Source: Candidatus Poribacteria bacterium (GTDB taxonomy: Bacteria > Poribacteria > WGA-4E > WGA-3G). Taken from it: DNA of 64,000 bases. Position numbers and translations under genes: made by a program. This document shows, piece after piece, positions 1 to 64,000 of the stretch (positions are counted from its first letter, which is position 1; each line of letters begins with the position of its first letter). The stretch covers positions 4,768,001 through 4,832,000 of the forward strand of contig OZ242029.1 of assembly GCA_965205015.1 (NCBI GenBank). Direction: 5' to 3'. Under the pieces are notes generated by a model. It did not search any database. It was not told the origin of the DNA and saw nothing but the letters and a program-made list of their open reading frames with translations.

Positions 1-99
1 GCTTTAGCGGAAGTCACACCATCAGTTGTTAAACTCGCTGAGGTTGAAGGACTCGAAGGGCATGCCGCCGCTATGAAGATCCGATTTGAAGAAGACTAA
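1..99 (+). CDS. hisD: Histidinol dehydrogenase, 3' end (partial)
   Basis: Frame 1 reads ALAEVTPSVVKLAEVEGLEGHAAAMKIRFEED*, matching the HisD C-terminal LAxxEGLxxHA motif. Confidence 0.75.
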   Translation, partial: ALAEVTPSVVKLAEVEGLEGHAAAMKIRFEED

Positions 100-115
100 A
101 TCCATCATCATCGCT

Positions 116-137
116 GGCGAGGTTTCCTAACCTCGCC
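116..137. repeat. REP-like palindrome GGCGAGGTT-TCCT-AACCTCGCC
   Basis: Perfect 9-bp inverted repeat after hisD; related copy at ~60646-60666. Confidence 0.6.
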
Positions 138-182
138 CACACTATATTCTTCACCAATACATTGTCATAGGAGATCCACCAA

Positions 183-893
183 ATGTTTCTCATTCCCCTG
201 AGTCTGCTGTTCCACCTTTCCGAACCTGACATATCTCATCAGAAACCCGTTCTACCTCCCGTTGCAACATTCTCAATTGTCGGATATGACGCAGAAATCG
301 GTGCGCTTGGGATCGCCGTGCAATCCAAATTTTTCGCCGTTGGCGCGGTTGTCCCGTGGGCAGCGGCAGGTGTTGGTGCGATTGCAACCCAATCTCATGC
401 CAACACCACATACGGACCGAACGGTTTAAAACTTCTCAAAAGTGGACTCTCCGCGGAACAGACTCTGGAACGGCTCATCGCTGACGATTCGGGACGTGCC
501 ACCCGGCAGGTCGGTATCGTGGATGCAAAGGGCAATGTTGCTCACTACACGGGAGATGAATGCAACGCGTGGGCGGGTGCCGTCTCAGGGAAACATTACA
601 CGGCGCAAGGCAACATCCTCGCCGGTGAAGACGTTGTCACAGCGATGGGGAAAGCATTCGAGGAGACAGAAGGGGAACTGGCGGATAAATTAATGGCGGC
701 ACTCTTCGCAGGGCAAGAAGCAGGCGGCGATATCCGTGGGCAACAGTCAGCGGCGCTGCTCGTCGTTCAGGAGGGCAGCGGCTACGGTAGGTTCAATGAC
801 CGATACATCGATCTACGGGTGGATGACGCCGAGAAGCCGATCGAAGAACTCCAACGGCTCTTAGAAACCCATAAAAAATTAGTGCCTCGATGA
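183..893 (+). CDS. DUF1028 family (Ntn-hydrolase-like) protein
   Basis: TFSIVG..., GAIATQ, AGGDIRGQQSAAL, IDLRVDD motifs. Confidence 0.85.
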   Translation: MFLIPLSLLFHLSEPDISHQKPVLPPVATFSIVGYDAEIGALGIAVQSKFFAVGAVVPWAAAGVGAIATQSHANTTYGPNGLKLLKSGLSAEQTLERLIADDSGRATRQVGIVDAKGNVAHYTGDECNAWAGAVSGKHYTAQGNILAGEDVVTAMGKAFEETEGELADKLMAALFAGQEAGGDIRGQQSAALLVVQEGSGYGRFNDRYIDLRVDDAEKPIEELQRLLETHKKLVPR

Positions 894-977
894 CCCGCAC
901 TCCTTTTTTTCCTTTCGGCTTTTAGCAATAGAAACCGTCAGTAAACTGCCACAGAAATCGCTACTGACTGCCAATGG

Positions 978-1421
978 CTATTCCACCGACTCATCCACTA
1001 CAAACGACGGACGCTTAAAGCGCGAACGAATGCCGTTTGCTGTCGCTAAGATGGCTGGCAACCGTATAATCCGCCGTTCCACCCGCCGCTTTCCGGGAAG
1101 ATCGCTGATGATAATCCCGATGAGTATCGTCAAAACACCTTGTCCGGGTAAGGGTATCTGGATAATCCCAACGATAACAAGAAGCATTGCGAATAGATTT
1201 TTTAGGCACTTGAAACCTATCCGCAAAACCGGGTGTTTGATGCGGCTCGACTGTCCAGTAGGTAAGAAATAGTCAGAAGGTAAGTAAGCGATCACCAGGG
1301 TGCAAAAGAGGATGCTCACGATAAAGCTCGTGACAGAGACGGAGATGAACATCACCCCATGCGCTTTTAGCCATTCAAAAAGAACCAGACAAAAAGTTTT
1401 TAACGATTCAATAAACCCCAA
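978..1421 (-). CDS. PGPGW-type membrane protein
   Basis: Hydrophobic segments and PLPGQGVLTILIG motif. Confidence 0.7.
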   Translation of the reverse strand: MGFIESLKTFCLVLFEWLKAHGVMFISVSVTSFIVSILFCTLVIAYLPSDYFLPTGQSSRIKHPVLRIGFKCLKNLFAMLLVIVGIIQIPLPGQGVLTILIGIIISDLPGKRRVERRIIRLPAILATANGIRSRFKRPSFVVDESVE

Positions 1422-1443
1422 AAAGTCTTCTCCTCCTCACAAA

Positions 1444-2217
1444 TCATCGACGCGAAACAGCGCCGCCGTCAACAGTCATAATATCGCCGCTAATATAGGC
1501 GGCGTCATCAGAGGCAAGAAACAACACCCCACCAATATAATCCCACACCGATGCGCCCCGTTCAAGCGGAGGCGCGTCCGGCGAAACAGGCGGTAAATCC
1601 GGGAGCATGTCATCTTCAGGAAGATTCTGCGACGCATTCATACCGGTCGGCGCGCCCCCTCCCGGTGCGACGGCATTCACGGTGATACCGTGTGGACGCA
1701 GCTCGAGGGCGAGACTCCGCGTGAGCCGATTCAGTGCAGCTTTACTCACGCAATAACTCAAAACACCGACGTGAGACTCCTCAGCAAAAATAGAGGAGTT
1801 GTTAATAATTCGCCCGCGTATCCCCTGATCTATCATCACCTGAGCAACCGCCTGCGCACAGAGAAGGCATCCCTTCACATTCACCGCCATTACCCGATCA
1901 AACTGCTCTGGCGTCACTTCAAACAACGGCTGCCTCCCGAGGATCCCGGCGTTATTGAAGAGAATATCGATCCGTTTAAATGTCCTGACTGCAATCTCCA
2001 CGGCTTCCTGAACGTCCTCAGGCACAGTGACATCCAATGGAACAGCAATAGCCTCTCCACCGTTGGCACGGACTTCAGCGGCGACGGCATCTGCGCTCCT
2101 ACCCCCCGCAACAACGACAGACGCGCCTTCACGGGCAAATGCCAGACACGCCGCCCTCCCAATACCTAAGGGTCCACCGCCCCCCGTTACAAATGCAACT
2201 TTGTTCTCAAAACGCAT
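1444..2217 (-). CDS. Short-chain dehydrogenase/reductase
   Basis: TGGGGPLGIG, NNAG, YCVSK (YxxxK), VDGG. Confidence 0.9.
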   Translation of the reverse strand: MRFENKVAFVTGGGGPLGIGRAACLAFAREGASVVVAGGRSADAVAAEVRANGGEAIAVPLDVTVPEDVQEAVEIAVRTFKRIDILFNNAGILGRQPLFEVTPEQFDRVMAVNVKGCLLCAQAVAQVMIDQGIRGRIINNSSIFAEESHVGVLSYCVSKAALNRLTRSLALELRPHGITVNAVAPGGGAPTGMNASQNLPEDDMLPDLPPVSPDAPPLERGASVWDYIGGVLFLASDDAAYISGDIMTVDGGAVSRR

Positions 2218-2436
2218 TCAGTTCACCTCTTTCACACAATTCCCATGCTTTCTCTGTACTTTAATATTTTATCATAACGTCCGATTGTTATGCAAAGTTT
2301 CACACGATTAACAGGAGAAAAAAAATGCATCCACGCCGTACCTACAAATTTCCTCTTGACAAATAAGAATAAAAAACACTATTATAGTTAGTAGAGTCGC
2401 GTAAAACCTTGAAATTTAGGCGCAATTTCACGCTTC

Positions 2437-4002
2437 ATGAAGGAAAAAGGAACTCTCACAGTGGACAACACCTCAAAATCGATCCGTTGGTGGCCCCTTT
2501 GGGTGGTCATCAGTTTAGCCGTTTTAGGTACGCTGGTGACATGGCTTTCGGACGCCGGTCATCGCCAAGACAGGATTCTCTTAACCACCATGATTGTCAT
2601 CGGCACAATCGCGTTGGGTATTTTATGGCTATTATTCCTCTCTGAAATGAGATGGCGAGCTAAATTCCTTGCCCTTGCTTCGATCATTTTGGTCGTTTTT
2701 CTCGGGACCAACCTTTTCACATTCAAAGGATTTAGCGGTGACCTCGTCCCGATATTTGAATGGCGTTGGCACGAGAATCACCCGACCTTTCTATCTGGCT
2801 CCGAAAACCCGTCGGTTTCTCAAACCGCCACAAAGGAATTTCCACAATTCCTCGGACAGAATCGAAACGGGGTTATATCAACAACGCAATTGAATCTCAA
2901 TTGGGACATGCATCCACCGAAGTTAGTGTGGCGGCGACCTGTCGGTGCCGGTTGGTCAGGCTTTGCAATCGCCGGTAACGCCGCAATCACACAAGAACAA
3001 GAAGACGACCAAGAAAAAGTGGTTTGCTATGAACTCCACACCGGTAGTGTGAAATGGAGCCATCACGATTACGCGAGATACGACACACCGCCCGCTGGCC
3101 TTGGACCGCGAGCCACACCCACGATTTCTGGAAATAGGGTTTACACCGTCGGTTCAACAGGGATTCTCAACTGCCTCGACTTTCAGACCGGAGCGCAACT
3201 CTGGACAACGAATATCTTTGAAGAACACCAAGCAGAAACACCCCCTTGGGGCGTCAGCATTTCGCCGCTTGTTTTCGACGACCTCGTTGTCGTCAGTGCT
3301 GGCGGTGCGGTTGCTTATCACAAAGAGACTGGCGAAGTTGCTTGGAAAGGCTACAGGACCCAGAGCGGTTACAGCTCCCCCTTCCTCACGACCCTCGCAG
3401 GTGTCGAACAGATCGTGATTTTTAACCAAGGCCTCGTCACCGCGCATGCCCCGTTGACGGGTGAACTCTTATGGAAGCAATCCTGGCCCCCCTCAGTGGA
3501 ATGTGTTTCACAACCGGTACCCCTCCCTGATGATAAACTTCTCGTTTCAAGCGGTTACGGCATCGGTGCTAAATTATTCCAAATTTCTCGTAACCTAACC
3601 GGTGAATTCAACGTTTCTACTATATGGGAGACTATATATCTAAAAGCCAAATTCACGAATATCATTTACTACGAAGGCTATCTGTACGGGTTAGACGATG
3701 GGATTTTTGCCTGTATAAACCCAGCCGATGGCACCCGTCAATGGAAACGAGGGAGATATGGACACGGACAGACGCTCCTGATCTCCGATGTCCTCCTCGT
3801 CTTGACTGAATCCGGCGAAGTTGTACTCGTAGACCCAAACCCGAACAGCCATATAGAATACGCGCGTTTCGCACCCCTAAAGGGTAGAACTTGGAACACA
3901 CCCGCAGTGGCGGGTGATTACCTCCTCGTCCGAAACGATCGCGAGGCGGCATGCTATCAGTTACCAACGACTCATACGGACATTCATTCCAATAACAAGT
4001 AA
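2437..4002 (+). CDS. Membrane-anchored PQQ-like beta-propeller repeat protein
   Basis: N-terminal TM helices; FPQFLGQNRNG, GPRATP, GYSSP, TWNTP motifs. Confidence 0.85.
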   Translation: MKEKGTLTVDNTSKSIRWWPLWVVISLAVLGTLVTWLSDAGHRQDRILLTTMIVIGTIALGILWLLFLSEMRWRAKFLALASIILVVFLGTNLFTFKGFSGDLVPIFEWRWHENHPTFLSGSENPSVSQTATKEFPQFLGQNRNGVISTTQLNLNWDMHPPKLVWRRPVGAGWSGFAIAGNAAITQEQEDDQEKVVCYELHTGSVKWSHHDYARYDTPPAGLGPRATPTISGNRVYTVGSTGILNCLDFQTGAQLWTTNIFEEHQAETPPWGVSISPLVFDDLVVVSAGGAVAYHKETGEVAWKGYRTQSGYSSPFLTTLAGVEQIVIFNQGLVTAHAPLTGELLWKQSWPPSVECVSQPVPLPDDKLLVSSGYGIGAKLFQISRNLTGEFNVSTIWETIYLKAKFTNIIYYEGYLYGLDDGIFACINPADGTRQWKRGRYGHGQTLLISDVLLVLTESGEVVLVDPNPNSHIEYARFAPLKGRTWNTPAVAGDYLLVRNDREAACYQLPTTHTDIHSNNK

Positions 4003-4067
4003 GTCATACATCAGATGTATGCTTGCCCCCATAAATAACATTCGGTTCACCGGTTAGGAAAAGAAGA

Positions 4068-5027
4068 ATGAGAAAAGAAATAGGCGACAGAATGTTGAGA
4101 TATATCCGACAGGTATACCCCCTTCTCATCTGTTGTAGTATCGCGTTATTATTTCCTATAGACAGCGTGCCAGCAGGGAAATATCCGGGTGTCCCGCGCA
4201 AACTCCGATCGACGATTGATTCGCCTTTAGAGGCAACTTTCGAACTATATATCAAAAATCGACGGAGCCGCCGAATCTTGTCCACGACGGATCGGACGAG
4301 TTTCGTCGTCTACGACATTTCAAAAAATAAAACACTGGTGTCCATCAACGCAGATCGACAGATGATGGCAGCCTCGCTGATTAAGAACTTCGTTATGCTC
4401 GCCTATTTTCATGAAGTTAAATACGGACGGCAAGCACATACGAATATAAATAAGGGGCACCTGAAAGCAATGATCCAGTGGAGCTCAAACCTATCAACGA
4501 ACTATTTTATTCGGTTACTTGGCGGACCCGCACGCGTCGATCGGATACTGAAAAGGAATTATCCCCATTTTAAGCAGACTCGGATCGTCGAATACATACC
4601 CCGGGGCGGGCGGACCTACAAGAATATGACCTCCTCTCGTGATCTCGGCACCTTCTTCCTACGGTTGTGGCAAGACAGGCTCCCGCATTCGCAAAAAATG
4701 AAGTGGTACTTCAAACTCAAAAATGGGGATTACATCTTTAAACATACCTACATTCCCTCATCCGTGACCGTTTATAACAAAACCGGTACTGTCTACGGAT
4801 TGGTAGGAGATGGTGGCATATTAGTTTTCCGAGACCCCCAAGGTAAACAAAGAGCCTATGTTTTTGTTGGATTGATGGAAGACAGGACCAAGACGAACAT
4901 GAAAAATCGGTGGCAACCCTTTCCTAAGTGGAGAAATCAACGCACCTATATCCTGCGGAGGCTCTCCGAACGCGCCTACAAGTATATCTATGAAAATCAC
5001 TACGGCGGTAGCCTCGCCCGCCGCTAA
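4068..5027 (+). CDS. Serine hydrolase, class A beta-lactamase-like fold
   Basis: ASLIK (SxxK), SSN (SxN) and KTG motifs; signal-like N-terminus. Confidence 0.75.
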   Translation: MRKEIGDRMLRYIRQVYPLLICCSIALLFPIDSVPAGKYPGVPRKLRSTIDSPLEATFELYIKNRRSRRILSTTDRTSFVVYDISKNKTLVSINADRQMMAASLIKNFVMLAYFHEVKYGRQAHTNINKGHLKAMIQWSSNLSTNYFIRLLGGPARVDRILKRNYPHFKQTRIVEYIPRGGRTYKNMTSSRDLGTFFLRLWQDRLPHSQKMKWYFKLKNGDYIFKHTYIPSSVTVYNKTGTVYGLVGDGGILVFRDPQGKQRAYVFVGLMEDRTKTNMKNRWQPFPKWRNQRTYILRRLSERAYKYIYENHYGGSLARR

Positions 5028-5046
5028 TTGCTGGAAGGGGAATCCC

Positions 5047-5703
5047 ATGCGCCGCATTGTTGACATCGGTAGACGCATTGAACTCATACCCATTGACCCG
5101 CACTTCCACGATATTACTATTGGTCTCTATCGCCAGCAAATTGCCGATCCAACGACTGGAACGGCGTTCCCTGCTTTTCTTGTTCACACCTATAGCCAAA
5201 TGACAGGGGTAACCAAGAGAATTCAGGAAGTTGCGCGAGCCATGCAAACACTCGGTGGCATGCGCAAAACCCCCGAAGGCCTGCTCTATTTCCCTTGCAA
5301 AGATCCCCACGAATTCGCATGTCGCCGCGTCTTTTTGGAGGCATGCAAACTCGCATCAAACACCCACGCCGAACCACGCCCTTTAACCATACTGGATAAG
5401 AAATCCCAACTCACCATCACCGTCGATTCAATTGGAAACGGTACCTATCAGGTGAGGGCAAACGGCGAAGGCAGAGGCGCAGCACGACGCATTTCAGCGA
5501 TTGCTGGCGGCTTGATGAAACTCGGCGAAATGGAAAGCGTCAAAACCGCTACCAACGATACTGTCCGTTTTGCCTGTGGGCATTCCCATGACGCACTTAT
5601 CGGACTCCTGTTGATCCGCGCCCCGAACGTCAGAGTCGCTCTACGAGAAGAGGAAATGGGTGCCGCGCGCGGGGTACTTTCCGCTCCAAGCCAGCAAACC
5701 TAA
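5047..5703 (+). CDS. Hypothetical protein
   Basis: ATG 5047 after GGAAGGGG; two similar F(P/A)CxxxH motifs. Confidence 0.6.
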   Translation: MRRIVDIGRRIELIPIDPHFHDITIGLYRQQIADPTTGTAFPAFLVHTYSQMTGVTKRIQEVARAMQTLGGMRKTPEGLLYFPCKDPHEFACRRVFLEACKLASNTHAEPRPLTILDKKSQLTITVDSIGNGTYQVRANGEGRGAARRISAIAGGLMKLGEMESVKTATNDTVRFACGHSHDALIGLLLIRAPNVRVALREEEMGAARGVLSAPSQQT

Positions 5704-5857
5704 AGATCACAAATCGACCCTCTCTATCACGCCCATATTTTTCCACGCCATGAAGTGTGAATGTGTGCGCCTCCTGTTTTTGTTTTTTTTTGACACGTAA
5801 AAGAAATCCGTGATATAATTCCAGCATAGTTTATGCTTCGCGAAGAGGTCAACTCGG

Positions 5858-6601
5858 ATGAACCTATTTTTTAGAATCTTCTCTACAGTGATAGTCGCCT
5901 TACTCACGGCCTATATGATTGGCTGTGAGAGTTTCAACGAAGCGGAAGAACTCCCCGTCGTAGCATTCCTCAGCGCGACGCCACCAGAGAGTGAGGTTCC
6001 AGCAAATGGAACCATCACGCTTAACTTTGACAACGCGCTTGAAGATATAACAGTCCAAGCCAGTATCGGAAAAGTGGGGAAAACCATTATCTCCGGCAAA
6101 ACCGTTACGATCAACGGACCCTTCACACAGGGTGAACTCGCTTTTACCATCACTTGGGCAGATGGTGCGCAAACGCTCAATTATACCGTCACCGCTCCCG
6201 ATCCGAGCATCTCTACAGACACCGAAGACCCCATTAAACCACCAGAGCCGAAGCCGCAACTGACGAAGTCGCCTTTTAACGTCTCTGACAAAAACTTCAC
6301 AACACAGGTCATGGCGTCTGAATTGCCCGTCGTGGTCTATTTCTGGGCAGACTGGTGTCCGCCCTGCAAATGGATGGCACCCATTATCAAGGAGGTCGCC
6401 GCCGAAAACCGGGACACCTTCCTGATCGCGAAGTTAGACGTTGATAGAAATCAGCGGACCACAGAAAAATATCGGATTGAAGCGATTCCGACTTTCATCG
6501 TATTCAAAGATGGAAAGAAGATCGGACGGTTCGTAGGGGGAATGCCGAAAGCCCCGCTTCTCCAGCACATTCGTCAAGTGCTAAACGCTCAGGGAAATTA
6601 A
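5858..6601 (+). CDS. Lipoprotein with Ig-like domain and C-terminal thioredoxin (WCPPC)
   Basis: Lipobox MIGC; FWADWCPPCKWM and IPT cis-Pro motif. Confidence 0.9.
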   Translation: MNLFFRIFSTVIVALLTAYMIGCESFNEAEELPVVAFLSATPPESEVPANGTITLNFDNALEDITVQASIGKVGKTIISGKTVTINGPFTQGELAFTITWADGAQTLNYTVTAPDPSISTDTEDPIKPPEPKPQLTKSPFNVSDKNFTTQVMASELPVVVYFWADWCPPCKWMAPIIKEVAAENRDTFLIAKLDVDRNQRTTEKYRIEAIPTFIVFKDGKKIGRFVGGMPKAPLLQHIRQVLNAQGN

Positions 6602-6612
6602 GGAACTCAAGG

Positions 6613-7653
6613 ATGCCTAACCAAACTGTCAAATCGATGACGGGTCGTGAACGGGTGCTCGCTGCGCTCCGCAACGAACTCACTGACCGCACGCCTGTCT
6701 GTAATCCGACTTCCGTTGCTACGGTCGAACTGATGGATCTCGTCGACGCCCCCTTCCCACAGGCAAATCGAGAACCCGACCTCATGGCACGACTCGCTGC
6801 CACAGGATATACCGAACTCGGGTTCGATACGATCATGCCCGTTTTCACAATTATCCAAGAATCCAGCGCACTCGGTTGCAAAATTCAGTGGGAACAGAAG
6901 GACAACTGGCCCACCGTCAGAATGCGAGAACCGATCTGGGAAGACGTTGATGATATCGTTGTCCCGGACGACTTCTTAACGCATCCAGACACCCAATGCG
7001 TCCTTGAAGCGATTAAAATCCTGAAGAAAGAATACGGTGATGACGTCGCTATCATCGGGAAAACGATGGGACCCTGGTCGCTCGGCTACCACTGTTTTGG
7101 GGTTGAACCCTTCCTGTTGCTCTCACTTGATGATCCCGGCAAAACGAAACTCGCCCTTGATCGGATGAAGGAAGCCACTGTGCAATTCGGGGTCGCGCAA
7201 ATCGAGGCGGGTGCCGACGCACTGACGCTCCCCGACCACGCGACAGGTGATCTGGTCAGCGGTGAATACTACCAACGCTACCTTCGGGACCTCCACATCG
7301 AATTCGTTGAACGTATCCCTATCCCCTTAATCCTGCATATCTGTGGTCGCACTGTTGACAGGATGGAATACATCTCACAAACCGGTATGTCCGCCTTTCA
7401 CTTCGATTCCAAAAACGAACCGCAGGAATCGATGGATATCGTGAAAGAACGTATCGCCCTTGTTGGCAACATTAACAATCCCGAAACACTGTTTGCGAAA
7501 GGACCGGAAGACGTTAAAGCGGAGGTCATAAAAAACCTTGACGCGGGAGTCCCACTCATTGGACCCGAGTGCGCCATCCCCCTTCAGACAACCATCGAAA
7601 ACCTCCAAGCGATTCCAGAAGCCGTCCAAGAATGGCACCACGCACACCTATAA
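6613..7653 (+). CDS. MtaA/CmuA-family methylcobamide methyltransferase (URO-D fold)
   Basis: ILHICG Zn motif, GPECAIP, ALVGNINN. Confidence 0.85.
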   Translation: MPNQTVKSMTGRERVLAALRNELTDRTPVCNPTSVATVELMDLVDAPFPQANREPDLMARLAATGYTELGFDTIMPVFTIIQESSALGCKIQWEQKDNWPTVRMREPIWEDVDDIVVPDDFLTHPDTQCVLEAIKILKKEYGDDVAIIGKTMGPWSLGYHCFGVEPFLLLSLDDPGKTKLALDRMKEATVQFGVAQIEAGADALTLPDHATGDLVSGEYYQRYLRDLHIEFVERIPIPLILHICGRTVDRMEYISQTGMSAFHFDSKNEPQESMDIVKERIALVGNINNPETLFAKGPEDVKAEVIKNLDAGVPLIGPECAIPLQTTIENLQAIPEAVQEWHHAHL

Positions 7654-7672
7654 ACCATCGACGGAAAAACAG

Positions 7673-8293
7673 ATGAAAAAAAATACGGTTTTACTGCTAA
7701 CGACCTGTTTAATCCTGACCAATTTTTTAACGATAGGCTACACACAAGCACCGAACCTTGAACACCTACAAGCCTCCGATGTCAATGCCGATGGCGTCGT
7801 AAACATCCTCGATCTGACGCTTGTCGCCAAAAACATCGGTACGACACCCACCGCAGATCAATCCCTGAACCCGGATGTCAATGCGGATGGAACGGTCAAT
7901 CCCCTCGATTTGACGCTCGTCGTGCGTTATTTTGGTAAGAGATCCGGTATCCCGTTTGAAGTCACGGATACAACTTTTGACGATATTGTCTTGGGTTCTG
8001 AACTGCCGATTGTGGTAGAATTTAAAGACGATAACTGACGCTTCTGCATAATGATGCGACCGGTGGTCGCAGCAGTCGCCTTAGAATATCGCGAGACGTT
8101 CAGTTTCGTCAAGTTGGATGTACCTACCCAACCCGAGAAAACATCTGAATATCGCATTCGTGGAACGCCGACTTATATCGTATTTAAGGATGGAGAGATT
8201 GCCCAAGGCTTCGCCGGCGCCATGCCTAAAGCTGCACTGGTGCAACGTATCCTTGGAAGTTTAGAGATTGAAGTAACTGAGGAGAAAAAATGA
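7673..8293 (+). CDS. Secreted dockerin-thioredoxin selenoprotein (Sec at TGA 8036-8038, URFC)
   Basis: ORFs 7673-8038 and 8051-8293 are in one frame; read-through gives VVEFKDDN-U-RFC-IMMRP, aligning with WADWCPPCKWMAP of 5858-6601. Confidence 0.85.
8055..8071 (+). promoter_or_regulatory. SECIS-like hairpin
   Basis: TGCGACC-GGT-GGTCGCA perfect 7-bp stem; G-starting loop begins 24 nt after the UGA. Confidence 0.7.
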
Positions 8294-9984
8294 GAAAAAT
8301 CACCTTTTTATTTCTAACGACCTGTTTAATCCTCACGAATTTAACCGTAGGCTATACACAAGACGCGGATCTCGATACTTTAAGAGCCTCCGATGTCAAC
8401 GCTGACGGCGTGATAAACATCCTCGATTTGACGCTCGTCGCCGCAAGCATCGGCACGACACCCGCCGCAGATCAGCCCCTGAACCCAGATGTCAACGGGG
8501 ACGGTACCGTCAATATCCTCGACTTGACACGCGTCGCGAGTCACTTGGGTAAAACTGTTCCGCCGCCTGTCGCGTTCGTTGATGCGAATCCAGCAATCGG
8601 CAGACAGATCCCTGCGAATGCTACCATCATTGTAATTTTCGACATGTCGCCAGATAACGTTACAGTCAATGCGGGTGTCGCGACAACTGTTGATAAAACG
8701 GTAACAATCACAGGTCCCTTCCCTCCGGGTCCCTTTGATTTGACAATCGCTTGGACGGGCGGAAGCCAAACGCTCACCTACACTGTCGATATCCCAGATA
8801 TCGTGGCTCCCGAAGTTACCGGTGGCACCATCAGCGATGGCGATAAGGACCTTGACGCCGAAACGGTTAACACCAACGGACGGATCGAAGTTGAATTCAG
8901 CGAAGCGGTGAGTGGCAACATCGCACTGCAAACCGCAGCAGGTGAGGATGCGGGTTGGATCGGCAAAGTTGAAGGCAAAAAAGGGACGCTTGAATTGGTC
9001 AAAGGCAGAGAGATAGGCAACGAAACGACCTATGTTATAGCGGGACAGGTCAGCGACGCTGTAGGCAATTCAACCGATATTCGCATTACCTTTACGCTCC
9101 GTCCACCCGCGGCATTCGTTAGCGCACACCCAGCATCCCCATCCCAAATCGCTGTCGACGATACCATTACCGTGACTTTTGACAACCCTCCAGAAGACGT
9201 TAGGACGAGCACAGGGGATGCCACAACCACTGGGAAAACAGTGAAAATCACGGGTCCCTTCAAACCGGGTCCTCTCGTCTTGACGATCGTTTGGGCGGAT
9301 GGTATCCAAACCCTCAACTATACCGCCCATGTCCCGGATACCGAGGCACCCAAAATTACCAGTAGCAGCGTCAATAACGGGGATAAGGACGTTGACCCCG
9401 AAGCCCTTAACCTCCCTGGGCGGATCGAAGTTACCTTCAACGAAACAGTAACCGGCAACATCGCACTGCAAACCGCAGCGGGTGCTGATGCGGGGTGGCT
9501 CGGAAAAATCGCAGGAAAGAAAGGGACGCTTGAACTCGTCAGAGGCAAAGAACTCGGCAACGAGATAACCTATGTTATTGCCGGAAAAGTTAGTGATGCT
9601 GCGGGCAATTCAACCGACCTCAACATTCGGTTTACCACTTCCAGTAAAACCTCCGGGATCCCATTTGAAGTCACCGATGCGACGTTTAATAGCCTTGTGC
9701 TTAACTCAGAAGTCCCCGTCTTGCTTGAGTATGTAAAGGACGGCTGACCGTCCTGTCAACGGATGGCGCCAGTTGTCGCCCAAATTGCTTCAGAGAACCG
9801 GAACACATTTGCCGTCGCAAAACTGAATATTAAGAATGCCCGACAGACGCTCCGAAAATATCCGATTCGACAAACGCCGACCTATATAGTGTTCCAAGAC
9901 GGAAAACGGGTCGGAAGTTTCGCAGGTGTCATACCAAAAGCCCAGCTACTTCAGAAGATTCTTAGCGTCATAGACGTTGAATAG
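8290..9984 (+). CDS. Secreted dockerin/Ig-repeat/thioredoxin selenoprotein (Sec at TGA 9745-9747, UPSC)
   Basis: ORFs 8290-9747 and 9763-9984 are in frame; read-through gives LLEYVKDG-U-PSC-QRMAP; two dockerin EF-loops and duplicated Ig-like modules. Confidence 0.85.
9765..9780 (+). promoter_or_regulatory. SECIS-like hairpin
   Basis: GGCGCC-AGTT-GTCGCC (one mismatch); loop begins 24 nt after the UGA, same register as 8055-8071. Confidence 0.55.
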
Positions 9985-10075
9985 AATTAGGGGATAGAAG
10001 GATGGAAGAAAGGAAGGACAGAGCCCCCAATCACCTTCTAATCTTCCAATCTTTGCCTCCTGTTATAGATTCCAC

Positions 10076-11992
10076 TCACAAACGACTCCGATGATAAAAC
10101 CACCACTCCAACAGGAGCAGCAGGAGTGCCGCGAGCGCAAACCAACGCCATATCTCCTGCACCATCGGTTGCAATCCGCCTTCTACATCCGTTGAAGGCG
10201 CTGCAACCGTCGCCGTTGGAGAATGCGACAGTGCCGATTCCGTAGCGTTCAGCAGATTGACCGTGAATCGCTCAAGCTGCACATCATCCGCAAAAAGGGT
10301 GTAGACCCCAATCTGATCCGTCTCGGTAAACATTGAATTCGCCAATCCGACCGTTGTTCCATCAGGCTTCTGCACGTGAAGTGAGCGTCCCTCACGTGTC
10401 AACCCGACGCGCACCTGTTCTCCGGTTCGGAAGGCGTGTCGGGTTCCACTTCCTTGAGACGCAATCGGCTGCAGCGGGGCAGTTCCTCCCTCAAACCACG
10501 CTAAACACTGATAGATGAATTGCGGTCCATCGGGGACAGTCAGCGCAAAGGCAGAAATTTCCGGGTTAAACGCATCGAACTCAAAAACAAGGAGCCGGGT
10601 GTCGGATCTGCTACCGATCCATATCAATACCCCCTTCTCCGTTTCAACAAGCGACTGTCCCCAGAGTGGCAATACTCGGTGCATAGACTCGCTTACCTGT
10701 AATCCCTGCAGCGACACACTCTCCATGAGCGGGTGATTCCCATCCTCTTTGAGAACCCGCACAGGTGTCCTCTCGGTTTCAACAATCGGAGCCCCTTCTC
10801 CAATGAAGGGCAGATTGTCACCGGGCGAGATGAAGATCAGACCCGTTGCAGAGGGTACCTCAGACGCTTCATATAGTATGGAGGGTCCAAACGCCTCGCG
10901 TCCGGCGAGCGTACCCCCATCGAAAATTGCGACATCCGCATCACCAATGCCGTGATAATCCGCTGGATCAACCACATAGAGTTTCACGTGATCTCCATAG
11001 GATTTCAAAAGGTCGGGTAGTAACGATTTTCGATTGTCACTCACCAGCAAAATCCGTAGTGAGGGGACAGCGGATAGGAGCGCCGAAGCCCTGTCATCAA
11101 GCGGAAAATCGTCATCTACACCCAGGTGGACGCTGAGAACCTTCCCCTCTAAACCGTTCGGATCCCCTGAAAACAGGACTGATTTGGTCGCATTCGGAGG
11201 GATAGACACCGTTCTATCATCCAGCGGAACCGCTTCCACCGCCAATTGAACGTCGAATTCTTTGGGGCTCTCCGTAAAATTCTGAATACCCATGAGGACT
11301 TCGTAGCGATCCGCTAATATCTCAACGCTGAACCGAACGATACCGACATTCTCCGCATTCCCACCCACTCCGATTTTCTGCACCGGCAGCGATATATCCG
11401 GTAGGTTTTCAAACGTCCCACTGATAAAGACGATCTTATCTTGGGGTGAATCCGCATAGCGGGTAGCGGCATCAAACACAGGACGGAGATGTCGCGGGGC
11501 ATGCGTCTGCGCAATATCCTCTATCGCTTGATGCAGTTTCGAGGTATCCGTTGTAAAAGCTTGTTGGATATGCGTATCAGCGGAATTCGTCACCATGAGC
11601 ATCATCCCACCGCTCGCGGCAACCTCTTTAATATATTTCTGTGCTTCCTGTTTTGCGAGTGCGAGTCGAGGGGATCCCATCTCTGTTGACGACATCCTCG
11701 CGGAATTATCAACGATGAGAATCGCTTTGCCGGGCATGAATCCGGGTCTATGCAGCGCAGGGCGCGCAACGCTGAGTGTAAGAAGCAACAAAAACAGCAC
11801 CTGGAGCAGGGGGAGGAGTAGGTTCCGGAGTCGTTGGAAAGGGACATTTGCTCTCCGATCTTCGTCAGTGGAGCGCCAAAATAGAATGCTGGGGACGAGG
11901 TGGGTGTGGCGGCGTAATTTCAGAAAATGAAGTGCCACCACGATTGGAATAACACCCAGTAGATAAAACGCGGCAGGGTTTAGGAATTGCAT
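10076..11992 (-). CDS. BatA N-terminal / vWA domain membrane protein
   Basis: MQFLNP...LHFLK BatA motif, degenerate MIDAS DNSARM, C-terminal LLLLEWW helix. Confidence 0.8.
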   Translation of the reverse strand: MQFLNPAAFYLLGVIPIVVALHFLKLRRHTHLVPSILFWRSTDEDRRANVPFQRLRNLLLPLLQVLFLLLLTLSVARPALHRPGFMPGKAILIVDNSARMSSTEMGSPRLALAKQEAQKYIKEVAASGGMMLMVTNSADTHIQQAFTTDTSKLHQAIEDIAQTHAPRHLRPVFDAATRYADSPQDKIVFISGTFENLPDISLPVQKIGVGGNAENVGIVRFSVEILADRYEVLMGIQNFTESPKEFDVQLAVEAVPLDDRTVSIPPNATKSVLFSGDPNGLEGKVLSVHLGVDDDFPLDDRASALLSAVPSLRILLVSDNRKSLLPDLLKSYGDHVKLYVVDPADYHGIGDADVAIFDGGTLAGREAFGPSILYEASEVPSATGLIFISPGDNLPFIGEGAPIVETERTPVRVLKEDGNHPLMESVSLQGLQVSESMHRVLPLWGQSLVETEKGVLIWIGSRSDTRLLVFEFDAFNPEISAFALTVPDGPQFIYQCLAWFEGGTAPLQPIASQGSGTRHAFRTGEQVRVGLTREGRSLHVQKPDGTTVGLANSMFTETDQIGVYTLFADDVQLERFTVNLLNATESALSHSPTATVAAPSTDVEGGLQPMVQEIWRWFALAALLLLLLEWWFYHRSRL

Positions 11993-12017
11993 GTTCGGCT
12001 CCCTGCATTAAGGAATA

Positions 12018-12410
12018 TTAAGAATCCTCTTTCTCCTTGAGGCTCTGCAGGACCTCATCCGCCTCCAGCCTACCGGTTTCGCCATAGTCCTGGAGGCGTT
12101 CACATGCGGCTCGGACCTTATCGTGTTCGTCAAGTTCCAAATAGAGATTCGCTAAATTCGTGTGCATTTCCCGAAACACACCGGGCCAATTCCGTTCGCC
12201 TTCTTTGTCAATGATACGGGTCGCGTTTGCGATAGCCGTATTGACAACCTCGTCCAATTCCGCTTTTTCCTCAGTTGAGATCTGAAAATCCGCCTCTTTG
12301 CGTTTTTCGTTGTAGGCTTTTAGGTCACCCAATGCCTTATCGCATTGGTTATATGTTTTTTCAATACTCAACGCACCTTCAAAAATTTTTGATAAGAATC
12401 CTAATTTCAT
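12018..12410 (-). CDS. Hypothetical helical (TPR-like) protein
   Basis: 130 aa ORF with GGAG RBS; HTNLANLYLEL TPR-like segment. Confidence 0.6.
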   Translation of the reverse strand: MKLGFLSKIFEGALSIEKTYNQCDKALGDLKAYNEKRKEADFQISTEEKAELDEVVNTAIANATRIIDKEGERNWPGVFREMHTNLANLYLELDEHDKVRAACERLQDYGETGRLEADEVLQSLKEKEDS

Positions 12411-12472
12411 AGCATCTCCGAATGGATGTAGGGCGGAGGTGGAAGTACCTCGCCCTACAAATTACTTTAGAT

Positions 12473-13255
12473 TTAGAAATCGGTTTTCAATTCTCCCCAT
12501 GTCACCGCCAACTTGTCGCGCGCTTCAACGGCAAGCACCACCGGTACACTCAGTTCCATCGATTCCTTAATCTCTTCTTCAGTCAACGCCTTGGCGTATA
12601 TGACGACCTCATCGATGATCGCATCTTCGACTTTGTGGAGGGTCGGATTTTCGCCTGCCCCGATGTAAATCGCCGCCTCTTTGAACTTGGGCCACTTAAA
12701 ATTCTCTGGTTGTGATCCGATGAATTCACCGTTGACATAGATCTTGCCATCTTTCCCATCGGCAACCATAACGTAGTGGTACCACTCTTTCAATTCAAAT
12801 TTGAAGTTCGCGAGGCTTTTGTCGGCATGATGCCCGGCATCCCAAAACGGGTTGAAATTTGGGTTCACCATCGTACGGAACTCGCAACAGCCACCGGCAG
12901 CGGCTTCAATCGAGATGATTCCATCGTATGAGGCGTGCTGATTCAGGAAAAACCACGCTTCCATCGTGATCTCTGTCTTCTCCCCGATCGGAACGATGAA
13001 GTCATTCTGTGCCATTTGGACGACACCACCGTTGAGATGAATGCCATCATTGAATGCTCCCTTTTTAAGCGCACCCTTTCCATTCAATTCTGCATCATTG
13101 CCGTTGCCAGAATCGTCGATGACCTTATTACCATTGAGTTTATCAAAAGAGTAATAGACGAGGATGTCCTCTTCCTCGATAGCGTGAGAGAGACTCACCG
13201 CACATACACAGATCGCCGTAAGTCCCAACAGGAATAGATTTTTACGCATTTTCAT
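12473..13255 (-). CDS. Secreted LamG-like jellyroll protein
   Basis: Signal peptide; YYSFD, DDSGNGND, EWYHY, IDEVVIY motifs; C-terminal KLAVTWGELK. Confidence 0.85.
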   Translation of the reverse strand: MKMRKNLFLLGLTAICVCAVSLSHAIEEEDILVYYSFDKLNGNKVIDDSGNGNDAELNGKGALKKGAFNDGIHLNGGVVQMAQNDFIVPIGEKTEITMEAWFFLNQHASYDGIISIEAAAGGCCEFRTMVNPNFNPFWDAGHHADKSLANFKFELKEWYHYVMVADGKDGKIYVNGEFIGSQPENFKWPKFKEAAIYIGAGENPTLHKVEDAIIDEVVIYAKALTEEEIKESMELSVPVVLAVEARDKLAVTWGELKTDF

Positions 13256-13408
13256 TCCCCCTAAGCGTTTTCAGAATTTTAACACAAACGTTGAACACCG
13301 TCAATGTATTATACAACATTCCCCGAATTATAGCAATGCGTAATGGCAATCGGAAACCGTCAGCAAATTGTCCTTGAAAACCAACGCCTTTAGTGCTACA
13401 ATAACGGT

Positions 13409-14248
13409 ATGACATTTCTTGAAGCGATTCTCCTCGGGATTTTACAAGGACTCACAGAATTCCTGCCCGTCAGTAGTTCAGGCCACCTCGTCTTGGCACA
13501 GCAATTCCTCGGACTCAAGGAACCCCTCGTCTTTTTCGATGTGATGCTTCACGTCGGCACATTAGCCGCCGTGCTTGTGGCGTATCGTGACGCAATAGGA
13601 AGGTTGGTAACAGGTGGACTTTCTACCGTCGGGAGTTCTCGCTTCTGGCGGAAACCGAAGTCAACGCTCAACACATCGGCGGAACTCAAGTTTATATGGC
13701 TGATACTCATCGGCTCCATCCCGACGGGAATTATTGCAGTGGTGTTCAAGACGCAATTAGAGTCCTTTTTCGATGAGGTCGGTCTCGTGAGCGTCATGTT
13801 AATCCTCACCGGCATCATTCTCCAACTCCCCCGACTCCGTAGCGGGCAGACGGATACCCCTGAGAACCCAGCAGGCGAATTGAAAACGTGGCACGCACCC
13901 CTCATCGGCATCGCACAAGGATGCGCAATTACACCCGGCATCTCGCGTTCCGGTACGACCATCTCGGTGGCACTCTTTTTAGGGATTCCTGCTAAAACCG
14001 CCGCCGAATACTCCTTTCTCCTCTCAATTCCCGCCATACTCGGCGCGGTTGCGCTCAAAATCCGAGACATCGGAGACACCACGATCCCGTTTCACATCGT
14101 CGGAACCGGCATGCTCGCCTCGTTTATCGTCGGTTATATCGCCTTGCGGTTTCTATTGGTTATGCTAAATCGAGGCAAATTTTCAGTGTTCTCTTACTAC
14201 TGCGTCGCCTTAGGACTCACCTCACTCTTCATCGCCTTAATCCAGTAG
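13409..14248 (+). CDS. uppP: Undecaprenyl-diphosphate phosphatase
   Basis: QGLTEFLPVSSSGH and PGISRSGTT motifs. Confidence 0.95.
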   Translation: MTFLEAILLGILQGLTEFLPVSSSGHLVLAQQFLGLKEPLVFFDVMLHVGTLAAVLVAYRDAIGRLVTGGLSTVGSSRFWRKPKSTLNTSAELKFIWLILIGSIPTGIIAVVFKTQLESFFDEVGLVSVMLILTGIILQLPRLRSGQTDTPENPAGELKTWHAPLIGIAQGCAITPGISRSGTTISVALFLGIPAKTAAEYSFLLSIPAILGAVALKIRDIGDTTIPFHIVGTGMLASFIVGYIALRFLLVMLNRGKFSVFSYYCVALGLTSLFIALIQ

Positions 14249-14904
14249 GTCGCAACGCCTCCGAGTATCTTCTTGTTGTAGTGTCGCATTTCTGGTATCA
14301 CGCCGATACGCTTTAAGAGGTCGCAGATTTTCCTATCGTTTTGAAGTGTGTTCCGAATCCACTTCTTTCCAGTGCATCCATACATCAGACTCGCGAGGTA
14401 CATCTTCAACGGCTTCAGTCTGAAACGCTTGAGATACCTGAGTGGAAACCCCATACCGTGTCCAGAGATGGCGAGCGTGCCACCGGGTTTCAAGACGCGC
14501 GCCAGTTCAATTAAGGCGGTTTTATCGTCAGGGACATGCGGCATGACGAGGAAACAGGTTACGAGATCAAAAGTTTCGTCTGCGAAGGGCAGGGTAGGAA
14601 GCGAGGCACGCAGCAAAACAGGATCTGCAGAAGGCGGTTCTATTAACCTCCCGATTTGAGAACGTCCAGCCGTCAGAAAAATCGCATCCATATCCACACC
14701 GACAAGGAGTTCTGGTGTATCGGTAGAAAGTGCGACAAGAAGATTCCCCGCGCCACATCCGACATCTAACACCCTTTTGCCGGTAGCATCAATGCTCAAA
14801 GTATCGAGCTGCCCTCGCGTTGTACCATCTTCTAACTCGCGGTAAGCGTTCTGAATGTATGCACGGTGCCATTCTGTCAAACGACTTCCCCTCGTGACAG
14901 CCAT
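14197..14904 (-). CDS. Class I SAM-dependent methyltransferase
   Basis: VLDVGCGAG, LPFADETFD, RVLKPGG. Confidence 0.85.
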   Translation of the reverse strand: MAVTRGSRLTEWHRAYIQNAYRELEDGTTRGQLDTLSIDATGKRVLDVGCGAGNLLVALSTDTPELLVGVDMDAIFLTAGRSQIGRLIEPPSADPVLLRASLPTLPFADETFDLVTCFLVMPHVPDDKTALIELARVLKPGGTLAISGHGMGFPLRYLKRFRLKPLKMYLASLMYGCTGKKWIRNTLQNDRKICDLLKRIGVIPEMRHYNKKILGGVATYWIKAMKSEVSPKATQ

Positions 14905-14930
14905 CGGTTTCCGTCAACAATTGTTAACCG

Positions 14931-16061
14931 TTAACCGATAACGCCCCTATAAATTCCTTCTAATTTCCGAATAGACGCTGCGCTATCAAACTTCTCCTGA
15001 ATTGTCGCGCGGGCATTCCTACCCAATTCGCTCGCAAAATCAGGCACTGTCAGCACCCGATGTAGTGCTGCCGCTAATGCCGTCGGATCCTGTGGCGGAA
15101 CCCGAATACCGTTCCTCCCATCTTCTATCAAGTCCACGATACCCCCCACCTCCGATGCAATGCACGGCATCCCGATCCCCATCGCCTCGATGAGCGCATT
15201 CGGTGAACTCTCGTGTAGCGACGGCAGCACAAAGACATCCGCCGTCAACAGCACAGAGAACACATCTTCACAAAAACCCGGAAACGCCACCCACTCCGAG
15301 AGTCCGCATTCCACTGTGAGTCCTCGGAGTCCCGCCTCCAGTTCACCTTCACCGAGAAACGTGCATCGCCATGCAACATCTGCTCGGTCCAACAAGTTTA
15401 ACGCCTCAATCAGATACCGATGTCCTTTCTCAGGGGCGAACCGTCCAACGCTTAGAATTAATTTCTCCTCGGGACTACATGTGCGGGACGGTGCCCACGT
15501 CTCGTCAGGCAATTCCAATAGATTCGGGATACTAAAAATGTTTTTGTCTGGGTACCGCCGGTGGAGATGTCGTTCGATCTGCGCTGAGTTCGTCAGTAGG
15601 ACATCTGCGGCATTGTAGATGAGTTTTTCTGTAAGATAGAGCCGAAATTTGCCGTATCTCGCATGGTAGTCGCCGCGTTGGGAAGCGATGAACGGAACCC
15701 GCCGCCACAGTCCGAATTTACGCGAGAGTCCACAGAGGAAATTGGAATACCACAACCAACTATGCACGATATCGGGTTCGACAGCGTTGACAATGCCACC
15801 GAGTGCGAACGCCTTTTCGAGTACCCTCATGCGTCCGCCTTCACCTGCGAGCGTTGCGACCTCCCGTACACAGGGCAGTGCTGCGAGTTCCCGGACGTGT
15901 TCGCCTTCAGCACGACTCAACACAACGGACGCTTCATACTGCTCCGGTGGCAACCGATCCAACGTCTTGAGCAGTTGTGATTCGGCACCATCCTTTGTCA
16001 TAGAATCAATGACATAGAGAATTTTAATTTTACCTTGCGGGTCGGTGAGGCGGTTCGGCAC
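14931..16061 (-). CDS. Glycosyltransferase family 4
   Basis: VGRFAPEKG, FVLPSLHESSPNALIEAM. Confidence 0.9.
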   Translation of the reverse strand: MPNRLTDPQGKIKILYVIDSMTKDGAESQLLKTLDRLPPEQYEASVVLSRAEGEHVRELAALPCVREVATLAGEGGRMRVLEKAFALGGIVNAVEPDIVHSWLWYSNFLCGLSRKFGLWRRVPFIASQRGDYHARYGKFRLYLTEKLIYNAADVLLTNSAQIERHLHRRYPDKNIFSIPNLLELPDETWAPSRTCSPEEKLILSVGRFAPEKGHRYLIEALNLLDRADVAWRCTFLGEGELEAGLRGLTVECGLSEWVAFPGFCEDVFSVLLTADVFVLPSLHESSPNALIEAMGIGMPCIASEVGGIVDLIEDGRNGIRVPPQDPTALAAALHRVLTVPDFASELGRNARATIQEKFDSAASIRKLEGIYRGVIG

Positions 16062-16141
16062 ATGAACCTGACTTCACGTAGATCCGCCCTCCGCTACGCT
16101 TACGGGCTACCGATATGGAATCAATGCCATACTGCTAACTA

Positions 16142-17662
16142 TTACCAATACGTATAGAGAAGGACCTCTCCGACGATCAGTTGCCCAACGAGAAGACCCG
16201 CGACCCAATAGAGGTCCGACATCGGACGCGTTGTGAGGTGTTTAGCGACCGGAATCACGAAAAACGGCACCATGAAAATCCATATCCGCTCGACCTCCAT
16301 CGTAAATAGGGTCGAGAATGTGAAGTAGAGAAGCGTGATGAGGAAACCGATGAGGAACGTGTCCAACCCTTCATCATGGCGGAATATCCAAGGCACCCGC
16401 GTCCCACTGCTCTCCTGTTCAGACGAACGAGTCTTCTGCCGCCACTCCTTCAACGCGACAACGATCTGCCGTAGCCAAACGAGCGTTATCGGTAGCCCCA
16501 CGCCAATGAGGAACGCAAATAGGTTCGCGAAACTCAGGTGGAAATAACGCCCAACGGTTTCATAACCCGTTCCCATGCCCTTTTCATCTTTCTTGATAGC
16601 CGCCCAGAGTGCCTCGATTGGATCGAACCCAGTCAGAATAAAAAGGAACAGATAAAATCCGACGAATCCCGAAGCCGCGGACAGTAAGACCTTCAGATAC
16701 TGTCTGAACTGCTTCCGCTCCAGTAAAGCGACAACACACAAGAATACACCCACAACGACCGTTGAATACGTCATGAACATCCCAAGCGCAAGCGAAATCC
16801 CGGTTAACATGCTATAAGGACGGGGTTCATGCCACACCTGGTCGGGTATCATCTCTTGCGCTCGTGCCTTGTAAAACAGATAAACGCTCAAGATCGGAAA
16901 AACACTGAAGGGACCGTCCATTGACGTGCCAGTGAACATCACAAAGTTGGGGGTAATGAGAAAAAGGAGGAGGGCATACCGACCGACCTTTTCGCCGTAG
17001 AGATGTTCGCCGAGACGATAGATCGGGACGACTGTGATCGCCGTGAAGAGAATCGAGATCAACGATGCCGATACCAGATTGTAACCGAAGATTTTGCTAA
17101 AAAACCATAAAAAAATCACACCCCCCGGGGGATGGGTGCGCGTGTGTCCTGAAAGGGTATCAAACAATTCCGGTGTGCTATAATCCCGCAGAAACCTGCG
17201 GAGTCCGAGTTCGTTAATACGCGGTACATCGCCATAATACTCCAAGGAGGTCCGCGTATATGGCTCCAATAAGGTTAGGACGCGTTCCGTTTTGCCCTCC
17301 CGTTCCAACTCTCGGTAGCCATCGATTTGGGCAACGCTGATATGAATCGCCAGGAAGCAGATAACCGCTATGCCCATTAATCGACGTCCGTCTGCCCCCG
17401 AGAGCAGGTATCTGTGACACAGATACAGAAAACCGATACACACCACAAGGGCAGGCACTATCCACCAACTCACGTCAAAACTCGGTTCCGCATAAAGCGG
17501 TAAAATGTGCCTTTCAAACCGCACCGCACCGAGATTGATAGACAGCTCCCGCATGACGTAATACAGGAATATATGGTAAACCAAAAAAAAGAGTGCGAGC
17601 ACCCCAATCTGGACAGGAATGAATCGAATCGCTTTTCGGATATGTTGCCAAAAATCCTTCAT
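16142..17662 (-). CDS. GT-C (ArnT/PMT-like) polytopic glycosyltransferase
   Basis: Many TM helices; THPPG and EVERIW motifs. Confidence 0.65.
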   Translation of the reverse strand: MKDFWQHIRKAIRFIPVQIGVLALFFLVYHIFLYYVMRELSINLGAVRFERHILPLYAEPSFDVSWWIVPALVVCIGFLYLCHRYLLSGADGRRLMGIAVICFLAIHISVAQIDGYRELEREGKTERVLTLLEPYTRTSLEYYGDVPRINELGLRRFLRDYSTPELFDTLSGHTRTHPPGGVIFLWFFSKIFGYNLVSASLISILFTAITVVPIYRLGEHLYGEKVGRYALLLFLITPNFVMFTGTSMDGPFSVFPILSVYLFYKARAQEMIPDQVWHEPRPYSMLTGISLALGMFMTYSTVVVGVFLCVVALLERKQFRQYLKVLLSAASGFVGFYLFLFILTGFDPIEALWAAIKKDEKGMGTGYETVGRYFHLSFANLFAFLIGVGLPITLVWLRQIVVALKEWRQKTRSSEQESSGTRVPWIFRHDEGLDTFLIGFLITLLYFTFSTLFTMEVERIWIFMVPFFVIPVAKHLTTRPMSDLYWVAGLLVGQLIVGEVLLYTYW

Positions 17663-17668
17663 TTTTCT

Positions 17669-18793
17669 CTACATAGATTTATCGGTTTGTGATGCCTCTA
17701 ACTGTTGTGCCGCTTCTAACAACGCATTTGCCAAAAATTCCGGGTTCACCTCGTCTTTCCCTCGGAAGGTGCGTACCCGTTCACCGCGAACCTTTAGAAC
17801 CGCAAGTTCCTTGCCCCCCAAGTGGATACCGACCTCAGCGTTGCGTGTCTCACCCGGTCCGTTGACTTCACACCCCATCACAGCGACTGGGATGTTGATA
17901 CCGTGTTTCTCTAAAAGTTCCTCAGCGACAGCCACAATGTTCTCATAATCCGCCGCAGGATCGCCGCGCCCGCAGAACGGGCAGGAAACAACGTCTAACA
18001 TGTCTTCCGCCATACCCAATGCCCGAAGGAGTTCTTTCGCCGTCAAGACCTCCTCAACCGGATCACCGGTAATCGAGATACGGATGGTGTCCCCAATCCC
18101 CTCTAATAGCAACGTGCCGATGCCGAGTGTCGATTTAACATGCGAACGTCGAGGGGTGCCAGCCTCCGTCACACCGAGATGTAACGGGTATGGGACTTTT
18201 GCCGCAAACTGGCGGTTTGCTTCTATCATCCGAAGTGGATCGCTCGACTTCACGGAGATCGCAATGTCCCTGAAATCGTGTTCCTCACAAATATTGACGT
18301 GCCGCATCGCACTCTCTACTAACGCTTCCGCCGTCGGTGAGGGATATTTCTCTAAGAGATCCCGTTCCAGCGACCCCTCATTGACCCCGATACGGATGGG
18401 GATATCCGCCGCTTTCGCCGCAGATAATACCTCCGCAATCCGTTCCTCATTACCGATATTTCCCGGATTGATCCGCACCTTCGCCACCCCCGCGTCTACG
18501 GCGGCGAGTGCGTATCGGTAGTTGAAATGGATATCCGAGACGATCGGGACTGAGGCACGCTTCACAAGTGCACCGAGTGCTTTTGCGTCCGGCGCTTCGG
18601 GCACAGCGACGCGGACAATCTGTGCTCCCGCCTCCGCACACCGTTCCACCTGTGCCAATGTGGCATCGACATCGCGCGTTAAGGTCGTCGTCATCGTCTG
18701 GATCGAGACAGGGCTGCCACCGCCAATCGGGACGTTCCCGACCATAATTTTTCGCGTAGGACGCTTGTTGCTGATTTGTATTAACTCTTTCAT
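17669..18793 (-). CDS. ispG: HMBPP synthase
   Basis: SDIHF, RINPGNIG, PLHLGVTEAG, SCPFCGR, GCEVNGPGE. Confidence 0.97.
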   Translation of the reverse strand: MKELIQISNKRPTRKIMVGNVPIGGGSPVSIQTMTTTLTRDVDATLAQVERCAEAGAQIVRVAVPEAPDAKALGALVKRASVPIVSDIHFNYRYALAAVDAGVAKVRINPGNIGNEERIAEVLSAAKAADIPIRIGVNEGSLERDLLEKYPSPTAEALVESAMRHVNICEEHDFRDIAISVKSSDPLRMIEANRQFAAKVPYPLHLGVTEAGTPRRSHVKSTLGIGTLLLEGIGDTIRISITGDPVEEVLTAKELLRALGMAEDMLDVVSCPFCGRGDPAADYENIVAVAEELLEKHGINIPVAVMGCEVNGPGETRNAEVGIHLGGKELAVLKVRGERVRTFRGKDEVNPEFLANALLEAAQQLEASQTDKSM

Positions 18794-18798
18794 ATTTT

Positions 18799-19884
18799 TT
18801 AATGGCTGACAATTCCTAACGCCTTGATGAATTTTTCGTTTTCCTGTTGTGTACCGATCGTTACGCGCACCGCATTCGGATAGCCATAACCGCCAATCGG
18901 GCGCACGATGACACCTTCCTTCAGAAGCGCGTCGGCGATATCCGTCCCTGATTGTTCGAGGTGCAACATGATGAAATTCCCCTCGCTTTCGACATAACGG
19001 AACCCCATGCCGTCAAAAGCGTCAGAAAGAAAGGCTTTACCGACGGCGTTCTGTTCTCGGCTCTTTGTAACGTGGGCGGTATCCTTGAGTGCCGCTCGCG
19101 CCGCCGCTTGTCCGACCAAGCTGCAATTGAAGGGTTGGCGCACCCGATTTAAGGTCTCAACCAAGGGAGGTGACGCGATGCCATATCCGATGCGCAGTCC
19201 AGCAAGTCCGTAAATTTTAGAAAACGTTCGGGTGATGATGAAGTTCCGTCCCTCCAGCACATACGGGAGCGTCTGTGGATAGTCTGAACGCTCAACGTAC
19301 TCATAATAGGCTTCGTCAAAAACGACCAGTACATCGTCTGGTACCTGTTCCATAAACGCCGCTGTCTCGTCCGCTGTGACCATCGTGCCAGTCGGGTTGT
19401 TCGGATTCGCGACGAAGATGACCTTCGTCCTATCGGTAATCACTGCTGCCATGGCAGAGAGGTCGTGTGTATGCGCCACCATCGGCACGACGACGGCTGT
19501 CGCACTGCACAATTTGGTCACAAGACTATAGACGACGAATGCACCCGCTGCATAGATGACCTCATCGCCCGGTGCAACATACGCCTCGGCGACGAGTTGT
19601 AGCACGTCGTTCGAGCCGTTTCCTAAAATCAGATGTTCAGCAGAAACCCCAAGATCCGCTGCGAGATCCGCTTTAAGGTAGTAGGCGTTCCCGTCAGGAT
19701 AGAGATGCACCTGTGTTGCGCTCTCTGAAATCGCCTGCATCGCCAACGGCGAGGGACCCAACGGATTTTCGTTGGATGCCAGTTTGATAATATCAGTAAT
19801 GCCGAGTTCGCGCCGGACCTCATCAATCGGTTTACCACCCTGATACGGCTGAATCGTGTCAATGCTGGGTTTCGGTTTTAACAT
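18799..19884 (-). CDS. hisC: Histidinol-phosphate aminotransferase
   Basis: KLASNENP, NPNNPTG, DEAY, RTFSKIYGLAGLRIGY; start moved to ATG 19884. Confidence 0.93.
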   Translation of the reverse strand: MLKPKPSIDTIQPYQGGKPIDEVRRELGITDIIKLASNENPLGPSPLAMQAISESATQVHLYPDGNAYYLKADLAADLGVSAEHLILGNGSNDVLQLVAEAYVAPGDEVIYAAGAFVVYSLVTKLCSATAVVVPMVAHTHDLSAMAAVITDRTKVIFVANPNNPTGTMVTADETAAFMEQVPDDVLVVFDEAYYEYVERSDYPQTLPYVLEGRNFIITRTFSKIYGLAGLRIGYGIASPPLVETLNRVRQPFNCSLVGQAAARAALKDTAHVTKSREQNAVGKAFLSDAFDGMGFRYVESEGNFIMLHLEQSGTDIADALLKEGVIVRPIGGYGYPNAVRVTIGTQQENEKFIKALGIVSH

Positions 19885-20091
19885 AACGTTTCGCTTCTCA
19901 ATTCTCTTATCTCTATGCGTGCAAGCGTGTCCATCGAACACGCCCGAATACAAATCTATTATACCACACCCTCTCTTTTTTGAAAAGTTTTTTATGCGTG
20001 TTCCGCTAACGACTGCTGACGACCGATTGCGAATTGACTTCCAGACAGGAATCTGATACAATGTTTTGCACTTAAGACAACAGGAGAAAAC

Positions 20092-20275
20092 ATGAGACGA
20101 TTTGGAACCCAGGGTCCCGTCAATCCTCACATCGGAAGGTGGCACAGAAGGGTATTATGTGGTGTTTGATTATCGTGAAAATCCGGAACCCCGGGTGGAG
20201 ACGGATACAGTTGACGGTCATACAATCCACAGTTACGTTATTCCAGTCCTTCAAGCCCTCCCATCCCAACCCTAA
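20092..20275 (+). pseudogene. Internally deleted AAA-ATPase-like gene remnant
   Basis: RBS plus ATG gives MRRFGTQGPVNP; another frame then gives EGYYVVFDYRENPEPRVETDTVDGHTIHSYVIPVLQALPSQP*; from memory these resemble the two ends of a ~500 aa AAA-like family. Confidence 0.5.
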
Positions 20276-20523
20276 AGATGCAGCGTTGAAACCAATAACC
20301 AACATCCCCTTGACAAAAAAGCGAATTTCGTTAAAATAAGGAAAACAGGACAGACGCAATTTTGACTGTAGTCCGTTCTGTAAGATGAGATTCTTCGGAA
20401 AACACAGCGTTCTGGTGGCACAAACTAACAGTTTGTGCTACAAAAGAGCAGTTTGCGTAAGTCCCAGAAAATTGTTATTTTACTTCACCATTTGCGCATG
20501 CACAGCATACGAAAGGAAAACTC

Positions 20524-21150
20524 ATGGCACAAACACCTCCAGAATCCGCAGTCATCCTGTTTGACGGCACAGACCTCGGCAATTGGACGAGCTTAGACGG
20601 CAGCGAACCGGGTTGGCAGGTCGAAGGCGACGCAATGCTCGTCGTCCCACGCACCGGCGACGTCATCAGCAAAGAAACCTTCACGGATCATTTCGTTCAT
20701 GTCGAATTTAGATGTCCCGATATGCCCGAAGCAACAGGACAGGCAAAAGGCAACAGCGGTGTCTTCCTCCAAGGCAGATATGAAGTCCAAGTCTTGGATT
20801 CTTACGGCATTGAAGTCCCCGGCATGGGCGATTGCGGCGCAATTTACAACCAGTTCGCACCCCTCGTCAACGCTTGCAAACCACCGCTTGAGTGGCAGAC
20901 CTACGACATCACCTTCCGGGCACCCCGTTTCAACGACGCCGGCGAAATGACTGAGGGTCCACGCATCACCGTCATCCAGAACGGCTTGGTGATTATCAAC
21001 AACGCCCAACTCGCTGGCGGAACTGTCGGAAGTATCGATTCAGAAGCCGCTACACCGGGTCCACTGCGTTTACAGGACCACGGCAACGACGTTCGCTACC
21101 GGAATATCTGGGCAGTCCCCCTCCCACTTGAGGGTTCGGACAAATATTAG
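20524..21150 (+). CDS. DUF1080 (3-keto-disaccharide hydrolase-like) protein
   Basis: LFDGTDL, GNSGVFLQGRYEVQVLDS, LQDHG..VRYRNIW. Confidence 0.9.
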   Translation: MAQTPPESAVILFDGTDLGNWTSLDGSEPGWQVEGDAMLVVPRTGDVISKETFTDHFVHVEFRCPDMPEATGQAKGNSGVFLQGRYEVQVLDSYGIEVPGMGDCGAIYNQFAPLVNACKPPLEWQTYDITFRAPRFNDAGEMTEGPRITVIQNGLVIINNAQLAGGTVGSIDSEAATPGPLRLQDHGNDVRYRNIWAVPLPLEGSDKY

Positions 21151-21324
21151 CGGAATGGCTGTCGGCTTTCGGCGATCGATAAGACGGTAGCGTTAGACGA
21201 ACACCTCTCTACTGACGGTTTCCGAAACGGTTTTCGTGGAAAACCCGACCTGATGGAAACCGATCACCTCTTTGCTGACCGCCGACTGCTGACTGCTGAC
21301 TACCACCTAACAGAGAGGAATTTT

Positions 21325-22278
21325 ATGGCAACCAATCAAGATCTTCCGACAATCCCGAGGCGACGCCTCGGAAGAACGGAACTCAGCATCCCCGTTGTTC
21401 CGTTCGGCACGCAGGGGTTTGGAAACAACTTCGGTTTCGTCTCAGATGAAGAGGCTGTGGATCTCGTTAAACACTCCGTGTCCATCGGTGTGAACCACTT
21501 CGACTGTGCACGTTGTTATGGGGATTCAATGCGCAAACTCGGTCTGGCGTTGAAGGAGATCCCACGTGAGGATGTCATCATTACCGGACGGCTCTGCTGC
21601 CATTCCGCCGCGAAGTGGGGTGGCTACGGAGAAGGGAGACCCGATTACTCCGCCGAACGCGCAATCGCCGACCTCGAAGACCAACTCGAACTCCTCGGCG
21701 TAGACTACTTCGACGGGATGCTTATCCACGACCCAGGCGAGATCGATCCCACGCTGGAAAAGGGCGGCACCCTTGATGGTTTACTCCAATGTAAAGCGCG
21801 TGGACTCGTCCACTTCCTCGGCTACGGGATGCGTCCGCACGATTTCCATCTCAAAGCGATGGCAACAGGCGATGTGGACCTCATCCTCTGCTTCAACGAC
21901 TACAACCTCGTCCGGCAGAACGCCGCTGACGACATCCTCCCTTACGCCGCTGAACGCGACATCGGGGTCATGAACGGTTGGTCGATCCTGCGCGGTATCC
22001 TCACAGGTGTCGATATCGACGCTGAGATCGCAAGGGGCCGTTGGAAAAAAGAGGGTGATGTTGCAGCAGCGTACCCAATTTGGGAATGGTGCGTTGAAGA
22101 AGGCATAAGTTTGCTTCAACTTGCCCTCCAGTTCTGCCTGAAAGAAGAACGGATTCAGGGCAACAACATCGGAAGTCTGAACGTCGAGCAGCTCGAAGCG
22201 AACGTCAGAGCCGCCAGTACACCGCTCCCCGATGACGTCTGGGAGAAATACGAAGCACGTTTCGGATCAGACAATTAG
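21325..22278 (+). CDS. Aldo/keto reductase
   Basis: RRLGRTEL, NHFDCARCYG, LQLALQF. Confidence 0.85.
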   Translation: MATNQDLPTIPRRRLGRTELSIPVVPFGTQGFGNNFGFVSDEEAVDLVKHSVSIGVNHFDCARCYGDSMRKLGLALKEIPREDVIITGRLCCHSAAKWGGYGEGRPDYSAERAIADLEDQLELLGVDYFDGMLIHDPGEIDPTLEKGGTLDGLLQCKARGLVHFLGYGMRPHDFHLKAMATGDVDLILCFNDYNLVRQNAADDILPYAAERDIGVMNGWSILRGILTGVDIDAEIARGRWKKEGDVAAAYPIWEWCVEEGISLLQLALQFCLKEERIQGNNIGSLNVEQLEANVRAASTPLPDDVWEKYEARFGSDN

Positions 22279-22345
22279 AAGCAATTTTTAATCAAAAACG
22301 GCAGGTGCGGTTTCCAACCGCACCATTCTTCACCCTAATTCTTAA

Positions 22346-22374
22346 GTTCGTAGTCGTGCGATTCATCGCACGTT
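22346..22374 (+). repeat. GTAG-type REP-like element, copy 1
   Basis: GTTCGTAGTCGTGCGATTCATCGCACGTT; identical copy at 23644-23672. Confidence 0.75.
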
Positions 22375-22437
22375 TCAGAGCGCATTGTCCCGCAAGTCCA
22401 CACGCGACTTGCGCCATTGCGCTACTACGAACAATAC

Positions 22438-23529
22438 TTACGTTTTACTCTCAATTAATTTTTCCAAAAATTTATGCGTCACACGCGGGAGCGGATACTC
22501 CTTTAGTGCCGTGACCTCAACCCATTTCGCATCCCGCGGACCCTTCAGCACCACCTCACCCGCTTGATACTCACACTGAAATACATCCACAACGACCTTG
22601 AAATGCGTGTAGGCATGCCTGACACGCGTGAGATACCGCATATCGGTGACAGAGAGATTGACGACATCCGCGATGTGTCGGACGCACGCCGCCTCGGCGG
22701 TCTCACCTTTGGCAAGTTGTCCACCCGGAAACTCCCAAAGTCCGCCGAGCAAACCGTCCAGTTGTCGTTGTGTGAGCAGAACTTGGTTGTCCCTATAGAT
22801 AACCCCGACAGCGAGATGGTGCTCCGGGACAGGCTTTGTCTCGCGCCGATACGGAAACTCGTCCTGTCGCGCCGTGTGGAACGCCTCACAAAACGAATTC
22901 ACGGGACACACAAGACAGGTCGGCGATTGCGGACGACACACCGTTGCCCCCAACTCCATCATCGCCTGATTGAAGAATCCGGGGGCATTCACATCTAAAA
23001 GCGCATCCGCTTGCTGCTGAAATAGTTTCGCCGACTTGGCGTCGTTAATCGGTGCCTCCATCAGAAACAGGCGTGCCAGCACGCGTTTGATGTTCCCATC
23101 TACAGCGGCATACGGGGCATTGAAGGCGATGCTCTGCACCGCCGCCGCGCTATAATCCCCGACGCCCGGCAACTTCCGAAAGCTCGCATAATCTTTCGGT
23201 ATCTTCCCGTCGAGTTTATCTACAATGACCTGCGCCGCTTTGTGGAGATTCCGTGCCCTCGCATAATACCCCAAACCTTCCCAAACCTTCAGAACATCCT
23301 GTAGCGGTGCGGCTGCCAAATGCTGCACATCTGGGAACCGTCCGATGAATCGTTCATAGTATGCTACGACCTTCTTGACCTGTGTCTGCTGGAGCATCAC
23401 CTCAGAGACCCAAATCCGGTAGGGATCCTCCGTGTGTCGCCACGGCATATCGCGTTGATAAACCTTGAACCATGCTAACAGTGTATCCCGAAAATCTTGG
23501 TAGTGTTTGTGTAAAGGTTTTTTGTGCAT
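22438..23529 (-). CDS. mutY: A/G-specific adenine glycosylase
   Basis: WVSEVMLQQT, GLGYYARARN, LPGVG, CxxxxPxCxxCP, C-terminal NUDIX-like domain. Confidence 0.95.
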   Translation of the reverse strand: MHKKPLHKHYQDFRDTLLAWFKVYQRDMPWRHTEDPYRIWVSEVMLQQTQVKKVVAYYERFIGRFPDVQHLAAAPLQDVLKVWEGLGYYARARNLHKAAQVIVDKLDGKIPKDYASFRKLPGVGDYSAAAVQSIAFNAPYAAVDGNIKRVLARLFLMEAPINDAKSAKLFQQQADALLDVNAPGFFNQAMMELGATVCRPQSPTCLVCPVNSFCEAFHTARQDEFPYRRETKPVPEHHLAVGVIYRDNQVLLTQRQLDGLLGGLWEFPGGQLAKGETAEAACVRHIADVVNLSVTDMRYLTRVRHAYTHFKVVVDVFQCEYQAGEVVLKGPRDAKWVEVTALKEYPLPRVTHKFLEKLIESKT

Positions 23530-23643
23530 GTTTGTCTGAATCGCGGATTGTCGCGGATTTTACGGATTTCGCGGATTTTTTGACATCCTGTGTCCCTTAT
23601 ATTTCTTGTAAAGACCACTGTAACCTTATTGCAAGTTGTTTCG

Positions 23644-23672
23644 GTTCGTAGTCGTGCGATTCATCGCACGTT
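23644..23672 (+). repeat. GTAG-type REP-like element, copy 2
   Basis: Identical to 22346-22374. Confidence 0.75.
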
Positions 23673-23694
23673 ATGAAGCACAAGACTGTTCAGC

Positions 23695-24462
23695 CTAAAG
23701 GTCAGTGGCGATCCGAAAACCGACGCTATGAATCCCTCGGATGGGTTCATACGCCGCACGGTTCGCACACCTTGCAGCGAACTCTCCACGTGCAATCCAC
23801 GCCCCCCCGCGAATCACCTTCCGGCGTCCTTCACTCGCGCCCAACGGATTCTCCGCTGGTGAGTACTTATACGTCTCCATGTGAAACCAATCGAAACACC
23901 AATCGTAGGCGTTGCCCGCCATATCGTAGCACCCGTAAGGACTCACGCCCGATGGATAACTCCCAACCGGCATCAGTCGCTTATTCCCCGATTCCGATGT
24001 ATTCGCTCGACGCGCATCCCACATATCGCCCCACGGATACTCCCGAGCATCCGTGCCACGCGCCGCCTTCTCCCATTCCGCCTCCGACGGCAAACGATAT
24101 TCCATACCTTCACGTTCACTCAGCCACGTCAAAAAATTCGTCACATCGTGCCAACTCACCCCGACGACAGGAAACTCAGGTGCGTTGAGATGCGCATCGT
24201 TATGGAACAATGGTTGCGGGTATCCTGTCTCCTCGACGAACTGCGCGTATTGTGCATTCGTGACCTGATACGTGCCGATGGCGTAAGCATCCAGCAGAAC
24301 ATTCCGTTGCGGTTCCTCTGGATCCGTCTTCCGCCATTCAGTCGGAATCGTCCCCATTATGAATGCCCCAGCGGGGATATGGATTAAAGGGTACTTGAGT
24401 CTTTCGATGTGCATGATAGGTGGGTAGATCCTCTGAAACAAAAAGTATCGGAAACGCTTCAT
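23695..24462 (-). CDS. FGE-sulfatase (SUMF1/EgtB-like) domain protein
   Basis: RLPSEAEWEKAARG, YDMAGN, RGGAW, GFR. Confidence 0.9.
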   Translation of the reverse strand: MKRFRYFLFQRIYPPIMHIERLKYPLIHIPAGAFIMGTIPTEWRKTDPEEPQRNVLLDAYAIGTYQVTNAQYAQFVEETGYPQPLFHNDAHLNAPEFPVVGVSWHDVTNFLTWLSEREGMEYRLPSEAEWEKAARGTDAREYPWGDMWDARRANTSESGNKRLMPVGSYPSGVSPYGCYDMAGNAYDWCFDWFHMETYKYSPAENPLGASEGRRKVIRGGAWIARGEFAARCANRAAYEPIRGIHSVGFRIATDL

Positions 24463-24570
24463 TCCAGTATAACATACCCTTACATCTTTCGCAATCCTCC
24501 AATATTATTACATCACTTCCGCAATGACACATAATTTGACAACGCATCATGAATATATTATACTTAAGAT

Positions 24571-24924
24571 ATGCAAATCACCGCCAGAGAAGTCCGAAAC
24601 TATATCACACCAAACGGACGTAATCCGTTCCGAGAATGGTCGACACAACTGCGAGATAAAAAAGCACGAGCGAACATCCAAAGACGCATTGCGCGCCTGC
24701 AGGAGGGAAATTTTGGTGATTTTAGAAGGTTAAATAGCGGTTTATGTGAACTAAGGATCAACTACGGACCAGGATATCGAGTTTATTTTCGTATGTTTGC
24801 CTCTCATATCATTATTCTCCTCTGGGAAGGACAAAAAAGAACGCAGCAGCGAGATATTACGAGAGCTCAAAACTATTGGAACGAAATAAGGAGCAGACAC
24901 AATGAACACAGAAACCCTCCTTAA
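24571..24924 (+). CDS. RelE/HigB-like addiction module toxin
   Basis: GNFGD, ELRINYGPGYRVYF, KRTQQRDI. Confidence 0.85.
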   Translation: MQITAREVRNYITPNGRNPFREWSTQLRDKKARANIQRRIARLQEGNFGDFRRLNSGLCELRINYGPGYRVYFRMFASHIIILLWEGQKRTQQRDITRAQNYWNEIRSRHNEHRNPP

Positions 24925-25234
24925 GCAAACGACCCGTTTTAGAGATGACCTTCTGAAAGACCTCGCAGACATAGAGTTCGCGATGTACTATTTGGAAGCC
25001 GCCTTATCAGATTATAAAGAAGATGGTAATACAGAAGCACTCTGGACAGCCCTGTATGATGTTGTAGCGGCACAGGGCGGAATTGGAAAACTTGCTGAAA
25101 GAGCAAAGGTGAATCCTAAGCATCTTAACGATATACTCGCCTCTAAACAGGCGCCGCGCTTAGATAATTTGCAAAACATTCTTTCTGGACTCGGATTTCA
25201 GATTCGCTTGGAATTCGCTGAAAGCGAACTGTAA
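24902..25234 (+). CDS. HTH addiction module antitoxin
   Basis: Overlaps the toxin gene; YLEAAL..AL..VVAAQGG..LA, PRLDNL. Confidence 0.8.
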   Translation: MNTETLLKQTTRFRDDLLKDLADIEFAMYYLEAALSDYKEDGNTEALWTALYDVVAAQGGIGKLAERAKVNPKHLNDILASKQAPRLDNLQNILSGLGFQIRLEFAESEL

Positions 25235-25286
25235 TACCCATAGCTTACATCCGATTGCTCGTTCCCGGATGAGCTTCGCCCTAAAC

Positions 25287-25688
25287 ATGAAGAAGGATAA
25301 AACAATCACACACGATGAACTCCGTCCAGAGTATGATTTGAGAAAGTTGCGAGTGCGGAAGTTTGGTCCTGCGCGTAAGCAGTTCGGTAACTTTATCAAG
25401 TTAGAACCTGATGTCGCTGCGGTGTTCCCTGACGATGTTGCTGTTAACGAGGCACTGCGATGTCTGATCCAAGAAGCCGAAGAAAACAGAAATACGTACT
25501 CTCGCCGCTTACCAATGAAGATTTTAGACACCGTCCCTAAGGATATTGATAATTCTATTGTCAAGTTAGAACCTGATGTTGTCAAGGCATTTCCAGACGC
25601 TGCGTCCGTGAACAAGGCACTGCGATGTTTGATCCAAGACTCCAATGAAAACGGCACAGTATTACCTCACACCGACCATGATGCTTAA
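25287..25688 (+). CDS. BrnA/CopG-like antitoxin-type protein with duplicated domain
   Basis: DELRPEYDL followed by two KLEPDV..FPD...VN.ALRCLIQ copies. Confidence 0.6.
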   Translation: MKKDKTITHDELRPEYDLRKLRVRKFGPARKQFGNFIKLEPDVAAVFPDDVAVNEALRCLIQEAEENRNTYSRRLPMKILDTVPKDIDNSIVKLEPDVVKAFPDAASVNKALRCLIQDSNENGTVLPHTDHDA

Positions 25689-25759
25689 CGGACAAAACAA
25701 TCATGAGAAGCAATAACCTTCATCCAAATTGCCTTCTCCAGCCTCAAAACTAAGGGAAC

Positions 25760-26653
25760 GTGAATATGGAAAGGGAAGAGATCATCCATAGATTTCAGAA
25801 CTTGAATGTATGGAAAAGAGGACATAAAGTAGCACCCCACAAGCCTCTTTTAGTCTTGTACGCAATTGATAAATTGCGACGTGGAGAAAACCAACTTATA
25901 CCATACACAGAAGTAAAGGAGAAACTTTCAGAATTACTGATCAAATTTGGAACAAGCAAGTCGGAACCCCGTCCTCACTATCCGTTTTGGCGCCTACGCC
26001 AAGATAATGTTTGGAAAGTAACCGACGATCATCTTATTAAGGAAACCGACAGCGGAGATGCCCACGTCACTGACCTGAAGCTCCACGGTGTCTCTGGAGG
26101 ATTTCACAAAGCAATTGCTCATCACCTACAGAACGATTTCAGCCTTACTTTAGAAATAAGCGAAAGCATGCTTGATCATTTTCGTTATTCAAAACACAAG
26201 GATATTTCACAGGCTGTTGGGATTGAGGACCTGTCTCATGTGCCCAAACGACAAAGACGAGAGTGGAACTTTCCCAAAAACGTACGGAAAGCCTATGAAT
26301 ATAAATGTGCAGTTTGTGGTTTTGATGTAAAATTGCACCACCGACATGTTGCGCTAGAAGCCGCACATATTCAGCCCCTTAAAAAAGGTGGACCTGATAT
26401 AGCAGAAAATGGCTTGGCTCTTTGTTCACTACACCATGAACTATTTGATCGTGGAGTTTTCACGTTGTCGGAGCAATTAAAAGTACTCGTGTCTAAGTAC
26501 GCAAATGGGTCAACGGGCTTTGATAAATGGTTGATGCGTTTTCATGGAAAGAAAATCAATCTTCCGCAGAGTCGAATGTATTACCCTCGCATCAGCTTTA
26601 TAGACTGGCATTTCAGAGAAGTATTCAAAGACCCTTATCGCGAAAAAACTTGA
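25760..26653 (+). CDS. SBD-HNH phosphorothioate-dependent restriction endonuclease-like protein
   Basis: APHKPLLVL and HYPFWRL sulfur-binding-domain motifs; CAVC..EAAHI..NGLALCSLHH.LFD HNH domain. Confidence 0.75.
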   Translation: MNMEREEIIHRFQNLNVWKRGHKVAPHKPLLVLYAIDKLRRGENQLIPYTEVKEKLSELLIKFGTSKSEPRPHYPFWRLRQDNVWKVTDDHLIKETDSGDAHVTDLKLHGVSGGFHKAIAHHLQNDFSLTLEISESMLDHFRYSKHKDISQAVGIEDLSHVPKRQRREWNFPKNVRKAYEYKCAVCGFDVKLHHRHVALEAAHIQPLKKGGPDIAENGLALCSLHHELFDRGVFTLSEQLKVLVSKYANGSTGFDKWLMRFHGKKINLPQSRMYYPRISFIDWHFREVFKDPYREKT

Positions 26654-26940
26654 CATTTAACACAAATTTGTGCTAAAATCTAAATATGGAAAATCGGGAT
26701 ACAAATACCACAGCTAAAACACTACACCTGCTTAACCGCAATCGCTGCTCATGGCGATTCTTGATGCCCTTAAAGTCTGCTTGTATACAAGATTTTAACA
26801 AGTCGACTCGCCCCCCCCCCCCACTTTACAAACGATAAGCAATATACTTCATAAGACATTGACAGCATCTGCCAATGTTCTGTTTCCGCGCCCGCGTGTC
26901 CTCTCTCGCGATGATCCTCTATGCGGGCTGTTTTTGTTGT
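26650..26940 (+). promoter_or_regulatory. Poly-C leader element copy 1 (uORF 26686-26838, C12 at 26811-26822, hairpins, U-tract)
   Basis: TTGACA...TGCTAAAAT promoter; uORF MENRDTNTT...FNKSTRPPPPLYKR*; GCCCGC/GCGGGC stem then TGTTTTTGTTG. Confidence 0.75.
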
Positions 26941-27021
26941 CCTATCTTCTACCGTTACTCTCAATTTCTCTCTCATGTTGCTGCTTGCTCCAGAGGTTGC
27001 TACATTTTGGAGGAACGAAAT

Positions 27022-27957
27022 TTGAGTAACGCCTACACAACCGCACCTCAGACGATTCATCCATCTTTTTCGGGACACCAAACGTTTCCCTTCCGGTATA
27101 CCTGGCTCAAAAAAGGCGTTGATGCCGTGACAGAAAATCCGACCGTCTTTTCATCGGAGAACGCCTCTGTCAGTTTAGGTGTTGGAAAAAACATGGTCAG
27201 TTCTATTCGGCATTGGTGTCGAGTATCAAGACTCATTGAGACAATAAAGCCAGTACCGTATCAGCGCGGGCAATTTGCCCCCACTGCACTCGGAAAAGCC
27301 ATTTTTGACGATAAAGAAGGATTTGACCCATATCTTGATGATCCAGCCACGCTGTGGCTAATTCATTGGCAAATTGCAACAAATACCGATCCGGCAACCG
27401 CGTGGTATTGGGCATTTAATGTTTCAAGGGGCAACCAATTCACACCCCAAATATTCGCACGAGAACTGTCCAAATGGGCACAGGAAAAGAAACGATCCAT
27501 GCGGTCGGTTTCTGATAATACACTCCGACGAGATGTCAACTGCTTTATTCGAACCTACTGTCAGTCCCGTCACACCGATGTCGTTGTCGAGGAGACCCTT
27601 GATTGCCCTCTCGTTGAACTCAATTTAATTGCCGAATTGCCAGACGGTAATGGATATGAATTCCAGCGAGGTGATAAAAAAACACTACCAATCGAAACCG
27701 TTGCGTGGGCACTGGATACGTTTTGGCAGCTTTACTTCCCACGGCAAGAAGCACTCTCGTTCTCAGAATTGATGTATGCGCCATCAAGTCCGGGACGGGT
27801 TTTCAGGTTAGACGAAGACACAATGACAGTATATCTTGAGAACCTCGCACAACTCACGGAAGGTGCGTTGCAATATGATGAAACAGCAGGTCTAAAGCAG
27901 GTCTATCGACATAGAGATTTAAACCAGATGGAACTTTTAAAGGAATATTATGGGTAA
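27022..27957 (+). CDS. sspB: DUF4007 protein (SspB-like)
   Basis: FSGHQTFPFRYTWLKKG, LGVGKNMVSSIRHW, DPYL..TLWLIHW; TTG start after GGAGG. Confidence 0.8.
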   Translation: MSNAYTTAPQTIHPSFSGHQTFPFRYTWLKKGVDAVTENPTVFSSENASVSLGVGKNMVSSIRHWCRVSRLIETIKPVPYQRGQFAPTALGKAIFDDKEGFDPYLDDPATLWLIHWQIATNTDPATAWYWAFNVSRGNQFTPQIFARELSKWAQEKKRSMRSVSDNTLRRDVNCFIRTYCQSRHTDVVVEETLDCPLVELNLIAELPDGNGYEFQRGDKKTLPIETVAWALDTFWQLYFPRQEALSFSELMYAPSSPGRVFRLDEDTMTVYLENLAQLTEGALQYDETAGLKQVYRHRDLNQMELLKEYYG

Positions 27958-30900
27958 CGTCCGTTTGTCAGAACTTTTTCACATTACAGAACGTTTTCAG
28001 CGTTCGGTCCATCTGGCGCGCGATTTTTATACAGAAAACGCTTTAGATGGCTACGTCGTGACTGCCAAAGCACGGGAAACCCTCACTCGGCTCATCACAG
28101 CACAAGAAAACGGCGCGACATCAAGAGCCTGGTCTCTTACCGGACCCTACGGTTCAGGGAAATCCGCATTTGCGCTGTTCGCTGCAAAACTACTCGGAAA
28201 TTCTGAAGCACCGACAACCCGTCAGGCACTCGATCTGCTGGAACATGAAGATCCCTCGCTATATGAACGATTTATCAGCATAAACGGCAATGGAAATGGG
28301 ACCCCATCTGGATTCTGTCCGGTGCTTATCTCTGGCGAACGCGCACCAATCATACTTGCCCTTCTACGCGGTTTAGAACACGGACTCAAGACTTTCGGAA
28401 TTTCGTCCTCTAGTGCGCTTCAACGGAAGATCAGAAATCTGTTGAAAATCGCCGCAAACGGCACACCGCCACATGCATCTGAAATCACTTCGCTTTTCGA
28501 GTCGGCGGCGCGCACCGTTCGGAAAAACGGCGGCACTGGTCTATTGTTAGTAATTGATGAACTCGGCAAGTTCCTTGAGTACACCGCGCAATCTCCAGCA
28601 AAAGGCGATGTGTTTGTCCTACAAACTCTCGCCGAATTTGCAACACGTAGCGATCAGACCCCGCTATTTTTGCTGACGATTCTGCATCAGGCTTTTGAAC
28701 AATACGCAAACAAGATAGCAAAATCGCAACGTGAAGAGTGGACAAAGGTCCAAGGACGGTTTGAAGACATCGCCTTTGTAGAACCTGCAGAACAGACCAT
28801 TCGGTTGATCGCTGCCGCTATCCAGAATACATTAACTGACAAAACAGAAAACCTATCTATAGTACCCAAACTTTATCCAACTGAATTAAATCTCACACCC
28901 CACCAATTTGAGGACACTGAATTCGATCAACTCCTCCAAAACTGCTTACCACTCCACCCGACCATAGCACTTATTATCGGTCCGATCTTCAGACGATTCG
29001 CCCAGAATGAGCGTTCCCTTTTCGCCTTCCTTAACGCAAGTGAACCTTATGGACTCCAAGACTTTCTGTCAAACCAGCATTATAATGGCAGCGTGCTACC
29101 GATATTCTCGATCGCCGACCTATATGACTATCTCAATACCACCATAGGGAATAGATTAGCCGACTCAAGCGTAGGTAATAGGTGGGTGGAGATTGAAATG
29201 GCTATTAACGGAATCACTGATCCATCACCGACAACCATTAAACTCATTAAGACGATAGGGTTACTCGGTATTACCGGAGAAGTAAGCATTAATCTGAAAG
29301 CCTCAAAGCACGTTCTCCGTTATGCCTTAGATGACTGCACTGAAGGATTCACAGAGAAATTTGAAACCGCACTGGATACGCTAACAAGACGCAAGATCGT
29401 TATCCACCGTCCCCGAAACGACACCTATGCCCTTTGGGAAGGCAGTTACATTGACATTGAAGCCAAACGCCATGAGGCGGAACAACATCTTGATCCAAAC
29501 CAAAGTCTCACAACTTATCTTTCAACGCTCGCGCCCCCTCGACCTCTCATCGCCCGCCGACACCTGTTCGAGAAGGGGACACTCCGCTATTTCGCCCTTC
29601 GTTACACCGACGCTGAAAATTTCGACGCGTCGCTCAGTGAACCACTCGGCGATGCAGACGGACTCGTTCTCTATGCCCTCCCCGCAGACGAACATGAAGG
29701 TAGGCACCTCATTGAAAAAGCGAAGGCCAAAGCCGTTGTAAACCGTAAAGAGATCCTGATTGCAATCCCGCATTCCACCAGCTTTCTGCACGACGCTGTT
29801 ACCGAACTCGCCTGTTTACAGTGGATCTCGGAAAACACACCGGAACTCGACGGCGATCCAGTCGCAAGGCGAGTCCTTTCACGCCGACGGTTAGAAGCGG
29901 AACAAAATGTAACCGAGCAGTTCGCAGCCATCTTTGGTAACGACAGCGAGAATACTTGCAAATGGTTTCACAAAGGACAAAAAGTAAATATCAATTCTCA
30001 ACGCGAAAGAAATGAACATCTATCAAAAATCTGCGATGTGGTTTACCACGAAACCCCCATTATTCTGAATGAACTGATCAATCGGCGTAAAATCTCCGGC
30101 ACTGTAACAACCGCACGCAAGAGATTAATTCAAGCGATGCTCGAAAACGGCGATCAAGAACACCTCAGCATTACTGGCTATCCTCCTGAAATGAGTATCT
30201 ATCGTTCCCTCTTATGGAACACAGGGATACACCGCGAAGTTGAAGGTGTATGGGGATTCCACCCACCACATCCAGAGGATAAAAACGAAATATCGCGCAC
30301 ATGGCAAGCGATCGAGACGTTTCTTGGCAAATGCGAAGGTGAGAGACAACCTGTCGAGAAACTCTATGAAAACCTGATGGCACCACCCCTGGGCGTGCGA
30401 AACGGTCCTCTACCTATCCTCTTGTGTGCCGCGATGCACCATTACAAAACAGAAATAGCACTTTATGAAAACGGCTCCTTTATCGCAAATTGGTCAATGC
30501 CGGTCTTTGAAAGGCTCCTTAAAGCACCGCAACAATTTGAGCTGAAACGGTTTCGGATGACGGGTATCCGCTCGGATCTGTTTTCACAGTTTTCAGAGGT
30601 ATTCAATCAATCGACAGACACCCAAAAACCCGATCTGTTGACAGTCATCACACCGCTCATGCGCGCCATCGCACAACTCCCGAAGTACACTTTGGGGACA
30701 CAAGAATTGCGTGATAACGCGAAAAATCTCCGTAAAGTTGTGCTGAATGCGCGTGAACCTGACGAACTCCTCTTCAAACAATTGCCGGAGGCTTTTGGCT
30801 TTTCTGCCTTTAGCGAGGAGGCGGCAACAGATTCAAGGACTATTTCGGAATTTTTCAGGACACTCCAAGATGCATTGTCCGAGTTAGAACAGGCGTATGA

Positions 30901-31366
30901 CATCCTACTGAATTCGGTTGAACAACTGCTTGCAGAGGCGTTCAGTTTAACACCGACGGCAGAAAAACTCCGCGTAGAACTGGTCAAAAGAGCCGAACCT
31001 TTGTTAGCGGTAACAATTGAAATGGATCTTAAAGGATTTTTAATCCAAGTTTGTAGCGGCGGACACGCTTTCAGCAGTTGGCTTGAAGCCATCGCGACCT
31101 ATCTCGCCAAAAAACCGCCTCCAGCGTGGATAGAGGCAGATAAAGCCCAATTTGAGATTAATCTCTCTCAAATCGCAAGAAAGTTTCGGCACTTTGAAGC
31201 GGTATCCTATGAAAAAGGGAAGCACATAGTCGACGAACAAACCGCTGCCATAGAACACGAGATCAAAAAAGTTTTCGACAAATTCAACGTAGACAACAAC
31301 CCGGAACTCCATATCGCAATTTTAGCACGAATTTCACAAAAATGGATACAACACCTTGACGAATAG
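27950..31366 (+). CDS. sspC: Large P-loop ATPase (SspC-like)
   Basis: Walker A GPYGSGKS, Walker B VIDELGK, EWTKVQGRF, QNERSLF; lies between DUF4007 and PAPS reductase genes. Confidence 0.75.
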   Translation: MGNVRLSELFHITERFQRSVHLARDFYTENALDGYVVTAKARETLTRLITAQENGATSRAWSLTGPYGSGKSAFALFAAKLLGNSEAPTTRQALDLLEHEDPSLYERFISINGNGNGTPSGFCPVLISGERAPIILALLRGLEHGLKTFGISSSSALQRKIRNLLKIAANGTPPHASEITSLFESAARTVRKNGGTGLLLVIDELGKFLEYTAQSPAKGDVFVLQTLAEFATRSDQTPLFLLTILHQAFEQYANKIAKSQREEWTKVQGRFEDIAFVEPAEQTIRLIAAAIQNTLTDKTENLSIVPKLYPTELNLTPHQFEDTEFDQLLQNCLPLHPTIALIIGPIFRRFAQNERSLFAFLNASEPYGLQDFLSNQHYNGSVLPIFSIADLYDYLNTTIGNRLADSSVGNRWVEIEMAINGITDPSPTTIKLIKTIGLLGITGEVSINLKASKHVLRYALDDCTEGFTEKFETALDTLTRRKIVIHRPRNDTYALWEGSYIDIEAKRHEAEQHLDPNQSLTTYLSTLAPPRPLIARRHLFEKGTLRYFALRYTDAENFDASLSEPLGDADGLVLYALPADEHEGRHLIEKAKAKAVVNRKEILIAIPHSTSFLHDAVTELACLQWISENTPELDGDPVARRVLSRRRLEAEQNVTEQFAAIFGNDSENTCKWFHKGQKVNINSQRERNEHLSKICDVVYHETPIILNELINRRKISGTVTTARKRLIQAMLENGDQEHLSITGYPPEMSIYRSLLWNTGIHREVEGVWGFHPPHPEDKNEISRTWQAIETFLGKCEGERQPVEKLYENLMAPPLGVRNGPLPILLCAAMHHYKTEIALYENGSFIANWSMPVFERLLKAPQQFELKRFRMTGIRSDLFSQFSEVFNQSTDTQKPDLLTVITPLMRAIAQLPKYTLGTQELRDNAKNLRKVVLNAREPDELLFKQLPEAFGFSAFSEEAATDSRTISEFFRTLQDALSELEQAYDILLNSVEQLLAEAFSLTPTAEKLRVELVKRAEPLLAVTIEMDLKGFLIQVCSGGHAFSSWLEAIATYLAKKPPPAWIEADKAQFEINLSQIARKFRHFEAVSYEKGKHIVDEQTAAIEHEIKKVFDKFNVDNNPELHIAILARISQKWIQHLDE

Positions 31367-31378
31367 AGGGAGAAAAAC

Positions 31379-32215
31379 ATGGAACAAAAAACACGTCACC
31401 TGCTCGGTCTCTCCGGTGGTAAAGACAGTTCCGCGCTTGCCGTTTACATGCGGGACAGGGTGCCAGAGATGGAATACTTCTTCTCTGACACGGGTAAGGA
31501 ATTGCCAGAGACTTACGCGTTTCTGGATCGATTAGAGGTATTCCTCGGCAAACCGATTGCACGTCTCAACATGGAGCGGGATGCCAGCGAGAACCGCGAT
31601 TTCGATCACTGGCTGACGCTCTACGGAGGCTTGTTGCCGTCGTCTCAAGTGCGATGGTGCACTGTTAACCTTAAGATAAGACCTTTTGAGGAATACGTCG
31701 GCGAAGACAAGGCGTATAATTACGTCGCCATCCGTGCCGATGAAGACCGTGTCGGTTATAAACCGCTGAAAACCGCCGCCCTCCGCAACATCGAGCCGAA
31801 GTACCCGTTCAAAGAGGATGGCATCACCAAAGAGGATGTCTACCGAATTCTGGAGGAAAGCGGTCTCGGTCTACCTGATTATTACAACTGGCGGACGCGT
31901 TCGGGGTGTTATTTCTGTTTTTTCCAGCGCAAATCCGAGTGGGTGGGACTCTTAGAGCAGCATCCAGACCTCTTTGAACTCGCCAAGGCATACGAGAAAT
32001 TCAACCCAGAGACAGGCGAACGGTTCACGTGGTGTCAAGGTGAAAGCTTAGAGGAACTGTCGCAACCCGAACGGATCGCGCAAATCAAGGCAAATACTGA
32101 AAAGGCGATGGCATCCAAGAAAACGGCAAAACCGAATCGTCGTTTGATAGAGATTCTCACCGATGTTCATGACGACGAAGATGACGAAGAACCGTGTCTG
32201 ATTTGTCACAAGTGA
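31379..32215 (+). CDS. sspD: PAPS-reductase family protein (SspD-like)
   Basis: SGGKDSS, RWCT, RSGCYFCFFQ, C-terminal CLICH. Confidence 0.8.
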   Translation: MEQKTRHLLGLSGGKDSSALAVYMRDRVPEMEYFFSDTGKELPETYAFLDRLEVFLGKPIARLNMERDASENRDFDHWLTLYGGLLPSSQVRWCTVNLKIRPFEEYVGEDKAYNYVAIRADEDRVGYKPLKTAALRNIEPKYPFKEDGITKEDVYRILEESGLGLPDYYNWRTRSGCYFCFFQRKSEWVGLLEQHPDLFELAKAYEKFNPETGERFTWCQGESLEELSQPERIAQIKANTEKAMASKKTAKPNRRLIEILTDVHDDEDDEEPCLICHK

Positions 32216-32263
32216 TAATTCTATAATATCAAAACTATTTATACAATAAGAGGTGTCTAACCT

Positions 32264-33538
32264 ATGAGAACAATTTCACTAGACAACGGTTTAGACAACG
32301 GTTGGCCCATTGATAGGGTCATCAGAAGGAGACCACGGATAAATCCACAACCCCAATATCAACGAACACCAGTTTGGAACGACACAAAAAAACAATTACT
32401 TATTGACTCAATACTTCGGGGATATGACTTACCTAAATTCTATCTGCGCTCATCTACTAACGGATATGAACACGAGGTTGTCGATGGTCAGCAAAGACTT
32501 CTCGCAATTTGGGATTTTCGGGACGATCAGTATGCGTTAGGAAATACATCAAAAGATATACCTAATTTTGGAGATTTATCAGGCAGAAAATTCTCAGAAT
32601 TACCCAGCGAAGCACAAGATCAATTTGGAGAATTTAAACTTAATTTGGTTGTGATAGAGGAAGCATCAGACTTAGAAATACGGCAGCTTTTCTTAAGATT
32701 GCAGGAAGGAGTTAGCCTGAATCCTCCAGAAAAACGGAACGCTATGTCTGGTAATATGCGTGATTTTGTAGCAGACTTGGGGGAAAACCACCGAATTTTT
32801 CGCACAGAATTAATTCGTCTTCCTGATACAAGATTTCAGTGGCATGATTTAGTGGCAATAGTAACATGCTTAGAAATAGCTGGAGGACCAACAGATGTTA
32901 AAGCTCCTAGTCTGAAAAAGATGTACGAGGATGAGCAGGAGTTTAATAACAATGGAACCATTTCCCAAAAAGTAAAACGATACTTGAATTATATGGCAAG
33001 AGTTTTTGAAGCCCCTGAAACCCCGATTCCCGAAACAGATATTAAGTGGGGCTTCGTAGACTTGTACCTACTGATTTCAAAAATGGATGCCTCCTATGCT
33101 ATCAGTCAGCGAGAACAAGACTTTAAAAATTTTTACATTACTTTTGAAGGCGAGAGACGAGAAAATATGAGTGATTATGGTTCACTACGTGCTGGTCAAG
33201 ATCTTTGGAATAGAGACTTATATAATTATATTGAGGCATTCATTCGTTCAGGGGGTACAAAAAAGAATATCAACACGAGACATAAAGTATATAAAAGACG
33301 ATTTCTTAGAGATTTTCCAGACTTAGTGTCGAAAGACCCTCAACGTAGATTCACTAACGACCAACGGATTTTCATTTGGCGCCGAGCCAATGGTAAGTGT
33401 CAAATATGCGATGCAGAGATTAATTTGAATCAAATGCATGCCGATCATATCATTTGTCATAACGAAGGTGGAAGAACAACCCTTGAAAACGGACGAGCAC
33501 TTTGTATACCATGTAACACTAGTAGAGGTGTTACATAA
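32264..33538 (+). CDS. DUF262 + HNH protein (SspE/GmrS-like)
   Basis: YQR..W, VVDGQQRL, F.RLQ.G..L; C-terminal CQIC..HADH..GG.T...N...LC..CN. Confidence 0.8.
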   Translation: MRTISLDNGLDNGWPIDRVIRRRPRINPQPQYQRTPVWNDTKKQLLIDSILRGYDLPKFYLRSSTNGYEHEVVDGQQRLLAIWDFRDDQYALGNTSKDIPNFGDLSGRKFSELPSEAQDQFGEFKLNLVVIEEASDLEIRQLFLRLQEGVSLNPPEKRNAMSGNMRDFVADLGENHRIFRTELIRLPDTRFQWHDLVAIVTCLEIAGGPTDVKAPSLKKMYEDEQEFNNNGTISQKVKRYLNYMARVFEAPETPIPETDIKWGFVDLYLLISKMDASYAISQREQDFKNFYITFEGERRENMSDYGSLRAGQDLWNRDLYNYIEAFIRSGGTKKNINTRHKVYKRRFLRDFPDLVSKDPQRRFTNDQRIFIWRRANGKCQICDAEINLNQMHADHIICHNEGGRTTLENGRALCIPCNTSRGVT

Positions 33539-33609
33539 TCTCATTTTCAATACTCATACTTGAAACTTGATTTATGAATTTACCTAATTGACCGTCTATA
33601 GACTAAAAA

Positions 33610-36027
33610 ATGAAGCAACTTTTCAAAAAATTATACTTTGTCCAAACTGAGGACAACATTGATAAAATCATCAGCAATCATCCGGATATTTTCAAACCTG
33701 AAAATTGGTATCCTCTCGGTGGTCATGAAAATAATTTCGGTGTCATCGAAAATCAACAATCTACCCCGATTGCAGCACTAATTGAGAAAATTACGAACTC
33801 AATTGATGCTGTTTTGATGAAGAAATGCTTGCAAGCAGGCATCAATCCCACATCCAATCAAGCTCCCCAATCCATGGATGAAGCTAGAACGAATTTCTTT
33901 CCAAAACACAGAGACTGGGATCTGGCAGGACTCCGAAATCAGCAAGCCGAGAGCATTCAAGTTCTTGCCGACGGACCACGCGGCAATACCTCCCTGATTA
34001 TTTATGATGATGGCGAGGGACAACATCCTGAAGAATTCGAGAACACCTTCCTTTCATTGTTGCGAGGAAATAAGAACGAAATCCATTTTGTTCAGGGCAA
34101 ATACAATATGGGTGGGAGCGGTGCCATTGTGTTCTGTGGTAAAAAGCGATACCAATTAATCGGTTCAAAGCGTCACGATAACACCGGGGAATTCGGTTTC
34201 ACACTGATTAGAGAACATCCACTGAGCAAAGCAGAAGAAAACACCAAAAAGAATACATGGTACGAATACCTAAAGATTGATGGAAAAATCCCTGCTTTTC
34301 AAGCAGATAGGCAGGATTTAGGACTGCATAAAAGAACTTTCACAACAGGAACAATTATCAAACTCTACTCCTACGATCTTCCCGCCGGAATCTCAGATAT
34401 TTCAAGGGATTTGAATCGGAGCATTAACGAATATCTATTTGAACCTGTCTTGCCCGTGTATACAATTGAAAAAGAGGAACGCTATCCTAAGAGTTCTTTG
34501 CGAAGGGGTTTATACGGACTAAAACGCAGATTGGAGCAGGAAGATAATAAATACGTTGAAGAATCGTTTTCTTTAGATTTTGACGACGAACTTTTTGGAC
34601 AAATGAAAGTGACGTGTTACGTATTCAAAACAAAAATAGACGACAGATCCGTCAAAGAAACTAAGGAAACAATTCAGCGAGAGTTTTTCAAAAACAGAAT
34701 GTCCGTGCTATTTTCAGTCAACGGACAAGCACATGGACACTATACATCCGAATTCATAACTCGCTCCCTAAAATTAAATTTACTTAAGGAACACCTCCTT
34801 ATTCATGTTGATTGTACGAAAATGGCTCCCAATTTCCGCAGAGAATTATTTATGGCATCTCGAGACCGGTTAAAAGATGGTGAAGAAACTCGTGTGTTAC
34901 GGAAATTTTTGGCAGATAAGCTCGGAGCAAAAGATGGACGTTTAGCGGAAATTCAGAAACGGAGGAAAAACTCTATAGCAATAGAAAGTGAGGACGCGAA
35001 AGACTTGATTAGATCTTTCGCACAAAATCTCTCACGAAACCAAGATTTGTTGCAGTTGTTAGGGCAAACTCTAAACTTAGACCTACAAACTAAAGGAAAT
35101 CAGAAAAGAAATTCTAACAGCTCAACCAAGAAAAAACCAAAGCAAAATGACATGCAACCTTTTAATTCGCAAAGATTTCCAGCATTTTTCAAACGACGTG
35201 TGCGCGGAAGCTCCGGAAATGGGGTGGTGGCAATCCCAATTGGTGGTGAGAAAACAATCCTCTTTGACACAGATGTCGAAAACAATTATTTTGATCGCAT
35301 CGAAGAACCAGGGGAATTAAAAATTGCCATTCTTGATTTCAAAACAAATGAAACCGAAGGTGGAGATGCCCCAGGTAAAGTTGATCGGATCGAAGATGTA
35401 TTCAATGCCCGGAAAAGTAGTCCTCAAGACGGAACAATAAAGATTCATCTCAATCCGAAAAAAGAAGTAGATGTCGGAGATGAAGCAAGGATTAAAGTGA
35501 GTCTTAGCGACCCTAGCGGTAACTTTTTTGAGGAAACATTCTGGGTAAAGATAAGCGAACCCCAAGCACCTCCGCAACCTTCGCCTAAAACTGAAAATAA
35601 AGAAATTCCGAATTTAGGTTTGCCTGAGATGAAATTAGTTTATGAAAAAGATTGGGAGCAATTTGGAGAAGCAGGCGAAACAATGGATTATTCTACTGTG
35701 ATGTACCCTTATGTTGAAGGTGAGAAATTAGAAATCATCTACATCAATCTGGATAGTACTGTTTTGAAAAATTTCAGAGCGAAAACCAGAAATGCCAGTC
35801 AGGAACAGTTAGAAATAGCCAATCAAAGATATATCGCCTCTGTATATTCACACACATTGCTTTTGTATTCAATTACAAAGGCACATAAATACGAGATTGT
35901 GCAAGAGGAAAATGGCAGAGATTCTGATGTTGAATTAGGCACTTACCTCAAAGATTTGTTCGACAATTATTACGCAGAATTCCTTCTGAACTTCGGTTTT
36001 GATGATATTATGCAATTGCTGGAATAA
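33610..36027 (+). CDS. GHKL (HATPase/MORC-like) ATPase domain protein
   Basis: EKITNSIDA, DDGEG, GKYNMGG, GT GHKL motifs in the N-terminal third. Confidence 0.7.
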   Translation: MKQLFKKLYFVQTEDNIDKIISNHPDIFKPENWYPLGGHENNFGVIENQQSTPIAALIEKITNSIDAVLMKKCLQAGINPTSNQAPQSMDEARTNFFPKHRDWDLAGLRNQQAESIQVLADGPRGNTSLIIYDDGEGQHPEEFENTFLSLLRGNKNEIHFVQGKYNMGGSGAIVFCGKKRYQLIGSKRHDNTGEFGFTLIREHPLSKAEENTKKNTWYEYLKIDGKIPAFQADRQDLGLHKRTFTTGTIIKLYSYDLPAGISDISRDLNRSINEYLFEPVLPVYTIEKEERYPKSSLRRGLYGLKRRLEQEDNKYVEESFSLDFDDELFGQMKVTCYVFKTKIDDRSVKETKETIQREFFKNRMSVLFSVNGQAHGHYTSEFITRSLKLNLLKEHLLIHVDCTKMAPNFRRELFMASRDRLKDGEETRVLRKFLADKLGAKDGRLAEIQKRRKNSIAIESEDAKDLIRSFAQNLSRNQDLLQLLGQTLNLDLQTKGNQKRNSNSSTKKKPKQNDMQPFNSQRFPAFFKRRVRGSSGNGVVAIPIGGEKTILFDTDVENNYFDRIEEPGELKIAILDFKTNETEGGDAPGKVDRIEDVFNARKSSPQDGTIKIHLNPKKEVDVGDEARIKVSLSDPSGNFFEETFWVKISEPQAPPQPSPKTENKEIPNLGLPEMKLVYEKDWEQFGEAGETMDYSTVMYPYVEGEKLEIIYINLDSTVLKNFRAKTRNASQEQLEIANQRYIASVYSHTLLLYSITKAHKYEIVQEENGRDSDVELGTYLKDLFDNYYAEFLLNFGFDDIMQLLE

Positions 36028-36174
36028 TAACTTCACAAAGCATCAACACCCAAAAAAGTGTATCTAATCCCATAAATCCTGATTCAAACAACAGCAAAAT
36101 TCTTTTCCCAATTTCCGCCGACTCCGTGTATAATGGGGTATCGTTCTGATGCCAATAAAACACGGAGAACATAG

Positions 36175-36324
36175 ATGTCCGATCCCAACATCAAACCTAC
36201 GCATAAACCTATCAAAATCTATTACGCCGAACTGGAAAAATATGCCCAACTCGGTGAGGAAAACGAAGGCACTGTCCGTGCAGCATTTCAAAATCTTCTG
36301 CAACCTTACTGCCACCAATCCTAG
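36175..36324 (+). pseudogene. N-terminal remnant of a fused restriction-modification (type ISP/IIG-like) gene
   Basis: RBS GGAGA; MSDPNIKPTHKPIKIYYAELEKYAQLGEENEGTVRAAFQNLLQPYCHQS*; family recalled from memory. Confidence 0.55.
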
Positions 36325-36662
36325 TTACAGCGAAGAGATAGATATGAATTGGGACAACGTCGGACGTTTAGTAAAAGCTGCATCAGGAATAGATTGGCGC
36401 AAGGATGGTGAATACGAAGGAAGAACAGGAGAAGCAGCTGGGAAAGTTATGGCAGATGAAATGATACGCCTATTGCCAACTGAAGGGGTTATCGCAGGGT
36501 CATTCAATTGTAGGTTTTTTTCGGCGTTTTCGCCAAGACATCGCGAGCCTGGGGAAACACCCAAGCAAAAACACTCGCGCCTACAGGGCTCCTTGGGAAC
36601 CGAAAATCCAAAATTTCGGAAAATTGAATAGCCCTGATGCGATGTACGATGTACAATTTTAT

Positions 36663-37070
36663 TTGACCTTCAGGCAAATTTGTGTTATAATTAACCTTCA
36701 AGATTCGCGTCTAAAAAATGTACCCTTTTCCGTAGAAGTCTGTTATAGTAAAATCCGAAAATATGTTCACACTTGTAGCATAGGCGACCGTTAGTCTCCT
36801 GTGCATCCCTGAATCACGCGTATGAAGACTTATAGAGACCCCCTTCTTCTGAACATATCCACAGCAAACATGCCTTCGTGCTGGGTCCCGGTATCCGACT
36901 GGGGCACCATTAGCCAAGGCGCGATTACCCCCCCCCTCTTAATTCACGTGAAGTAATTTTACATATCTATCTCATAAACTGCGTCCGCAGCTTCGCTGCT
37001 GTCGCGGTTTTTTCGCGCCCGCACGCGCTGCGTTTCCACACGTCTGCCGCGTTGCGGGCTATTTTTGTTG
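36663..37070 (+). promoter_or_regulatory. Poly-C leader element copy 2 (uORF 36822-36956, C9 at 36928-36936)
   Basis: TTGACC-N17-TATAAT; uORF MKTYRD...ITPPLLIHVK*; GCCCGCA/TGCGGGC stem then TATTTTTGTTG. Confidence 0.65.
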
Positions 37071-37144
37071 CATTGGGATTCCACCGGATGCTTTTTGCAA
37101 GTGTTGGGCGGTCCCGATACATCTACCCTTGAGGGTTAACCAAA

Positions 37145-37183
37145 TAGGACTTACGCATTTCCTTTTAATATGCGTAAGTCCTA
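37145..37183. mobile_element. Minimal MITE-like element, TIR TAGGACTTACGCAT
   Basis: 14-bp perfect inverted repeat; same TIR core at 39043-39187 and 60599-60691. Confidence 0.6.
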
Positions 37184-37210
37184 CCAAACTTAAAGAAGGA
37201 AAGACTCACA

Positions 37211-39034
37211 ATGTTTAGATTCTGCATCTTATCAATTCTCTGTGTATACGTTACCGCATCAGCCGCGTTTGCGCATCCTGATCCTGGCGATGGTTACCAC
37301 TTCGGGACTACACGTGGCATCAAATTAATAGTGGGCGGGGAGAACAACGAGAGGTTCATCGGACAGAGAGAGCCTGATGCTGAAGGTTACCACATTCATA
37401 GGTACAGCTATACAATTACTGTGGATGGGGGTTCGGTAGGGCTAATATGGGAGAAAACATTTAAAACTGGCGAAGATCCTCCTCCCCCCGATACGCTGCC
37501 AGACGGCTATTTCCCTAGGTTTGGACCTAGAAAGGAAGTTACTGATGACCTAGGTCCGGAGCACATAGTCCACCCACCGGCGCATTCTCATGGCGTTACA
37601 CACGAACATGGCACCTATGTGTCCCACACGCATACAGTGTGGCACACACACGCTGGGGATGCCTCGCAGCACACGCACACTTACACCGAGTCTGAAACTC
37701 ACAGCCTCTCGGATGGCAGCCACACGGGCGTAGGCACCAGGCAACAGAATAACCCACCCCCAGGGTCAAGCGGACGTGAAGAGGAAGAAGGGCGTAGTGG
37801 ACCACCCCCAGGTGATAATCCACCCCAGCAGCAGTTGCATTCTCATGAGGTTACACACCAACATGGCACCTATGTGTCCCACACGCATACAGTGACACAC
37901 ACTGGAGATGCATCGCAGCACACGCACTCTTACACCGAGTCTGAAATTCACAGCCTCTCGGGTGGCAGCCACACGGGCGTAGGCACCAGACAACCGGTGC
38001 AGAACCCACCTCCAGGTAATAACCAAGGTAATAGCCAACCCCAGCAGAGGTCGCATTCTCATGAGGTTACACACCAACATGGCACCTATGTGTCCCACAC
38101 GCATACAGTGACACACACTGGGGATGCCTCGCAGCACACGCACACTTACACCGAGTCTGAAATTCACAGTCTCTCGGGTGACAACCATGTGGGCGTAGGC
38201 ACCAGACAACTGACGAATAACCTACCTCCAGGTGATAACCAAGGTAATAGTCCACCCCCAGCGGGAGGGGAGGGTGGAACTCCTGAAGGGACATCCAATG
38301 GAGCCACGACTACCACAGTAGCGACTCCAGTCGTAGGGGAGGGCGGGGGCACCCCTGAAGGGACATCCAGTCCTCAACAGGTCGTGTCAAGTGGTCCCCA
38401 AGCAACGCAACCCGGGGCTCCACCCGAGCGTCAACCTTTATTACCCATACGCATCACAGAGTATATGGTCAGAGATTGGACGGCTGGGATTGGTGGATTA
38501 CCACAGTGGATTGAGGTGTATAACCCCAACACCGAGGCAGTCAACCTCAAAGGTTACACGTTCCAATATGCCACCCGACGGTCGGCCAATGCCCCCCATA
38601 AAGTCCATACGCTGACACTCGCTGGAACACAGGACGGGTTCAGCATAGCGGGAGGCGGCGTAGCGATCCTATCAACCCGAAAAGTTCCGGCATGGCGATT
38701 TTCCGGTATTGGAGCCTCCCAGGTCTACAACTTGAGCATAGACAACGTCCTCAAACGCGGGTGGGTGTTGACGGATGCCAATGGCAAGGAGATTCACCGT
38801 CTCGGTAGGGCTGCCTTTAGTGCGTTAGGGGATCCGGTGGCACCACTCCATCAGAACAAGGCGCGGGTCTCTTATCAGGTCGTCCCGAGCGAGTCGCCCC
38901 CGGAGGTTTATTACTATGGACATCGGGAAGACATCGGGTCTCCTGGGTTCTACAAGCAACCGGCGCCGGCGGCCCCGAGTGCGGTCAAACGCAAGCGAGT
39001 CGGCACCTGGGCGAGTCTGAAGCAAACGCCATAA
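37211..39034 (+). CDS. Secreted His-rich repeat protein with C-terminal lamin-tail-like domain
   Basis: Signal peptide; three ~52-aa HSHxVTHxHGTYVSHTHTV repeats; IRITEYM..PQWIEVYNP..VNLKGY; tail GTWASLK. Confidence 0.8.
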   Translation: MFRFCILSILCVYVTASAAFAHPDPGDGYHFGTTRGIKLIVGGENNERFIGQREPDAEGYHIHRYSYTITVDGGSVGLIWEKTFKTGEDPPPPDTLPDGYFPRFGPRKEVTDDLGPEHIVHPPAHSHGVTHEHGTYVSHTHTVWHTHAGDASQHTHTYTESETHSLSDGSHTGVGTRQQNNPPPGSSGREEEEGRSGPPPGDNPPQQQLHSHEVTHQHGTYVSHTHTVTHTGDASQHTHSYTESEIHSLSGGSHTGVGTRQPVQNPPPGNNQGNSQPQQRSHSHEVTHQHGTYVSHTHTVTHTGDASQHTHTYTESEIHSLSGDNHVGVGTRQLTNNLPPGDNQGNSPPPAGGEGGTPEGTSNGATTTTVATPVVGEGGGTPEGTSSPQQVVSSGPQATQPGAPPERQPLLPIRITEYMVRDWTAGIGGLPQWIEVYNPNTEAVNLKGYTFQYATRRSANAPHKVHTLTLAGTQDGFSIAGGGVAILSTRKVPAWRFSGIGASQVYNLSIDNVLKRGWVLTDANGKEIHRLGRAAFSALGDPVAPLHQNKARVSYQVVPSESPPEVYYYGHREDIGSPGFYKQPAPAAPSAVKRKRVGTWASLKQTP

Positions 39035-39042
39035 AAAAACCT

Positions 39043-39187
39043 CAGGACTTACGCAGTTCCTCCTAAAGTCCCCCTACCCCCTGATAAGGGGGATATGGGG
39101 GGTGAAGGATTTAGGGGATTAAATCACTGAAAGAACGCCTTTTTCGGTGAAATCTATTCCTTTTTTATCCGATGTGCGTAAGTCCTG
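39043..39187. mobile_element. MITE-like element, TIR CAGGACTTACGCA
   Basis: 13-bp perfect TIR; internal CCCCCT-GATA-AGGGGG palindrome. Confidence 0.6.
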
Positions 39188-39323
39188 TCTATAAAAGCCA
39201 ATCCTCAATCAAGACGGTTCTCTCATCCTGAAAATCCTGATTCAGACAATTTTACCCTCCAAATCCCGAAACTACCCGCTGATTGCTGAAAACTGAATAT
39301 CCTCGAGGGTTATCGCGAAAAAC

Positions 39324-39700
39324 TTGACATCTCACACACGTTTATGCTATAATTTAATCACAATGCTCAACTAACGGAAATCGCCTAATTTGCTGCTAAA
39401 AAATTATGCGACAGGTGCTGCAGTTGAAGGGATAATACCAGCAGGATATGAAGAACCAAGATACGAACGCCACACCCAAAACACGACACCTACTCGATAG
39501 CAATCGCTATCCATGGCGATCCTTAATGTGCTTAGCGTTCATGCGTGCATTAGGATTTAACAAGCCGACTACCCCCCCCCACTTTACAAAAAACAAGTAA
39601 TTTACTTCACAAAACATTCACGGCATCCGCGAATGTTCTGTCCTCATGCCCGCACGCCATCTCGTCTGATGGCACCCAATGCGGGCTATTTTTGTTGTCA
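39324..39700 (+). promoter_or_regulatory. Poly-C leader element copy 3 (uORF 39448-39600, C9 at 39572-39580)
   Basis: TTGACA-N18-TATAAT; uORF MKNQDTNAT...FNKPTTPPHFTKNK*; two hairpins then TATTTTTGTTG. Confidence 0.8.
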
Positions 39701-39740
39701 TATTTTCCGCACAATTATAGGTCCATAAAGGAGAAAGCGA

Positions 39741-40823
39741 ATGAAAAATAGATTAATTTTTATTGTTTGTCTATTGGTTCTACTCGGTACTCCCGTGTAT
39801 GCGCAATCCGGATTTTACGAATTACCCATCAGCAAAAAGGCGGTCGGTATAGGCTACCAACGCTACAGACCGCCGAAACGGACAGATGCCTCTTTTCGCT
39901 TTCATGCACAAACGATATTAGGGAGTCTCGACTACGCTTTCAGCCGTGATCTAAAGGTCTCACTCCTACCGGGTGTTTCTTTTTTTGATGTCAATACGCA
40001 GAATCCTACTGAGATCGCACCCAGTCCTTCTATTGATATAAGGTTACTCAACATTAACGAGCTGAACATGACGGGATTGAAGTTTTTCATATCAGGCGGG
40101 TTCAGGACCCAATACATGAATATCGTCCGTACTGGGAATTTACCCCTGCATTCTGTGAACATGGCACTCCGAGGCGGTGCGGGATTCCTGCATCTCCTTG
40201 AGACAGATCACGGATGGAAACTCAAGCCATTTTTCGCACTATTCGCAACACAGGTCTGGGACAACGTCTCAAGTGCTAAAAGATTGTACGTCAATACGTC
40301 AAGAAACTTTTTCACCGGTGAAGCAGGTGTAGAAATAGAGTTGTCGCCGACGATGAGTGCCATCGGGAGCATTGAATTCCCTTTTGATTCTTCAGAATTA
40401 CTGTATCGTTTCGGCGTGAACTTCCATCAAGCACCCTCTCTGAATATACCCCGTGAAACGACATCACAAAACGGCAGCGTTGAGACAGACACGCCGGAAG
40501 TTGTTGCTGAATCGGGGCAGATCCATTACGAGCCGAATCTTGAGGTCGCCGGTCCCCAGTACAAATCCAAAGTTGATCCGAAGTATCCAGAACTCGCAAT
40601 CGCTGCGGGGCAGATCGGTGTGGTCATCTTAGAAACAATCATCAATGAAGAGGGTATCCCGATAGACATCGTTAAACGGACAAATCTCGGATACGGACTC
40701 GAAGCAGCGGCACTTGCGGCGTTGAAGCGGACAAGATTCCATCCTGCGATATACCGTGGAGAGCCAATCCCGATGCGGGTCACGATACGCTATATTTTTA
40801 GAATTCAAGATACAATCAGATAG
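39741..40823 (+). CDS. Secreted protein: beta-barrel-like N-domain fused to TonB C-terminal domain
   Basis: Signal peptide; amphipathic beta strands ending YRFGVNF; PKYPELA..G.V.L...I..EG...FHPA..RGEP TonB_C. Confidence 0.7.
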   Translation: MKNRLIFIVCLLVLLGTPVYAQSGFYELPISKKAVGIGYQRYRPPKRTDASFRFHAQTILGSLDYAFSRDLKVSLLPGVSFFDVNTQNPTEIAPSPSIDIRLLNINELNMTGLKFFISGGFRTQYMNIVRTGNLPLHSVNMALRGGAGFLHLLETDHGWKLKPFFALFATQVWDNVSSAKRLYVNTSRNFFTGEAGVEIELSPTMSAIGSIEFPFDSSELLYRFGVNFHQAPSLNIPRETTSQNGSVETDTPEVVAESGQIHYEPNLEVAGPQYKSKVDPKYPELAIAAGQIGVVILETIINEEGIPIDIVKRTNLGYGLEAAALAALKRTRFHPAIYRGEPIPMRVTIRYIFRIQDTIR

Positions 40824-40831
40824 GGGGTCGT

Positions 40832-41428
40832 ATGTTACAAAAATTTCTCTACGCGTGCATGTTGATATGTTGTCTACTGGGGTGCACTTCAGACAGCTCA
40901 GATGATAATTCGATATTTCCAACACCCCTCGTGCCCGAACCCGAACCGACACCCCAAACGCCCCCACCGGTCGTTGAGGTGCCTATTATAGTAGAACCCA
41001 TTGAGGAAAAGATTGATGTACCGCCCGTCGACCCAATCGTTGAGGATGAAGTCGAGCCTGAACCTGTTGAAGAAGCCGAGCCTGAGCCTAAAGACAGGAC
41101 AGCACCCCGCCTCATTGATAGCAGCATCTCACATGGTGATGTAGGCATCGATCCAGACACAGAGCGTTTCATTTTTACATTCGATGAGGAGATCGGGCGC
41201 GCCGATATAAAACTCATCAATAACACGCTCAAGATTGATATGGAATGGACAACGCTTTTAGATGGCAAACGCGTCATCCTTTTGAGAGTGCCAGGGGAGG
41301 GGCGTCGGATGATGATGGGCGAACTCTATACAATACAAATGCGATGGCGGGATGAAGCAAATAATTGGGAACCTGAAAATTTCGGAGTTATTCACGTTAT
41401 TACCTTCATCACTGAGGTCAAGGAATGA
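40832..41428 (+). CDS. Lipoprotein with Pro/Glu linker and Ig-like domain
   Basis: LLGC lipobox; DRTAPRL..SS...GD.G, FTFDE. Confidence 0.7.
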   Translation: MLQKFLYACMLICCLLGCTSDSSDDNSIFPTPLVPEPEPTPQTPPPVVEVPIIVEPIEEKIDVPPVDPIVEDEVEPEPVEEAEPEPKDRTAPRLIDSSISHGDVGIDPDTERFIFTFDEEIGRADIKLINNTLKIDMEWTTLLDGKRVILLRVPGEGRRMMMGELYTIQMRWRDEANNWEPENFGVIHVITFITEVKE

Positions 41429-41910
41429 TTATGAAATACTTATATCCTTTTTTTTGCTGCATCTGTCTCATGGGGTGTACGACGGATAGCATAGATAACA
41501 GCAATGGGAGCACAATATTTCCAACACCGCCAAGCGTCACAGAACCTCAGACGGCAGATGCTCTTCCAGAACAAACGCCACTCACAAATGTTGTTGAGAA
41601 CGCCGTTGAATGTCCGCCTGAATTTCAGGGCGAGTTTGTCAGTGGTACACTCAATGATGAAGGTTCTGAGCGTAAGAGAATAAATTTCAACGATAAATTC
41701 GTCGTCTATTATTACACTTTGAATTTGGTGCTAAAGGATTCTATCTCTATTAAGATTATCCTTGAAGAAGCTGCACTCGCCCGATCTAAGGAAGGTAAAC
41801 GGCAGATAATCGCTGGAGATTTCTTATTGGTGAAGTTAGACCATCTCTTAGAACCCGGAATATGGAAAGGGGTCTTGGTGAAAAACTTAACCCAAAATAT
41901 CTCCTTTTAA
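41425..41910 (+). CDS. Hypothetical lipoprotein
   Basis: LMGC lipobox; N-terminus resembles that of 40832 (GCT.DS.D..IFPTP). Confidence 0.65.
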   Translation: MIMKYLYPFFCCICLMGCTTDSIDNSNGSTIFPTPPSVTEPQTADALPEQTPLTNVVENAVECPPEFQGEFVSGTLNDEGSERKRINFNDKFVVYYYTLNLVLKDSISIKIILEEAALARSKEGKRQIIAGDFLLVKLDHLLEPGIWKGVLVKNLTQNISF

Positions 41911-41952
41911 GAATACTAAACTTTGGACAATTTTTAAAAATCCCTCGTGTGA

Positions 41953-42036
41953 CAAGAGGAGAACATCGACGCATGGCATGCGGCAGTCTCCGAATTCAGA
42001 GAGACGGTGCCGGAACTCGGTGAGAAGTTGGCAGCA
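41953..42036 (+). pseudogene. Internal remnant, possibly of the same R-M gene as 36175-36324
   Basis: QEENIDAWHAAVSEFRETVPELGEKLAA with no start codon; family recalled from memory. Confidence 0.4.
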
Positions 42037-42277
42037 CCCAATTTTGATCATTGTCCGCGCTGTGAGATGGGACACCTGTAAAAAACGCAGTCGGTCCAAG
42101 GGCACAACCTAACAGGTTATGCTACAAAAAAGCAGTATGCGAAAGTCCACCGGACAAATAAAATTTGACAGTCAAGGGGTGTCGTGCTATACTGTATAAT
42201 ACGGTCAGCTTCAGAACAGGATAGCGCAGAATTCATAGTCTGATGATACTTGTACGGGCAAATTATAAGGTACCCCC

Positions 42278-42511
42278 TTGAATAAAACAAAGATGACCTA
42301 TTTTGAGAAAGAGGATATACTGCATCTGGCGATTTCTGAGGAGCCAGAAAGTGATAGTTTGGAACTCAGTCCCAATATCACCGCCGAATTGAACAGTGAC
42401 GGTGAACTTATCGGGATTGAAATTCTGAATGCCAGCATCTTCATTCGGGATTCGATTTTAGAATCCGCTCACGCAAAAATGCTATCACTCACCAAAATCC
42501 AGTCCACCTAA
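42278..42511 (+). CDS. DUF2283 domain protein
   Basis: YFEKEDILHL...ELNSDGELIGIEILNAS. Confidence 0.8.
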   Translation: MNKTKMTYFEKEDILHLAISEEPESDSLELSPNITAELNSDGELIGIEILNASIFIRDSILESAHAKMLSLTKIQST

Positions 42512-42824
42512 TAGGATATGGCACGCTTGAACAGATATAACGTGAATTCGACTTAAGTCCCTCCGCTGGTGAGGTTGCCTCAATACCCCGTTTCACTCTC
42601 AAAAAATCCGCGTCATCCGCGATAATCCGCGATTCAGACAACTGGAAAATTGAATACCGCTGTGGTTCTATCGCAGGGTGATTTCGTTTTCGATTTCACG
42701 TTTAGTTTTAGTTCCCTTCTGTGAAGAAAAAATATATAAAACGTAAGCGTTACACCTGTTACGGCACACGGCGTGTGCCTACTACTTTTAAAACTAAATA
42801 GCCCTGGGTTCTATTGAGAAAAAT

Positions 42825-43185
42825 TTGACATCTCATACAGGTTTATACTATAATTTAATCATAATGTTCAACTAACGGAAATCAGCTAATTTGCTGCTAA
42901 AAAATTATGCGACAGGTGCTGCATTACAAGCAGGATATGAAGAACCAGGATATGAACACCACACCCACAACACGATACCCATTCAATAACAATCGCTATC
43001 TACGGCGATGCTTAATGTGCTTAGCGTTCATGCAGGCATTAAGATTTAACAAGCCGATTACCCCCCCCCACTTTACAAAAACTAAGTAATTTTCACAAAA
43101 CACTTACAATATCCGTTAATATTTCCTATTTGCGCCCGCGCGCCATCTCGTCTGATGGCACTCAATGCGGGCTATTTTTGTTGTC
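42825..43185 (+). promoter_or_regulatory. Poly-C leader element copy 4 (uORF 42937/42907-43089, C9 at 43061-43069)
   Basis: Close nucleotide paralogue of 39324-39700; uORF MKNQDMNTT...FNKPITPPHFTKTK*. Confidence 0.8.
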
Positions 43186-43209
43186 ATATTTTCCGCATAA
43201 TTATAGGTC

Positions 43210-43430
43210 TATAGCTGTATTGATTATTTCCGCAGGCAGAACGTCTCCGATGCCCTCGAACCCCTGCCCCTCATTGACGAAGGACGTATCGCCGCCACAG
43301 AAGCGTGTCCATCGCCCGGACTTGCGCGCGACGCCCTTCGCCAGCAACTTCAAAGTGCGATTGCCAAACTCACCCCGATACGCCGCCGTGTGTTCTGCCT
43401 TTACTACCCCGAAGCGCAGCCGATCAAAGC
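43210..43430 (+). pseudogene. ECF sigma factor internal fragment
   Basis: YSCIDYFRRQ (end of region 2) ... LQSAIAKLTPIRRRVFCLYY.E..PIKA (start of region 4); both ends missing. Confidence 0.6.
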
Positions 43431-43458
43431 GGAGAAAAAAAGGATTCTGGAGGTTTTC

Positions 43459-45060
43459 TTGTTTATCACACGTAGGCAATTTATAGAACGGGTCTCTGCC
43501 GCAGGACTCGCCCTCAGCACCAGTTTCGCACTCACAGGATGTGGTTCTTTGGACATCCTATCCCCGCCTTCAATGCCCATAGAGATCGAAGATGACACCC
43601 CGGCACTGATTATCGGTTCTGGGTTTGGCGGTGCGGTTACGGCTTTGCGACTCGGCGAGGCTGGCATCCGAACGATGGTCTTGGAGCAAGGCAGGCGTTG
43701 GGATTCCGCAGCGGCTCCGTTTTCTCGTTTATTACCGCCCGATGGGCGTTCAACGTGGTTACGAAACAGAACCGTTCTGCCGTTCGGTCCATCAATGCCG
43801 ATCCAGAAATATACGGGTGTCTTAGACCGTGTGGATTATCCGAACATAAAGGTGTACCGAGGCACAGCGGTCGGTGGTGGCTCCATCGTATACGGCGGCA
43901 TCAGCACACAACCGCCCGAAGACCTATTTTATGAGGTTTTTCCGAGTGGCATCTCCTATGCGGAACTGCTTCCCTATTACGAACGCGTCCGCACGATGCT
44001 CCGTATCACGACTGTGCCTGCAGACATTGAAGAACAGCCATACTACGACTACACGCGTGTCTTTGTCGATCACGCAGCGACTGCCGGATTAGAGACAGTC
44101 TCTATAGGACAGGCACACGATTGGGACACCATCCGTTCCGAGATCGCAGGGACGCTGCCGCCTTCTGCTATTATCGGAGAAGCGGTGTATGGCAACAATA
44201 GCGGCTGTAAAAACAGTCTCGATCAAAACTATCTGCCGATGGCAGAATCCACAGGTTATGTCACCATCCATCCGTTGCACCGCGTCATTGAGATCACTCA
44301 GGAAAAACGTGGTAAATACGCCGTGACAACTGAACAGATAGATGAACGGGGTGAGGTGATACAGACGAAAAAAATCACTACGGACTTTCTATTCCTCGCA
44401 GCAGGTTCTATTGGGACGACGGAGTTATTGGTAAAGGCGCGTGAATTGGGGAGCTTGCCACATCTCGACGCGGCAGTTGGGCACGGATGGGGAACGAATG
44501 GCAATGTTTTGTTTACACGCACTGTGGACGCGTTAACTGGAAAGATGCAAGGCGGTCCCGCCATCAAAGCGATTTTAGATTATGAGAATCGGGAAACCCC
44601 TGCGATTATCAAAGCAGCATACTTTCCTATCGGACTCGAATGCAACTGTCTCCTGTATTTGATGCTTGCTTTAGAGACCGAGCGCGGACATTTTTCATAC
44701 AACGCATCGACCGACACTGTGGAATTGATGTGGCCAGCAGGAGGCAACGATCAAGCGGTGCGGGCGGTGGTAGACTTCGCCGAGCGTCTGAACGCTGCCA
44801 ATGGGGGACATCTCAGTTCACCTGCGGGGTTACCTTTTAGTCCGCCTGACATTCTCAAAGAGTTTACATATCACCCCTTAGGCGGAATGGTCCTGGGTGA
44901 GGCGTGTGATGTGTATGGGCGCGTCCATGGTTACACAAGGTTGTATGTCATGGATGGTTCATTGTTGCCGGGGTCTTGTGCAACTGCGAATCCGTCCCTA
45001 ACGATTGCGGCTTTAGCAGAACGGAATATTGAAAATATTCTTGCAGCGGATTTCGATTGA
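43459..45060 (+). CDS. Tat-exported lipoprotein cholesterol oxidase (GMC family)
   Basis: TTG after GGAGG; TRRQF and LTGC; IIGSGFGG, VGGGSIVYGG, KNSLDQNYL, YHPLGG, NPSLTIAALAER. Confidence 0.85.
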   Translation: MFITRRQFIERVSAAGLALSTSFALTGCGSLDILSPPSMPIEIEDDTPALIIGSGFGGAVTALRLGEAGIRTMVLEQGRRWDSAAAPFSRLLPPDGRSTWLRNRTVLPFGPSMPIQKYTGVLDRVDYPNIKVYRGTAVGGGSIVYGGISTQPPEDLFYEVFPSGISYAELLPYYERVRTMLRITTVPADIEEQPYYDYTRVFVDHAATAGLETVSIGQAHDWDTIRSEIAGTLPPSAIIGEAVYGNNSGCKNSLDQNYLPMAESTGYVTIHPLHRVIEITQEKRGKYAVTTEQIDERGEVIQTKKITTDFLFLAAGSIGTTELLVKARELGSLPHLDAAVGHGWGTNGNVLFTRTVDALTGKMQGGPAIKAILDYENRETPAIIKAAYFPIGLECNCLLYLMLALETERGHFSYNASTDTVELMWPAGGNDQAVRAVVDFAERLNAANGGHLSSPAGLPFSPPDILKEFTYHPLGGMVLGEACDVYGRVHGYTRLYVMDGSLLPGSCATANPSLTIAALAERNIENILAADFD

Positions 45061-45487
45061 ATCGAATCTGTTGTCCCTGGCGATGGCGTTGTGAATATTC
45101 TTGACCTGGTATTCATCGCTGAGAGGTTCTGATCGCCTAAAAATTTTCCTTGTAAATTCATGATCAATCGTGTATACTATGATAAGGCTGCGAACCAAAG
45201 ATATGAGAGCCTTATACACAGTATAAGGCTCCCAGTCAAGAGCTCCCCACTTTCCTCTCGTTCACCTACCGGCTGCGTTCCACAATCATCAATTTATAAG
45301 GAGTTCTATCCTAATGGCAGATATTGCCCAAGTCTGTGTCCATGTGGATTCAGAGTAATCTGCACAATCCGTGATAATCCGCGATTCGGACAAAAATTAA
45401 ATATTCCCCTTGACTTCCTGCTTTATATATGCTATACTAAAATATGTTATGTTTAGATGAAGAAGAAACCAATAATCGTAGCGACTC

Positions 45488-45624
45488 AAAATGTTACACT
45501 TTATGCTAATTTATTCTTTTTTTCAAAACGAATGCAAACGAAAAAACGTCCATGAACCCTTACAGGTACTGGATTTCACACCGATATCCGATGTCCACCA
45601 AATGTTACACAAGTGTAACATTTT
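45488..45624. repeat. 137-bp element bounded by 14-bp inverted repeats AAAATGTTACACTT
   Basis: 45488-45501 is the reverse complement of 45611-45624; extra half-site at 45600-45610. Confidence 0.55.
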
Positions 45625-45913
45625 AAGAAGAATTCTCAGGTAACTCCCGTTCAAAACCCATCAGGACACAGAGAACCCAAAATTCGTGTAAGCTGCGATT
45701 TAGATAATGTGAAACTGAACGCTTCTGAATAAGGTCTCTTTTTGTTGACTTTCTCAATCACCTGCTGTATACTCTAATCACAATACGTTGCGTAACAGAT
45801 ACGATTAAGAGAGGCTCACCCATTTTTGTAAAATCATTCGTGAAGTAAACCCCCTCAAAATCAGTCCAGCGCTGCAGAGATTCAAAGCAACGCGCAGTTA
45901 TAGGAATGATAAC

Positions 45914-46159
45914 ATGCATGTTAATATACATCAGCCCGAAGAAAACCACTTGGCGCAGTTAGTCGAGCGTGCCGTCGCAGGAGAAGAAATTATTTTCGAG
46001 CATAACGGCGAACCGGTTGCTAAACTGGTATCCTTAAAGTCAGAAAACCCCAGGAAACCACGCCAAGGCGGACAGTGGAAAGGTAAAGTCAAGATAGCAC
46101 CTGATTTCGATGAACTTCCTGACGCGTTTATGGCAGCCTTCCGCGCGGAAAAAGATTGA
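45914..46159 (+). CDS. Phd/YefM-family antitoxin
   Basis: VNIH...HL..LVERA.AGEEII....G.PVAKLV; overlaps the PIN gene. Confidence 0.85.
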   Translation: MHVNIHQPEENHLAQLVERAVAGEEIIFEHNGEPVAKLVSLKSENPRKPRQGGQWKGKVKIAPDFDELPDAFMAAFRAEKD

Positions 46160-46536
46160 TGAATCTACTATTGGATACACATGTGGTGCTATGGTGGCTT
46201 GACAACCCAAATCTGTTATCCCAACAAGCTGTGGCAGCCATAGAACGACTCGAGAATAATATCATTGTCAGCGTCGTATCCGCATGGGAAATCGCTATTA
46301 AAAAGGCACTTGGGAAACTCGAAGCCCCCGAAAATCTCAAGGAAATGATAGCAGACGCCGGGTTTCAATGGCTGCCCATTACCTATGAACACGTTTGGAA
46401 AATCAAAGATCTCCCATTTCATCATGAGGATCCATTTGACAGACTGTTAATCGCCCAAGCAAACATCGAAAATCTAACACTTGTCACCCGTGATTCACAT
46501 GTAAAGGCATACACTATTCCTATTCTTGATGCTTAA
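46156..46536 (+). CDS. vapC: VapC PIN-domain toxin
   Basis: LLDTH, SAWEIAIK, HEDPFDRLLIAQA, LVTRD. Confidence 0.9.
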   Translation: MMNLLLDTHVVLWWLDNPNLLSQQAVAAIERLENNIIVSVVSAWEIAIKKALGKLEAPENLKEMIADAGFQWLPITYEHVWKIKDLPFHHEDPFDRLLIAQANIENLTLVTRDSHVKAYTIPILDA

Positions 46537-46547
46537 GGAGAAAAACT

Positions 46548-47375
46548 GTGAATACCCTAAGCGACTTTGAAATCAAACAAAGAAAATATATGCCTGTCTT
46601 CCCAAAAGCGAGCGGGAAACCGACTCCCTATATTGAAGGCTATCCCTACGAGGACGATGAACCTATGGCAGCGACCGGATTTCATGCTGAACAGATTGTT
46701 ACCCTTGCCGACCAATTTTTTCGGTATTTTGAAATCAATGAACATATCTTCGTTGGGATCGACACGTTCATCTACTACCGAGAAGGCGACCGACGGAAAG
46801 TGGTTGCCCCCGATATTTACATTGTCTTGGGAGCCAGTAAGTTTCCGCAGCGGCGGAGTTTTTATACGTGGTCAGAGGGTGCTGCCCCGTCTGTGGTTTT
46901 TGAGTTTCTTTCGGATGCCACTGCGCGTCAGGACCGTCAGGAAAAAGTCCCGTTATATTTGGTGGATATCGGTGTTCAGGAATACTTTATCCATCAACCC
47001 GATATGGAGAGAACTGCGGAGTTTCGTGGCTGGCGGCGGGGTCCTTCGGGGGACATCGTTGAGATCGCGCCTGATGCAGAAGGCGGTTTGTTCAGCGAGA
47101 CGTTGAATCTCTATTTTCGTTGGAAAGAGGACACGGTTACTGAAGTGAGGCTTTTACGTCCATATCTACCAGATGGTACCCCGATAACGACTTCTCGGGA
47201 AGATAAGGCATTGAAAGAAGAAGCACAGGAACAACGACAAGCCGCTGAAGAACAACGACAAGCCGCTGAAGAACAACGACAAATCGCTGAGAGACGCGCC
47301 AGAGAAGAGCAAGAACGCCGACAAGCAGCGGAAGCCGAGTTAGCGCGTCTGCGTGCCCAACTCGCTAATCGCTAA
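46548..47375 (+). CDS. Uma2 (DUF820) family endonuclease-fold protein
   Basis: VAPDIYIV, PSVVFEFLS, GVQEYF; C-terminal EEQRQAA coiled-coil repeats. Confidence 0.85.
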   Translation: MNTLSDFEIKQRKYMPVFPKASGKPTPYIEGYPYEDDEPMAATGFHAEQIVTLADQFFRYFEINEHIFVGIDTFIYYREGDRRKVVAPDIYIVLGASKFPQRRSFYTWSEGAAPSVVFEFLSDATARQDRQEKVPLYLVDIGVQEYFIHQPDMERTAEFRGWRRGPSGDIVEIAPDAEGGLFSETLNLYFRWKEDTVTEVRLLRPYLPDGTPITTSREDKALKEEAQEQRQAAEEQRQAAEEQRQIAERRAREEQERRQAAEAELARLRAQLANR

Positions 47376-47435
47376 TCCATACAATCTGGGTCAGTTGCAG
47401 AGCGATTGACAGCCAAACGAAAGGAACCTCCACAC

Positions 47436-48170
47436 ATGACTGGCGAAGAAAAATTTGCAGTGGATCTTGAGGGTTACCTCGTGATAAAGAATGTGCTCAC
47501 CGACGATGAAGTCGCTGAGATGAACGCCATTATCGACAAAGGCGACCTCCAAGGACCGCCGAGTCTCTGGGGTGCACCGTTCAGAAAACTCATCGATCAC
47601 CCGAAAATCCTACCGTACCTCATCGAAATGCTGGGTCCACATGTCCGACTCGACCACGACTACGCCCTCTTCATGGAAAAAGGGCAAGGACGGGGTGGAT
47701 TACACGGCGGTGAGGACGGCGGACGCGCCGGTGGCAGCGTCGGCGATCACTGGTATAAATACCGAGATGGACACATGCGCAACGGGTTATCCGTGATGAC
47801 ATATAACCTTGCGGATGCACCAGCAGGCGCGGGCGGGTTCGCCTGTATCCCAGCGAGCCATAAGTGTAATTTCCCGACAGAACTCCCAACGGACGTGCGA
47901 CGTTTCGAGCGTTCGGCACACTATGTCGTCCAACCGCCACTTGAAGCCGGGGACGTACTGTTTTTCACTGAGGCACTCATCCACGGGACGATGCCGTGGA
48001 CAGTGGGACATCAACGCCGCTCGCTGCTCTATAAATACAGTCCCGGACACTCGGCATGGTCGGAGCACTATTACGACATCAGCAAATACGAAGGGTTGAC
48101 GGAGCAACAAAAACGGATGCTCCTGCCGCCATCAGTCGGCAGACGCCCCCGCGTTATTGAAGAGAATTGA
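47436..48170 (+). CDS. Phytanoyl-CoA dioxygenase (PhyH) family protein
   Basis: GYLVIKNVL, LHGG, GGFACIPASHK, AGDVLFFTEALIHGT, RRSLLYKY. Confidence 0.85.
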   Translation: MTGEEKFAVDLEGYLVIKNVLTDDEVAEMNAIIDKGDLQGPPSLWGAPFRKLIDHPKILPYLIEMLGPHVRLDHDYALFMEKGQGRGGLHGGEDGGRAGGSVGDHWYKYRDGHMRNGLSVMTYNLADAPAGAGGFACIPASHKCNFPTELPTDVRRFERSAHYVVQPPLEAGDVLFFTEALIHGTMPWTVGHQRRSLLYKYSPGHSAWSEHYYDISKYEGLTEQQKRMLLPPSVGRRPRVIEEN

Positions 48171-48308
48171 AGAAATTCGGTGCGGTTGAATAAAACCGCC
48201 GCTACCAATCTTTGCTGAAAAAGAAGTTGGGTTTCACTGTGTTCAACCCAACCTACAAACTGACAGCCGACTGTCGATTACTGATTGCTAACGAAGGAGT
48301 TTCTACAA

Positions 48309-49064
48309 ATGACCAGCGAAGAAAAATTTCAGGTAGACCTTCAAGGTTACCTCGTCATAAAGGACGTCTTGACTGAGGATGAAGTCGCTGAGATGAATGC
48401 GAGTATCGATAGAGCATCCAGCGAGAACTTGAGAGGACACGACGATAGAGTGTCAAGTCTTTGGGGTGAACCCTTTAAGAGCCTGATTGACCATCCGAAA
48501 ATTCTCCCGTATCTCCTCGAGTTATTAGGTCCGCACGTCCGTTTAGACCACGATTATGCCATCTTTATGGATGAAGGGCAAGAAGGCGGTAGATTGCACG
48601 GGGGTGAAGATGGTGGGGGTCCCGGGGGTCCTGAGGCGGATCACTGGTACAAATACCGCGATGGTGTTATGCGCAATGGGTTGTCTGTGATGACATACAA
48701 CCTGGCGGATGCACCAGAAGGCGCAGGGGGATTCGCCTGTATCCCCGGCAGCCACAAGAGCAATTTTTTGCGGGAATTGCCGTCAGATGTGCGGCATTTC
48801 GAGCGTCCCGCACACTACGTTGTGCAACCGCCTGTCGAAGCAGGAGATGTGTTGTTCTTCACGGAAGCCCTTGTTCATGGGACGATGACGTGGCGGGCAA
48901 AACATCAACGCCGCTCGCTGCTCTATAAATACAGTCCTGGACACTCGGCATGGTCGGGGGAATATCACGATCTCAGCAAATATGGCGAACTCACCGAACA
49001 ACAGAAACGGATGCTCCTACCACCATCCGTCGGCAGGCGTCCGTACGTCATAGAGGAAGGTTAA
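48309..49064 (+). CDS. PhyH family protein, tandem paralogue
   Basis: Highly similar to 47436-48170 over its full length. Confidence 0.85.
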   Translation: MTSEEKFQVDLQGYLVIKDVLTEDEVAEMNASIDRASSENLRGHDDRVSSLWGEPFKSLIDHPKILPYLLELLGPHVRLDHDYAIFMDEGQEGGRLHGGEDGGGPGGPEADHWYKYRDGVMRNGLSVMTYNLADAPEGAGGFACIPGSHKSNFLRELPSDVRHFERPAHYVVQPPVEAGDVLFFTEALVHGTMTWRAKHQRRSLLYKYSPGHSAWSGEYHDLSKYGELTEQQKRMLLPPSVGRRPYVIEEG

Positions 49065-49069
49065 AATTA

Positions 49070-50257
49070 ATGCCAAACGTCCAACTCACTGGAAACCAGA
49101 GCGATTTCCTGAAAATCGTTGTCGCCGCGACAGGACGCGGGGATATCGAAACCGTCCGACAACTGCTCGATGACAACCCCGCCTGGATTCACACCGTCGG
49201 TTCGCACGGTCGGACGATGCTGTGGGAAGCGGCATACCGGGGTAAACTGGAGATGGTTCAATTCCTCCTTGAACGCGGTGCCGATATAAACGTGCCGGGG
49301 TGCTACCATATACAGCACAGGATTGAGATATCGCCCTACTGTGTGGCACGGTACGAGGGACGCGACCTTGTGGCAGATTCCCTACTTCAACACGGCGCGA
49401 CCCTCGACATCCATACCGCCGCCTATCTGAAAGATTACGATGCCGTCCGTTCGCACCTTGATAACGATCCAAACCTCGTCAATAGCGGATACCTTCAGGC
49501 GGTGATGCTACCGGCAGGACAACCCCATACCTTTGAACATCGCCACGCAGCGTGGGCAACCCCGCTCTGTTACGCCATCGTGGGCGGAAATCCCGCGATC
49601 GTCGAACTGCTTATCTCGCGAGGGGCGACAATCGAACCGCACAGCGAACGTTTCCTCGATTATGCTATCGCTTATGATCGGGTGGAGATCGCCGAGTTGC
49701 TGCTTGAAAACGGTGCGGATCCGGGCAAAGCCCCACGCATCTTGGACGACAACTCCGAAATGAGCGTGCTCCTCAAGGCTTACGGTGTCCCGCCTAAGGA
49801 CATAAACGCGCAGAGCCACATGGGGTGGCCCCCACTCGTCTATGTCTGCCGCGGCGATAACGGTGAACACCCAGAGGAAGTTCAGCGACTCTTAGCACTC
49901 GGTGCCGATATCGATATTCAGAATTATAAAGGGAAAACGGGGTTACATTGTGCAGCGAAGGCGGGGTTTCTCAAAGTTATCAATCTGCTCATCGAAAACG
50001 GTGCGACCGTTGATGCCGCCGACGACACTGGCGAAACCCCACTGTTTGAGGCGATCCGATCGACAATCAAGAGCGGCGAGAAACAGCGAGCGGCGTTGGA
50101 AGCGTTGCTCATCAAAGGGGCAAATCCAAACATCAAGAATCGGAAAGGGCAGACACCGCTGCAAGTCGCGAAGCGGATGCGAAGGGCAGAGGCAGGAAAA
50201 ACCGTCGAATTGCTGCAGAAATATAGCACTGTTTATGGTAAAACCTCGCCTCTTTGA
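49070..50257 (+). CDS. Ankyrin repeat protein
   Basis: Multiple G.TPL..A / LL..GAD.N repeats. Confidence 0.9.
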   Translation: MPNVQLTGNQSDFLKIVVAATGRGDIETVRQLLDDNPAWIHTVGSHGRTMLWEAAYRGKLEMVQFLLERGADINVPGCYHIQHRIEISPYCVARYEGRDLVADSLLQHGATLDIHTAAYLKDYDAVRSHLDNDPNLVNSGYLQAVMLPAGQPHTFEHRHAAWATPLCYAIVGGNPAIVELLISRGATIEPHSERFLDYAIAYDRVEIAELLLENGADPGKAPRILDDNSEMSVLLKAYGVPPKDINAQSHMGWPPLVYVCRGDNGEHPEEVQRLLALGADIDIQNYKGKTGLHCAAKAGFLKVINLLIENGATVDAADDTGETPLFEAIRSTIKSGEKQRAALEALLIKGANPNIKNRKGQTPLQVAKRMRRAEAGKTVELLQKYSTVYGKTSPL

Positions 50258-50279
50258 TTAAAACTTAAAATTCCTAAAA

Positions 50280-51011
50280 ATGAAAACACCTCACACACGC
50301 GAAAAACTCACGCAAGACTTCACCAATCTTGGTATTGCCCAAGCGGATACACTCTTTATCCATTCATCTTTCAAAAGTCTGGGACCCGTTGAAGATGGTG
50401 CTGGCACGGTGATCTCCGCGTTAGAGGCAGCAGTCGGGGCGGAAGGCTTGATTCTGATGCCGACTTTTAGTCTGTTACCGAGTCGGGAAGCGCGCGTCGC
50501 GGCGTGGGATGTCAACAAGACACCCTCTACAGTGGGCTGGTTGACAGAGTTTTTTCGGCAGATGCCCGACACCTATCGTTCCGACCACTATTCGCACGCC
50601 ATTGCTGCTCGCGGGAGAGACGCCAAGGCGTTCGTGTCCGATCACCGGCGACGTGAAGGCTATCAATCTCCGTGGGATCATTACCCGTGGGGCAAGACTT
50701 ACGGCACGCATTCACCGATGTTCCGTGCCTACACGATGAACGCCAAACTCCTCATGCTCGGTGTCGATTACCAGACCTCGACCTATATCCACCTCGTTGA
50801 GGTTATCCATTGGAACAAACGTCTCGCCGACGATCCACAGGCGGAATATATCCGTCTGAAACGTCCAGAACTCGGTGAATACTGGGAGCGTCTCGGTCAG
50901 TTGAAACAAGGGAAGGTGGGAGATTCCGTATGCCGGTTGTTCCACATCGAAACGTATGTGGACTCCCTTTTGGCAGAGGTAGCGCGCAATCCTGAACCGT
51001 ATGTCGTATGA
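50280..51011 (+). CDS. AAC(3)/YokD family N-acetyltransferase
   Basis: LFIHSSFKSLG, LMPTFS, G.LTEFFR, RSDH, TYIHLVE. Confidence 0.85.
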   Translation: MKTPHTREKLTQDFTNLGIAQADTLFIHSSFKSLGPVEDGAGTVISALEAAVGAEGLILMPTFSLLPSREARVAAWDVNKTPSTVGWLTEFFRQMPDTYRSDHYSHAIAARGRDAKAFVSDHRRREGYQSPWDHYPWGKTYGTHSPMFRAYTMNAKLLMLGVDYQTSTYIHLVEVIHWNKRLADDPQAEYIRLKRPELGEYWERLGQLKQGKVGDSVCRLFHIETYVDSLLAEVARNPEPYVV

Positions 51012-52612
51012 AGGAGAGTCGGATGAAAGGAATCTACGGGGTGCTGCTTTTGGTGTGCTGCGTGCTGCACCTCTATAGCGAAATAGGGGAGTCTGCCCTT
51101 GCAGACGATTCCAATCAGAAGGTGGATGCAGATGGAAATAGGCACAATGTGCTTACGCCGAATTGGGTGCCACAGCCGAGCGACATGGCACGCGTCGAAG
51201 AACAGCGACTTTTGGCTGTCGTTAAAACCGCACAGACAGCATTGATTGACGCCCCTAAAGATGCAACGGCGTGGGGGCAGTTAGGCAATGTCTACTTTGT
51301 CCACGGATGGGAGGCAGAAGCCGCCGAGTGTTACCGACGTGCCATCGAGATCGCGCCCACCGAATTCCGCTGGTTATACTACCTCGGATTGATTACCTAT
51401 AAAGTCGATCCCCAAGCCGCCACCCAAACGCTTGCCGAAGCCATCAAACTTGATCCGCGATACGCGCCTGCCCATATCTACCGCGCCGCCGCCCTCCGAA
51501 GTCTCGGACGCTTAGCGCAAGCGAAAACGCATCTTGAAACTGCTAACGAATTGGATCCTCGAAATCCGTATGCGTCTTTATGGCTCGGTGAACTCGCGCT
51601 TGGCGCCCAACAGTTTGAAATCGCACAAAGCCACCTGCAACGTGCCTTAAAACTGAATCCGGAACAGAGCGAAGCACACGCCGCACTGGCACAAGTTGCG
51701 AAGATCCTCGGAGAAACGGACACCGCTACCCAGCATGCGCACGCCTCACGGAAACGAACAAAATACACACCGCTGCACGATCCACTGTGGTGGGATGTCC
51801 TGAAACTCGGTGTAACCGCACAACGCTATGCCGAACGGGGAAACCGATACCTACAACAAGGGGACTTCACACGTGCGGTCAGTGCGTTAGAGATCGCAGT
51901 ATCAGGGCTTAATAAGGACCCACATCTCTGGCTGAATTATGGAATCGCGCGCCTGCTCAACAAGCAATATAGTGAAGCCGCTGCTGTTTTAGAGAACACA
52001 TTGACTGTTATCCGCGACACCGAGAACACACCCCGGAATCCAACGGATATCGCTGATTTAAAAGTCCAATGCCACTACAATTTAGGAGTCGCCTACTCTC
52101 ACGAGGGCAAAATCGAGAAAGCGATTACCGCCTATCAAACAGCGATTCAACTTGAACCGAATTTTGCCGACGCTTACGGTGGGCTTGGGGTGATATATTG
52201 GCGAACTGGAGACCTCAATGCAGCGATGCGCCACTGCCAAAAAGCGATTAAGATTGCGCCTGAAAACATCGAGTTTCATCAAAATTTGACGCAGATGTAT
52301 TGGCAGCAGGGGATGTACGATAGAGCCGCAATCGGATACCGGATTATCCTCGAACTGAATCCTTCAGATGAAAACGCCCTGCATCACCTCGGCATCATTT
52401 TGCTGTCGAAACAGGAGTACGATGAAGCGGTTTCCTGCTTCCAAAAAGTGCTGCAACGCAACCCGGACAATGCGCTAACACATGGAGCTTTAGGAACGGC
52501 TTACTACAAACTCGGGGAGGCAGATCTCGCTATTCGTGAATTCCAAGAGGTGCTACGTTTGGACCCGCAGAATCAAAATGCTCGCAAAATGCTCGAACGC
52601 CTCGGATACTAA
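51008..52612 (+). CDS. Secreted tetratricopeptide repeat protein
   Basis: More than ten TPR-like units (A..L.P..A.A...LG). Confidence 0.9.
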   Translation: MKESRMKGIYGVLLLVCCVLHLYSEIGESALADDSNQKVDADGNRHNVLTPNWVPQPSDMARVEEQRLLAVVKTAQTALIDAPKDATAWGQLGNVYFVHGWEAEAAECYRRAIEIAPTEFRWLYYLGLITYKVDPQAATQTLAEAIKLDPRYAPAHIYRAAALRSLGRLAQAKTHLETANELDPRNPYASLWLGELALGAQQFEIAQSHLQRALKLNPEQSEAHAALAQVAKILGETDTATQHAHASRKRTKYTPLHDPLWWDVLKLGVTAQRYAERGNRYLQQGDFTRAVSALEIAVSGLNKDPHLWLNYGIARLLNKQYSEAAAVLENTLTVIRDTENTPRNPTDIADLKVQCHYNLGVAYSHEGKIEKAITAYQTAIQLEPNFADAYGGLGVIYWRTGDLNAAMRHCQKAIKIAPENIEFHQNLTQMYWQQGMYDRAAIGYRIILELNPSDENALHHLGIILLSKQEYDEAVSCFQKVLQRNPDNALTHGALGTAYYKLGEADLAIREFQEVLRLDPQNQNARKMLERLGY

Positions 52613-52656
52613 TTATGGTAAAATATACAATTACCTACATACCAGAAGATTGGCGA

Positions 52657-52734
52657 GTGAGTGGGCAGGTACAAGACCTGTGAGTGGGCAGGTACAAGAC
52701 CTGTGAGTGGGCAGGTACAAGACCTGCCCCTACA
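52657..52734 (+). repeat. Three tandem 23-bp units ending in a REP-like palindrome
   Basis: GTGAGTGGGCAGGTACAAGACCT x3, then GCCCCTACA. Confidence 0.85.
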
Positions 52735-53077
52735 AACTTACTGTTACCCATAAGTATACGGGGTGGGGTAGGATTCGTTGAGTTTTTCTTGTGTAGGGTT
52801 GCCCCTTGTGTTATGTTTAAAAGGTCTTCTGAGTTTGGTCGTCGAAAGTATCTATTTCTTACAATAGATGCAAAGATGACGATGACTGCATGGATGGGGA
52901 GGAATGTCATGGTCCTTTCGTTAATGGATGGGGGACATGTCGTTAATACCGTCAATATAGGCTGTGGCGTAGACCGTCACAACCTTATTAACTTTTCAGT
53001 GTGTGGTAGTTTCTACTGCCACACACTCCCATATGCTGAGTTTATTAGGTCTTCTGAGAAATTTCGGAGGGATACAG

Positions 53078-54076
53078 ATGAAACGCATATTCATCTCTTA
53101 CATGCTTAGTGTGATACTACTATGTGCGAACGGCACTCCGCTTTTCGCAAAAGCACCGACGACCTCTAAAATCTTGTTTACCTCTACACGCGACGGAAAC
53201 AGAGAAATATACACCATGAACCCAGATGGCAGCGAACAGGTGAGACTCACACAACATCCTGGAACTGATCTGCAAGCCGTCTGGTCACCTACAGGCGAAA
53301 AGATTCTTTTCATCTCCGATCGCGGGGGGGAGCGAGACCTTTACCTGATGGACCCAGATGGAACCAACGTTCGACGCGTCTTCAAGAGAAAAACGAAAAT
53401 TTTTAGAACCCATCCAACATGGTCGCCAGATGGCAAACACATCGCTTATGTGAACATGCAGTGGAATAGTCTTAATTCTGATATCCGCATTGCGCGCCTT
53501 GGGGAACAAGAGGATGAACATATTGCGAAAGGCTGGTATCCCGCATGGTCGCCAGATGGCACTGAAATTGCCTACTCTGTAGACCAGCCATTCGCGTCTC
53601 AACTGACATTTATCAACGTCCAGACACGAGCGCAGGCACAACCGCTACCCATAAAAGCACTGATTTGGCAATACGATCCTTCTTGGTCGGCTGTGGGAGA
53701 TAGACTTGCCTTTACTGGGAACAAGCATCCGCTACCCGCCATCTTGGATAGGGATCTTCATAACGCATGGAAGAAGAAACAGACGATCTACATCGTCAAT
53801 CGAGACGGCTCCGGTCTCAAACAACTTGTTGGTGAAGGCCGACCTAAGGCACAGTATCCTGCGCTATCTCCGCATGGGGAAGAAGTTCTTTACACACAGC
53901 AAAAGAATGGAGATTTCCAAATCTTCAAACTTAATCTAAACAGCGGGGTTCGGACGCAGTTGACGCATATTTCATGGAATACTGGGGGAGATTGGTTTGA
54001 TCCTGCGTATGCGTTGCCCGTTTCACCACAACCCCAGCTGCTCACGACAACATGGGGAGAACTCAAACAGGAGTAG
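53078..54076 (+). CDS. Secreted TolB-like (PD40) beta-propeller
   Basis: FTSTRDGNREIY, WSPDG repeats; tail LLTTTWGELK. Confidence 0.85.
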   Translation: MKRIFISYMLSVILLCANGTPLFAKAPTTSKILFTSTRDGNREIYTMNPDGSEQVRLTQHPGTDLQAVWSPTGEKILFISDRGGERDLYLMDPDGTNVRRVFKRKTKIFRTHPTWSPDGKHIAYVNMQWNSLNSDIRIARLGEQEDEHIAKGWYPAWSPDGTEIAYSVDQPFASQLTFINVQTRAQAQPLPIKALIWQYDPSWSAVGDRLAFTGNKHPLPAILDRDLHNAWKKKQTIYIVNRDGSGLKQLVGEGRPKAQYPALSPHGEEVLYTQQKNGDFQIFKLNLNSGVRTQLTHISWNTGGDWFDPAYALPVSPQPQLLTTTWGELKQE

Positions 54077-54248
54077 GACCTATCGGAAACAGAGTCTTTC
54101 TCTACCTTGTCGATAAATTATTGTGAACGTAATATCAACAAGCTTCAAGTCCGACAGAAAAAAGGTAACTGATGAATGAACTCTCCTGAATTTGAAACCG
54201 CGTTTGAGGCACAATTTCAAAAACATACAAACGCATATCCACACGCCT

Positions 54249-54720
54249 TGGCACATTGAGGTCTATTTCAAAGTCCTGAAATCCGGCACCAAGGTGGAGC
54301 ACGCGCGATTGCAAACCAAAGACCGACTCCTGCGCTATATCGCTTTACTGAGTGTCATTGCGTAGCGACTCTACTGGATGACGCTCTTCAACCGGCACCT
54401 CCCAGAGGCAGATTGCACACAAGTGGTGACGGAAACTGAGTGGAGAGCGCTTTACGCCCTGACCCACAAGACCCGCACTTTCCCCAAGCCCCCCCACCGT
54501 TGCCCAAGTCGTGCTTTGGATCGCCAAACTCGGTGGGTTCTTGGGACGTCCGTCTGATGGTCCCCCCGGAGTGACCGTCTTATGGCGAGGGTGGCAACGG
54601 TTAACAGATATTTCCAACACTTTCGCGCTTTTTGACGAACTTGGAGAGAAGCAAACCTCTTAGAACTTAGAACCCCCAGCGACATACACCACAAAAAAAC
54701 TTGTGGGTAACAGTAAGCCC
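54249..54720 (+). mobile_element. IS4-family (IS50/Tn5-like) transposase 3' remnant
   Basis: WHIEVYFKVLKSG ... IAKLGGFLGRPSDGPPGVTVLWRGWQRL; in-frame TAG at 54363 and a frameshift in a C7 run near 54490. Confidence 0.85.
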
Positions 54721-54813
54721 TACAAAGATGGGCATCACATTTGCGATGCCCATCTTCGGTTCTTTTGGTTGCGGAAACAGCGTCTACTGCCAATTTCCGT
54801 CCCGTAGGATAAA

Positions 54814-55614
54814 TTATTCATGCACCCTAAGATACCCGACCTTTAGTGCACCCCATTTTGTGGATAACTTGTCCGCTGCCTCAACGGCATAAACCCGATC
54901 CATTGCCTCTTGGATTTCACCTTGATCCAGCGCGACGCTCCAGATAGCGACCTCATCGACGCGTCCAATGTAATGCTCGCGATTCCCTTCACTGTTGCGT
55001 CCGATCGACACAGGAACATCGTTGGTATCAATTTTACCCTTGGCATTCCCCTCCACTTCGACTTCACCATTATAGTAAAGTTTCATCTGGCTCCCATCGT
55101 AAGTGGCAGTTACATGCGTCCACTTTTTCGGGGGCAAGTTTGAAGTCGTAGCATCGCCGATCCGCTTTTCTGTCCCCTTATCCACAGAGATAATAAACCC
55201 CGTCTTTCCATTATTACCGCCAAACTCATAGAACCCATAGACCATCCATGGCGCGGTATCGCCTGCCCACGTCTTCACAATAATACGCAACCACTCATTT
55301 GTGAACTCGGTCGGATACATCCAACACATCAAGGTGATTTCGTCCGTGATATCCAAAGAATCGGAATCTGGCACTTCAATCCACCCCCCGGCGTCGCCGC
55401 TCAATTCGACGGCGTCGCCGTGTTTGCCCTTGGCGATCTTTCCTTTGTGAATCGTTGCATCATTCCCGTGTTTCGACTTATCTATGGCGGTATCCCCTTT
55501 TACTTCGTCGAAGGAAAGGTAGAGTGCCATATCGTCTTCTCGGACAGCCTCACTCATCGTGCTGAATGCGACAACGCATCCCAGTGTCAACAGAAATATA
55601 GCTAAAACCTTCAT
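54814..55614 (-). CDS. Secreted LamG-like jellyroll protein
   Basis: LYLSFDE, KWTHVTATYDG, VDEVAIW; tail KLSTKWGALK. Confidence 0.88.
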   Translation of the reverse strand: MKVLAIFLLTLGCVVAFSTMSEAVREDDMALYLSFDEVKGDTAIDKSKHGNDATIHKGKIAKGKHGDAVELSGDAGGWIEVPDSDSLDITDEITLMCWMYPTEFTNEWLRIIVKTWAGDTAPWMVYGFYEFGGNNGKTGFIISVDKGTEKRIGDATTSNLPPKKWTHVTATYDGSQMKLYYNGEVEVEGNAKGKIDTNDVPVSIGRNSEGNREHYIGRVDEVAIWSVALDQGEIQEAMDRVYAVEAADKLSTKWGALKVGYLRVHE

Positions 55615-55753
55615 GAAGTTTACCTCCTGTAGGGGCGGGGCTCCCCCGCCCGATGAAAATTCAGACGGTTTCTGCATATTACAGCATTTTTCGGGTAACG
55701 CCCTCATTTTAGCACAGTTTCCATATTTAGGCAAATTTTGTGAATAGGCAACC

Positions 55754-56566
55754 CTATTCACTTGCGACGGATCCATCTGTCCTGCCCTCTGTATCTTCCT
55801 CAGTCGTCTCTGAGGTCTTTAGCCTGTAGACCTCCTCCAAAAACCTATCGTAGCCAATAAAGCCAGTACCCCCCATCTTGTCAACGATAGGACTGGCGAT
55901 GACGCGTGCGAGTTCCAATCGACGGGGTCCGGGAAGCGTTGCCCGACGCGCAAGATATTCACGTATCACCCCCATCTCCGTCTCTGTCACCAATGCGGGT
56001 TGTATCCAGGCAGTATAGACAAATTCTCGAGGTGGAATGCTGATGGGTGCGTCATCTGCGTGTGAACCGGCACCGGTAAGTCTTAACGCCGAGCGCTCCG
56101 TTTTAATGACAATTGTCCCTGCCGCGAGGTCCCCCAACCGCTGCCATTTTCTGTTCACCACCATACAAAGCAAACCTGTAGCATAAAAGAAAGGCAGAAA
56201 ATCGATAATCCGCACCAGATTCCGGATCGCAGCATCTGCAAAACCGAGCGGATAGCCACCCTCCTTGATAACACGTAGACCGAGGGCGCGTTTGCCAAGG
56301 GTTTGACCGTTCGTGGTAACCTCGGACACGATATAATAACCCCAGAACAGCGCGAAGACGATAACCCCTCCCACCGCGCCGAGCCAGTTGCCGACGATAT
56401 CTCCGAGTTCGGAGATAAACCGCCTATTGACGTAATATCCGACGAGTGAAATCAGCGTAAGCAAGGCGGTATCAATGAGCGCCGCATAGAAACGAGAGCC
56501 GATGCCTGCCTGCTGGAACTTTATATCAATCTGTTCCGGTGTTTCCACGGATACCTGTTCGTTCAT
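55754..56566 (-). CDS. RDD family membrane protein
   Basis: AGIGSRFYAALID, GQTLGKRALGLRV, QRLGDLAAGT. Confidence 0.9.
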   Translation of the reverse strand: MNEQVSVETPEQIDIKFQQAGIGSRFYAALIDTALLTLISLVGYYVNRRFISELGDIVGNWLGAVGGVIVFALFWGYYIVSEVTTNGQTLGKRALGLRVIKEGGYPLGFADAAIRNLVRIIDFLPFFYATGLLCMVVNRKWQRLGDLAAGTIVIKTERSALRLTGAGSHADDAPISIPPREFVYTAWIQPALVTETEMGVIREYLARRATLPGPRRLELARVIASPIVDKMGGTGFIGYDRFLEEVYRLKTSETTEEDTEGRTDGSVASE

Positions 56567-56672
56567 GTGTAGAAGTCAGGAACCTTTCCCGATAAAATAG
56601 GTTGATTTTTAATACGGATGGGTGTTTAATTAGGGGTACCAGTTAACGGTTAAAAGGATACCCCTTAAAAAC

Positions 56673-57629
56673 ATGACCCCAACAGAATTCATTGCAAAAA
56701 AACAGAAAACCTGGGACGAACTTGAGGCACTCCTCAACCGTTCACGCGGTGCGAGTGCGAGTCACCTCAATCGGCTCGGGTATCTATACCGTCGCGTTAC
56801 GTCCGATTTAGCGGTCGCCCGACGCGATTTCCCACAAGATTCGTGCGTCCCATATCTCAACGCCCTCGCCTCACGCGCGCACGCCGCAGTCTACCAGACA
56901 TCCCCTTTTAAGCGGGGTTCATTGCGTCAGTTCCTTCTCTCCGGTTTCCCGAAAGTCTTTCGAGAGAATCTTATCTTCATCGGCGCCGCGTTCCTGATGT
57001 TCACCCTCTCATTTGCGGCGGCGTACTGGATCGCTTTAAGCACACCTGAACGTGCGGAACAACTCGTCCCCGAACGCTTCGTGTCTCACATCAAAGAGTT
57101 AGAAGACGGCACCTGGAACGATACTTCAGCAGAAAACCGAAACCTATTTGCCTCTTTCGTGATGACGAACAACATTCGGGTCGCATTTTTCGCCTTCGCT
57201 GGGGGCATCCTATTCATGGTCGGCACCGCCTACGTTTTAGTTATCAACGGCATTATCATCGGTGCAGTCGCCGGTCTGTGTCATGCCAATGGAGTTGCCC
57301 TTGCTCTCTGGTCGTTTGTATCGCCACACGGCTATATTGAACTCACAACGATTTTCATTGATGGCGGTGCTGGATTGAAATTAGGATACGCACTCATCGC
57401 CCCATCCTTTTTTACGCGGAAACGGACGTTGACAGATGCCGCGAGAACCGCGATTCAACTGCTCGGTGGGAGCGTTGCCTTGCTCGTCGTTGCCGGGATT
57501 ATTGAAGGTTTTGTGTCGCCTTCCGGTCTCCTCCCCTCCGTCAAAATCGGTTTCGGTGCTTTGACAGGAATCCTACTGTTCACCTACCTCTTTGCAACGA
57601 AAACCCTCAAATCTGAGACCTCGCCTTAA
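56673..57629 (+). CDS. Stage II sporulation protein M (DUF95) family membrane protein
   Basis: NNIRVAF, PHGYIEL, AGIIEGFVSP. Confidence 0.88.
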   Translation: MTPTEFIAKKQKTWDELEALLNRSRGASASHLNRLGYLYRRVTSDLAVARRDFPQDSCVPYLNALASRAHAAVYQTSPFKRGSLRQFLLSGFPKVFRENLIFIGAAFLMFTLSFAAAYWIALSTPERAEQLVPERFVSHIKELEDGTWNDTSAENRNLFASFVMTNNIRVAFFAFAGGILFMVGTAYVLVINGIIIGAVAGLCHANGVALALWSFVSPHGYIELTTIFIDGGAGLKLGYALIAPSFFTRKRTLTDAARTAIQLLGGSVALLVVAGIIEGFVSPSGLLPSVKIGFGALTGILLFTYLFATKTLKSETSP

Positions 57630-58962
57630 GTTCTAAATACTTATTTACGACCGCCATTGTCAACTGATGCGCGGGAACATCAATCGTGATGACGCCTCGA
57701 CGCCGCAGGATCTCTAATGTCGCATGTTTCTCCTGCAACAACCGCTCAGCGATTGCTTTCTGGTAAACCGACTTGGAATCCGTAGACTTCTGTTCCGCCA
57801 ATTCAACGATCCCGGAGTCCGTCAAGGTCACACAAGCAACGAGGTGATGTTTAGAGAGTTGCGACACATAGGCGGCGATCCCCTCAGCGGAATCGTTATC
57901 CAAGATGTCCGTAAATAGGAGGATGAGCGCACGTTTGCGCTGCTTTGCGGCGAGATACTTGAATGCCGCCTCAAAATCGGGTTCAACCGAGTGAACAGGG
58001 AGCGCATAGATCGTTTCCAGCATCGTGAGAAACTGCTTTTTGCCGGGTTTCGGCGCAAGGTATTGATGAACGGTATCCGCAAAAGCGATCAACCCGACTT
58101 TATCCCCCTTGAATGTCGAGACATACGCCGTCATCAAAGTCGCATTAATGGCATAATCCAATTTAAGCATCGCCTTTTGCGACAGAACCGCTGTCGCGGG
58201 GAGGGCAGTCGCTTCCAAAAGGATCGGCGACGCCATGAGCCTCCCCGTGTCCAACATAATGACGACATCCTGGCTCCGCTCTGTCTCAAATTCCCGAACA
58301 ATCGGTTTCCGTTGCCGCGCAGTGGCGTTCCAATCGATACGGCGGAAATCGTCATCGGGAAGATATTCACGGAGTCGCTCCATCTCCGTGCCTTCCCCGA
58401 ACCGTCGTGAATTCTTAAGCCCGATCTGATGGAGCATCCCACGTTTCACCAGGAGCTCATATTGTCGGACGGCTTGTAGGTTCGGATACACTTTTATTTC
58501 CATCGACGCTGGCACCCGTCGTTGCCGGATGACAAGCCCTAAGATCCCCTGACCCCGCAGATGTATATCTACGAACCGATAAATTCCGCGTCGCAACGGC
58601 GTGAGTCGATACGATATATCTGTTTGGTCCATCGGCTCAACAGAACAGTCGTGGACGATCGCATCGAACAGAAACTCGTCGGGGAAATCGTCTTTGAGAT
58701 GTGCCTTGAGTGGGTAGCGCGAACGATTGATGACCTTCAGTGTCACGACGTTCTCCACGCCCAACGAAAACTTGGAATTCATCTCGCGATGAACCTCAAC
58801 GCCTTTAAAGAGTGGATTGGTAAGGTAATCCACGGCACTGACGACAAAAAGCACCACCAAATATGCGCCACCGACAAATAACAGGTTCGGTGAAACGCCG
58901 CTCAGCACAACCGGAACGGCGCCTATCAGTAAGAAGAGGAGGAGACGGTTGCTTAAATGCAT
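57607..58962 (-). CDS. DUF58 / vWA-like protein
   Basis: LREYLPDDDFRRIDWNATAR, LDTGRLM. Confidence 0.9.
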   Translation of the reverse strand: MHLSNRLLLFLLIGAVPVVLSGVSPNLLFVGGAYLVVLFVVSAVDYLTNPLFKGVEVHREMNSKFSLGVENVVTLKVINRSRYPLKAHLKDDFPDEFLFDAIVHDCSVEPMDQTDISYRLTPLRRGIYRFVDIHLRGQGILGLVIRQRRVPASMEIKVYPNLQAVRQYELLVKRGMLHQIGLKNSRRFGEGTEMERLREYLPDDDFRRIDWNATARQRKPIVREFETERSQDVVIMLDTGRLMASPILLEATALPATAVLSQKAMLKLDYAINATLMTAYVSTFKGDKVGLIAFADTVHQYLAPKPGKKQFLTMLETIYALPVHSVEPDFEAAFKYLAAKQRKRALILLFTDILDNDSAEGIAAYVSQLSKHHLVACVTLTDSGIVELAEQKSTDSKSVYQKAIAERLLQEKHATLEILRRRGVITIDVPAHQLTMAVVNKYLELKARSQI

Positions 58963-59129
58963 TCTTTAATTATACCTTGCGGATAAATGATAGCATTTGT
59001 GATTTTAACGGTTTTTGTGTTCGAGTCGCCTGCGTGTTTTTGCTTGGGGTCTTTGCTTGGGTATTTCTGCGTATTTCTGCGTATTGTTGCAGGCTTGGTT
59101 TTCGCGTTTTTCATTTGCTGAAAACCATT

Positions 59130-60083
59130 CTATCGCGGAATTTCTGTCTCTGCGAGCAATCGATCAATCACATCGTCGGGCGTTAGACCCTCAATCTCGG
59201 CATCCGGCTTCAGGAGTATCCGATGCCGATAGACAGGCGGTGCCAAGAATTTGACGTCGTCGGGCAGAATATAATCCCGTCCTTGAAGTGCGGCGTAGGT
59301 TTTGCTCGCCAACAACAGCGCAATTGAGGCGCGTGGACTTCCGCCCAATACTAATTCATTGGACGCTCGCGATGCTTCCGCCAAACCGACAATATAATTG
59401 AAGATCGAATCCTCCACCGTGACGGCTTGGATCGCCTCCTGACATGCCTGAAGTGCTGCACTGTCAACGACACTCTCGATCCCTATTGTTTCCAAGCGTG
59501 TGGCATTAAAACCGCGATGATAGTTCATCAAAATCTCTGTTTCCACCTCTGGCAGCGGATAATCCACGCGCAATTTGAACAGAAACCGATCAAGCTGCGC
59601 TTCGGGAAGTGGGTAGGTGCCTTCGTACTCGATAGGATTTTGCGTTGCTAATACCATGAATGGCGGTGGGAGTTCATGGCGGACACCGTCAATGCTGACC
59701 TGCCGTTCCTCCATACACTCTAAGAGCGCCGATTGTGTTTTCGCCGGTGCGCGGTTGATCTCATCAGCGAGGAGGACATTCGTGAAAACGGGACCGCGCT
59801 TGAGGTTAAATTGGTTCGTCGTCAAATCGTAGACACTAGTACCGACAATGTCCGACGGCATCAGGTCAGGGGTAAACTGCACACGACTGAATTGCCCAGA
59901 GACTATCATTGCCAAGGTTTTCGCAACGAGTGTTTTCGCCGTCCCGGGTACCCCTTCTAACAGTACATGCCCCCCTGAAAACAGGCTGACGACAATCAGT
60001 TCAAAAAGCGCTGTCTGTCCAACAATAACTTTTTCTGCCTCTTGCTTCATCTTTTCAAAAACCGTTTGCACCAGATTTGTCAT
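59130..60083 (-). CDS. moxR: MoxR-family AAA+ ATPase
   Basis: [55 protein letters not shown]. Confidence 0.95.
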
Positions 60084-60313
60084 ATTTTAATTTTTCCTTA
60101 CGGTTCGGTCAGTTCGGTTCGGACATTGACGTTCCTTTGCGTATATCTACGGGAAACACCCAAGCAATACGCAGAAATACCCTATCAAAAACACCCTGCG
60201 CCGTTGTTGCAGGCTGCGCGTTTTGTTGTTTCTTTAGACACGAATCCCCTGGCACCTTAGGGAAAAAACGCCGAACGGCTGGTAACCTTTTCAGGTTAAT
60301 TTAGACAAACTCT

Positions 60314-60583
60314 TTAATCCTGTAAGACATTGTTCGTAGCGGCCGCCTGTTTCACGGCTTCAACGACTTTATCAACATCTTCACTCGGGACAACGATTTC
60401 GACTTTCAATTTCGGGGCAACTTCGATTGTTGGTTCCTCGATAAGGTATAGGTCGATATCCCTCCGACCACGCCAGAACCCGCGAACCTCGCTAACCGTC
60501 ATACGCCGAACGCCTACGCTGCTGAGTGCCTCCTGCACCTTTTCCAACTTAAAAGGACAGATGACACATTCTATTTTTTTCAT
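60314..60583 (-). CDS. Truncated, divergent P-II family protein
   Basis: MKKIECVI.PFKL..V..AL...G...MTV.EV.GF and PKLKVEIVV; ends before the TGxxGDGKIF loop. Confidence 0.65.
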   Translation of the reverse strand: MKKIECVICPFKLEKVQEALSSVGVRRMTVSEVRGFWRGRRDIDLYLIEEPTIEVAPKLKVEIVVPSEDVDKVVEAVKQAAATNNVLQD

Positions 60584-60598
60584 ACCATTCTCCCTATT

Positions 60599-60691
60599 TA
60601 GGACTTACGCAATTTCTATGGAAGACCTACGGTCCACACGCCGCTGGCGAGGTTTCAAACCTCGACAGCAAAGGCGGCTGCGTAAGTGCTG
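60599..60691. mobile_element. MITE-like element, TIR AGGACTTACGCA, enclosing a GGCGAGGTT palindrome
   Basis: TAGGACTTACGCA ... TGCGTAAGTGCTG (imperfect right end). Confidence 0.5.
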
Positions 60692-60771
60692 TTATTGAAG
60701 TTATATTCCATGTGCTGCCTCTCAATCAAGACTTGCGATCAATCCAGATATCCAAAACCTCTTCCCGCAAT

Positions 60772-61902
60772 CTACAAATTCCGATGGACAGCCACCCTTG
60801 TCCTACCAATGTTCGCAACCTCACAGTAGGCATCAACTCGCTTTGCGATGTCAAGCAATTGCGCCTCTGATATATCCCCCGACGGCTCCAAGTCCGTCAC
60901 CAGATGTGTCAGTTCCTCGTCTGCATCAATAGCACCGCGATGCGCCAATTCCTCCAAAAAAGTCGGTGTGTCCAAATTCGGATTGACCCGCCAACGGTTT
61001 CCAAGATCCGTCCTGAACGTGTCGCGAATATGCCTTAAAATTTCAGGGCGCGTGTTGCCTTTCTGATACAGGTCGGTCATGGCGTGGACGTACTCGGCAC
61101 TCAAACGTCTACTTTTCTCCTGCACATCTAACGGCTTTCCAAACCGACGCCCCCTTAGCATGAGAAAAACGAACAGGATGATGCAGATATAGACAGCCCC
61201 CAAACCACCCCGTGTCCCAAACACGAGTGCCGCAAACGGATCCGGGGGTTTTGTCTCAGTCGTGTAATATCTCTTTTCAGCAAGTCCAATTCGTGCGTTG
61301 CGTGGCAGCATTGATAGGAGATTATAGAGGAGCGTAGCGTTCCCCTCATCATACCGTAGTCCATTTTTGTGGAATAGATAAGCAGATGCGATGAGGAAGA
61401 CGCGTCCTGCACCCTGGCGTAGCGTCACAACCACTGCGCCGTCCTCTGTTCCATAGAGCGCAGCGACTTCGCGCCCCAGAGGCTCAAGCACAAAATTTGT
61501 ACGGACGCGAATCTCGTCGACTGGATGCTGCGGAAAGAACGGCTCGTCCGCAATTCGGTGTGAAAATTCCCGACTTTCTGGTAACTCGCGCAGTTTCAAA
61601 CCATACACACTGAAAAATCTGTCCAAGACTCGGTCGTTCCCAGCCACAATTAAGGTGCCGCCGGTATTGACGAAATCCTGTATCTCCTTAACTTCCGTTT
61701 CCGTCGGCGCCTTGTTGAGATCCTGCAGGAACAAGGCATCGTATCGCTCCAAACGCGCAGGATATATCTCGGATATTTCCGTGACGCGGAACTTCAGCTG
61801 ATGTAAGGTCCGATGCAGGACGGTGCCGTCGATAAATGAATCACACGACATCTGAAAGCAGATAAGCGCAATTAAGATAGGGGCAAATTTAGTGCCGAGC
61901 AT
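60772..61902 (-). CDS. DUF4350-like protein of the MoxR cluster
   Basis: FVNTGGTLIVAG, GAGRV..A, TM helix then GRRFG. Confidence 0.7.
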   Translation of the reverse strand: MLGTKFAPILIALICFQMSCDSFIDGTVLHRTLHQLKFRVTEISEIYPARLERYDALFLQDLNKAPTETEVKEIQDFVNTGGTLIVAGNDRVLDRFFSVYGLKLRELPESREFSHRIADEPFFPQHPVDEIRVRTNFVLEPLGREVAALYGTEDGAVVVTLRQGAGRVFLIASAYLFHKNGLRYDEGNATLLYNLLSMLPRNARIGLAEKRYYTTETKPPDPFAALVFGTRGGLGAVYICIILFVFLMLRGRRFGKPLDVQEKSRRLSAEYVHAMTDLYQKGNTRPEILRHIRDTFRTDLGNRWRVNPNLDTPTFLEELAHRGAIDADEELTHLVTDLEPSGDISEAQLLDIAKRVDAYCEVANIGRTRVAVHRNL

Positions 61903-62515
61903 AGACTTTCTGTAATAGGTCTCGGTAATCCGCGAGGGTTTTTGCATCGCACGGTTTATGTCCGTACCACACCTCATCAAAAAGGGTAACCACGGGTCCG
62001 AGCGTCGTCTGCAGGTCAACCTCCGCTTGTGCTTGATGGAGATATTCGCGATTGGTGAGACTCTTATCGTAAGGGAGTACGCCGCGTTCCTGAAGATGCA
62101 AAATCGCCGAGAGATATAGGAAACGGAGCGCACCGCGAAAGTCGCTCGCTGCTTCCGCTGTCTCCGCAGACGCAAGGGCAGCCCGCTCCGTCTCTACGCG
62201 CGCCTGTGCGGTATTTGACCCATCGTCGCGCGCTTCAACAATCAGGTGCCTTCGGATTTGTCGGATAAAAAAGACGACTACAATTGTCAGGGCGACAGCC
62301 CCAAGCGGGAACAACACATACCTGAGATCCGCATCCCATCCCTCCCTGGGTTCCAGGATCTTCGCCAAAGCCTTCCGGTATTCTTCGTAAGAGACATCCA
62401 TCTGTGCTCGCGTCTCTAATTCTTCGCGAAATGTCTGTTCTTCAACCGTCATCCCGAACAGTTGGGAAACTGTGATGAAACAGACGATAACGCCAACGCA
62501 AACCCACTTTTTCAC
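61889..62515 (-). CDS. DUF4129 domain protein
   Basis: FRGALRFLYL...L..RG....KSLTNREY, FDEVWYG. Confidence 0.8.
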   Translation of the reverse strand: MKKWVCVGVIVCFITVSQLFGMTVEEQTFREELETRAQMDVSYEEYRKALAKILEPREGWDADLRYVLFPLGAVALTIVVVFFIRQIRRHLIVEARDDGSNTAQARVETERAALASAETAEAASDFRGALRFLYLSAILHLQERGVLPYDKSLTNREYLHQAQAEVDLQTTLGPVVTLFDEVWYGHKPCDAKTLADYRDLLQKVYARH

Positions 62516-62517
62516 AG

Positions 62518-63618
62518 TTATACCGCCTCTTTTAGAGCGTTCGATTCCACACACACCCGTTCCAAATATAGTAGCGTCGTTAAAATTGCCCATATTGACA
62601 CCCAAAAGGTAGCGATCAAACCGCTGACGATACGAATTGCCATCGTAGCAGGAACACTCAATAACTCCGGCAATACGACCTCAATATCACCACCTATGAA
62701 GAGGCTCAAGAATTTGAGAGGCGGTAACGCATCGCGAACCTGTGCGAGATCTGGGACGAATACAGAAAACACCAACAACACAGCACCAAGCAGCACAGAA
62801 GTAACAACTGAGGCGATCCAACCCGTCAGAAGATAGATTCCGAAGAAACGCACTCTCGCGCCACGCACCAACGCATGACTCCGGCGAAAAATGCCTATGA
62901 TGGAGTTGTTCTCAAGAATGAGACATGGATTGTAAAGGCTCAATGTCACCAGAAAATAGGCCTGGAAAGCCATAACCAGAATGAATGGCAATTCCATGGG
63001 TAAAGCCTGATACAGTGAAGGCACCAACCATGGAACCAAACCATAGAGAATATAGCTCATCAGATCCACAATTGTGACGAAAAATAAAAAAGCGATGAAA
63101 ATTTTAAAACCCTTACGTCCAGTCCACTGCCACATTTCACGGGCTGTTGGCGGCACTGAAACCCCTGAGCCGCCCGATATACGGGCAACAGCGAGGGATA
63201 ACGGACAGAATGTTAGTAGCAAGAGGATGAAAGGCCCGGACTCGAGGCTTCGGAAATTGAGCTCCCATTTCCACGTAATGCCTTTAGTGTCGGTTTTACT
63301 GAAATACGGAATCGGGTAGAGTTGCCAATCCGCACCCCGTGAGGGCCTCGTGTCTGTGATCAGGTTTTCCGTGGTATCCGTTATCGTTAGGTGAATTCCG
63401 CGGACAGTGTTGACATTACTGGTAACTGCGTAGACATTGGGATCCCAATCGCTAACATCCTTCTCAAATCGTGAGAGGGTATAGAACAACAAGGGAATCT
63501 CTAATATGACCGCGATAATCGCAACCGGCATCATAATCCGCCAGAACAGTCCCCAGTGACTGCGATACAGCGTGACAATTGTGCCGGCAAGGTCCTTGAT
63601 GTGCTGAGCGTTAGGCAT
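62518..63618 (-). CDS. Polytopic membrane protein of the MoxR cluster
   Basis: ILEN......FRRSHALVRG, TLLYL motifs. Confidence 0.65.
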   Translation of the reverse strand: MPNAQHIKDLAGTIVTLYRSHWGLFWRIMMPVAIIAVILEIPLLFYTLSRFEKDVSDWDPNVYAVTSNVNTVRGIHLTITDTTENLITDTRPSRGADWQLYPIPYFSKTDTKGITWKWELNFRSLESGPFILLLLTFCPLSLAVARISGGSGVSVPPTAREMWQWTGRKGFKIFIAFLFFVTIVDLMSYILYGLVPWLVPSLYQALPMELPFILVMAFQAYFLVTLSLYNPCLILENNSIIGIFRRSHALVRGARVRFFGIYLLTGWIASVVTSVLLGAVLLVFSVFVPDLAQVRDALPPLKFLSLFIGGDIEVVLPELLSVPATMAIRIVSGLIATFWVSIWAILTTLLYLERVCVESNALKEAV

Positions 63619-63663
63619 TCCGATTTCCTTGAGGTTGTGTGTGAAAGGGACGGAAATGCGTGC

Positions 63664-64000
63664 TTAATCCGTCACCTGCATCTCAATATCAAACGCCTCT
63701 TTCCGAATCCGTAAGTCAAAGTAGAGCAACGTAGAACCGATGATGCCGATCGGCATCGTGAGTGCCGTAATGCTGAGGGTCACCAAACGCCGAATCGTAT
63801 AAGAGACCCATCCAATTTCGCCTGGGGTTGGAAGAAAGAGTTGACGAAGTGTGTCTAAAACCCCCGTAGGTGGTTCGATTTCAGCAACCCCCATCCACGA
63901 GAGAAGGAATCCTGAAGATACCTCAAGTATAAAATTTATCATGAAAGCGATAAGAGAAACCGCCAACATAATTCCAAAAATTCGCCACCAAGTATCTTTC
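63664..64000 (-). CDS. Membrane protein, paralogous type (5' partial)
   Basis: C-terminal TLLYFDLRIRKEAFD. Confidence 0.7.
   Translation of the reverse strand, partial: KDTWWRIFGIMLAVSLIAFMINFILEVSSGFLLSWMGVAEIEPPTGVLDTLRQLFLPTPGEIGWVSYTIRRLVTLSITALTMPIGIIGSTLLYFDLRIRKEAFDIEMQVTD

Follow-up and report, generated by a model that had tools for sequence, protein, structure and literature searches.

Two adjacent genes of a sponge-associated bacterium, Candidatus Poribacteria, each appear to be broken by one in-frame TGA. The question raised by this locus is whether the two genes are decayed, truncated or read through. The window analyzed here is the whole 64,000-nucleotide stretch of DNA around them, and the genes and their TGA codons are placed in it as follows.

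7673..8293, + strand: gene 1, with a predicted signal peptide, a dockerin and a thioredoxin domain containing U122 (URFC).
8290..9984, + strand: gene 2, with a predicted signal peptide, a dockerin, two Ig-like repeat units and a thioredoxin domain containing U486 (UPSC); the stop is TAG.
8036..8038, + strand: TGA of gene 1, proposed Sec122 at the first position of UxxC, placed by reading frame and by orthologue and cluster alignment.
9745..9747, + strand: TGA of gene 2, proposed Sec486 at the first position of UxxC, placed in the same way.

In our view, the most probable products of both genes, broken as they look, are secreted enzymes of the thioredoxin type whose active site contains selenocysteine. 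The best explanation of the whole locus is a pair of intact selenoprotein genes encoding recoded, exported and dockerin-bearing thioredoxins, to which we give a probability of roughly 0.85. An earlier note on this DNA had placed a single in-frame TGA per gene (8036 and 9745) where the thioredoxin CxxC motif has its first Cys, and both coordinates are correct. When TGA is translated as U, gene 1 encodes a 206-residue protein with U122 in the context VVEFKDDN-U-RFC-IMMRPVV, and gene 2 encodes a 564-residue protein with U486 in the context LLEYVKDG-U-PSC-QRMAPVV. TGA is also used as an ordinary stop, ending 10 of the 39 family-supported ORFs of the window. It terminates gene 1 itself (8291-8293, where it shares the sequence ATGA with the start codon of gene 2) and the gene 1 orthologues of loci L003 and L004. 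All TAA/TAG-delimited frames of the window were scanned, and 20 TGA sites had at least 60 open codons on both sides. Only two of the 20, those of genes 1 and 2, stand in a [U]xxC context, and in these two, the only ones checked in this way, a protein family is matched on both sides of the TGA. A scan of the other loci gave 44 UxxC or CxxU candidates with long open flanks; on inspection they resemble noise from off-frame or antisense reading, as in the frame antisense to the conserved MtaA gene, and were rejected.

The domain that contains the TGA was identified in both proteins, and a neighboring paralogue carries Cys at the same site.

7958..8251, + strand: thioredoxin domain of gene 1, Pfam PF00085, 66.0 bits (cut-off 23.5), residues 96-193.
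9667..9960, + strand: thioredoxin domain of gene 2, Pfam PF00085, 65.7 bits (cut-off 23.5), residues 460-557.
5858..6601, + strand: Cys paralogue (WCPPC), with a lipoprotein-like signal (..MIGC), one Ig-like unit and a thioredoxin domain; no dockerin.

The AF2 model of the gene 1 product had an overall pLDDT of 84, and the thioredoxin fold at residues 81-200 reached a pLDDT of 88-95 in blocks of ten. U122 follows strand 113-118 and lies at the start of helix 123-138. The best PDB matches were thioredoxins with a TM of about 0.9 (for example 2trx_A, TM 0.93, rmsd 0.9 A). The GTPTY and QTPTY loops, which we take to be the cis-Pro loop of the fold, are conserved. The thioredoxin equivalog model TIGR01068 (NCBIfam) scored 64.5 and 64.2 bits, below its cut-off of 96.8, and the motifs N-URFC and G-UPSC replace WCGPC. 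The two proteins are therefore thioredoxin-fold family members and not TrxA equivalogs, and no NCBIfam selenoprotein model matches either of them at its cut-off. A redox-active thioredoxin is predicted with good confidence in both cases. The neighboring paralogue does read WCPPC, as the earlier note had claimed, with TGT at 6356. It shares 46% identity with gene 2 in the thioredoxin domain as well as the Ig-like unit, but differs from genes 1 and 2 in its lipoprotein-type signal and its lack of a dockerin. It is missing from the corresponding place in the syntenic loci.

A six-frame search of the window and 78 loci gave 49 thioredoxin hits. The 33 from the window and the Poribacteria loci were examined, and the 16 from other loci (Flavobacteria, Chlorobi, an archaeon and others) were left out. 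At gene-1-type sites TGA was found in 18 sequences, the window counted, and TGT (Cys) in one (L017). In other words, TGA is kept in 17 of 18 other species-level Poribacteria loci, and the exception is a Cys codon. At gene-2-type sites TGA was found in 12 of 12 sequences (window and L028 counted) and in 11 of 11 other species-level loci. The TGA/Cys pairing among homologues that the earlier note had proposed to look for by tblastn is thus present, and the TGAs are not private mutations among close orthologues that all carry Cys. The protein clusters agree with this picture. In the list of the 120 best clusters for gene 1, 85 have as their last residue the one just before the U position, and the other 35 have CxxC there; in the corresponding list for gene 2, 118 stop exactly before the TGA, one stops earlier and one runs to full length and has WCPFC. 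In these 35 and 1 full-length clusters, the residue aligned with U122 or U486 is the first Cys of CxxC, and the TGT of L017 takes the same place. Distant homologues have Cys at the TGA site. Cys orthologues such as P0003-P0005, L017 and P0219 share at most 69% identity with gene 1 and are alike in architecture. In a quick tree of 137 sequences, the gene 1 family mixed Sec and Cys forms, with at least six switches between them.

The frame past the TGA was open for 76-91 codons in 30 of 30 sequences. The pN/pS of gene 1, calculated over 153 pairs, was 0.294 in the 30 codons upstream of the TGA and 0.308 in the 70 codons downstream, and purifying selection is therefore equal on the two sides (0.29 vs 0.31). 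The downstream value of gene 2 was 0.605 in an ungapped comparison that includes indels, to which the higher value is attributed. These data bear on the idea that the genes are pseudogenes or products of sequencing or assembly error, with private nonsense mutations in decaying thioredoxin genes. The in-frame stop itself speaks for this idea, and nothing beyond it does. The same TGA is shared by 28 other independently assembled loci, and 201 further truncated clusters (84 and 117 among the best listed, the window's own excluded) imply it. There are no more stops or frameshifts over the 76-91 codons, and gene 1 is as constrained downstream as upstream. We regard decay or error as hardly credible.

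The gene callers treat both TGAs as stops: the N-terminal pieces stand in the protein collection as proteins of 121 aa (P0006) and 485 aa (P0126), which agrees, for these two pieces, with the split into four ORFs that the earlier note had expected. If these TGAs were true stops, the organism would make exactly these two proteins, with a dockerin but no complete thioredoxin, and what is left of the thioredoxin would be translated from an internal ATG (8051 in gene 1, 9763 in gene 2) or left untranslated. An ATG does lie 5 codons past the TGA in gene 1 and 6 codons past it in gene 2. But the break comes after strand 2 and before helix 2 within a single thioredoxin fold, so that neither piece would fold alone. 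Further, the internal ATGs have no Shine-Dalgarno-like sequence upstream, and their Met is also found in the uninterrupted Cys homologues. The residues from the TGA to the internal ATG, that is xxC and those next to it, are conserved, and the codon aligns exactly with the Cys of CxxC in the 35 and 1 full-length homologues. True termination is therefore considered very improbable, and reading through the TGA remains the preferred explanation.

Readthrough as selenocysteine would call for a structure downstream of the codon, and a hairpin was found after each TGA.

8056..8070, + strand: SECIS-like hairpin of gene 1, GCGACC-GGT-GGTCGC; stem 8056-8061 with 8065-8070, loop GGT at 8062-8064.
9765..9780, + strand: SECIS-like hairpin of gene 2, GGCGCC-AGTT-GTCGCC; one C.U mismatch, loop AGTT at 9771-9774.

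The hairpins span +21 to +35 in gene 1 and +21 to +36 in gene 2. Their G-containing loops begin 24 nt past each TGA (8062 and 9771), which agrees with the earlier description. The loops are GGU, AGUU or GGUC, and all of them have G at position 1 or 2. [quoted passage not shown] The folding energy of the single 60-nt stretch past each TGA was no better than that of shuffles (z -0.64 and -0.04), so the case for the hairpins is built on covariation across species. In gene 1, 89.2% of 102 cells were paired, compared with 17-69% in slid registers. Double-sided changes occurred at pairs 22-34 (CG 7, AU 4) and 23-33 (GC 9, AU 3), and the covariation score was matched by 0 of 500 shuffles. Six of the 17 distinct gene 1 sequences (L008-L012 and L020) misfit the 6-bp register and form a shifted CUGU-GGUC-ACAG hairpin instead. 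Because of these two registers, RNAalifold retains just 3 consensus pairs. In gene 2, all of the 60 cells were paired (100%), and RNAalifold gave the identical hairpin. Pair 23-34 (CG 9, UG 1, UA 1, AU 1) is the sole covarying pair of gene 2, and the covariation score was matched by 6 of 500 shuffles. In the gene 2 control, a register slid by -3 paired 98.3% of cells with zero double changes.

The Cys forms were compared with the Sec forms at the same place. The P-V-V codons that form the top of the hairpin are invariant in 30 of 30 Sec forms, whereas only 14 of 36 Cys forms have them. TGA is replaced by TGT or TGC in the three Cys forms read as DNA (L017, L064 and the window paralogue at 6356), and no hairpin of this type was found in them. 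The claim that the Cys paralogue at 5858 lacks an equivalent hairpin therefore also held. The Sec reading is supported because the TGA is conserved, distant homologues carry Cys, the frame is under purifying selection and the hairpins covary. From these sequence data, we consider that the UGA of both genes is very probably read through as Sec.

The Sec machinery was looked for in the window and in the loci. Within the 64-kb window, ARAGORN found no tRNA genes, Rfam gave 0 matches at gathering thresholds over the whole window, and no selA/B/D-like ORFs were found. In 60 of the 78 loci, ARAGORN found no tRNA-Sec; only tRNA-Glu, tRNA-Lys and one 'tRNA-???' in L063 were reported. The last was rejected as a tRNA, since it sits in a GGTTCC-type repeat (Rfam). 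A tblastn search with E. coli K-12 SelA, SelB and SelD (E 1e-3 or better) gave no match in the window and 78 loci (1.29 Mb), which says little because 1.29 Mb is a small sample of each genome. Hand-counted columns of a COG table (table S4, PMC5649159) give SelA/SelB/SelD counts of 2/1/1, 4/1/2 and 2/1/1 for three Poribacteria genomes from sponges, bin70, bin44 and WGA3G. In the supplement of PMC13582414, a Poribacteria MAG is entered with Sec proteins and with two tRNA-Sec. This literature on other Poribacteria genomes supports the view that the phylum can decode Sec.

The same UGA and the same hairpin could also serve another amino acid. SelB might work with an allo-tRNA of the tRNA-ReC (SelC*) type to insert Cys at the UGA, and the product would then be an ordinary CxxC thioredoxin. 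Sec and Cys at the codon are indistinguishable in the present sequence data. According to PMC13582414, tRNA-ReC-like genes occur in 13-17% of the surveyed genomes, and work cited there indicates that such tRNAs can recode UGA given a SECIS. However, the Poribacteria genomes of the literature list SelA and SelD, which are needed solely for making Sec. Keeping a UGA and a hairpin in many species for Cys has no obvious advantage, and relatives simply use TGT or TGC. ARAGORN found no tRNA-ReC-type tRNA in the window or the 60 loci scanned. Recoding as Cys is therefore judged very unlikely, and selenocysteine is retained as the reading of both codons.

The location of the products was considered from their N-terminal parts.

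7673..7747, + strand: predicted signal peptide of gene 1 (MKKNTVLLLTTCLILTNFLTIGYTQ), from sequence features; putative cleavage site.
8290..8361, + strand: predicted signal peptide of gene 2 (MRKITFLFLTTCLILTNLTVGYTQ), from sequence features; putative cleavage site.
7775..7933, + strand: type I dockerin of gene 1, Pfam PF00404, 53.6 bits (cut-off 22.9), residues 35-87; two DVNADG..LD repeats.
8389..8547, + strand: type I dockerin of gene 2, Pfam PF00404, 47.3 bits (cut-off 22.9), residues 34-86.
8563..9639, + strand: two Ig-like repeat units of gene 2, each made of the unit shared with the Cys paralogue and a Big_5 domain.

By eye, both N-termini resemble signal peptides, with a basic n-region (KK, RK), about 15 hydrophobic residues and then GYTQ, and these features are kept in the orthologues. 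The N-terminus of gene 2 is 62% identical to that of gene 1, and residues 2-20 of gene 1 form a low-confidence N-terminal helix in the AF2 model. The protein products are thus probably exported. The earlier note had seen dockerin-like repeats in both genes and Ig repeats in one, which is borne out by Pfam Dockerin_1 in both and Big_5 in gene 2. The Dockerin_1 profile is covered at positions 2-56 of 57, and the duplicated calcium-binding segments DVNADGVVNILD and DVNADGTVNPLD are visible; both repeats are intact and conserved. Big_5 reached 51.1 bits (Pfam) in two stretches of gene 2, the best at residues 350-450, and residues 92-170 and 272-367 match the Cys paralogue (BLASTP).

Of 42 dockerin-bearing proteins extracted from the other Poribacteria loci, 29 were scanned, and Pfam Cohesin exceeded its cut-off in 3 of them. 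The three carriers (L067, L069 and L070) are large proteins that also have a T9SS-type C-terminal sorting domain. From the Pfam dockerin matches and these cohesin domains in other Poribacteria, docking on a cohesin is conceivable at somewhat less than even odds. The selenoproteins may instead be real but periplasmic and soluble, with the dockerin as a calcium-binding or interaction module without a cohesin partner, and we hold this to be a serious possibility of slightly lower probability. Many non-cellulosomal dockerin-like modules have no cohesin partner. Neither a cohesin gene nor a DsbD/CcdA-like gene was found within the 64-kb window; the lack of the former fits a soluble product. Dockerin_1 modules were also seen far more commonly than cohesins, and the Poribacteria proteins that carry them are of many kinds (WD40, LRR, solute-binding and others). 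Against a soluble product, the phylum does have above-cut-off cohesins on large T9SS-sorted proteins, and both calcium-binding repeats of the dockerins are preserved.

On the selenoprotein reading, the following sequence of events is proposed. The UGA at 8036 and that at 9745 would be recoded as selenocysteine, with SelB and Sec-tRNA(Sec) binding the stem-loop that begins 18 nt past each UGA (loop GGU after the first UGA and AGUU after the second). Each product would begin with a Sec-type signal peptide and would also have a type I dockerin and a domain of classical thioredoxin fold, with two Ig-like units in addition in that of gene 2. The attacking residue of the active site would be Sec (U-x-x-C) at the N-terminus of helix 2, which would be a stronger nucleophile than the Cys of the paralogues. 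Both proteins would cross the inner membrane, and the dockerin may fix them to a cohesin-bearing protein of the envelope or surface. There they may act on extracytoplasmic substrates by thiol-disulfide (selenenylsulfide) exchange or peroxide reduction.

Selenoproteins of the thioredoxin fold are an established class, and the recoding mechanism proposed here is therefore ordinary. Known Sec-thioredoxins are small cytoplasmic single-domain proteins. Like the two proteins studied here, those of Treponema denticola, Geobacter, Carboxydothermus and others have a thioredoxin fold in which Sec occupies a position of the redox motif; most of their homologues have Cys there, and a bacterial SECIS comes after the UGA. 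In contrast to them, the domain here follows a predicted signal peptide and a dockerin, and in gene 2 the Ig-like repeats as well; the two middle residues of the motif are RF, PS, PF or IY and not GP, and the TIGR01068 cut-off is missed. Cellulosome enzymes bear dockerins with a glycoside hydrolase as cargo. The type I enzymes of Clostridium/Acetivibrio thermocellum resemble genes 1 and 2 in having a signal peptide and a duplicated calcium-binding dockerin (PF00404). However, the cargo here is a redox protein, the dockerin is N-terminal to it and the host is a Poribacterium.

In one survey (PMC1794560), thioredoxin (Trx) is among the listed bacterial selenoprotein families, and 15 of 17 families with detected Cys-to-Sec conversions carry UxxC, CxxU or TxxU. 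The same survey gives DsbA-like, DsbG-like and thiol:disulfide interchange proteins as extracytoplasmic oxidoreductase families with Sec forms. Unlike DsbA/DsbG-like selenoproteins, the proteins here have classical thioredoxins as their best structure and sequence matches, no helical insert domain, and a fused dockerin. The SAO system (SaoB, SaoC and SaoT) of Clostridioides difficile and other anaerobes is described in a preprint (bioRxiv 10.1101/2022.07.06.499078) as having signal or lipoprotein signals and being exposed outside the cytoplasm, with database entries usually truncated at the TGA. SaoT, in the same preprint, is a thioredoxin-like protein of about 85 residues with UXXC forms, related to the MJ0307 family, for which a metal-binding role is proposed. 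The SAO proteins are like genes 1 and 2 in being bacterial selenoproteins with export-type signals and truncation in databases, but they belong to other families, lie in another gene neighborhood and have no dockerin. A full-text literature search for dockerin and selenoprotein found nothing related by title, and one for Poribacteria and selenoprotein found only a hydrogenase paper. What is new here is a dockerin-fused, previously unannotated variant of the known Sec-thioredoxins.

The new architecture, a predicted signal peptide fused to a dockerin in a tandem pair kept across many Poribacteria, would move the chemistry of selenium out of the cytoplasm and perhaps onto a scaffold at the surface. 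One could go further and propose a conserved extracellular redox module of the sponge-symbiotic phylum Poribacteria, in which the two Sec thioredoxins are tethered by their dockerins to cohesin-bearing, T9SS-sorted surface scaffolds and act on the host matrix or on host-derived oxidants. We consider this extension speculative and rather unlikely as it stands. If true, selenoenzymes would here be found for the first time on a cohesin-dockerin scaffold, working outside the cell where no NADPH-linked reductase is at hand. Among the best-listed clusters of both families, 203 of 240 are truncated at the TGA, and where a name is given it is 'hypothetical protein' or 'dockerin type I domain-containing protein'. 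Surveys of sponge symbionts that go by function therefore miss both families. Since Sec and Cys forms have switched repeatedly within the gene 1 family, it is a good natural series on when Sec pays off. Overall, the two genes offer a direct handle on the selenium demand and the extracellular redox biology of the sponge symbiosis.

The earlier note proposed that two adjacent genes encode hidden selenoproteins. A TGA shared across loci, a reading frame kept downstream of it and covarying hairpins support this proposal, and we believe, with a probability of about 0.85-0.9, that gene 1 and gene 2 are both real selenoprotein genes. The two genes and their cysteine paralogue are as follows.

7673-8293, + strand: gene 1, with one in-frame TGA at 8036-8038 (translation table 11)
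8290-9984, + strand: gene 2, with one in-frame TGA at 9745-9747 (translation table 11)
5858-6601, + strand: Cys paralogue, with a lipoprotein-like signal ending in MIGC, one Ig-like unit, a W-CPPC thioredoxin domain and no dockerin

What the note says of the sequence itself held throughout. Translation confirmed that the single TGA of each gene falls at the first Cys of the thioredoxin motif, where the paralogue, as had been noted, carries WCPPC. With TGA read as selenocysteine (Sec, U), gene 1 encodes 206 residues (...VVEFKDDN-U-RFC-IMMRPVV...) and gene 2 encodes 564 (...LLEYVKDG-U-PSC-QRMAPVV...). An ATGA overlap links the end of gene 1 to the start of gene 2. Dockerin_1 and Thioredoxin were above their respective Pfam cut-offs in both proteins, and the N-termini are basic-hydrophobic, in line with the signal peptides and dockerin-like repeats given in the note. 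From these N-termini, both proteins are quite likely to be exported. Compared with gene 1, gene 2 has about 360 extra residues of Ig-like repeats between the dockerin and the thioredoxin domain, including two Big_5 stretches; the N-termini of the two proteins share 62% identity and the thioredoxin parts 46%. Both proteins scored below the cut-off of the NCBIfam thioredoxin equivalog, and none of the NCBIfam selenoprotein models fits either of them. An AlphaFold2 model of the gene 1 protein, built on a 21-row alignment, had a mean pLDDT of 84. Its N-terminus forms a helix of low confidence, which is the putative signal peptide; the model also has a helical module of dockerin size and a confident thioredoxin fold, in which helix 123-138 begins at U122. 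The best PDB matches of the model were classical thioredoxins (2trx_A: TM 0.93, rmsd 0.9 Å, 34% identity).

The G+C content of the window is 49%, and homology searches placed the closest relatives of its proteins in Candidatus Poribacteria. TGA is not generally a sense codon here: it terminates 10 of the 39 window ORFs having a family match. The true stop of gene 1 is also TGA, which is TAA or TAG in most orthologues.

A scan of genome contigs matched 601 stretches and gave 215 relatives, of which the best 80 were retained, yielding 78 related loci (labelled L001 onward). These loci and the window were translated in six frames with TGA as a letter and queried with the gene 1 thioredoxin domain. 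Among the 49 matches, the 33 from the window and Poribacteria loci were examined, and 16 in loci from outside the Poribacteria (Flavobacteria, Chlorobi, an archaeon and others) were left out. Gene-1-type genes had TGA at the site in 18 cases (the window and 17 other loci) and TGT in one, L017. Gene-2-type genes had TGA in 12 of 12 (the window, 10 orthologues and L028, whose gene has a somewhat different architecture). The search for TGA/TGC pairing thus returned TGA in 30 genes, with Cys codons in L017, the window paralogue (TGT) and L064 (TGC). If the TGAs were private nonsense mutations, the close orthologues should all carry Cys; the TGA is instead common to 17 and 11 other loci for the two types, and it is not a private defect of this genome. 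All 30 TGA frames remained open for a further 76-91 codons and stopped where the Cys homologues end. Over 153 pairs, gene 1 had a mean pairwise pN/pS of 0.294 across the 30 codons preceding the TGA and of 0.308 across the 70 that follow it. For gene 2, the values were 0.381 before and 0.605 after; the latter is not taken at face value because the ungapped comparison spans indels, which several sequences have after the TGA.

The protein collection showed the same break. The gene 1 search returned 374 proteins at E 0.001 or better. Among the best 120 clusters, 85 stop exactly one residue short of the U position (...VVEFKDDT and similar), including the window's own 121-aa piece, and 35 are full length with CxxC at the site (CPFC 14, CFYC 7, CGFC 5, others 9). 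The search with gene 2 residues 300-564 returned 354 proteins at E 1e-10 or better; among the best 120 clusters, 118 stop just before U, one stops earlier and a single cluster, P0219, is full length with WCPFC. Clusters with a name in their source records are called 'hypothetical protein', 'dockerin type I domain-containing protein' or 'Ig-like domain-containing protein', in every case from Candidatus Poribacteria. On a tree built with FastTree from the region before the active site (137 sequences, of which 102 Sec and 35 Cys; P0039, which has no N-terminus, was left out), at least 6 Sec/Cys switches were needed; 500 label shuffles needed 31.3 on average and never fewer than 26. This number is a rough lower bound, because the tree is quick and short.

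From the TGA onward, all sequences of each gene set aligned without gaps, and the claim that a hairpin loop begins 24 nt after each TGA held for both genes. In gene 1, columns 21-26 (counted from the TGA) pair with 30-35 around a GGU loop, and 89.2% of 102 cells are paired. Among distinct sequences, pair 22-34 is CG in 7 and AU in 4, and pair 23-33 is GC in 9 and AU in 3. The covariation score was matched by 0 of 500 shuffles, and slid registers paired 17-69% of cells. Apart from one L002 cell at 22-34, the unpaired cells of these two pairs all belong to L008-L012 and L020, where the hairpin is shifted by a few bases (CUGU-GGUC-ACAG, a GGUC tetraloop; 6 bp in L010). Because there are two registers, RNAalifold gave just three consensus pairs. 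In gene 2, columns 21-24 and 26 pair with 31 and 33-36 around an AGUU loop (60/60 cells), and pair 23-34 is CG (9), UG (1), UA (1) or AU (1). Its covariation score was matched by 6 of 500 shuffles, and a register slid by -3 pairs 98.3% of cells without a double change. RNAalifold returned the identical hairpin with a lower helix, 7-11 with 47-51. Every hairpin has G at loop position 1 or 2, and the bacterial SECIS consensus described in PMC13582414 has G at the first or second loop position. The P-V-V codons forming the hairpin top are invariant in 30 of 30 Sec genes and were seen in 14 of 36 Cys forms. Such a hairpin was absent from all three readable Cys-form DNAs, and the paralogue was confirmed to be one of these. 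Single-sequence folding energies of the hairpin regions were no better than those of shuffles.

The tRNA, Rfam and homology searches found no Sec machinery in the window or the fetched related-locus DNA. A 90-nt ARAGORN 'tRNA-???' in L063 (4054-4273) was rejected as tRNA-Sec; it is a GGTTCC-type short tandem repeat with only sub-threshold, miRNA-like Rfam matches. Published genome data report SelA and SelB together in most sponge symbiont bins (PMC5649159). In Table S4 of that study, with columns counted by hand, SelA/SelB/SelD number 2/1/1 in bin70, 4/1/2 in bin44 and 2/1/1 in Ca. Poribacteria WGA3G; according to Table 2 of the study, bin70 and bin44 are Candidatus Poribacteria. Poribacteria are also among the phyla named for Sec-type group 4 hydrogenases, and the supplement of that work has one Poribacteria MAG with Sec proteins and two tRNA-Sec (PMC13582414).

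The gene order is SDR, PQQ-propeller, beta-lactamase-like, unknown, MtaA/CmuA-type methyltransferase, gene 1 and gene 2, BatA (opposite strand), LamG and UppP, and it is wholly or partly kept in L001-L012 and L020. Within the pair the order is reversed in L008, L009, L011 and L020, with the gene-2-type gene first (e.g., L008 9572 and 10361). The Cys paralogue lies between the 'unknown' and MtaA genes in this window only; these genes are adjacent in L001-L003, L005-L012 and L020. Because no counterpart was found at its position in L001-L012 and L020, the paralogue appears to have arisen from gene 2 by an insertion or duplication specific to this lineage. Immediately before it, at 5790-5819, there is a perfect 12/12 match to a sigma-70-like promoter (TTGACA, 18 nt, TATAAT, with TG). 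Since the gaps from this match through to gene 2 are short, it could drive the paralogue and MtaA together with gene 1 and gene 2 as one transcript. The MtaA/CmuA-family (URO-D fold) methyltransferase lies at 6613-7653, directly upstream of the pair. Its protein identity is 92-96% over 13 loci, and that of its neighbours is 55-94%; no functional link to selenoproteins was found. The BatA gene is convergent with gene 2, an arrangement kept in related loci. Parts of an aerotolerance-type Bat operon (BatA/VWA, DUF58 and MoxR-like AAA ATPase genes) occur at two places, 10076-11992 and 57607-60083.

Elsewhere in the window, a defence-island-like gene run (25760-33538) encodes a phosphorothioated-DNA-binding restriction endonuclease (NF045808, 305 bits, above cut-off), a DUF4007 protein, a P-loop protein of 1138 aa weakly similar to BrxC, a PAPS-reductase-like protein and a GmrSD/HNH endonuclease. 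This run may resemble an Ssp/Dnd-type phosphorothioation system. The ORF at 50280-51011 matched the aminoglycoside 3-N-acetyltransferase family at 102.9 bits, far below the curated cut-off of 270; by this match it is a predicted acetyltransferase-family member, not a called resistance gene.

Known selenoproteins include Sec-thioredoxins and DsbA-like, DsbG-like and thiol:disulfide-interchange proteins (PMC1794560), and bioRxiv 10.1101/2022.07.06.499078 describes bacterial selenoproteins located outside the cytoplasm as well as a thioredoxin-like protein with UXXC. Because such proteins have already been described, the recoding signature of genes 1 and 2 is a known one. The novelty lies in the fusion to a dockerin, the arrangement as a tandem pair, the phylum and an almost complete mis-annotation. 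Within the papers covered by a full-text literature search, there were no dockerin-bearing selenoproteins and no Poribacteria selenoproteins beyond hydrogenase, and matches for Poribacteria with dockerin or cohesin were all unrelated judging by title.

Through its dockerin pattern, the contig scan had also brought in many further Poribacteria genes. Dockerin matches were present in 42 extracted Poribacteria ORFs, 29 of which were scanned with Pfam; the dockerin partners among the 29 were WD40, LRR, solute-binding and other proteins. Terminal Dockerin_1 was seen on many eukaryote-like WD40 and LRR proteins (L038-L047, L055, L059, L062, L065, L066, L072, L074). In 3 of the 29, a Cohesin domain above the cut-off stands next to a dockerin and a C-terminal sorting domain of the T9SS type; the phylum therefore does have cohesins. 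These are large Cohesin + Dockerin_1 + sorting-domain (FlgD_ig or Por_Secre_tail) proteins.

L067, 7406-10636
L069, 6440-10711
L070, 1624-5952

These three could serve as surface scaffolds or could be self-linking. No cohesin was found within the window, and docking of the gene 1 and gene 2 proteins on a cohesin is a tentative suggestion, slightly short of an even chance. In Poribacteria, dockerins seem to serve generally as a tag for sorting or attachment.

Follow-up and report, generated by a model that had tools for sequence, protein, structure and literature searches.

Within a 64,000-nt stretch of a Candidatus Poribacteria contig (hereafter, the window), unrelated genes lie behind four copies of one leader, in which a short upstream open reading frame (uORF) runs into a tract of cytosines that is followed by a hairpin and a putative intrinsic terminator. 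We asked what this arrangement does for the genes behind it. An earlier note had described the copies, at 26650, 36663, 39324, and 42825, as a portable ON/OFF cassette set by the reading frame at the C tract, and re-verification of these coordinates in the sequence recovered the claimed layout in all four. The tracts, all on the forward strand, measure C12 in copy 1 (26811-26822) and C9 in copies 2 (36928-36936), 3 (39572-39580), and 4 (43061-43069). At these lengths every uORF stops 13-17 nt past its tract, as had been claimed, and each of the frame ends previously given for the gain (+1C) or loss (-1C) of a single C was reproduced.

Copy 1 has a promoter read directly from the sequence, outside the region of our promoter scan, with TTGACA (26650-26655) and TAAAAT (26674-26679) separated by 18 nt; because the ATG sits only 7 nt past the -10 box, its 50-codon uORF (26686-26838, in the short, or OFF, state) may be leaderless. 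The 3' end of this uORF reads CGC CCC CCC CCC CCA CTT TAC AAA CGA TAA. A hairpin predicted by RNAfold (hairpin A, 26851-26883) precedes a terminator identified by pattern and fold, with a GCCCGC..GCGGGC stem at 26890-26928 and a T run at 26931-26935. The frame entered after +1C (26823-27029) spans both structures, and its TAA (27027-27029) overlaps the TTG start (27022) of a DUF4007 gene. That gene opens a forward-strand group (27022-36027) whose Pfam domains indicate Ssp-type phosphorothioate defence: DUF4007 (SspB-like), a large ATPase, a PAPS-reductase-like protein, a GmrSD_N+HNH protein, and an HATPase_c_3 protein.

Copies 2 to 4 repeat this plan on the same strand, each in the OFF state. 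Copy 2 combines a TTGACC-17 nt-TATAAT promoter (36663-36691) with a 44-codon uORF (36822-36956) and a pattern-matched terminator and T run (37017-37066); after +1C its frame is open until 37130-37132, and the gene behind it encodes a repeat-rich protein with a lamin-tail domain (37211-39034). Copy 3 has a TTGACA-18 nt-TATAAT promoter (39324-39353), a 50-codon uORF (39448-39600), hairpin A at 39609-39641, a terminator stem at 39648-39686, and a T run at 39689-39693, the last three from RNAfold; both of its alternative frames are open, until 39726-39728 with +1C and until 39749-39751 with -1C, and a TonB C-terminal domain protein is encoded behind it (39741-40823). Another Poribacteria genome (G113) carries a leader match just 5' of a stretch matching this TonB-domain gene. 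The predicted fold of hairpin A is the same in copies 1 and 3, and two of its pairs have changed in a compensatory way (G-C to C-G and A-U to G-C), bearing out the covariation reported before. Copy 4 has the same TTGACA-18 nt-TATAAT promoter as copy 3 (42825-42854), a 50-codon uORF beginning at the ATG homologous to that of copy 3 (42937-43089; 60 codons if the ATG at 42907 is used), and a pattern-matched terminator and T run (43134-43180), and its frame after -1C is open until 43484-43486. Behind it lies a GMC-family oxidoreductase gene (43390-45060; family assigned by Pfam), which the earlier note over-read as a sterol gene; its start is likely the TTG at 43459, ahead of a twin-arginine-like FITRRQF motif, both judged by eye. 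The sequence shared by copies 3 and 4 extends beyond the leader (repeat family D8).

These elements stand out from the rest of the window. The only runs of at least eight C or G in its 64 kb are the four leader tracts (11 overlapping matches, compared to a shuffle mean of 1.5), the combined tract/terminator pattern matches four sites, all of them leaders, and has zero matches in 100 shuffles, and GCGGGCTNTTTTTGTTG occurs four times where 0.08 occurrences are expected. In the promoter scan, 39324 and 42825 match the consensus at 12 of 12 positions and 36663 at 11 of 12, and copies 2-4 account for three of the four top-scoring sites in the region scanned; the fourth, at 42165, also scored 11 of 12. 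A search of the window against Rfam returned zero families at or above the gathering threshold.

Further copies, for which the earlier note had proposed a search, are widespread in the phylum. Comparison of the window with 175 Poribacteria genomes found its species absent among them, with a best DNA identity of 75-79%, and a covariance model matched 70 of 120 sampled Poribacteria genomes (1-20 copies each, about 440 matches in all) as well as five of five complete genomes (5-11 copies each). An exact-pattern search of 185,579 species genomes gave 19 matches, all in Poribacteria, and the family thus appears, as far as we searched, to be confined to this phylum. A metagenome scan yielded no match to the locus-specific flanks and two matches to the family pattern. 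The copies studied below come mainly from the higher-scoring of the roughly 440 matches, 150 of which were listed; 137 unique copies were analysed, 113 of which have a C tract of at least 7.

Across these 113 copies, the frame relationships seen in the window recur. In 100 of 113 copies, the tract (C7-C34) is entered by a uORF that begins with ATG and has at least 25 codons; in a comparison of 110 copies, 98 have such a uORF, compared to 21.8 on average and at most 33 when the upstream sequence was shuffled. At least one frame is open from the tract to the U-tract in 111/113 copies, compared to 33/113 on the antisense strand and 61% in dinucleotide shuffles, which reached at most 81/113 in 200 sets, although these copy counts are not independent, because the copies are related by descent. 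The uORF stops are bimodal (n = 100), with 77 falling 0-39 nt past the tract, 23 past the U-tract, and none between. Among the copies in the OFF state, the open frame is reached by +1C in 34, by -1C in 29, by either in 12, and by neither in 2. The 23 copies already in the open (ON) frame are fewer than the 40.3 expected for a random frame, a deficit that may reflect selection favouring the short state instead of free switching. They also cluster by genome, with five of seven analysed copies in one complete genome and zero of six in another, a pattern to which homopolymer assembly error could contribute. In 38 of 99 copies, no more than 20 nt separate the stop of the open frame from a crudely called gene start, a count with no null model that we did not use as evidence for translational coupling.

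What is retained in the open frame is its openness and not its peptide. Family-wide, the offset and the register of the open frame each take all three values, with no third-position excess of changes, and this variety of offsets argues that no particular peptide is preserved. Changes by codon position number 520/364/352 in the uORF (180 synonymous, 800 nonsynonymous) and 534/527/405 in the extension. The peptide likeness among the shifted frames of copies 1, 3, and 4, which the earlier note took for conservation as protein, is real and follows from the similarity of their nucleotide sequences, but protein-type selection is not seen across the family. The same absence of a third-position excess led us to reject both a conserved protein in the extension and a genuine small protein or RiPP precursor in the uORF; for the latter, a Pfam search with two of the window's uORF peptides, that of copy 1 among them, also matched no family.

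The terminator stem has a median of 15 pairs followed by a T run (RNAfold), six of the seven pairs of the outer stem show compensatory changes among the 113 sequences, and it begins 30-65 nt past the stop of the short frame. Behind it, a gene on the same strand was called in 101/113 copies, at a median of 87 nt past the U-tract. Among 74 downstream genes scanned for domains were 16 with LRR, 11 with cadherin, 9 with DUF4007, 8 with Big_9, and 4 with fn3, and the putatively controlled genes are mostly those of LRR, cadherin, or fn3 surface proteins and of Ssp defence.

Tract length changes quickly among close relatives. In near-identical pairs (flanks at least 88% identical), it differs in 16 of 21, while the flanks of the same 21 pairs contain 58 gap positions in 4883 nt. 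Two complete genomes hold 20 C or G runs of at least 9, of which 15 lie inside leader matches, with C always on the sense strand. For the window itself, the 13 public runs consist of assembled contigs, which drop rare variants, and among the matches listed from the four runs compared we saw no indel at the four tracts; at copy 4, a contig assembled in a separate study crosses the tract with no gap and gives the same length. Within the C12 tract of copy 1 lie the termini of contigs from three runs (at 26813, 26814, and 26821), and since either length variants or homopolymer error could explain these ends, we did not count them as evidence.

The reading that we favor, and hold to be reasonably probable, is that phase variation in tract length decides whether ribosomes cover the terminator, the leader thereby probably turning surface-protein and phage-defence genes ON and OFF at random. 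We infer the switching, and its effect on transcription, from the proven pil1 mechanism of Streptococcus gallolyticus, in which, as in pil3, a change in repeat number within a leader-peptide gene ahead of a terminator is reported with experimental demonstration (Danne et al., 2014; PMC3894217). Each copy would be a self-contained switch, made up of a strong sigma-70-type promoter, a translated leader ORF that resembles non-coding sequence, a C tract near its end, a hairpin, and an intrinsic terminator, with two frames that stop at most 39 nt past the tract and one that stays open. Slipped-strand mispairing at replication would add or remove a C, making tract length heritable yet unstable. At most lengths the ORF would end just past the tract, the terminator hairpin would form, and transcription would end at the U-tract, leaving the gene behind silent or weakly expressed (OFF); at open-frame lengths a ribosome trailing RNA polymerase would cover the 5' arm of the terminator and permit read-through (ON). 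In ON copies, the proline run may also make read-through dependent on EF-P. The core of the cassette proposed at the outset fits the comparison of 113 copies well and has a precedent in PMC3894217; the conservation as protein is among the parts that fell away.

A run of C allows tRNA-Pro to re-pair in any frame, and the same leader could operate at the RNA level, with no heritable change, if a ribosome slipped by +1 or -1 on CCC, or RNA polymerase slipped on the tract, so that some ribosomes reached the open frame and suppressed the terminator. The shifted fraction would then vary with EF-P, with the modification of tRNA-Pro, or with the supply of proline, making the leader a physiological rheostat. 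The design of the open frame serves this model as well as it serves the DNA-level one, the re-pairing that it needs is available in any frame, and EF-P loss is reported to uncouple translation from transcription at polyproline (PMC5021804). A small hairpin is also predicted directly past the tract in many copies, but it is short and A/U-rich. The OFF copies moreover lack the single direction of shift expected of a programmed ribosomal frameshift site, which is usually unidirectional: a ribosome would have to shift by -1 in 34 of them and by +1 in 29, could use either in 12, and neither in 2; 23 copies are already fused in frame, only PP is encoded by 27 of the 100 uORFs, and the speed of tract-length change among close relatives is what a DNA-level switch predicts. 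We regard a purely RNA-level mechanism as unlikely. A combination of the two, in which heritable tract length sets the frame while slippage and stalling at CCC, tuned by EF-P and tRNA-Pro, set the share of ribosomes that enter the open frame and stay close behind the polymerase, is likewise doubtful. If it were true, up to about 20 leaders across a Poribacteria genome would together link the state of the translation apparatus to the stochastic display of eukaryote-like surface proteins and to phosphorothioate defence.

Less probable is a classical stalling attenuator, in which pausing at proline codons senses proline or EF-P and refolds the leader, the open third frame being incidental. Every uORF copy does carry consecutive prolines near the end of its leader peptide, in runs of 3-5 in 72 of 100, and the terminator follows the proline run as it does in amino-acid operon leaders. 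Such refolding calls for an antiterminator, and pairing of the terminator's 5' arm with the uORF region, the 3' arm being withheld, was found in 40/104 copies compared to 38 (29-45) in shuffled sequences, which is not beyond chance. The runs themselves comprise 2 prolines in 27 uORFs, 3 in 39, 4 in 30, 5 in 3, and 11 in 1, and stalling at CCC codons, which the earlier note had offered as an alternative, is weakened by those with only two. The proline codons are always CCC within the homopolymer, and since that homopolymer is unbroken at any length rather than a multiple of three, selection on the nucleotide run is indicated. Attenuation by stalling also leaves the 111 open frames and the bimodal stops unexplained.

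Least probable of all is that the leaders are a small RNA gene family or a dispersed repeat of promoter and terminator and play no part in switching, the downstream genes being mere neighbours: a promoter, then 250-370 nt, then a terminator does resemble an sRNA gene, copies 3 and 4 are similar beyond the leader, and the class is open because no Rfam family matches, but same-strand genes follow closely in 101 of 113 copies, the uORF and open frame are retained far beyond chance, the leader precedes related genes in different species (DUF4007 in nine copies), and copy number is low, at 1-20 per genome. A MITE-like mobile element is disfavoured by the same low copy number and by the copies' facing genes.

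Poribacteria are uncultivated symbionts of sponges, and their 'eukaryote-like' LRR, cadherin, and fn3 proteins are widely regarded as mediators of interaction with the host. If the genes behind these leaders sit behind heritable random switches, each population of symbionts would mix different surface types and defence states, and metagenome-based readings of how symbionts persist, evade phagocytosis by the host, and resist phages would change. Our full-text literature search, with subscription journals outside its scope, found no paper in which phase variation is connected with Poribacteria or with sponge symbionts. For annotators, the family supplies a recognisable element outside Rfam, with its about 440 matches in 120 genomes, and homopolymer length at these leaders would carry biological meaning; 'polishing' it away should be avoided.

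Several known systems share parts of this design. Like the contingency loci of Campylobacter, Neisseria, Haemophilus, and Helicobacter (PMC3025981), which have changeable G or C runs of about 8-13 at surface and restriction or defence genes in host-associated bacteria, the leaders have a long C run, rare elsewhere, adjoining surface and defence genes; in those loci the tract usually lies within the gene or the promoter spacer, whereas the Poribacteria tract belongs to a distinct leader ORF followed by a terminator. Closer in its consequence is siaD of Neisseria meningitidis (Lavitola et al., 1999, as related in PMC3025981), where a poly-C frameshift likewise stops translation early, after which the downstream transcript is lost; its tract is in the structural gene and termination is Rho-dependent, with no dedicated leader or intrinsic terminator in that account. 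Leaders whose variable homopolymer is read by a small RNA also set downstream expression from a tract in the mRNA leader, but there the sRNA pairs with the repeat, and neither the reading of a leader ORF nor a terminator is involved. As in the trp and his attenuators, whether the intrinsic terminator acts would be settled by the translation of a short leader ORF ahead of it; the leaders differ in having no antiterminator helix beyond chance, and the variable appears to be the reading frame and not the supply of charged tRNA. Ribosomes are also reported to prevent the formation of intrinsic terminator hairpins, with EF-P loss raising termination at such sites, and a polyproline stretch ahead of a translated terminator, such as our ON copies would have, makes read-through EF-P-dependent (PMC5021804).

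The nearest relative is pil1/pil3, and the claim that no family like this had been described is therefore mistaken as regards mechanism. As far as PMC3894217 sets it out, both systems place a slippage-prone repeat within a leader-peptide gene ahead of a stem-loop terminator that lies between the short-frame stop and the gene. The short frame ends before the hairpin, by 39 bp in pil1 and 30-65 nt here, and an out-of-frame repeat change in pil1/pil3 yields a longer peptide that stops in or after the hairpin, the ribosome blocking termination, with a matching frame layout in our copies. The majority is in the low state in both (cells there, copies here), and surface structures are controlled. The Poribacteria leader has a C homopolymer in place of GCAGA units, belongs to an uncultivated phylum of Gram-negative type and not to a streptococcus, and stands before unrelated genes in 1-20 copies per genome in 70 of 120 genomes, compared to two pilus loci in the published account; the evidence there is experimental and here comes from sequence, and homology is not expected. 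Since the pil1/pil3 mechanism has been demonstrated by experiment (PMC3894217), we view the leader as a variant of a known mechanism, one that, if our reading is true, would extend from two pilus loci in one streptococcus to a modular cassette widespread in a distant phylum.

The four leaders described in the earlier note, each a promoter, an upstream open reading frame (uORF), a C tract, hairpin A and a terminator ahead of a gene, were present near positions 26650, 36663, 39324 and 42825 (copies 1-4). Their C12, C9, C9 and C9 tracts are the only runs of at least eight C or G within the 64-kb window. Every frame end that had been given for gain or loss of one base in the tract (+1C or -1C) was reproduced, and hairpin A, whose covariation had been noticed, folds identically in copies 1 and 3 with two compensatory pairs. 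The proposed sigma-70 promoters were likewise recovered: copies 2-4 are preceded by near-consensus matches scoring 11-12 of 12 in a promoter scan, and copy 1 carries TTGACA-18-TAAAAT immediately 5' of the uORF ATG. These uORFs span 44-50 codons (60 in copy 4 if an upstream ATG is used) and stop 13-17 nt past the C tract in each copy. The combined tract/terminator pattern matched only these four window sites, with no match in 100 shuffles, and the 3' terminator motif occurred four times compared to 0.08 expected. The genes behind copies 1-4 are, respectively, the Ssp cluster and genes for a lamin-tail-domain repeat protein, a TonB-C-domain protein and a GMC oxidoreductase.

Several other features were observed around these loci. 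Upstream of the HNH gene that itself precedes copy 1, an ORF at 25269-25688 contains two 95-nt direct repeats (25393-25487 and 25558-25652, 77% identical). The lamin-tail-domain gene contains three tandem units of ~216-255 nt (37581-38238, 89-93% identical), which could be another origin of length changes in a surface protein. The 270 nt that separate the copy 4 terminator from the GMC oxidoreductase start, which is twin-arginine-like, are open in the gene's frame, and 43213-43458 matches positions 1-23 of Sigma70_r4_2 weakly and below threshold (E 0.02, 15 bits); a rearrangement may have disrupted a sigma-factor gene and left this region as its remnant. Between the cassettes, 36554-36585, 39077-39103, 39225-39248, 42604-42641 and 42761-42791 behaved as very high-copy repeats in public runs, with summed contig depth up to tens of thousands and numerous joints and loose ends. 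Several joints jump entire leader-plus-gene modules (e.g. 39103 to 42789), and as their sides are shorter than 30 nt, they may derive from repeats or other organisms.

No Rfam family matched the leader in the 64-kb window. An exact-pattern scan of one genome per species (185,579 species) returned 19 stretches, all of them from records whose titles name Candidatus Poribacteria, a group of sponge symbionts, and among 241 million metagenome records there were no matches to locus-specific flanks and two to the family pattern. A covariance model made from 23 leader copies matched each of five complete genomes 5-11 times, and it also matched 70 of 120 sampled Poribacteria genomes (1-20 each, ~440 in total). 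Family statistics were drawn from the matches in the complete genomes and from 150 listed matches of the ~440, the ~290 others being lower-scoring; locating copies with nhmmer in the fetched places, in line with the earlier suggestion to look for further copies in related genomes, yielded 137 unique copies across Poribacteria, 113 with a tract of at least 7, although copies share descent and the counts therefore overstate independence.

Among these 113 copies, tract length ranges from 7 to 34 (mode 11); the C34 tract of leader copy L073 in genome G035, an extreme expansion, encodes 11 prolines, with this copy in the long frame. In 100 copies the tract is entered by an ATG uORF of 25 codons or more (98/110 when compared to shuffles, which averaged 21.8 with a maximum of 33), and a strict promoter match lies upstream of 57, versus 5 on the antisense strand. 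Past the tract come a short hairpin holding early stop codons, hairpin A (median z -2.0 against shuffles) and the terminator, whose stem has a median of 15 pairs and shows compensatory changes in 6/7 pairs. Many uORF N-termini (e.g. leader copies L009, L012 and L014, and window position 39448) have in common a motif close to M-(Q/K/R)-(N/S)-(R/G)-x-(I/L)-N-x-N..K, in which some codons, by eye, differ synonymously, while the remaining peptide drifts freely; the motif may reflect a constraint on translation initiation or the nascent peptide.

From the tract to the U-tract end, 111/113 copies keep one (82 copies) or two (29 copies) of the three frames open, compared to 33/113 for the antisense of the same segments and 61% for dinucleotide shuffles (maximum 81/113 in 200 sets), an enrichment across many copies whose absence would, by the earlier note, have spoken against the idea. 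The uORF stops 0-39 nt past the tract in 77 copies and beyond the U-tract in 23, with none of the 100 uORFs stopping in between. The shifted frame had also been taken to be conserved as protein. This did not hold: differences by codon position number 520/364/352 for the uORF and 534/527/405 for the extension, nonsynonymous changes dominate, and open frames occur at each of the three offsets (49, 32, 59) and in every register with respect to the terminator. A conserved protein is thereby rejected for either part, and what is conserved is therefore openness, which marks the reading frame as regulatory.

The leader is best read as a putative heritable phase variation switch. C-tract length would fix the uORF reading frame, which would govern whether a ribosome gets as far as the terminator and covers it; coverage would in turn govern transcriptional read-through into the gene. 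Of the ON/OFF cassette originally suggested, tract slippage fits the frame statistics and the length differences between relatives, and stalling at CCC codons is disfavoured. Tract length is unequal in 16 of 21 copy pairs with flanks at least 88% identical, four of the 16 having zero gaps in ~220-245 nt of flank. A one-directional programmed frameshift at the tract, as an alternative to a length switch, fits less well because OFF copies (short frame) need a mixed direction of change to reach the open frame: +1C in 34, -1C in 29 and either in 12. A stalling attenuator at the proline codons is disfavoured, as no antiterminator pairing in the leaders exceeds chance, the proline stretch is just two residues long in 27/100 uORFs, and an unbroken C run encodes it in every case.

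Two complete genomes together hold 20 C/G runs of at least 9, of which 15 lie inside leader matches, in each case with the C's on the sense strand; thus, long C runs seem to be purged elsewhere and retained within leaders. ON copies (long frame, past the U-tract) are fewer than chance (23 vs 40.3 expected) and cluster, with 5/7 analysed copies in the long frame in complete genome G004 and 0/6 in complete genome G001. This contrast could stem from biology or from homopolymer calling in assemblies, and, given the clustering in one genome, homopolymer assembly error may colour the ON/OFF states.

Downstream same-strand genes were called for 101 copies, and the 74 with at least 150 codons were scanned over at most their first 450 residues, revealing LRR (16), cadherin (11), DUF4007 (9), Big_9 (8), fn3 (4) and FGE-sulfatase (3) domains. 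The DUF4007 genes are SspB-like and correspond to the gene that comes first in Ssp phosphorothioate defence; contingency loci classically carry surface and defence genes. The Poribacteria leader is a real and widespread regulatory cassette that had not been annotated before, and its scale and cargo in an uncultivated symbiont merit experimental follow-up.

The earlier note knew of no described family like this, but the likely mechanism has published precedent, so the cassette is not categorically new. Translation by a ribosome keeps intrinsic terminator hairpins from forming, and polyproline makes this effect EF-P-dependent (PMC5021804). The same frame/terminator logic is proven for the Streptococcus gallolyticus pilus loci pil1 and pil3, where changes in GCAGA repeats lengthen the leader peptide and move its stop into or past the terminator hairpin (PMC3894217); the varying element there is a GCAGA repeat, whereas in the Poribacteria leaders it would be a C tract.
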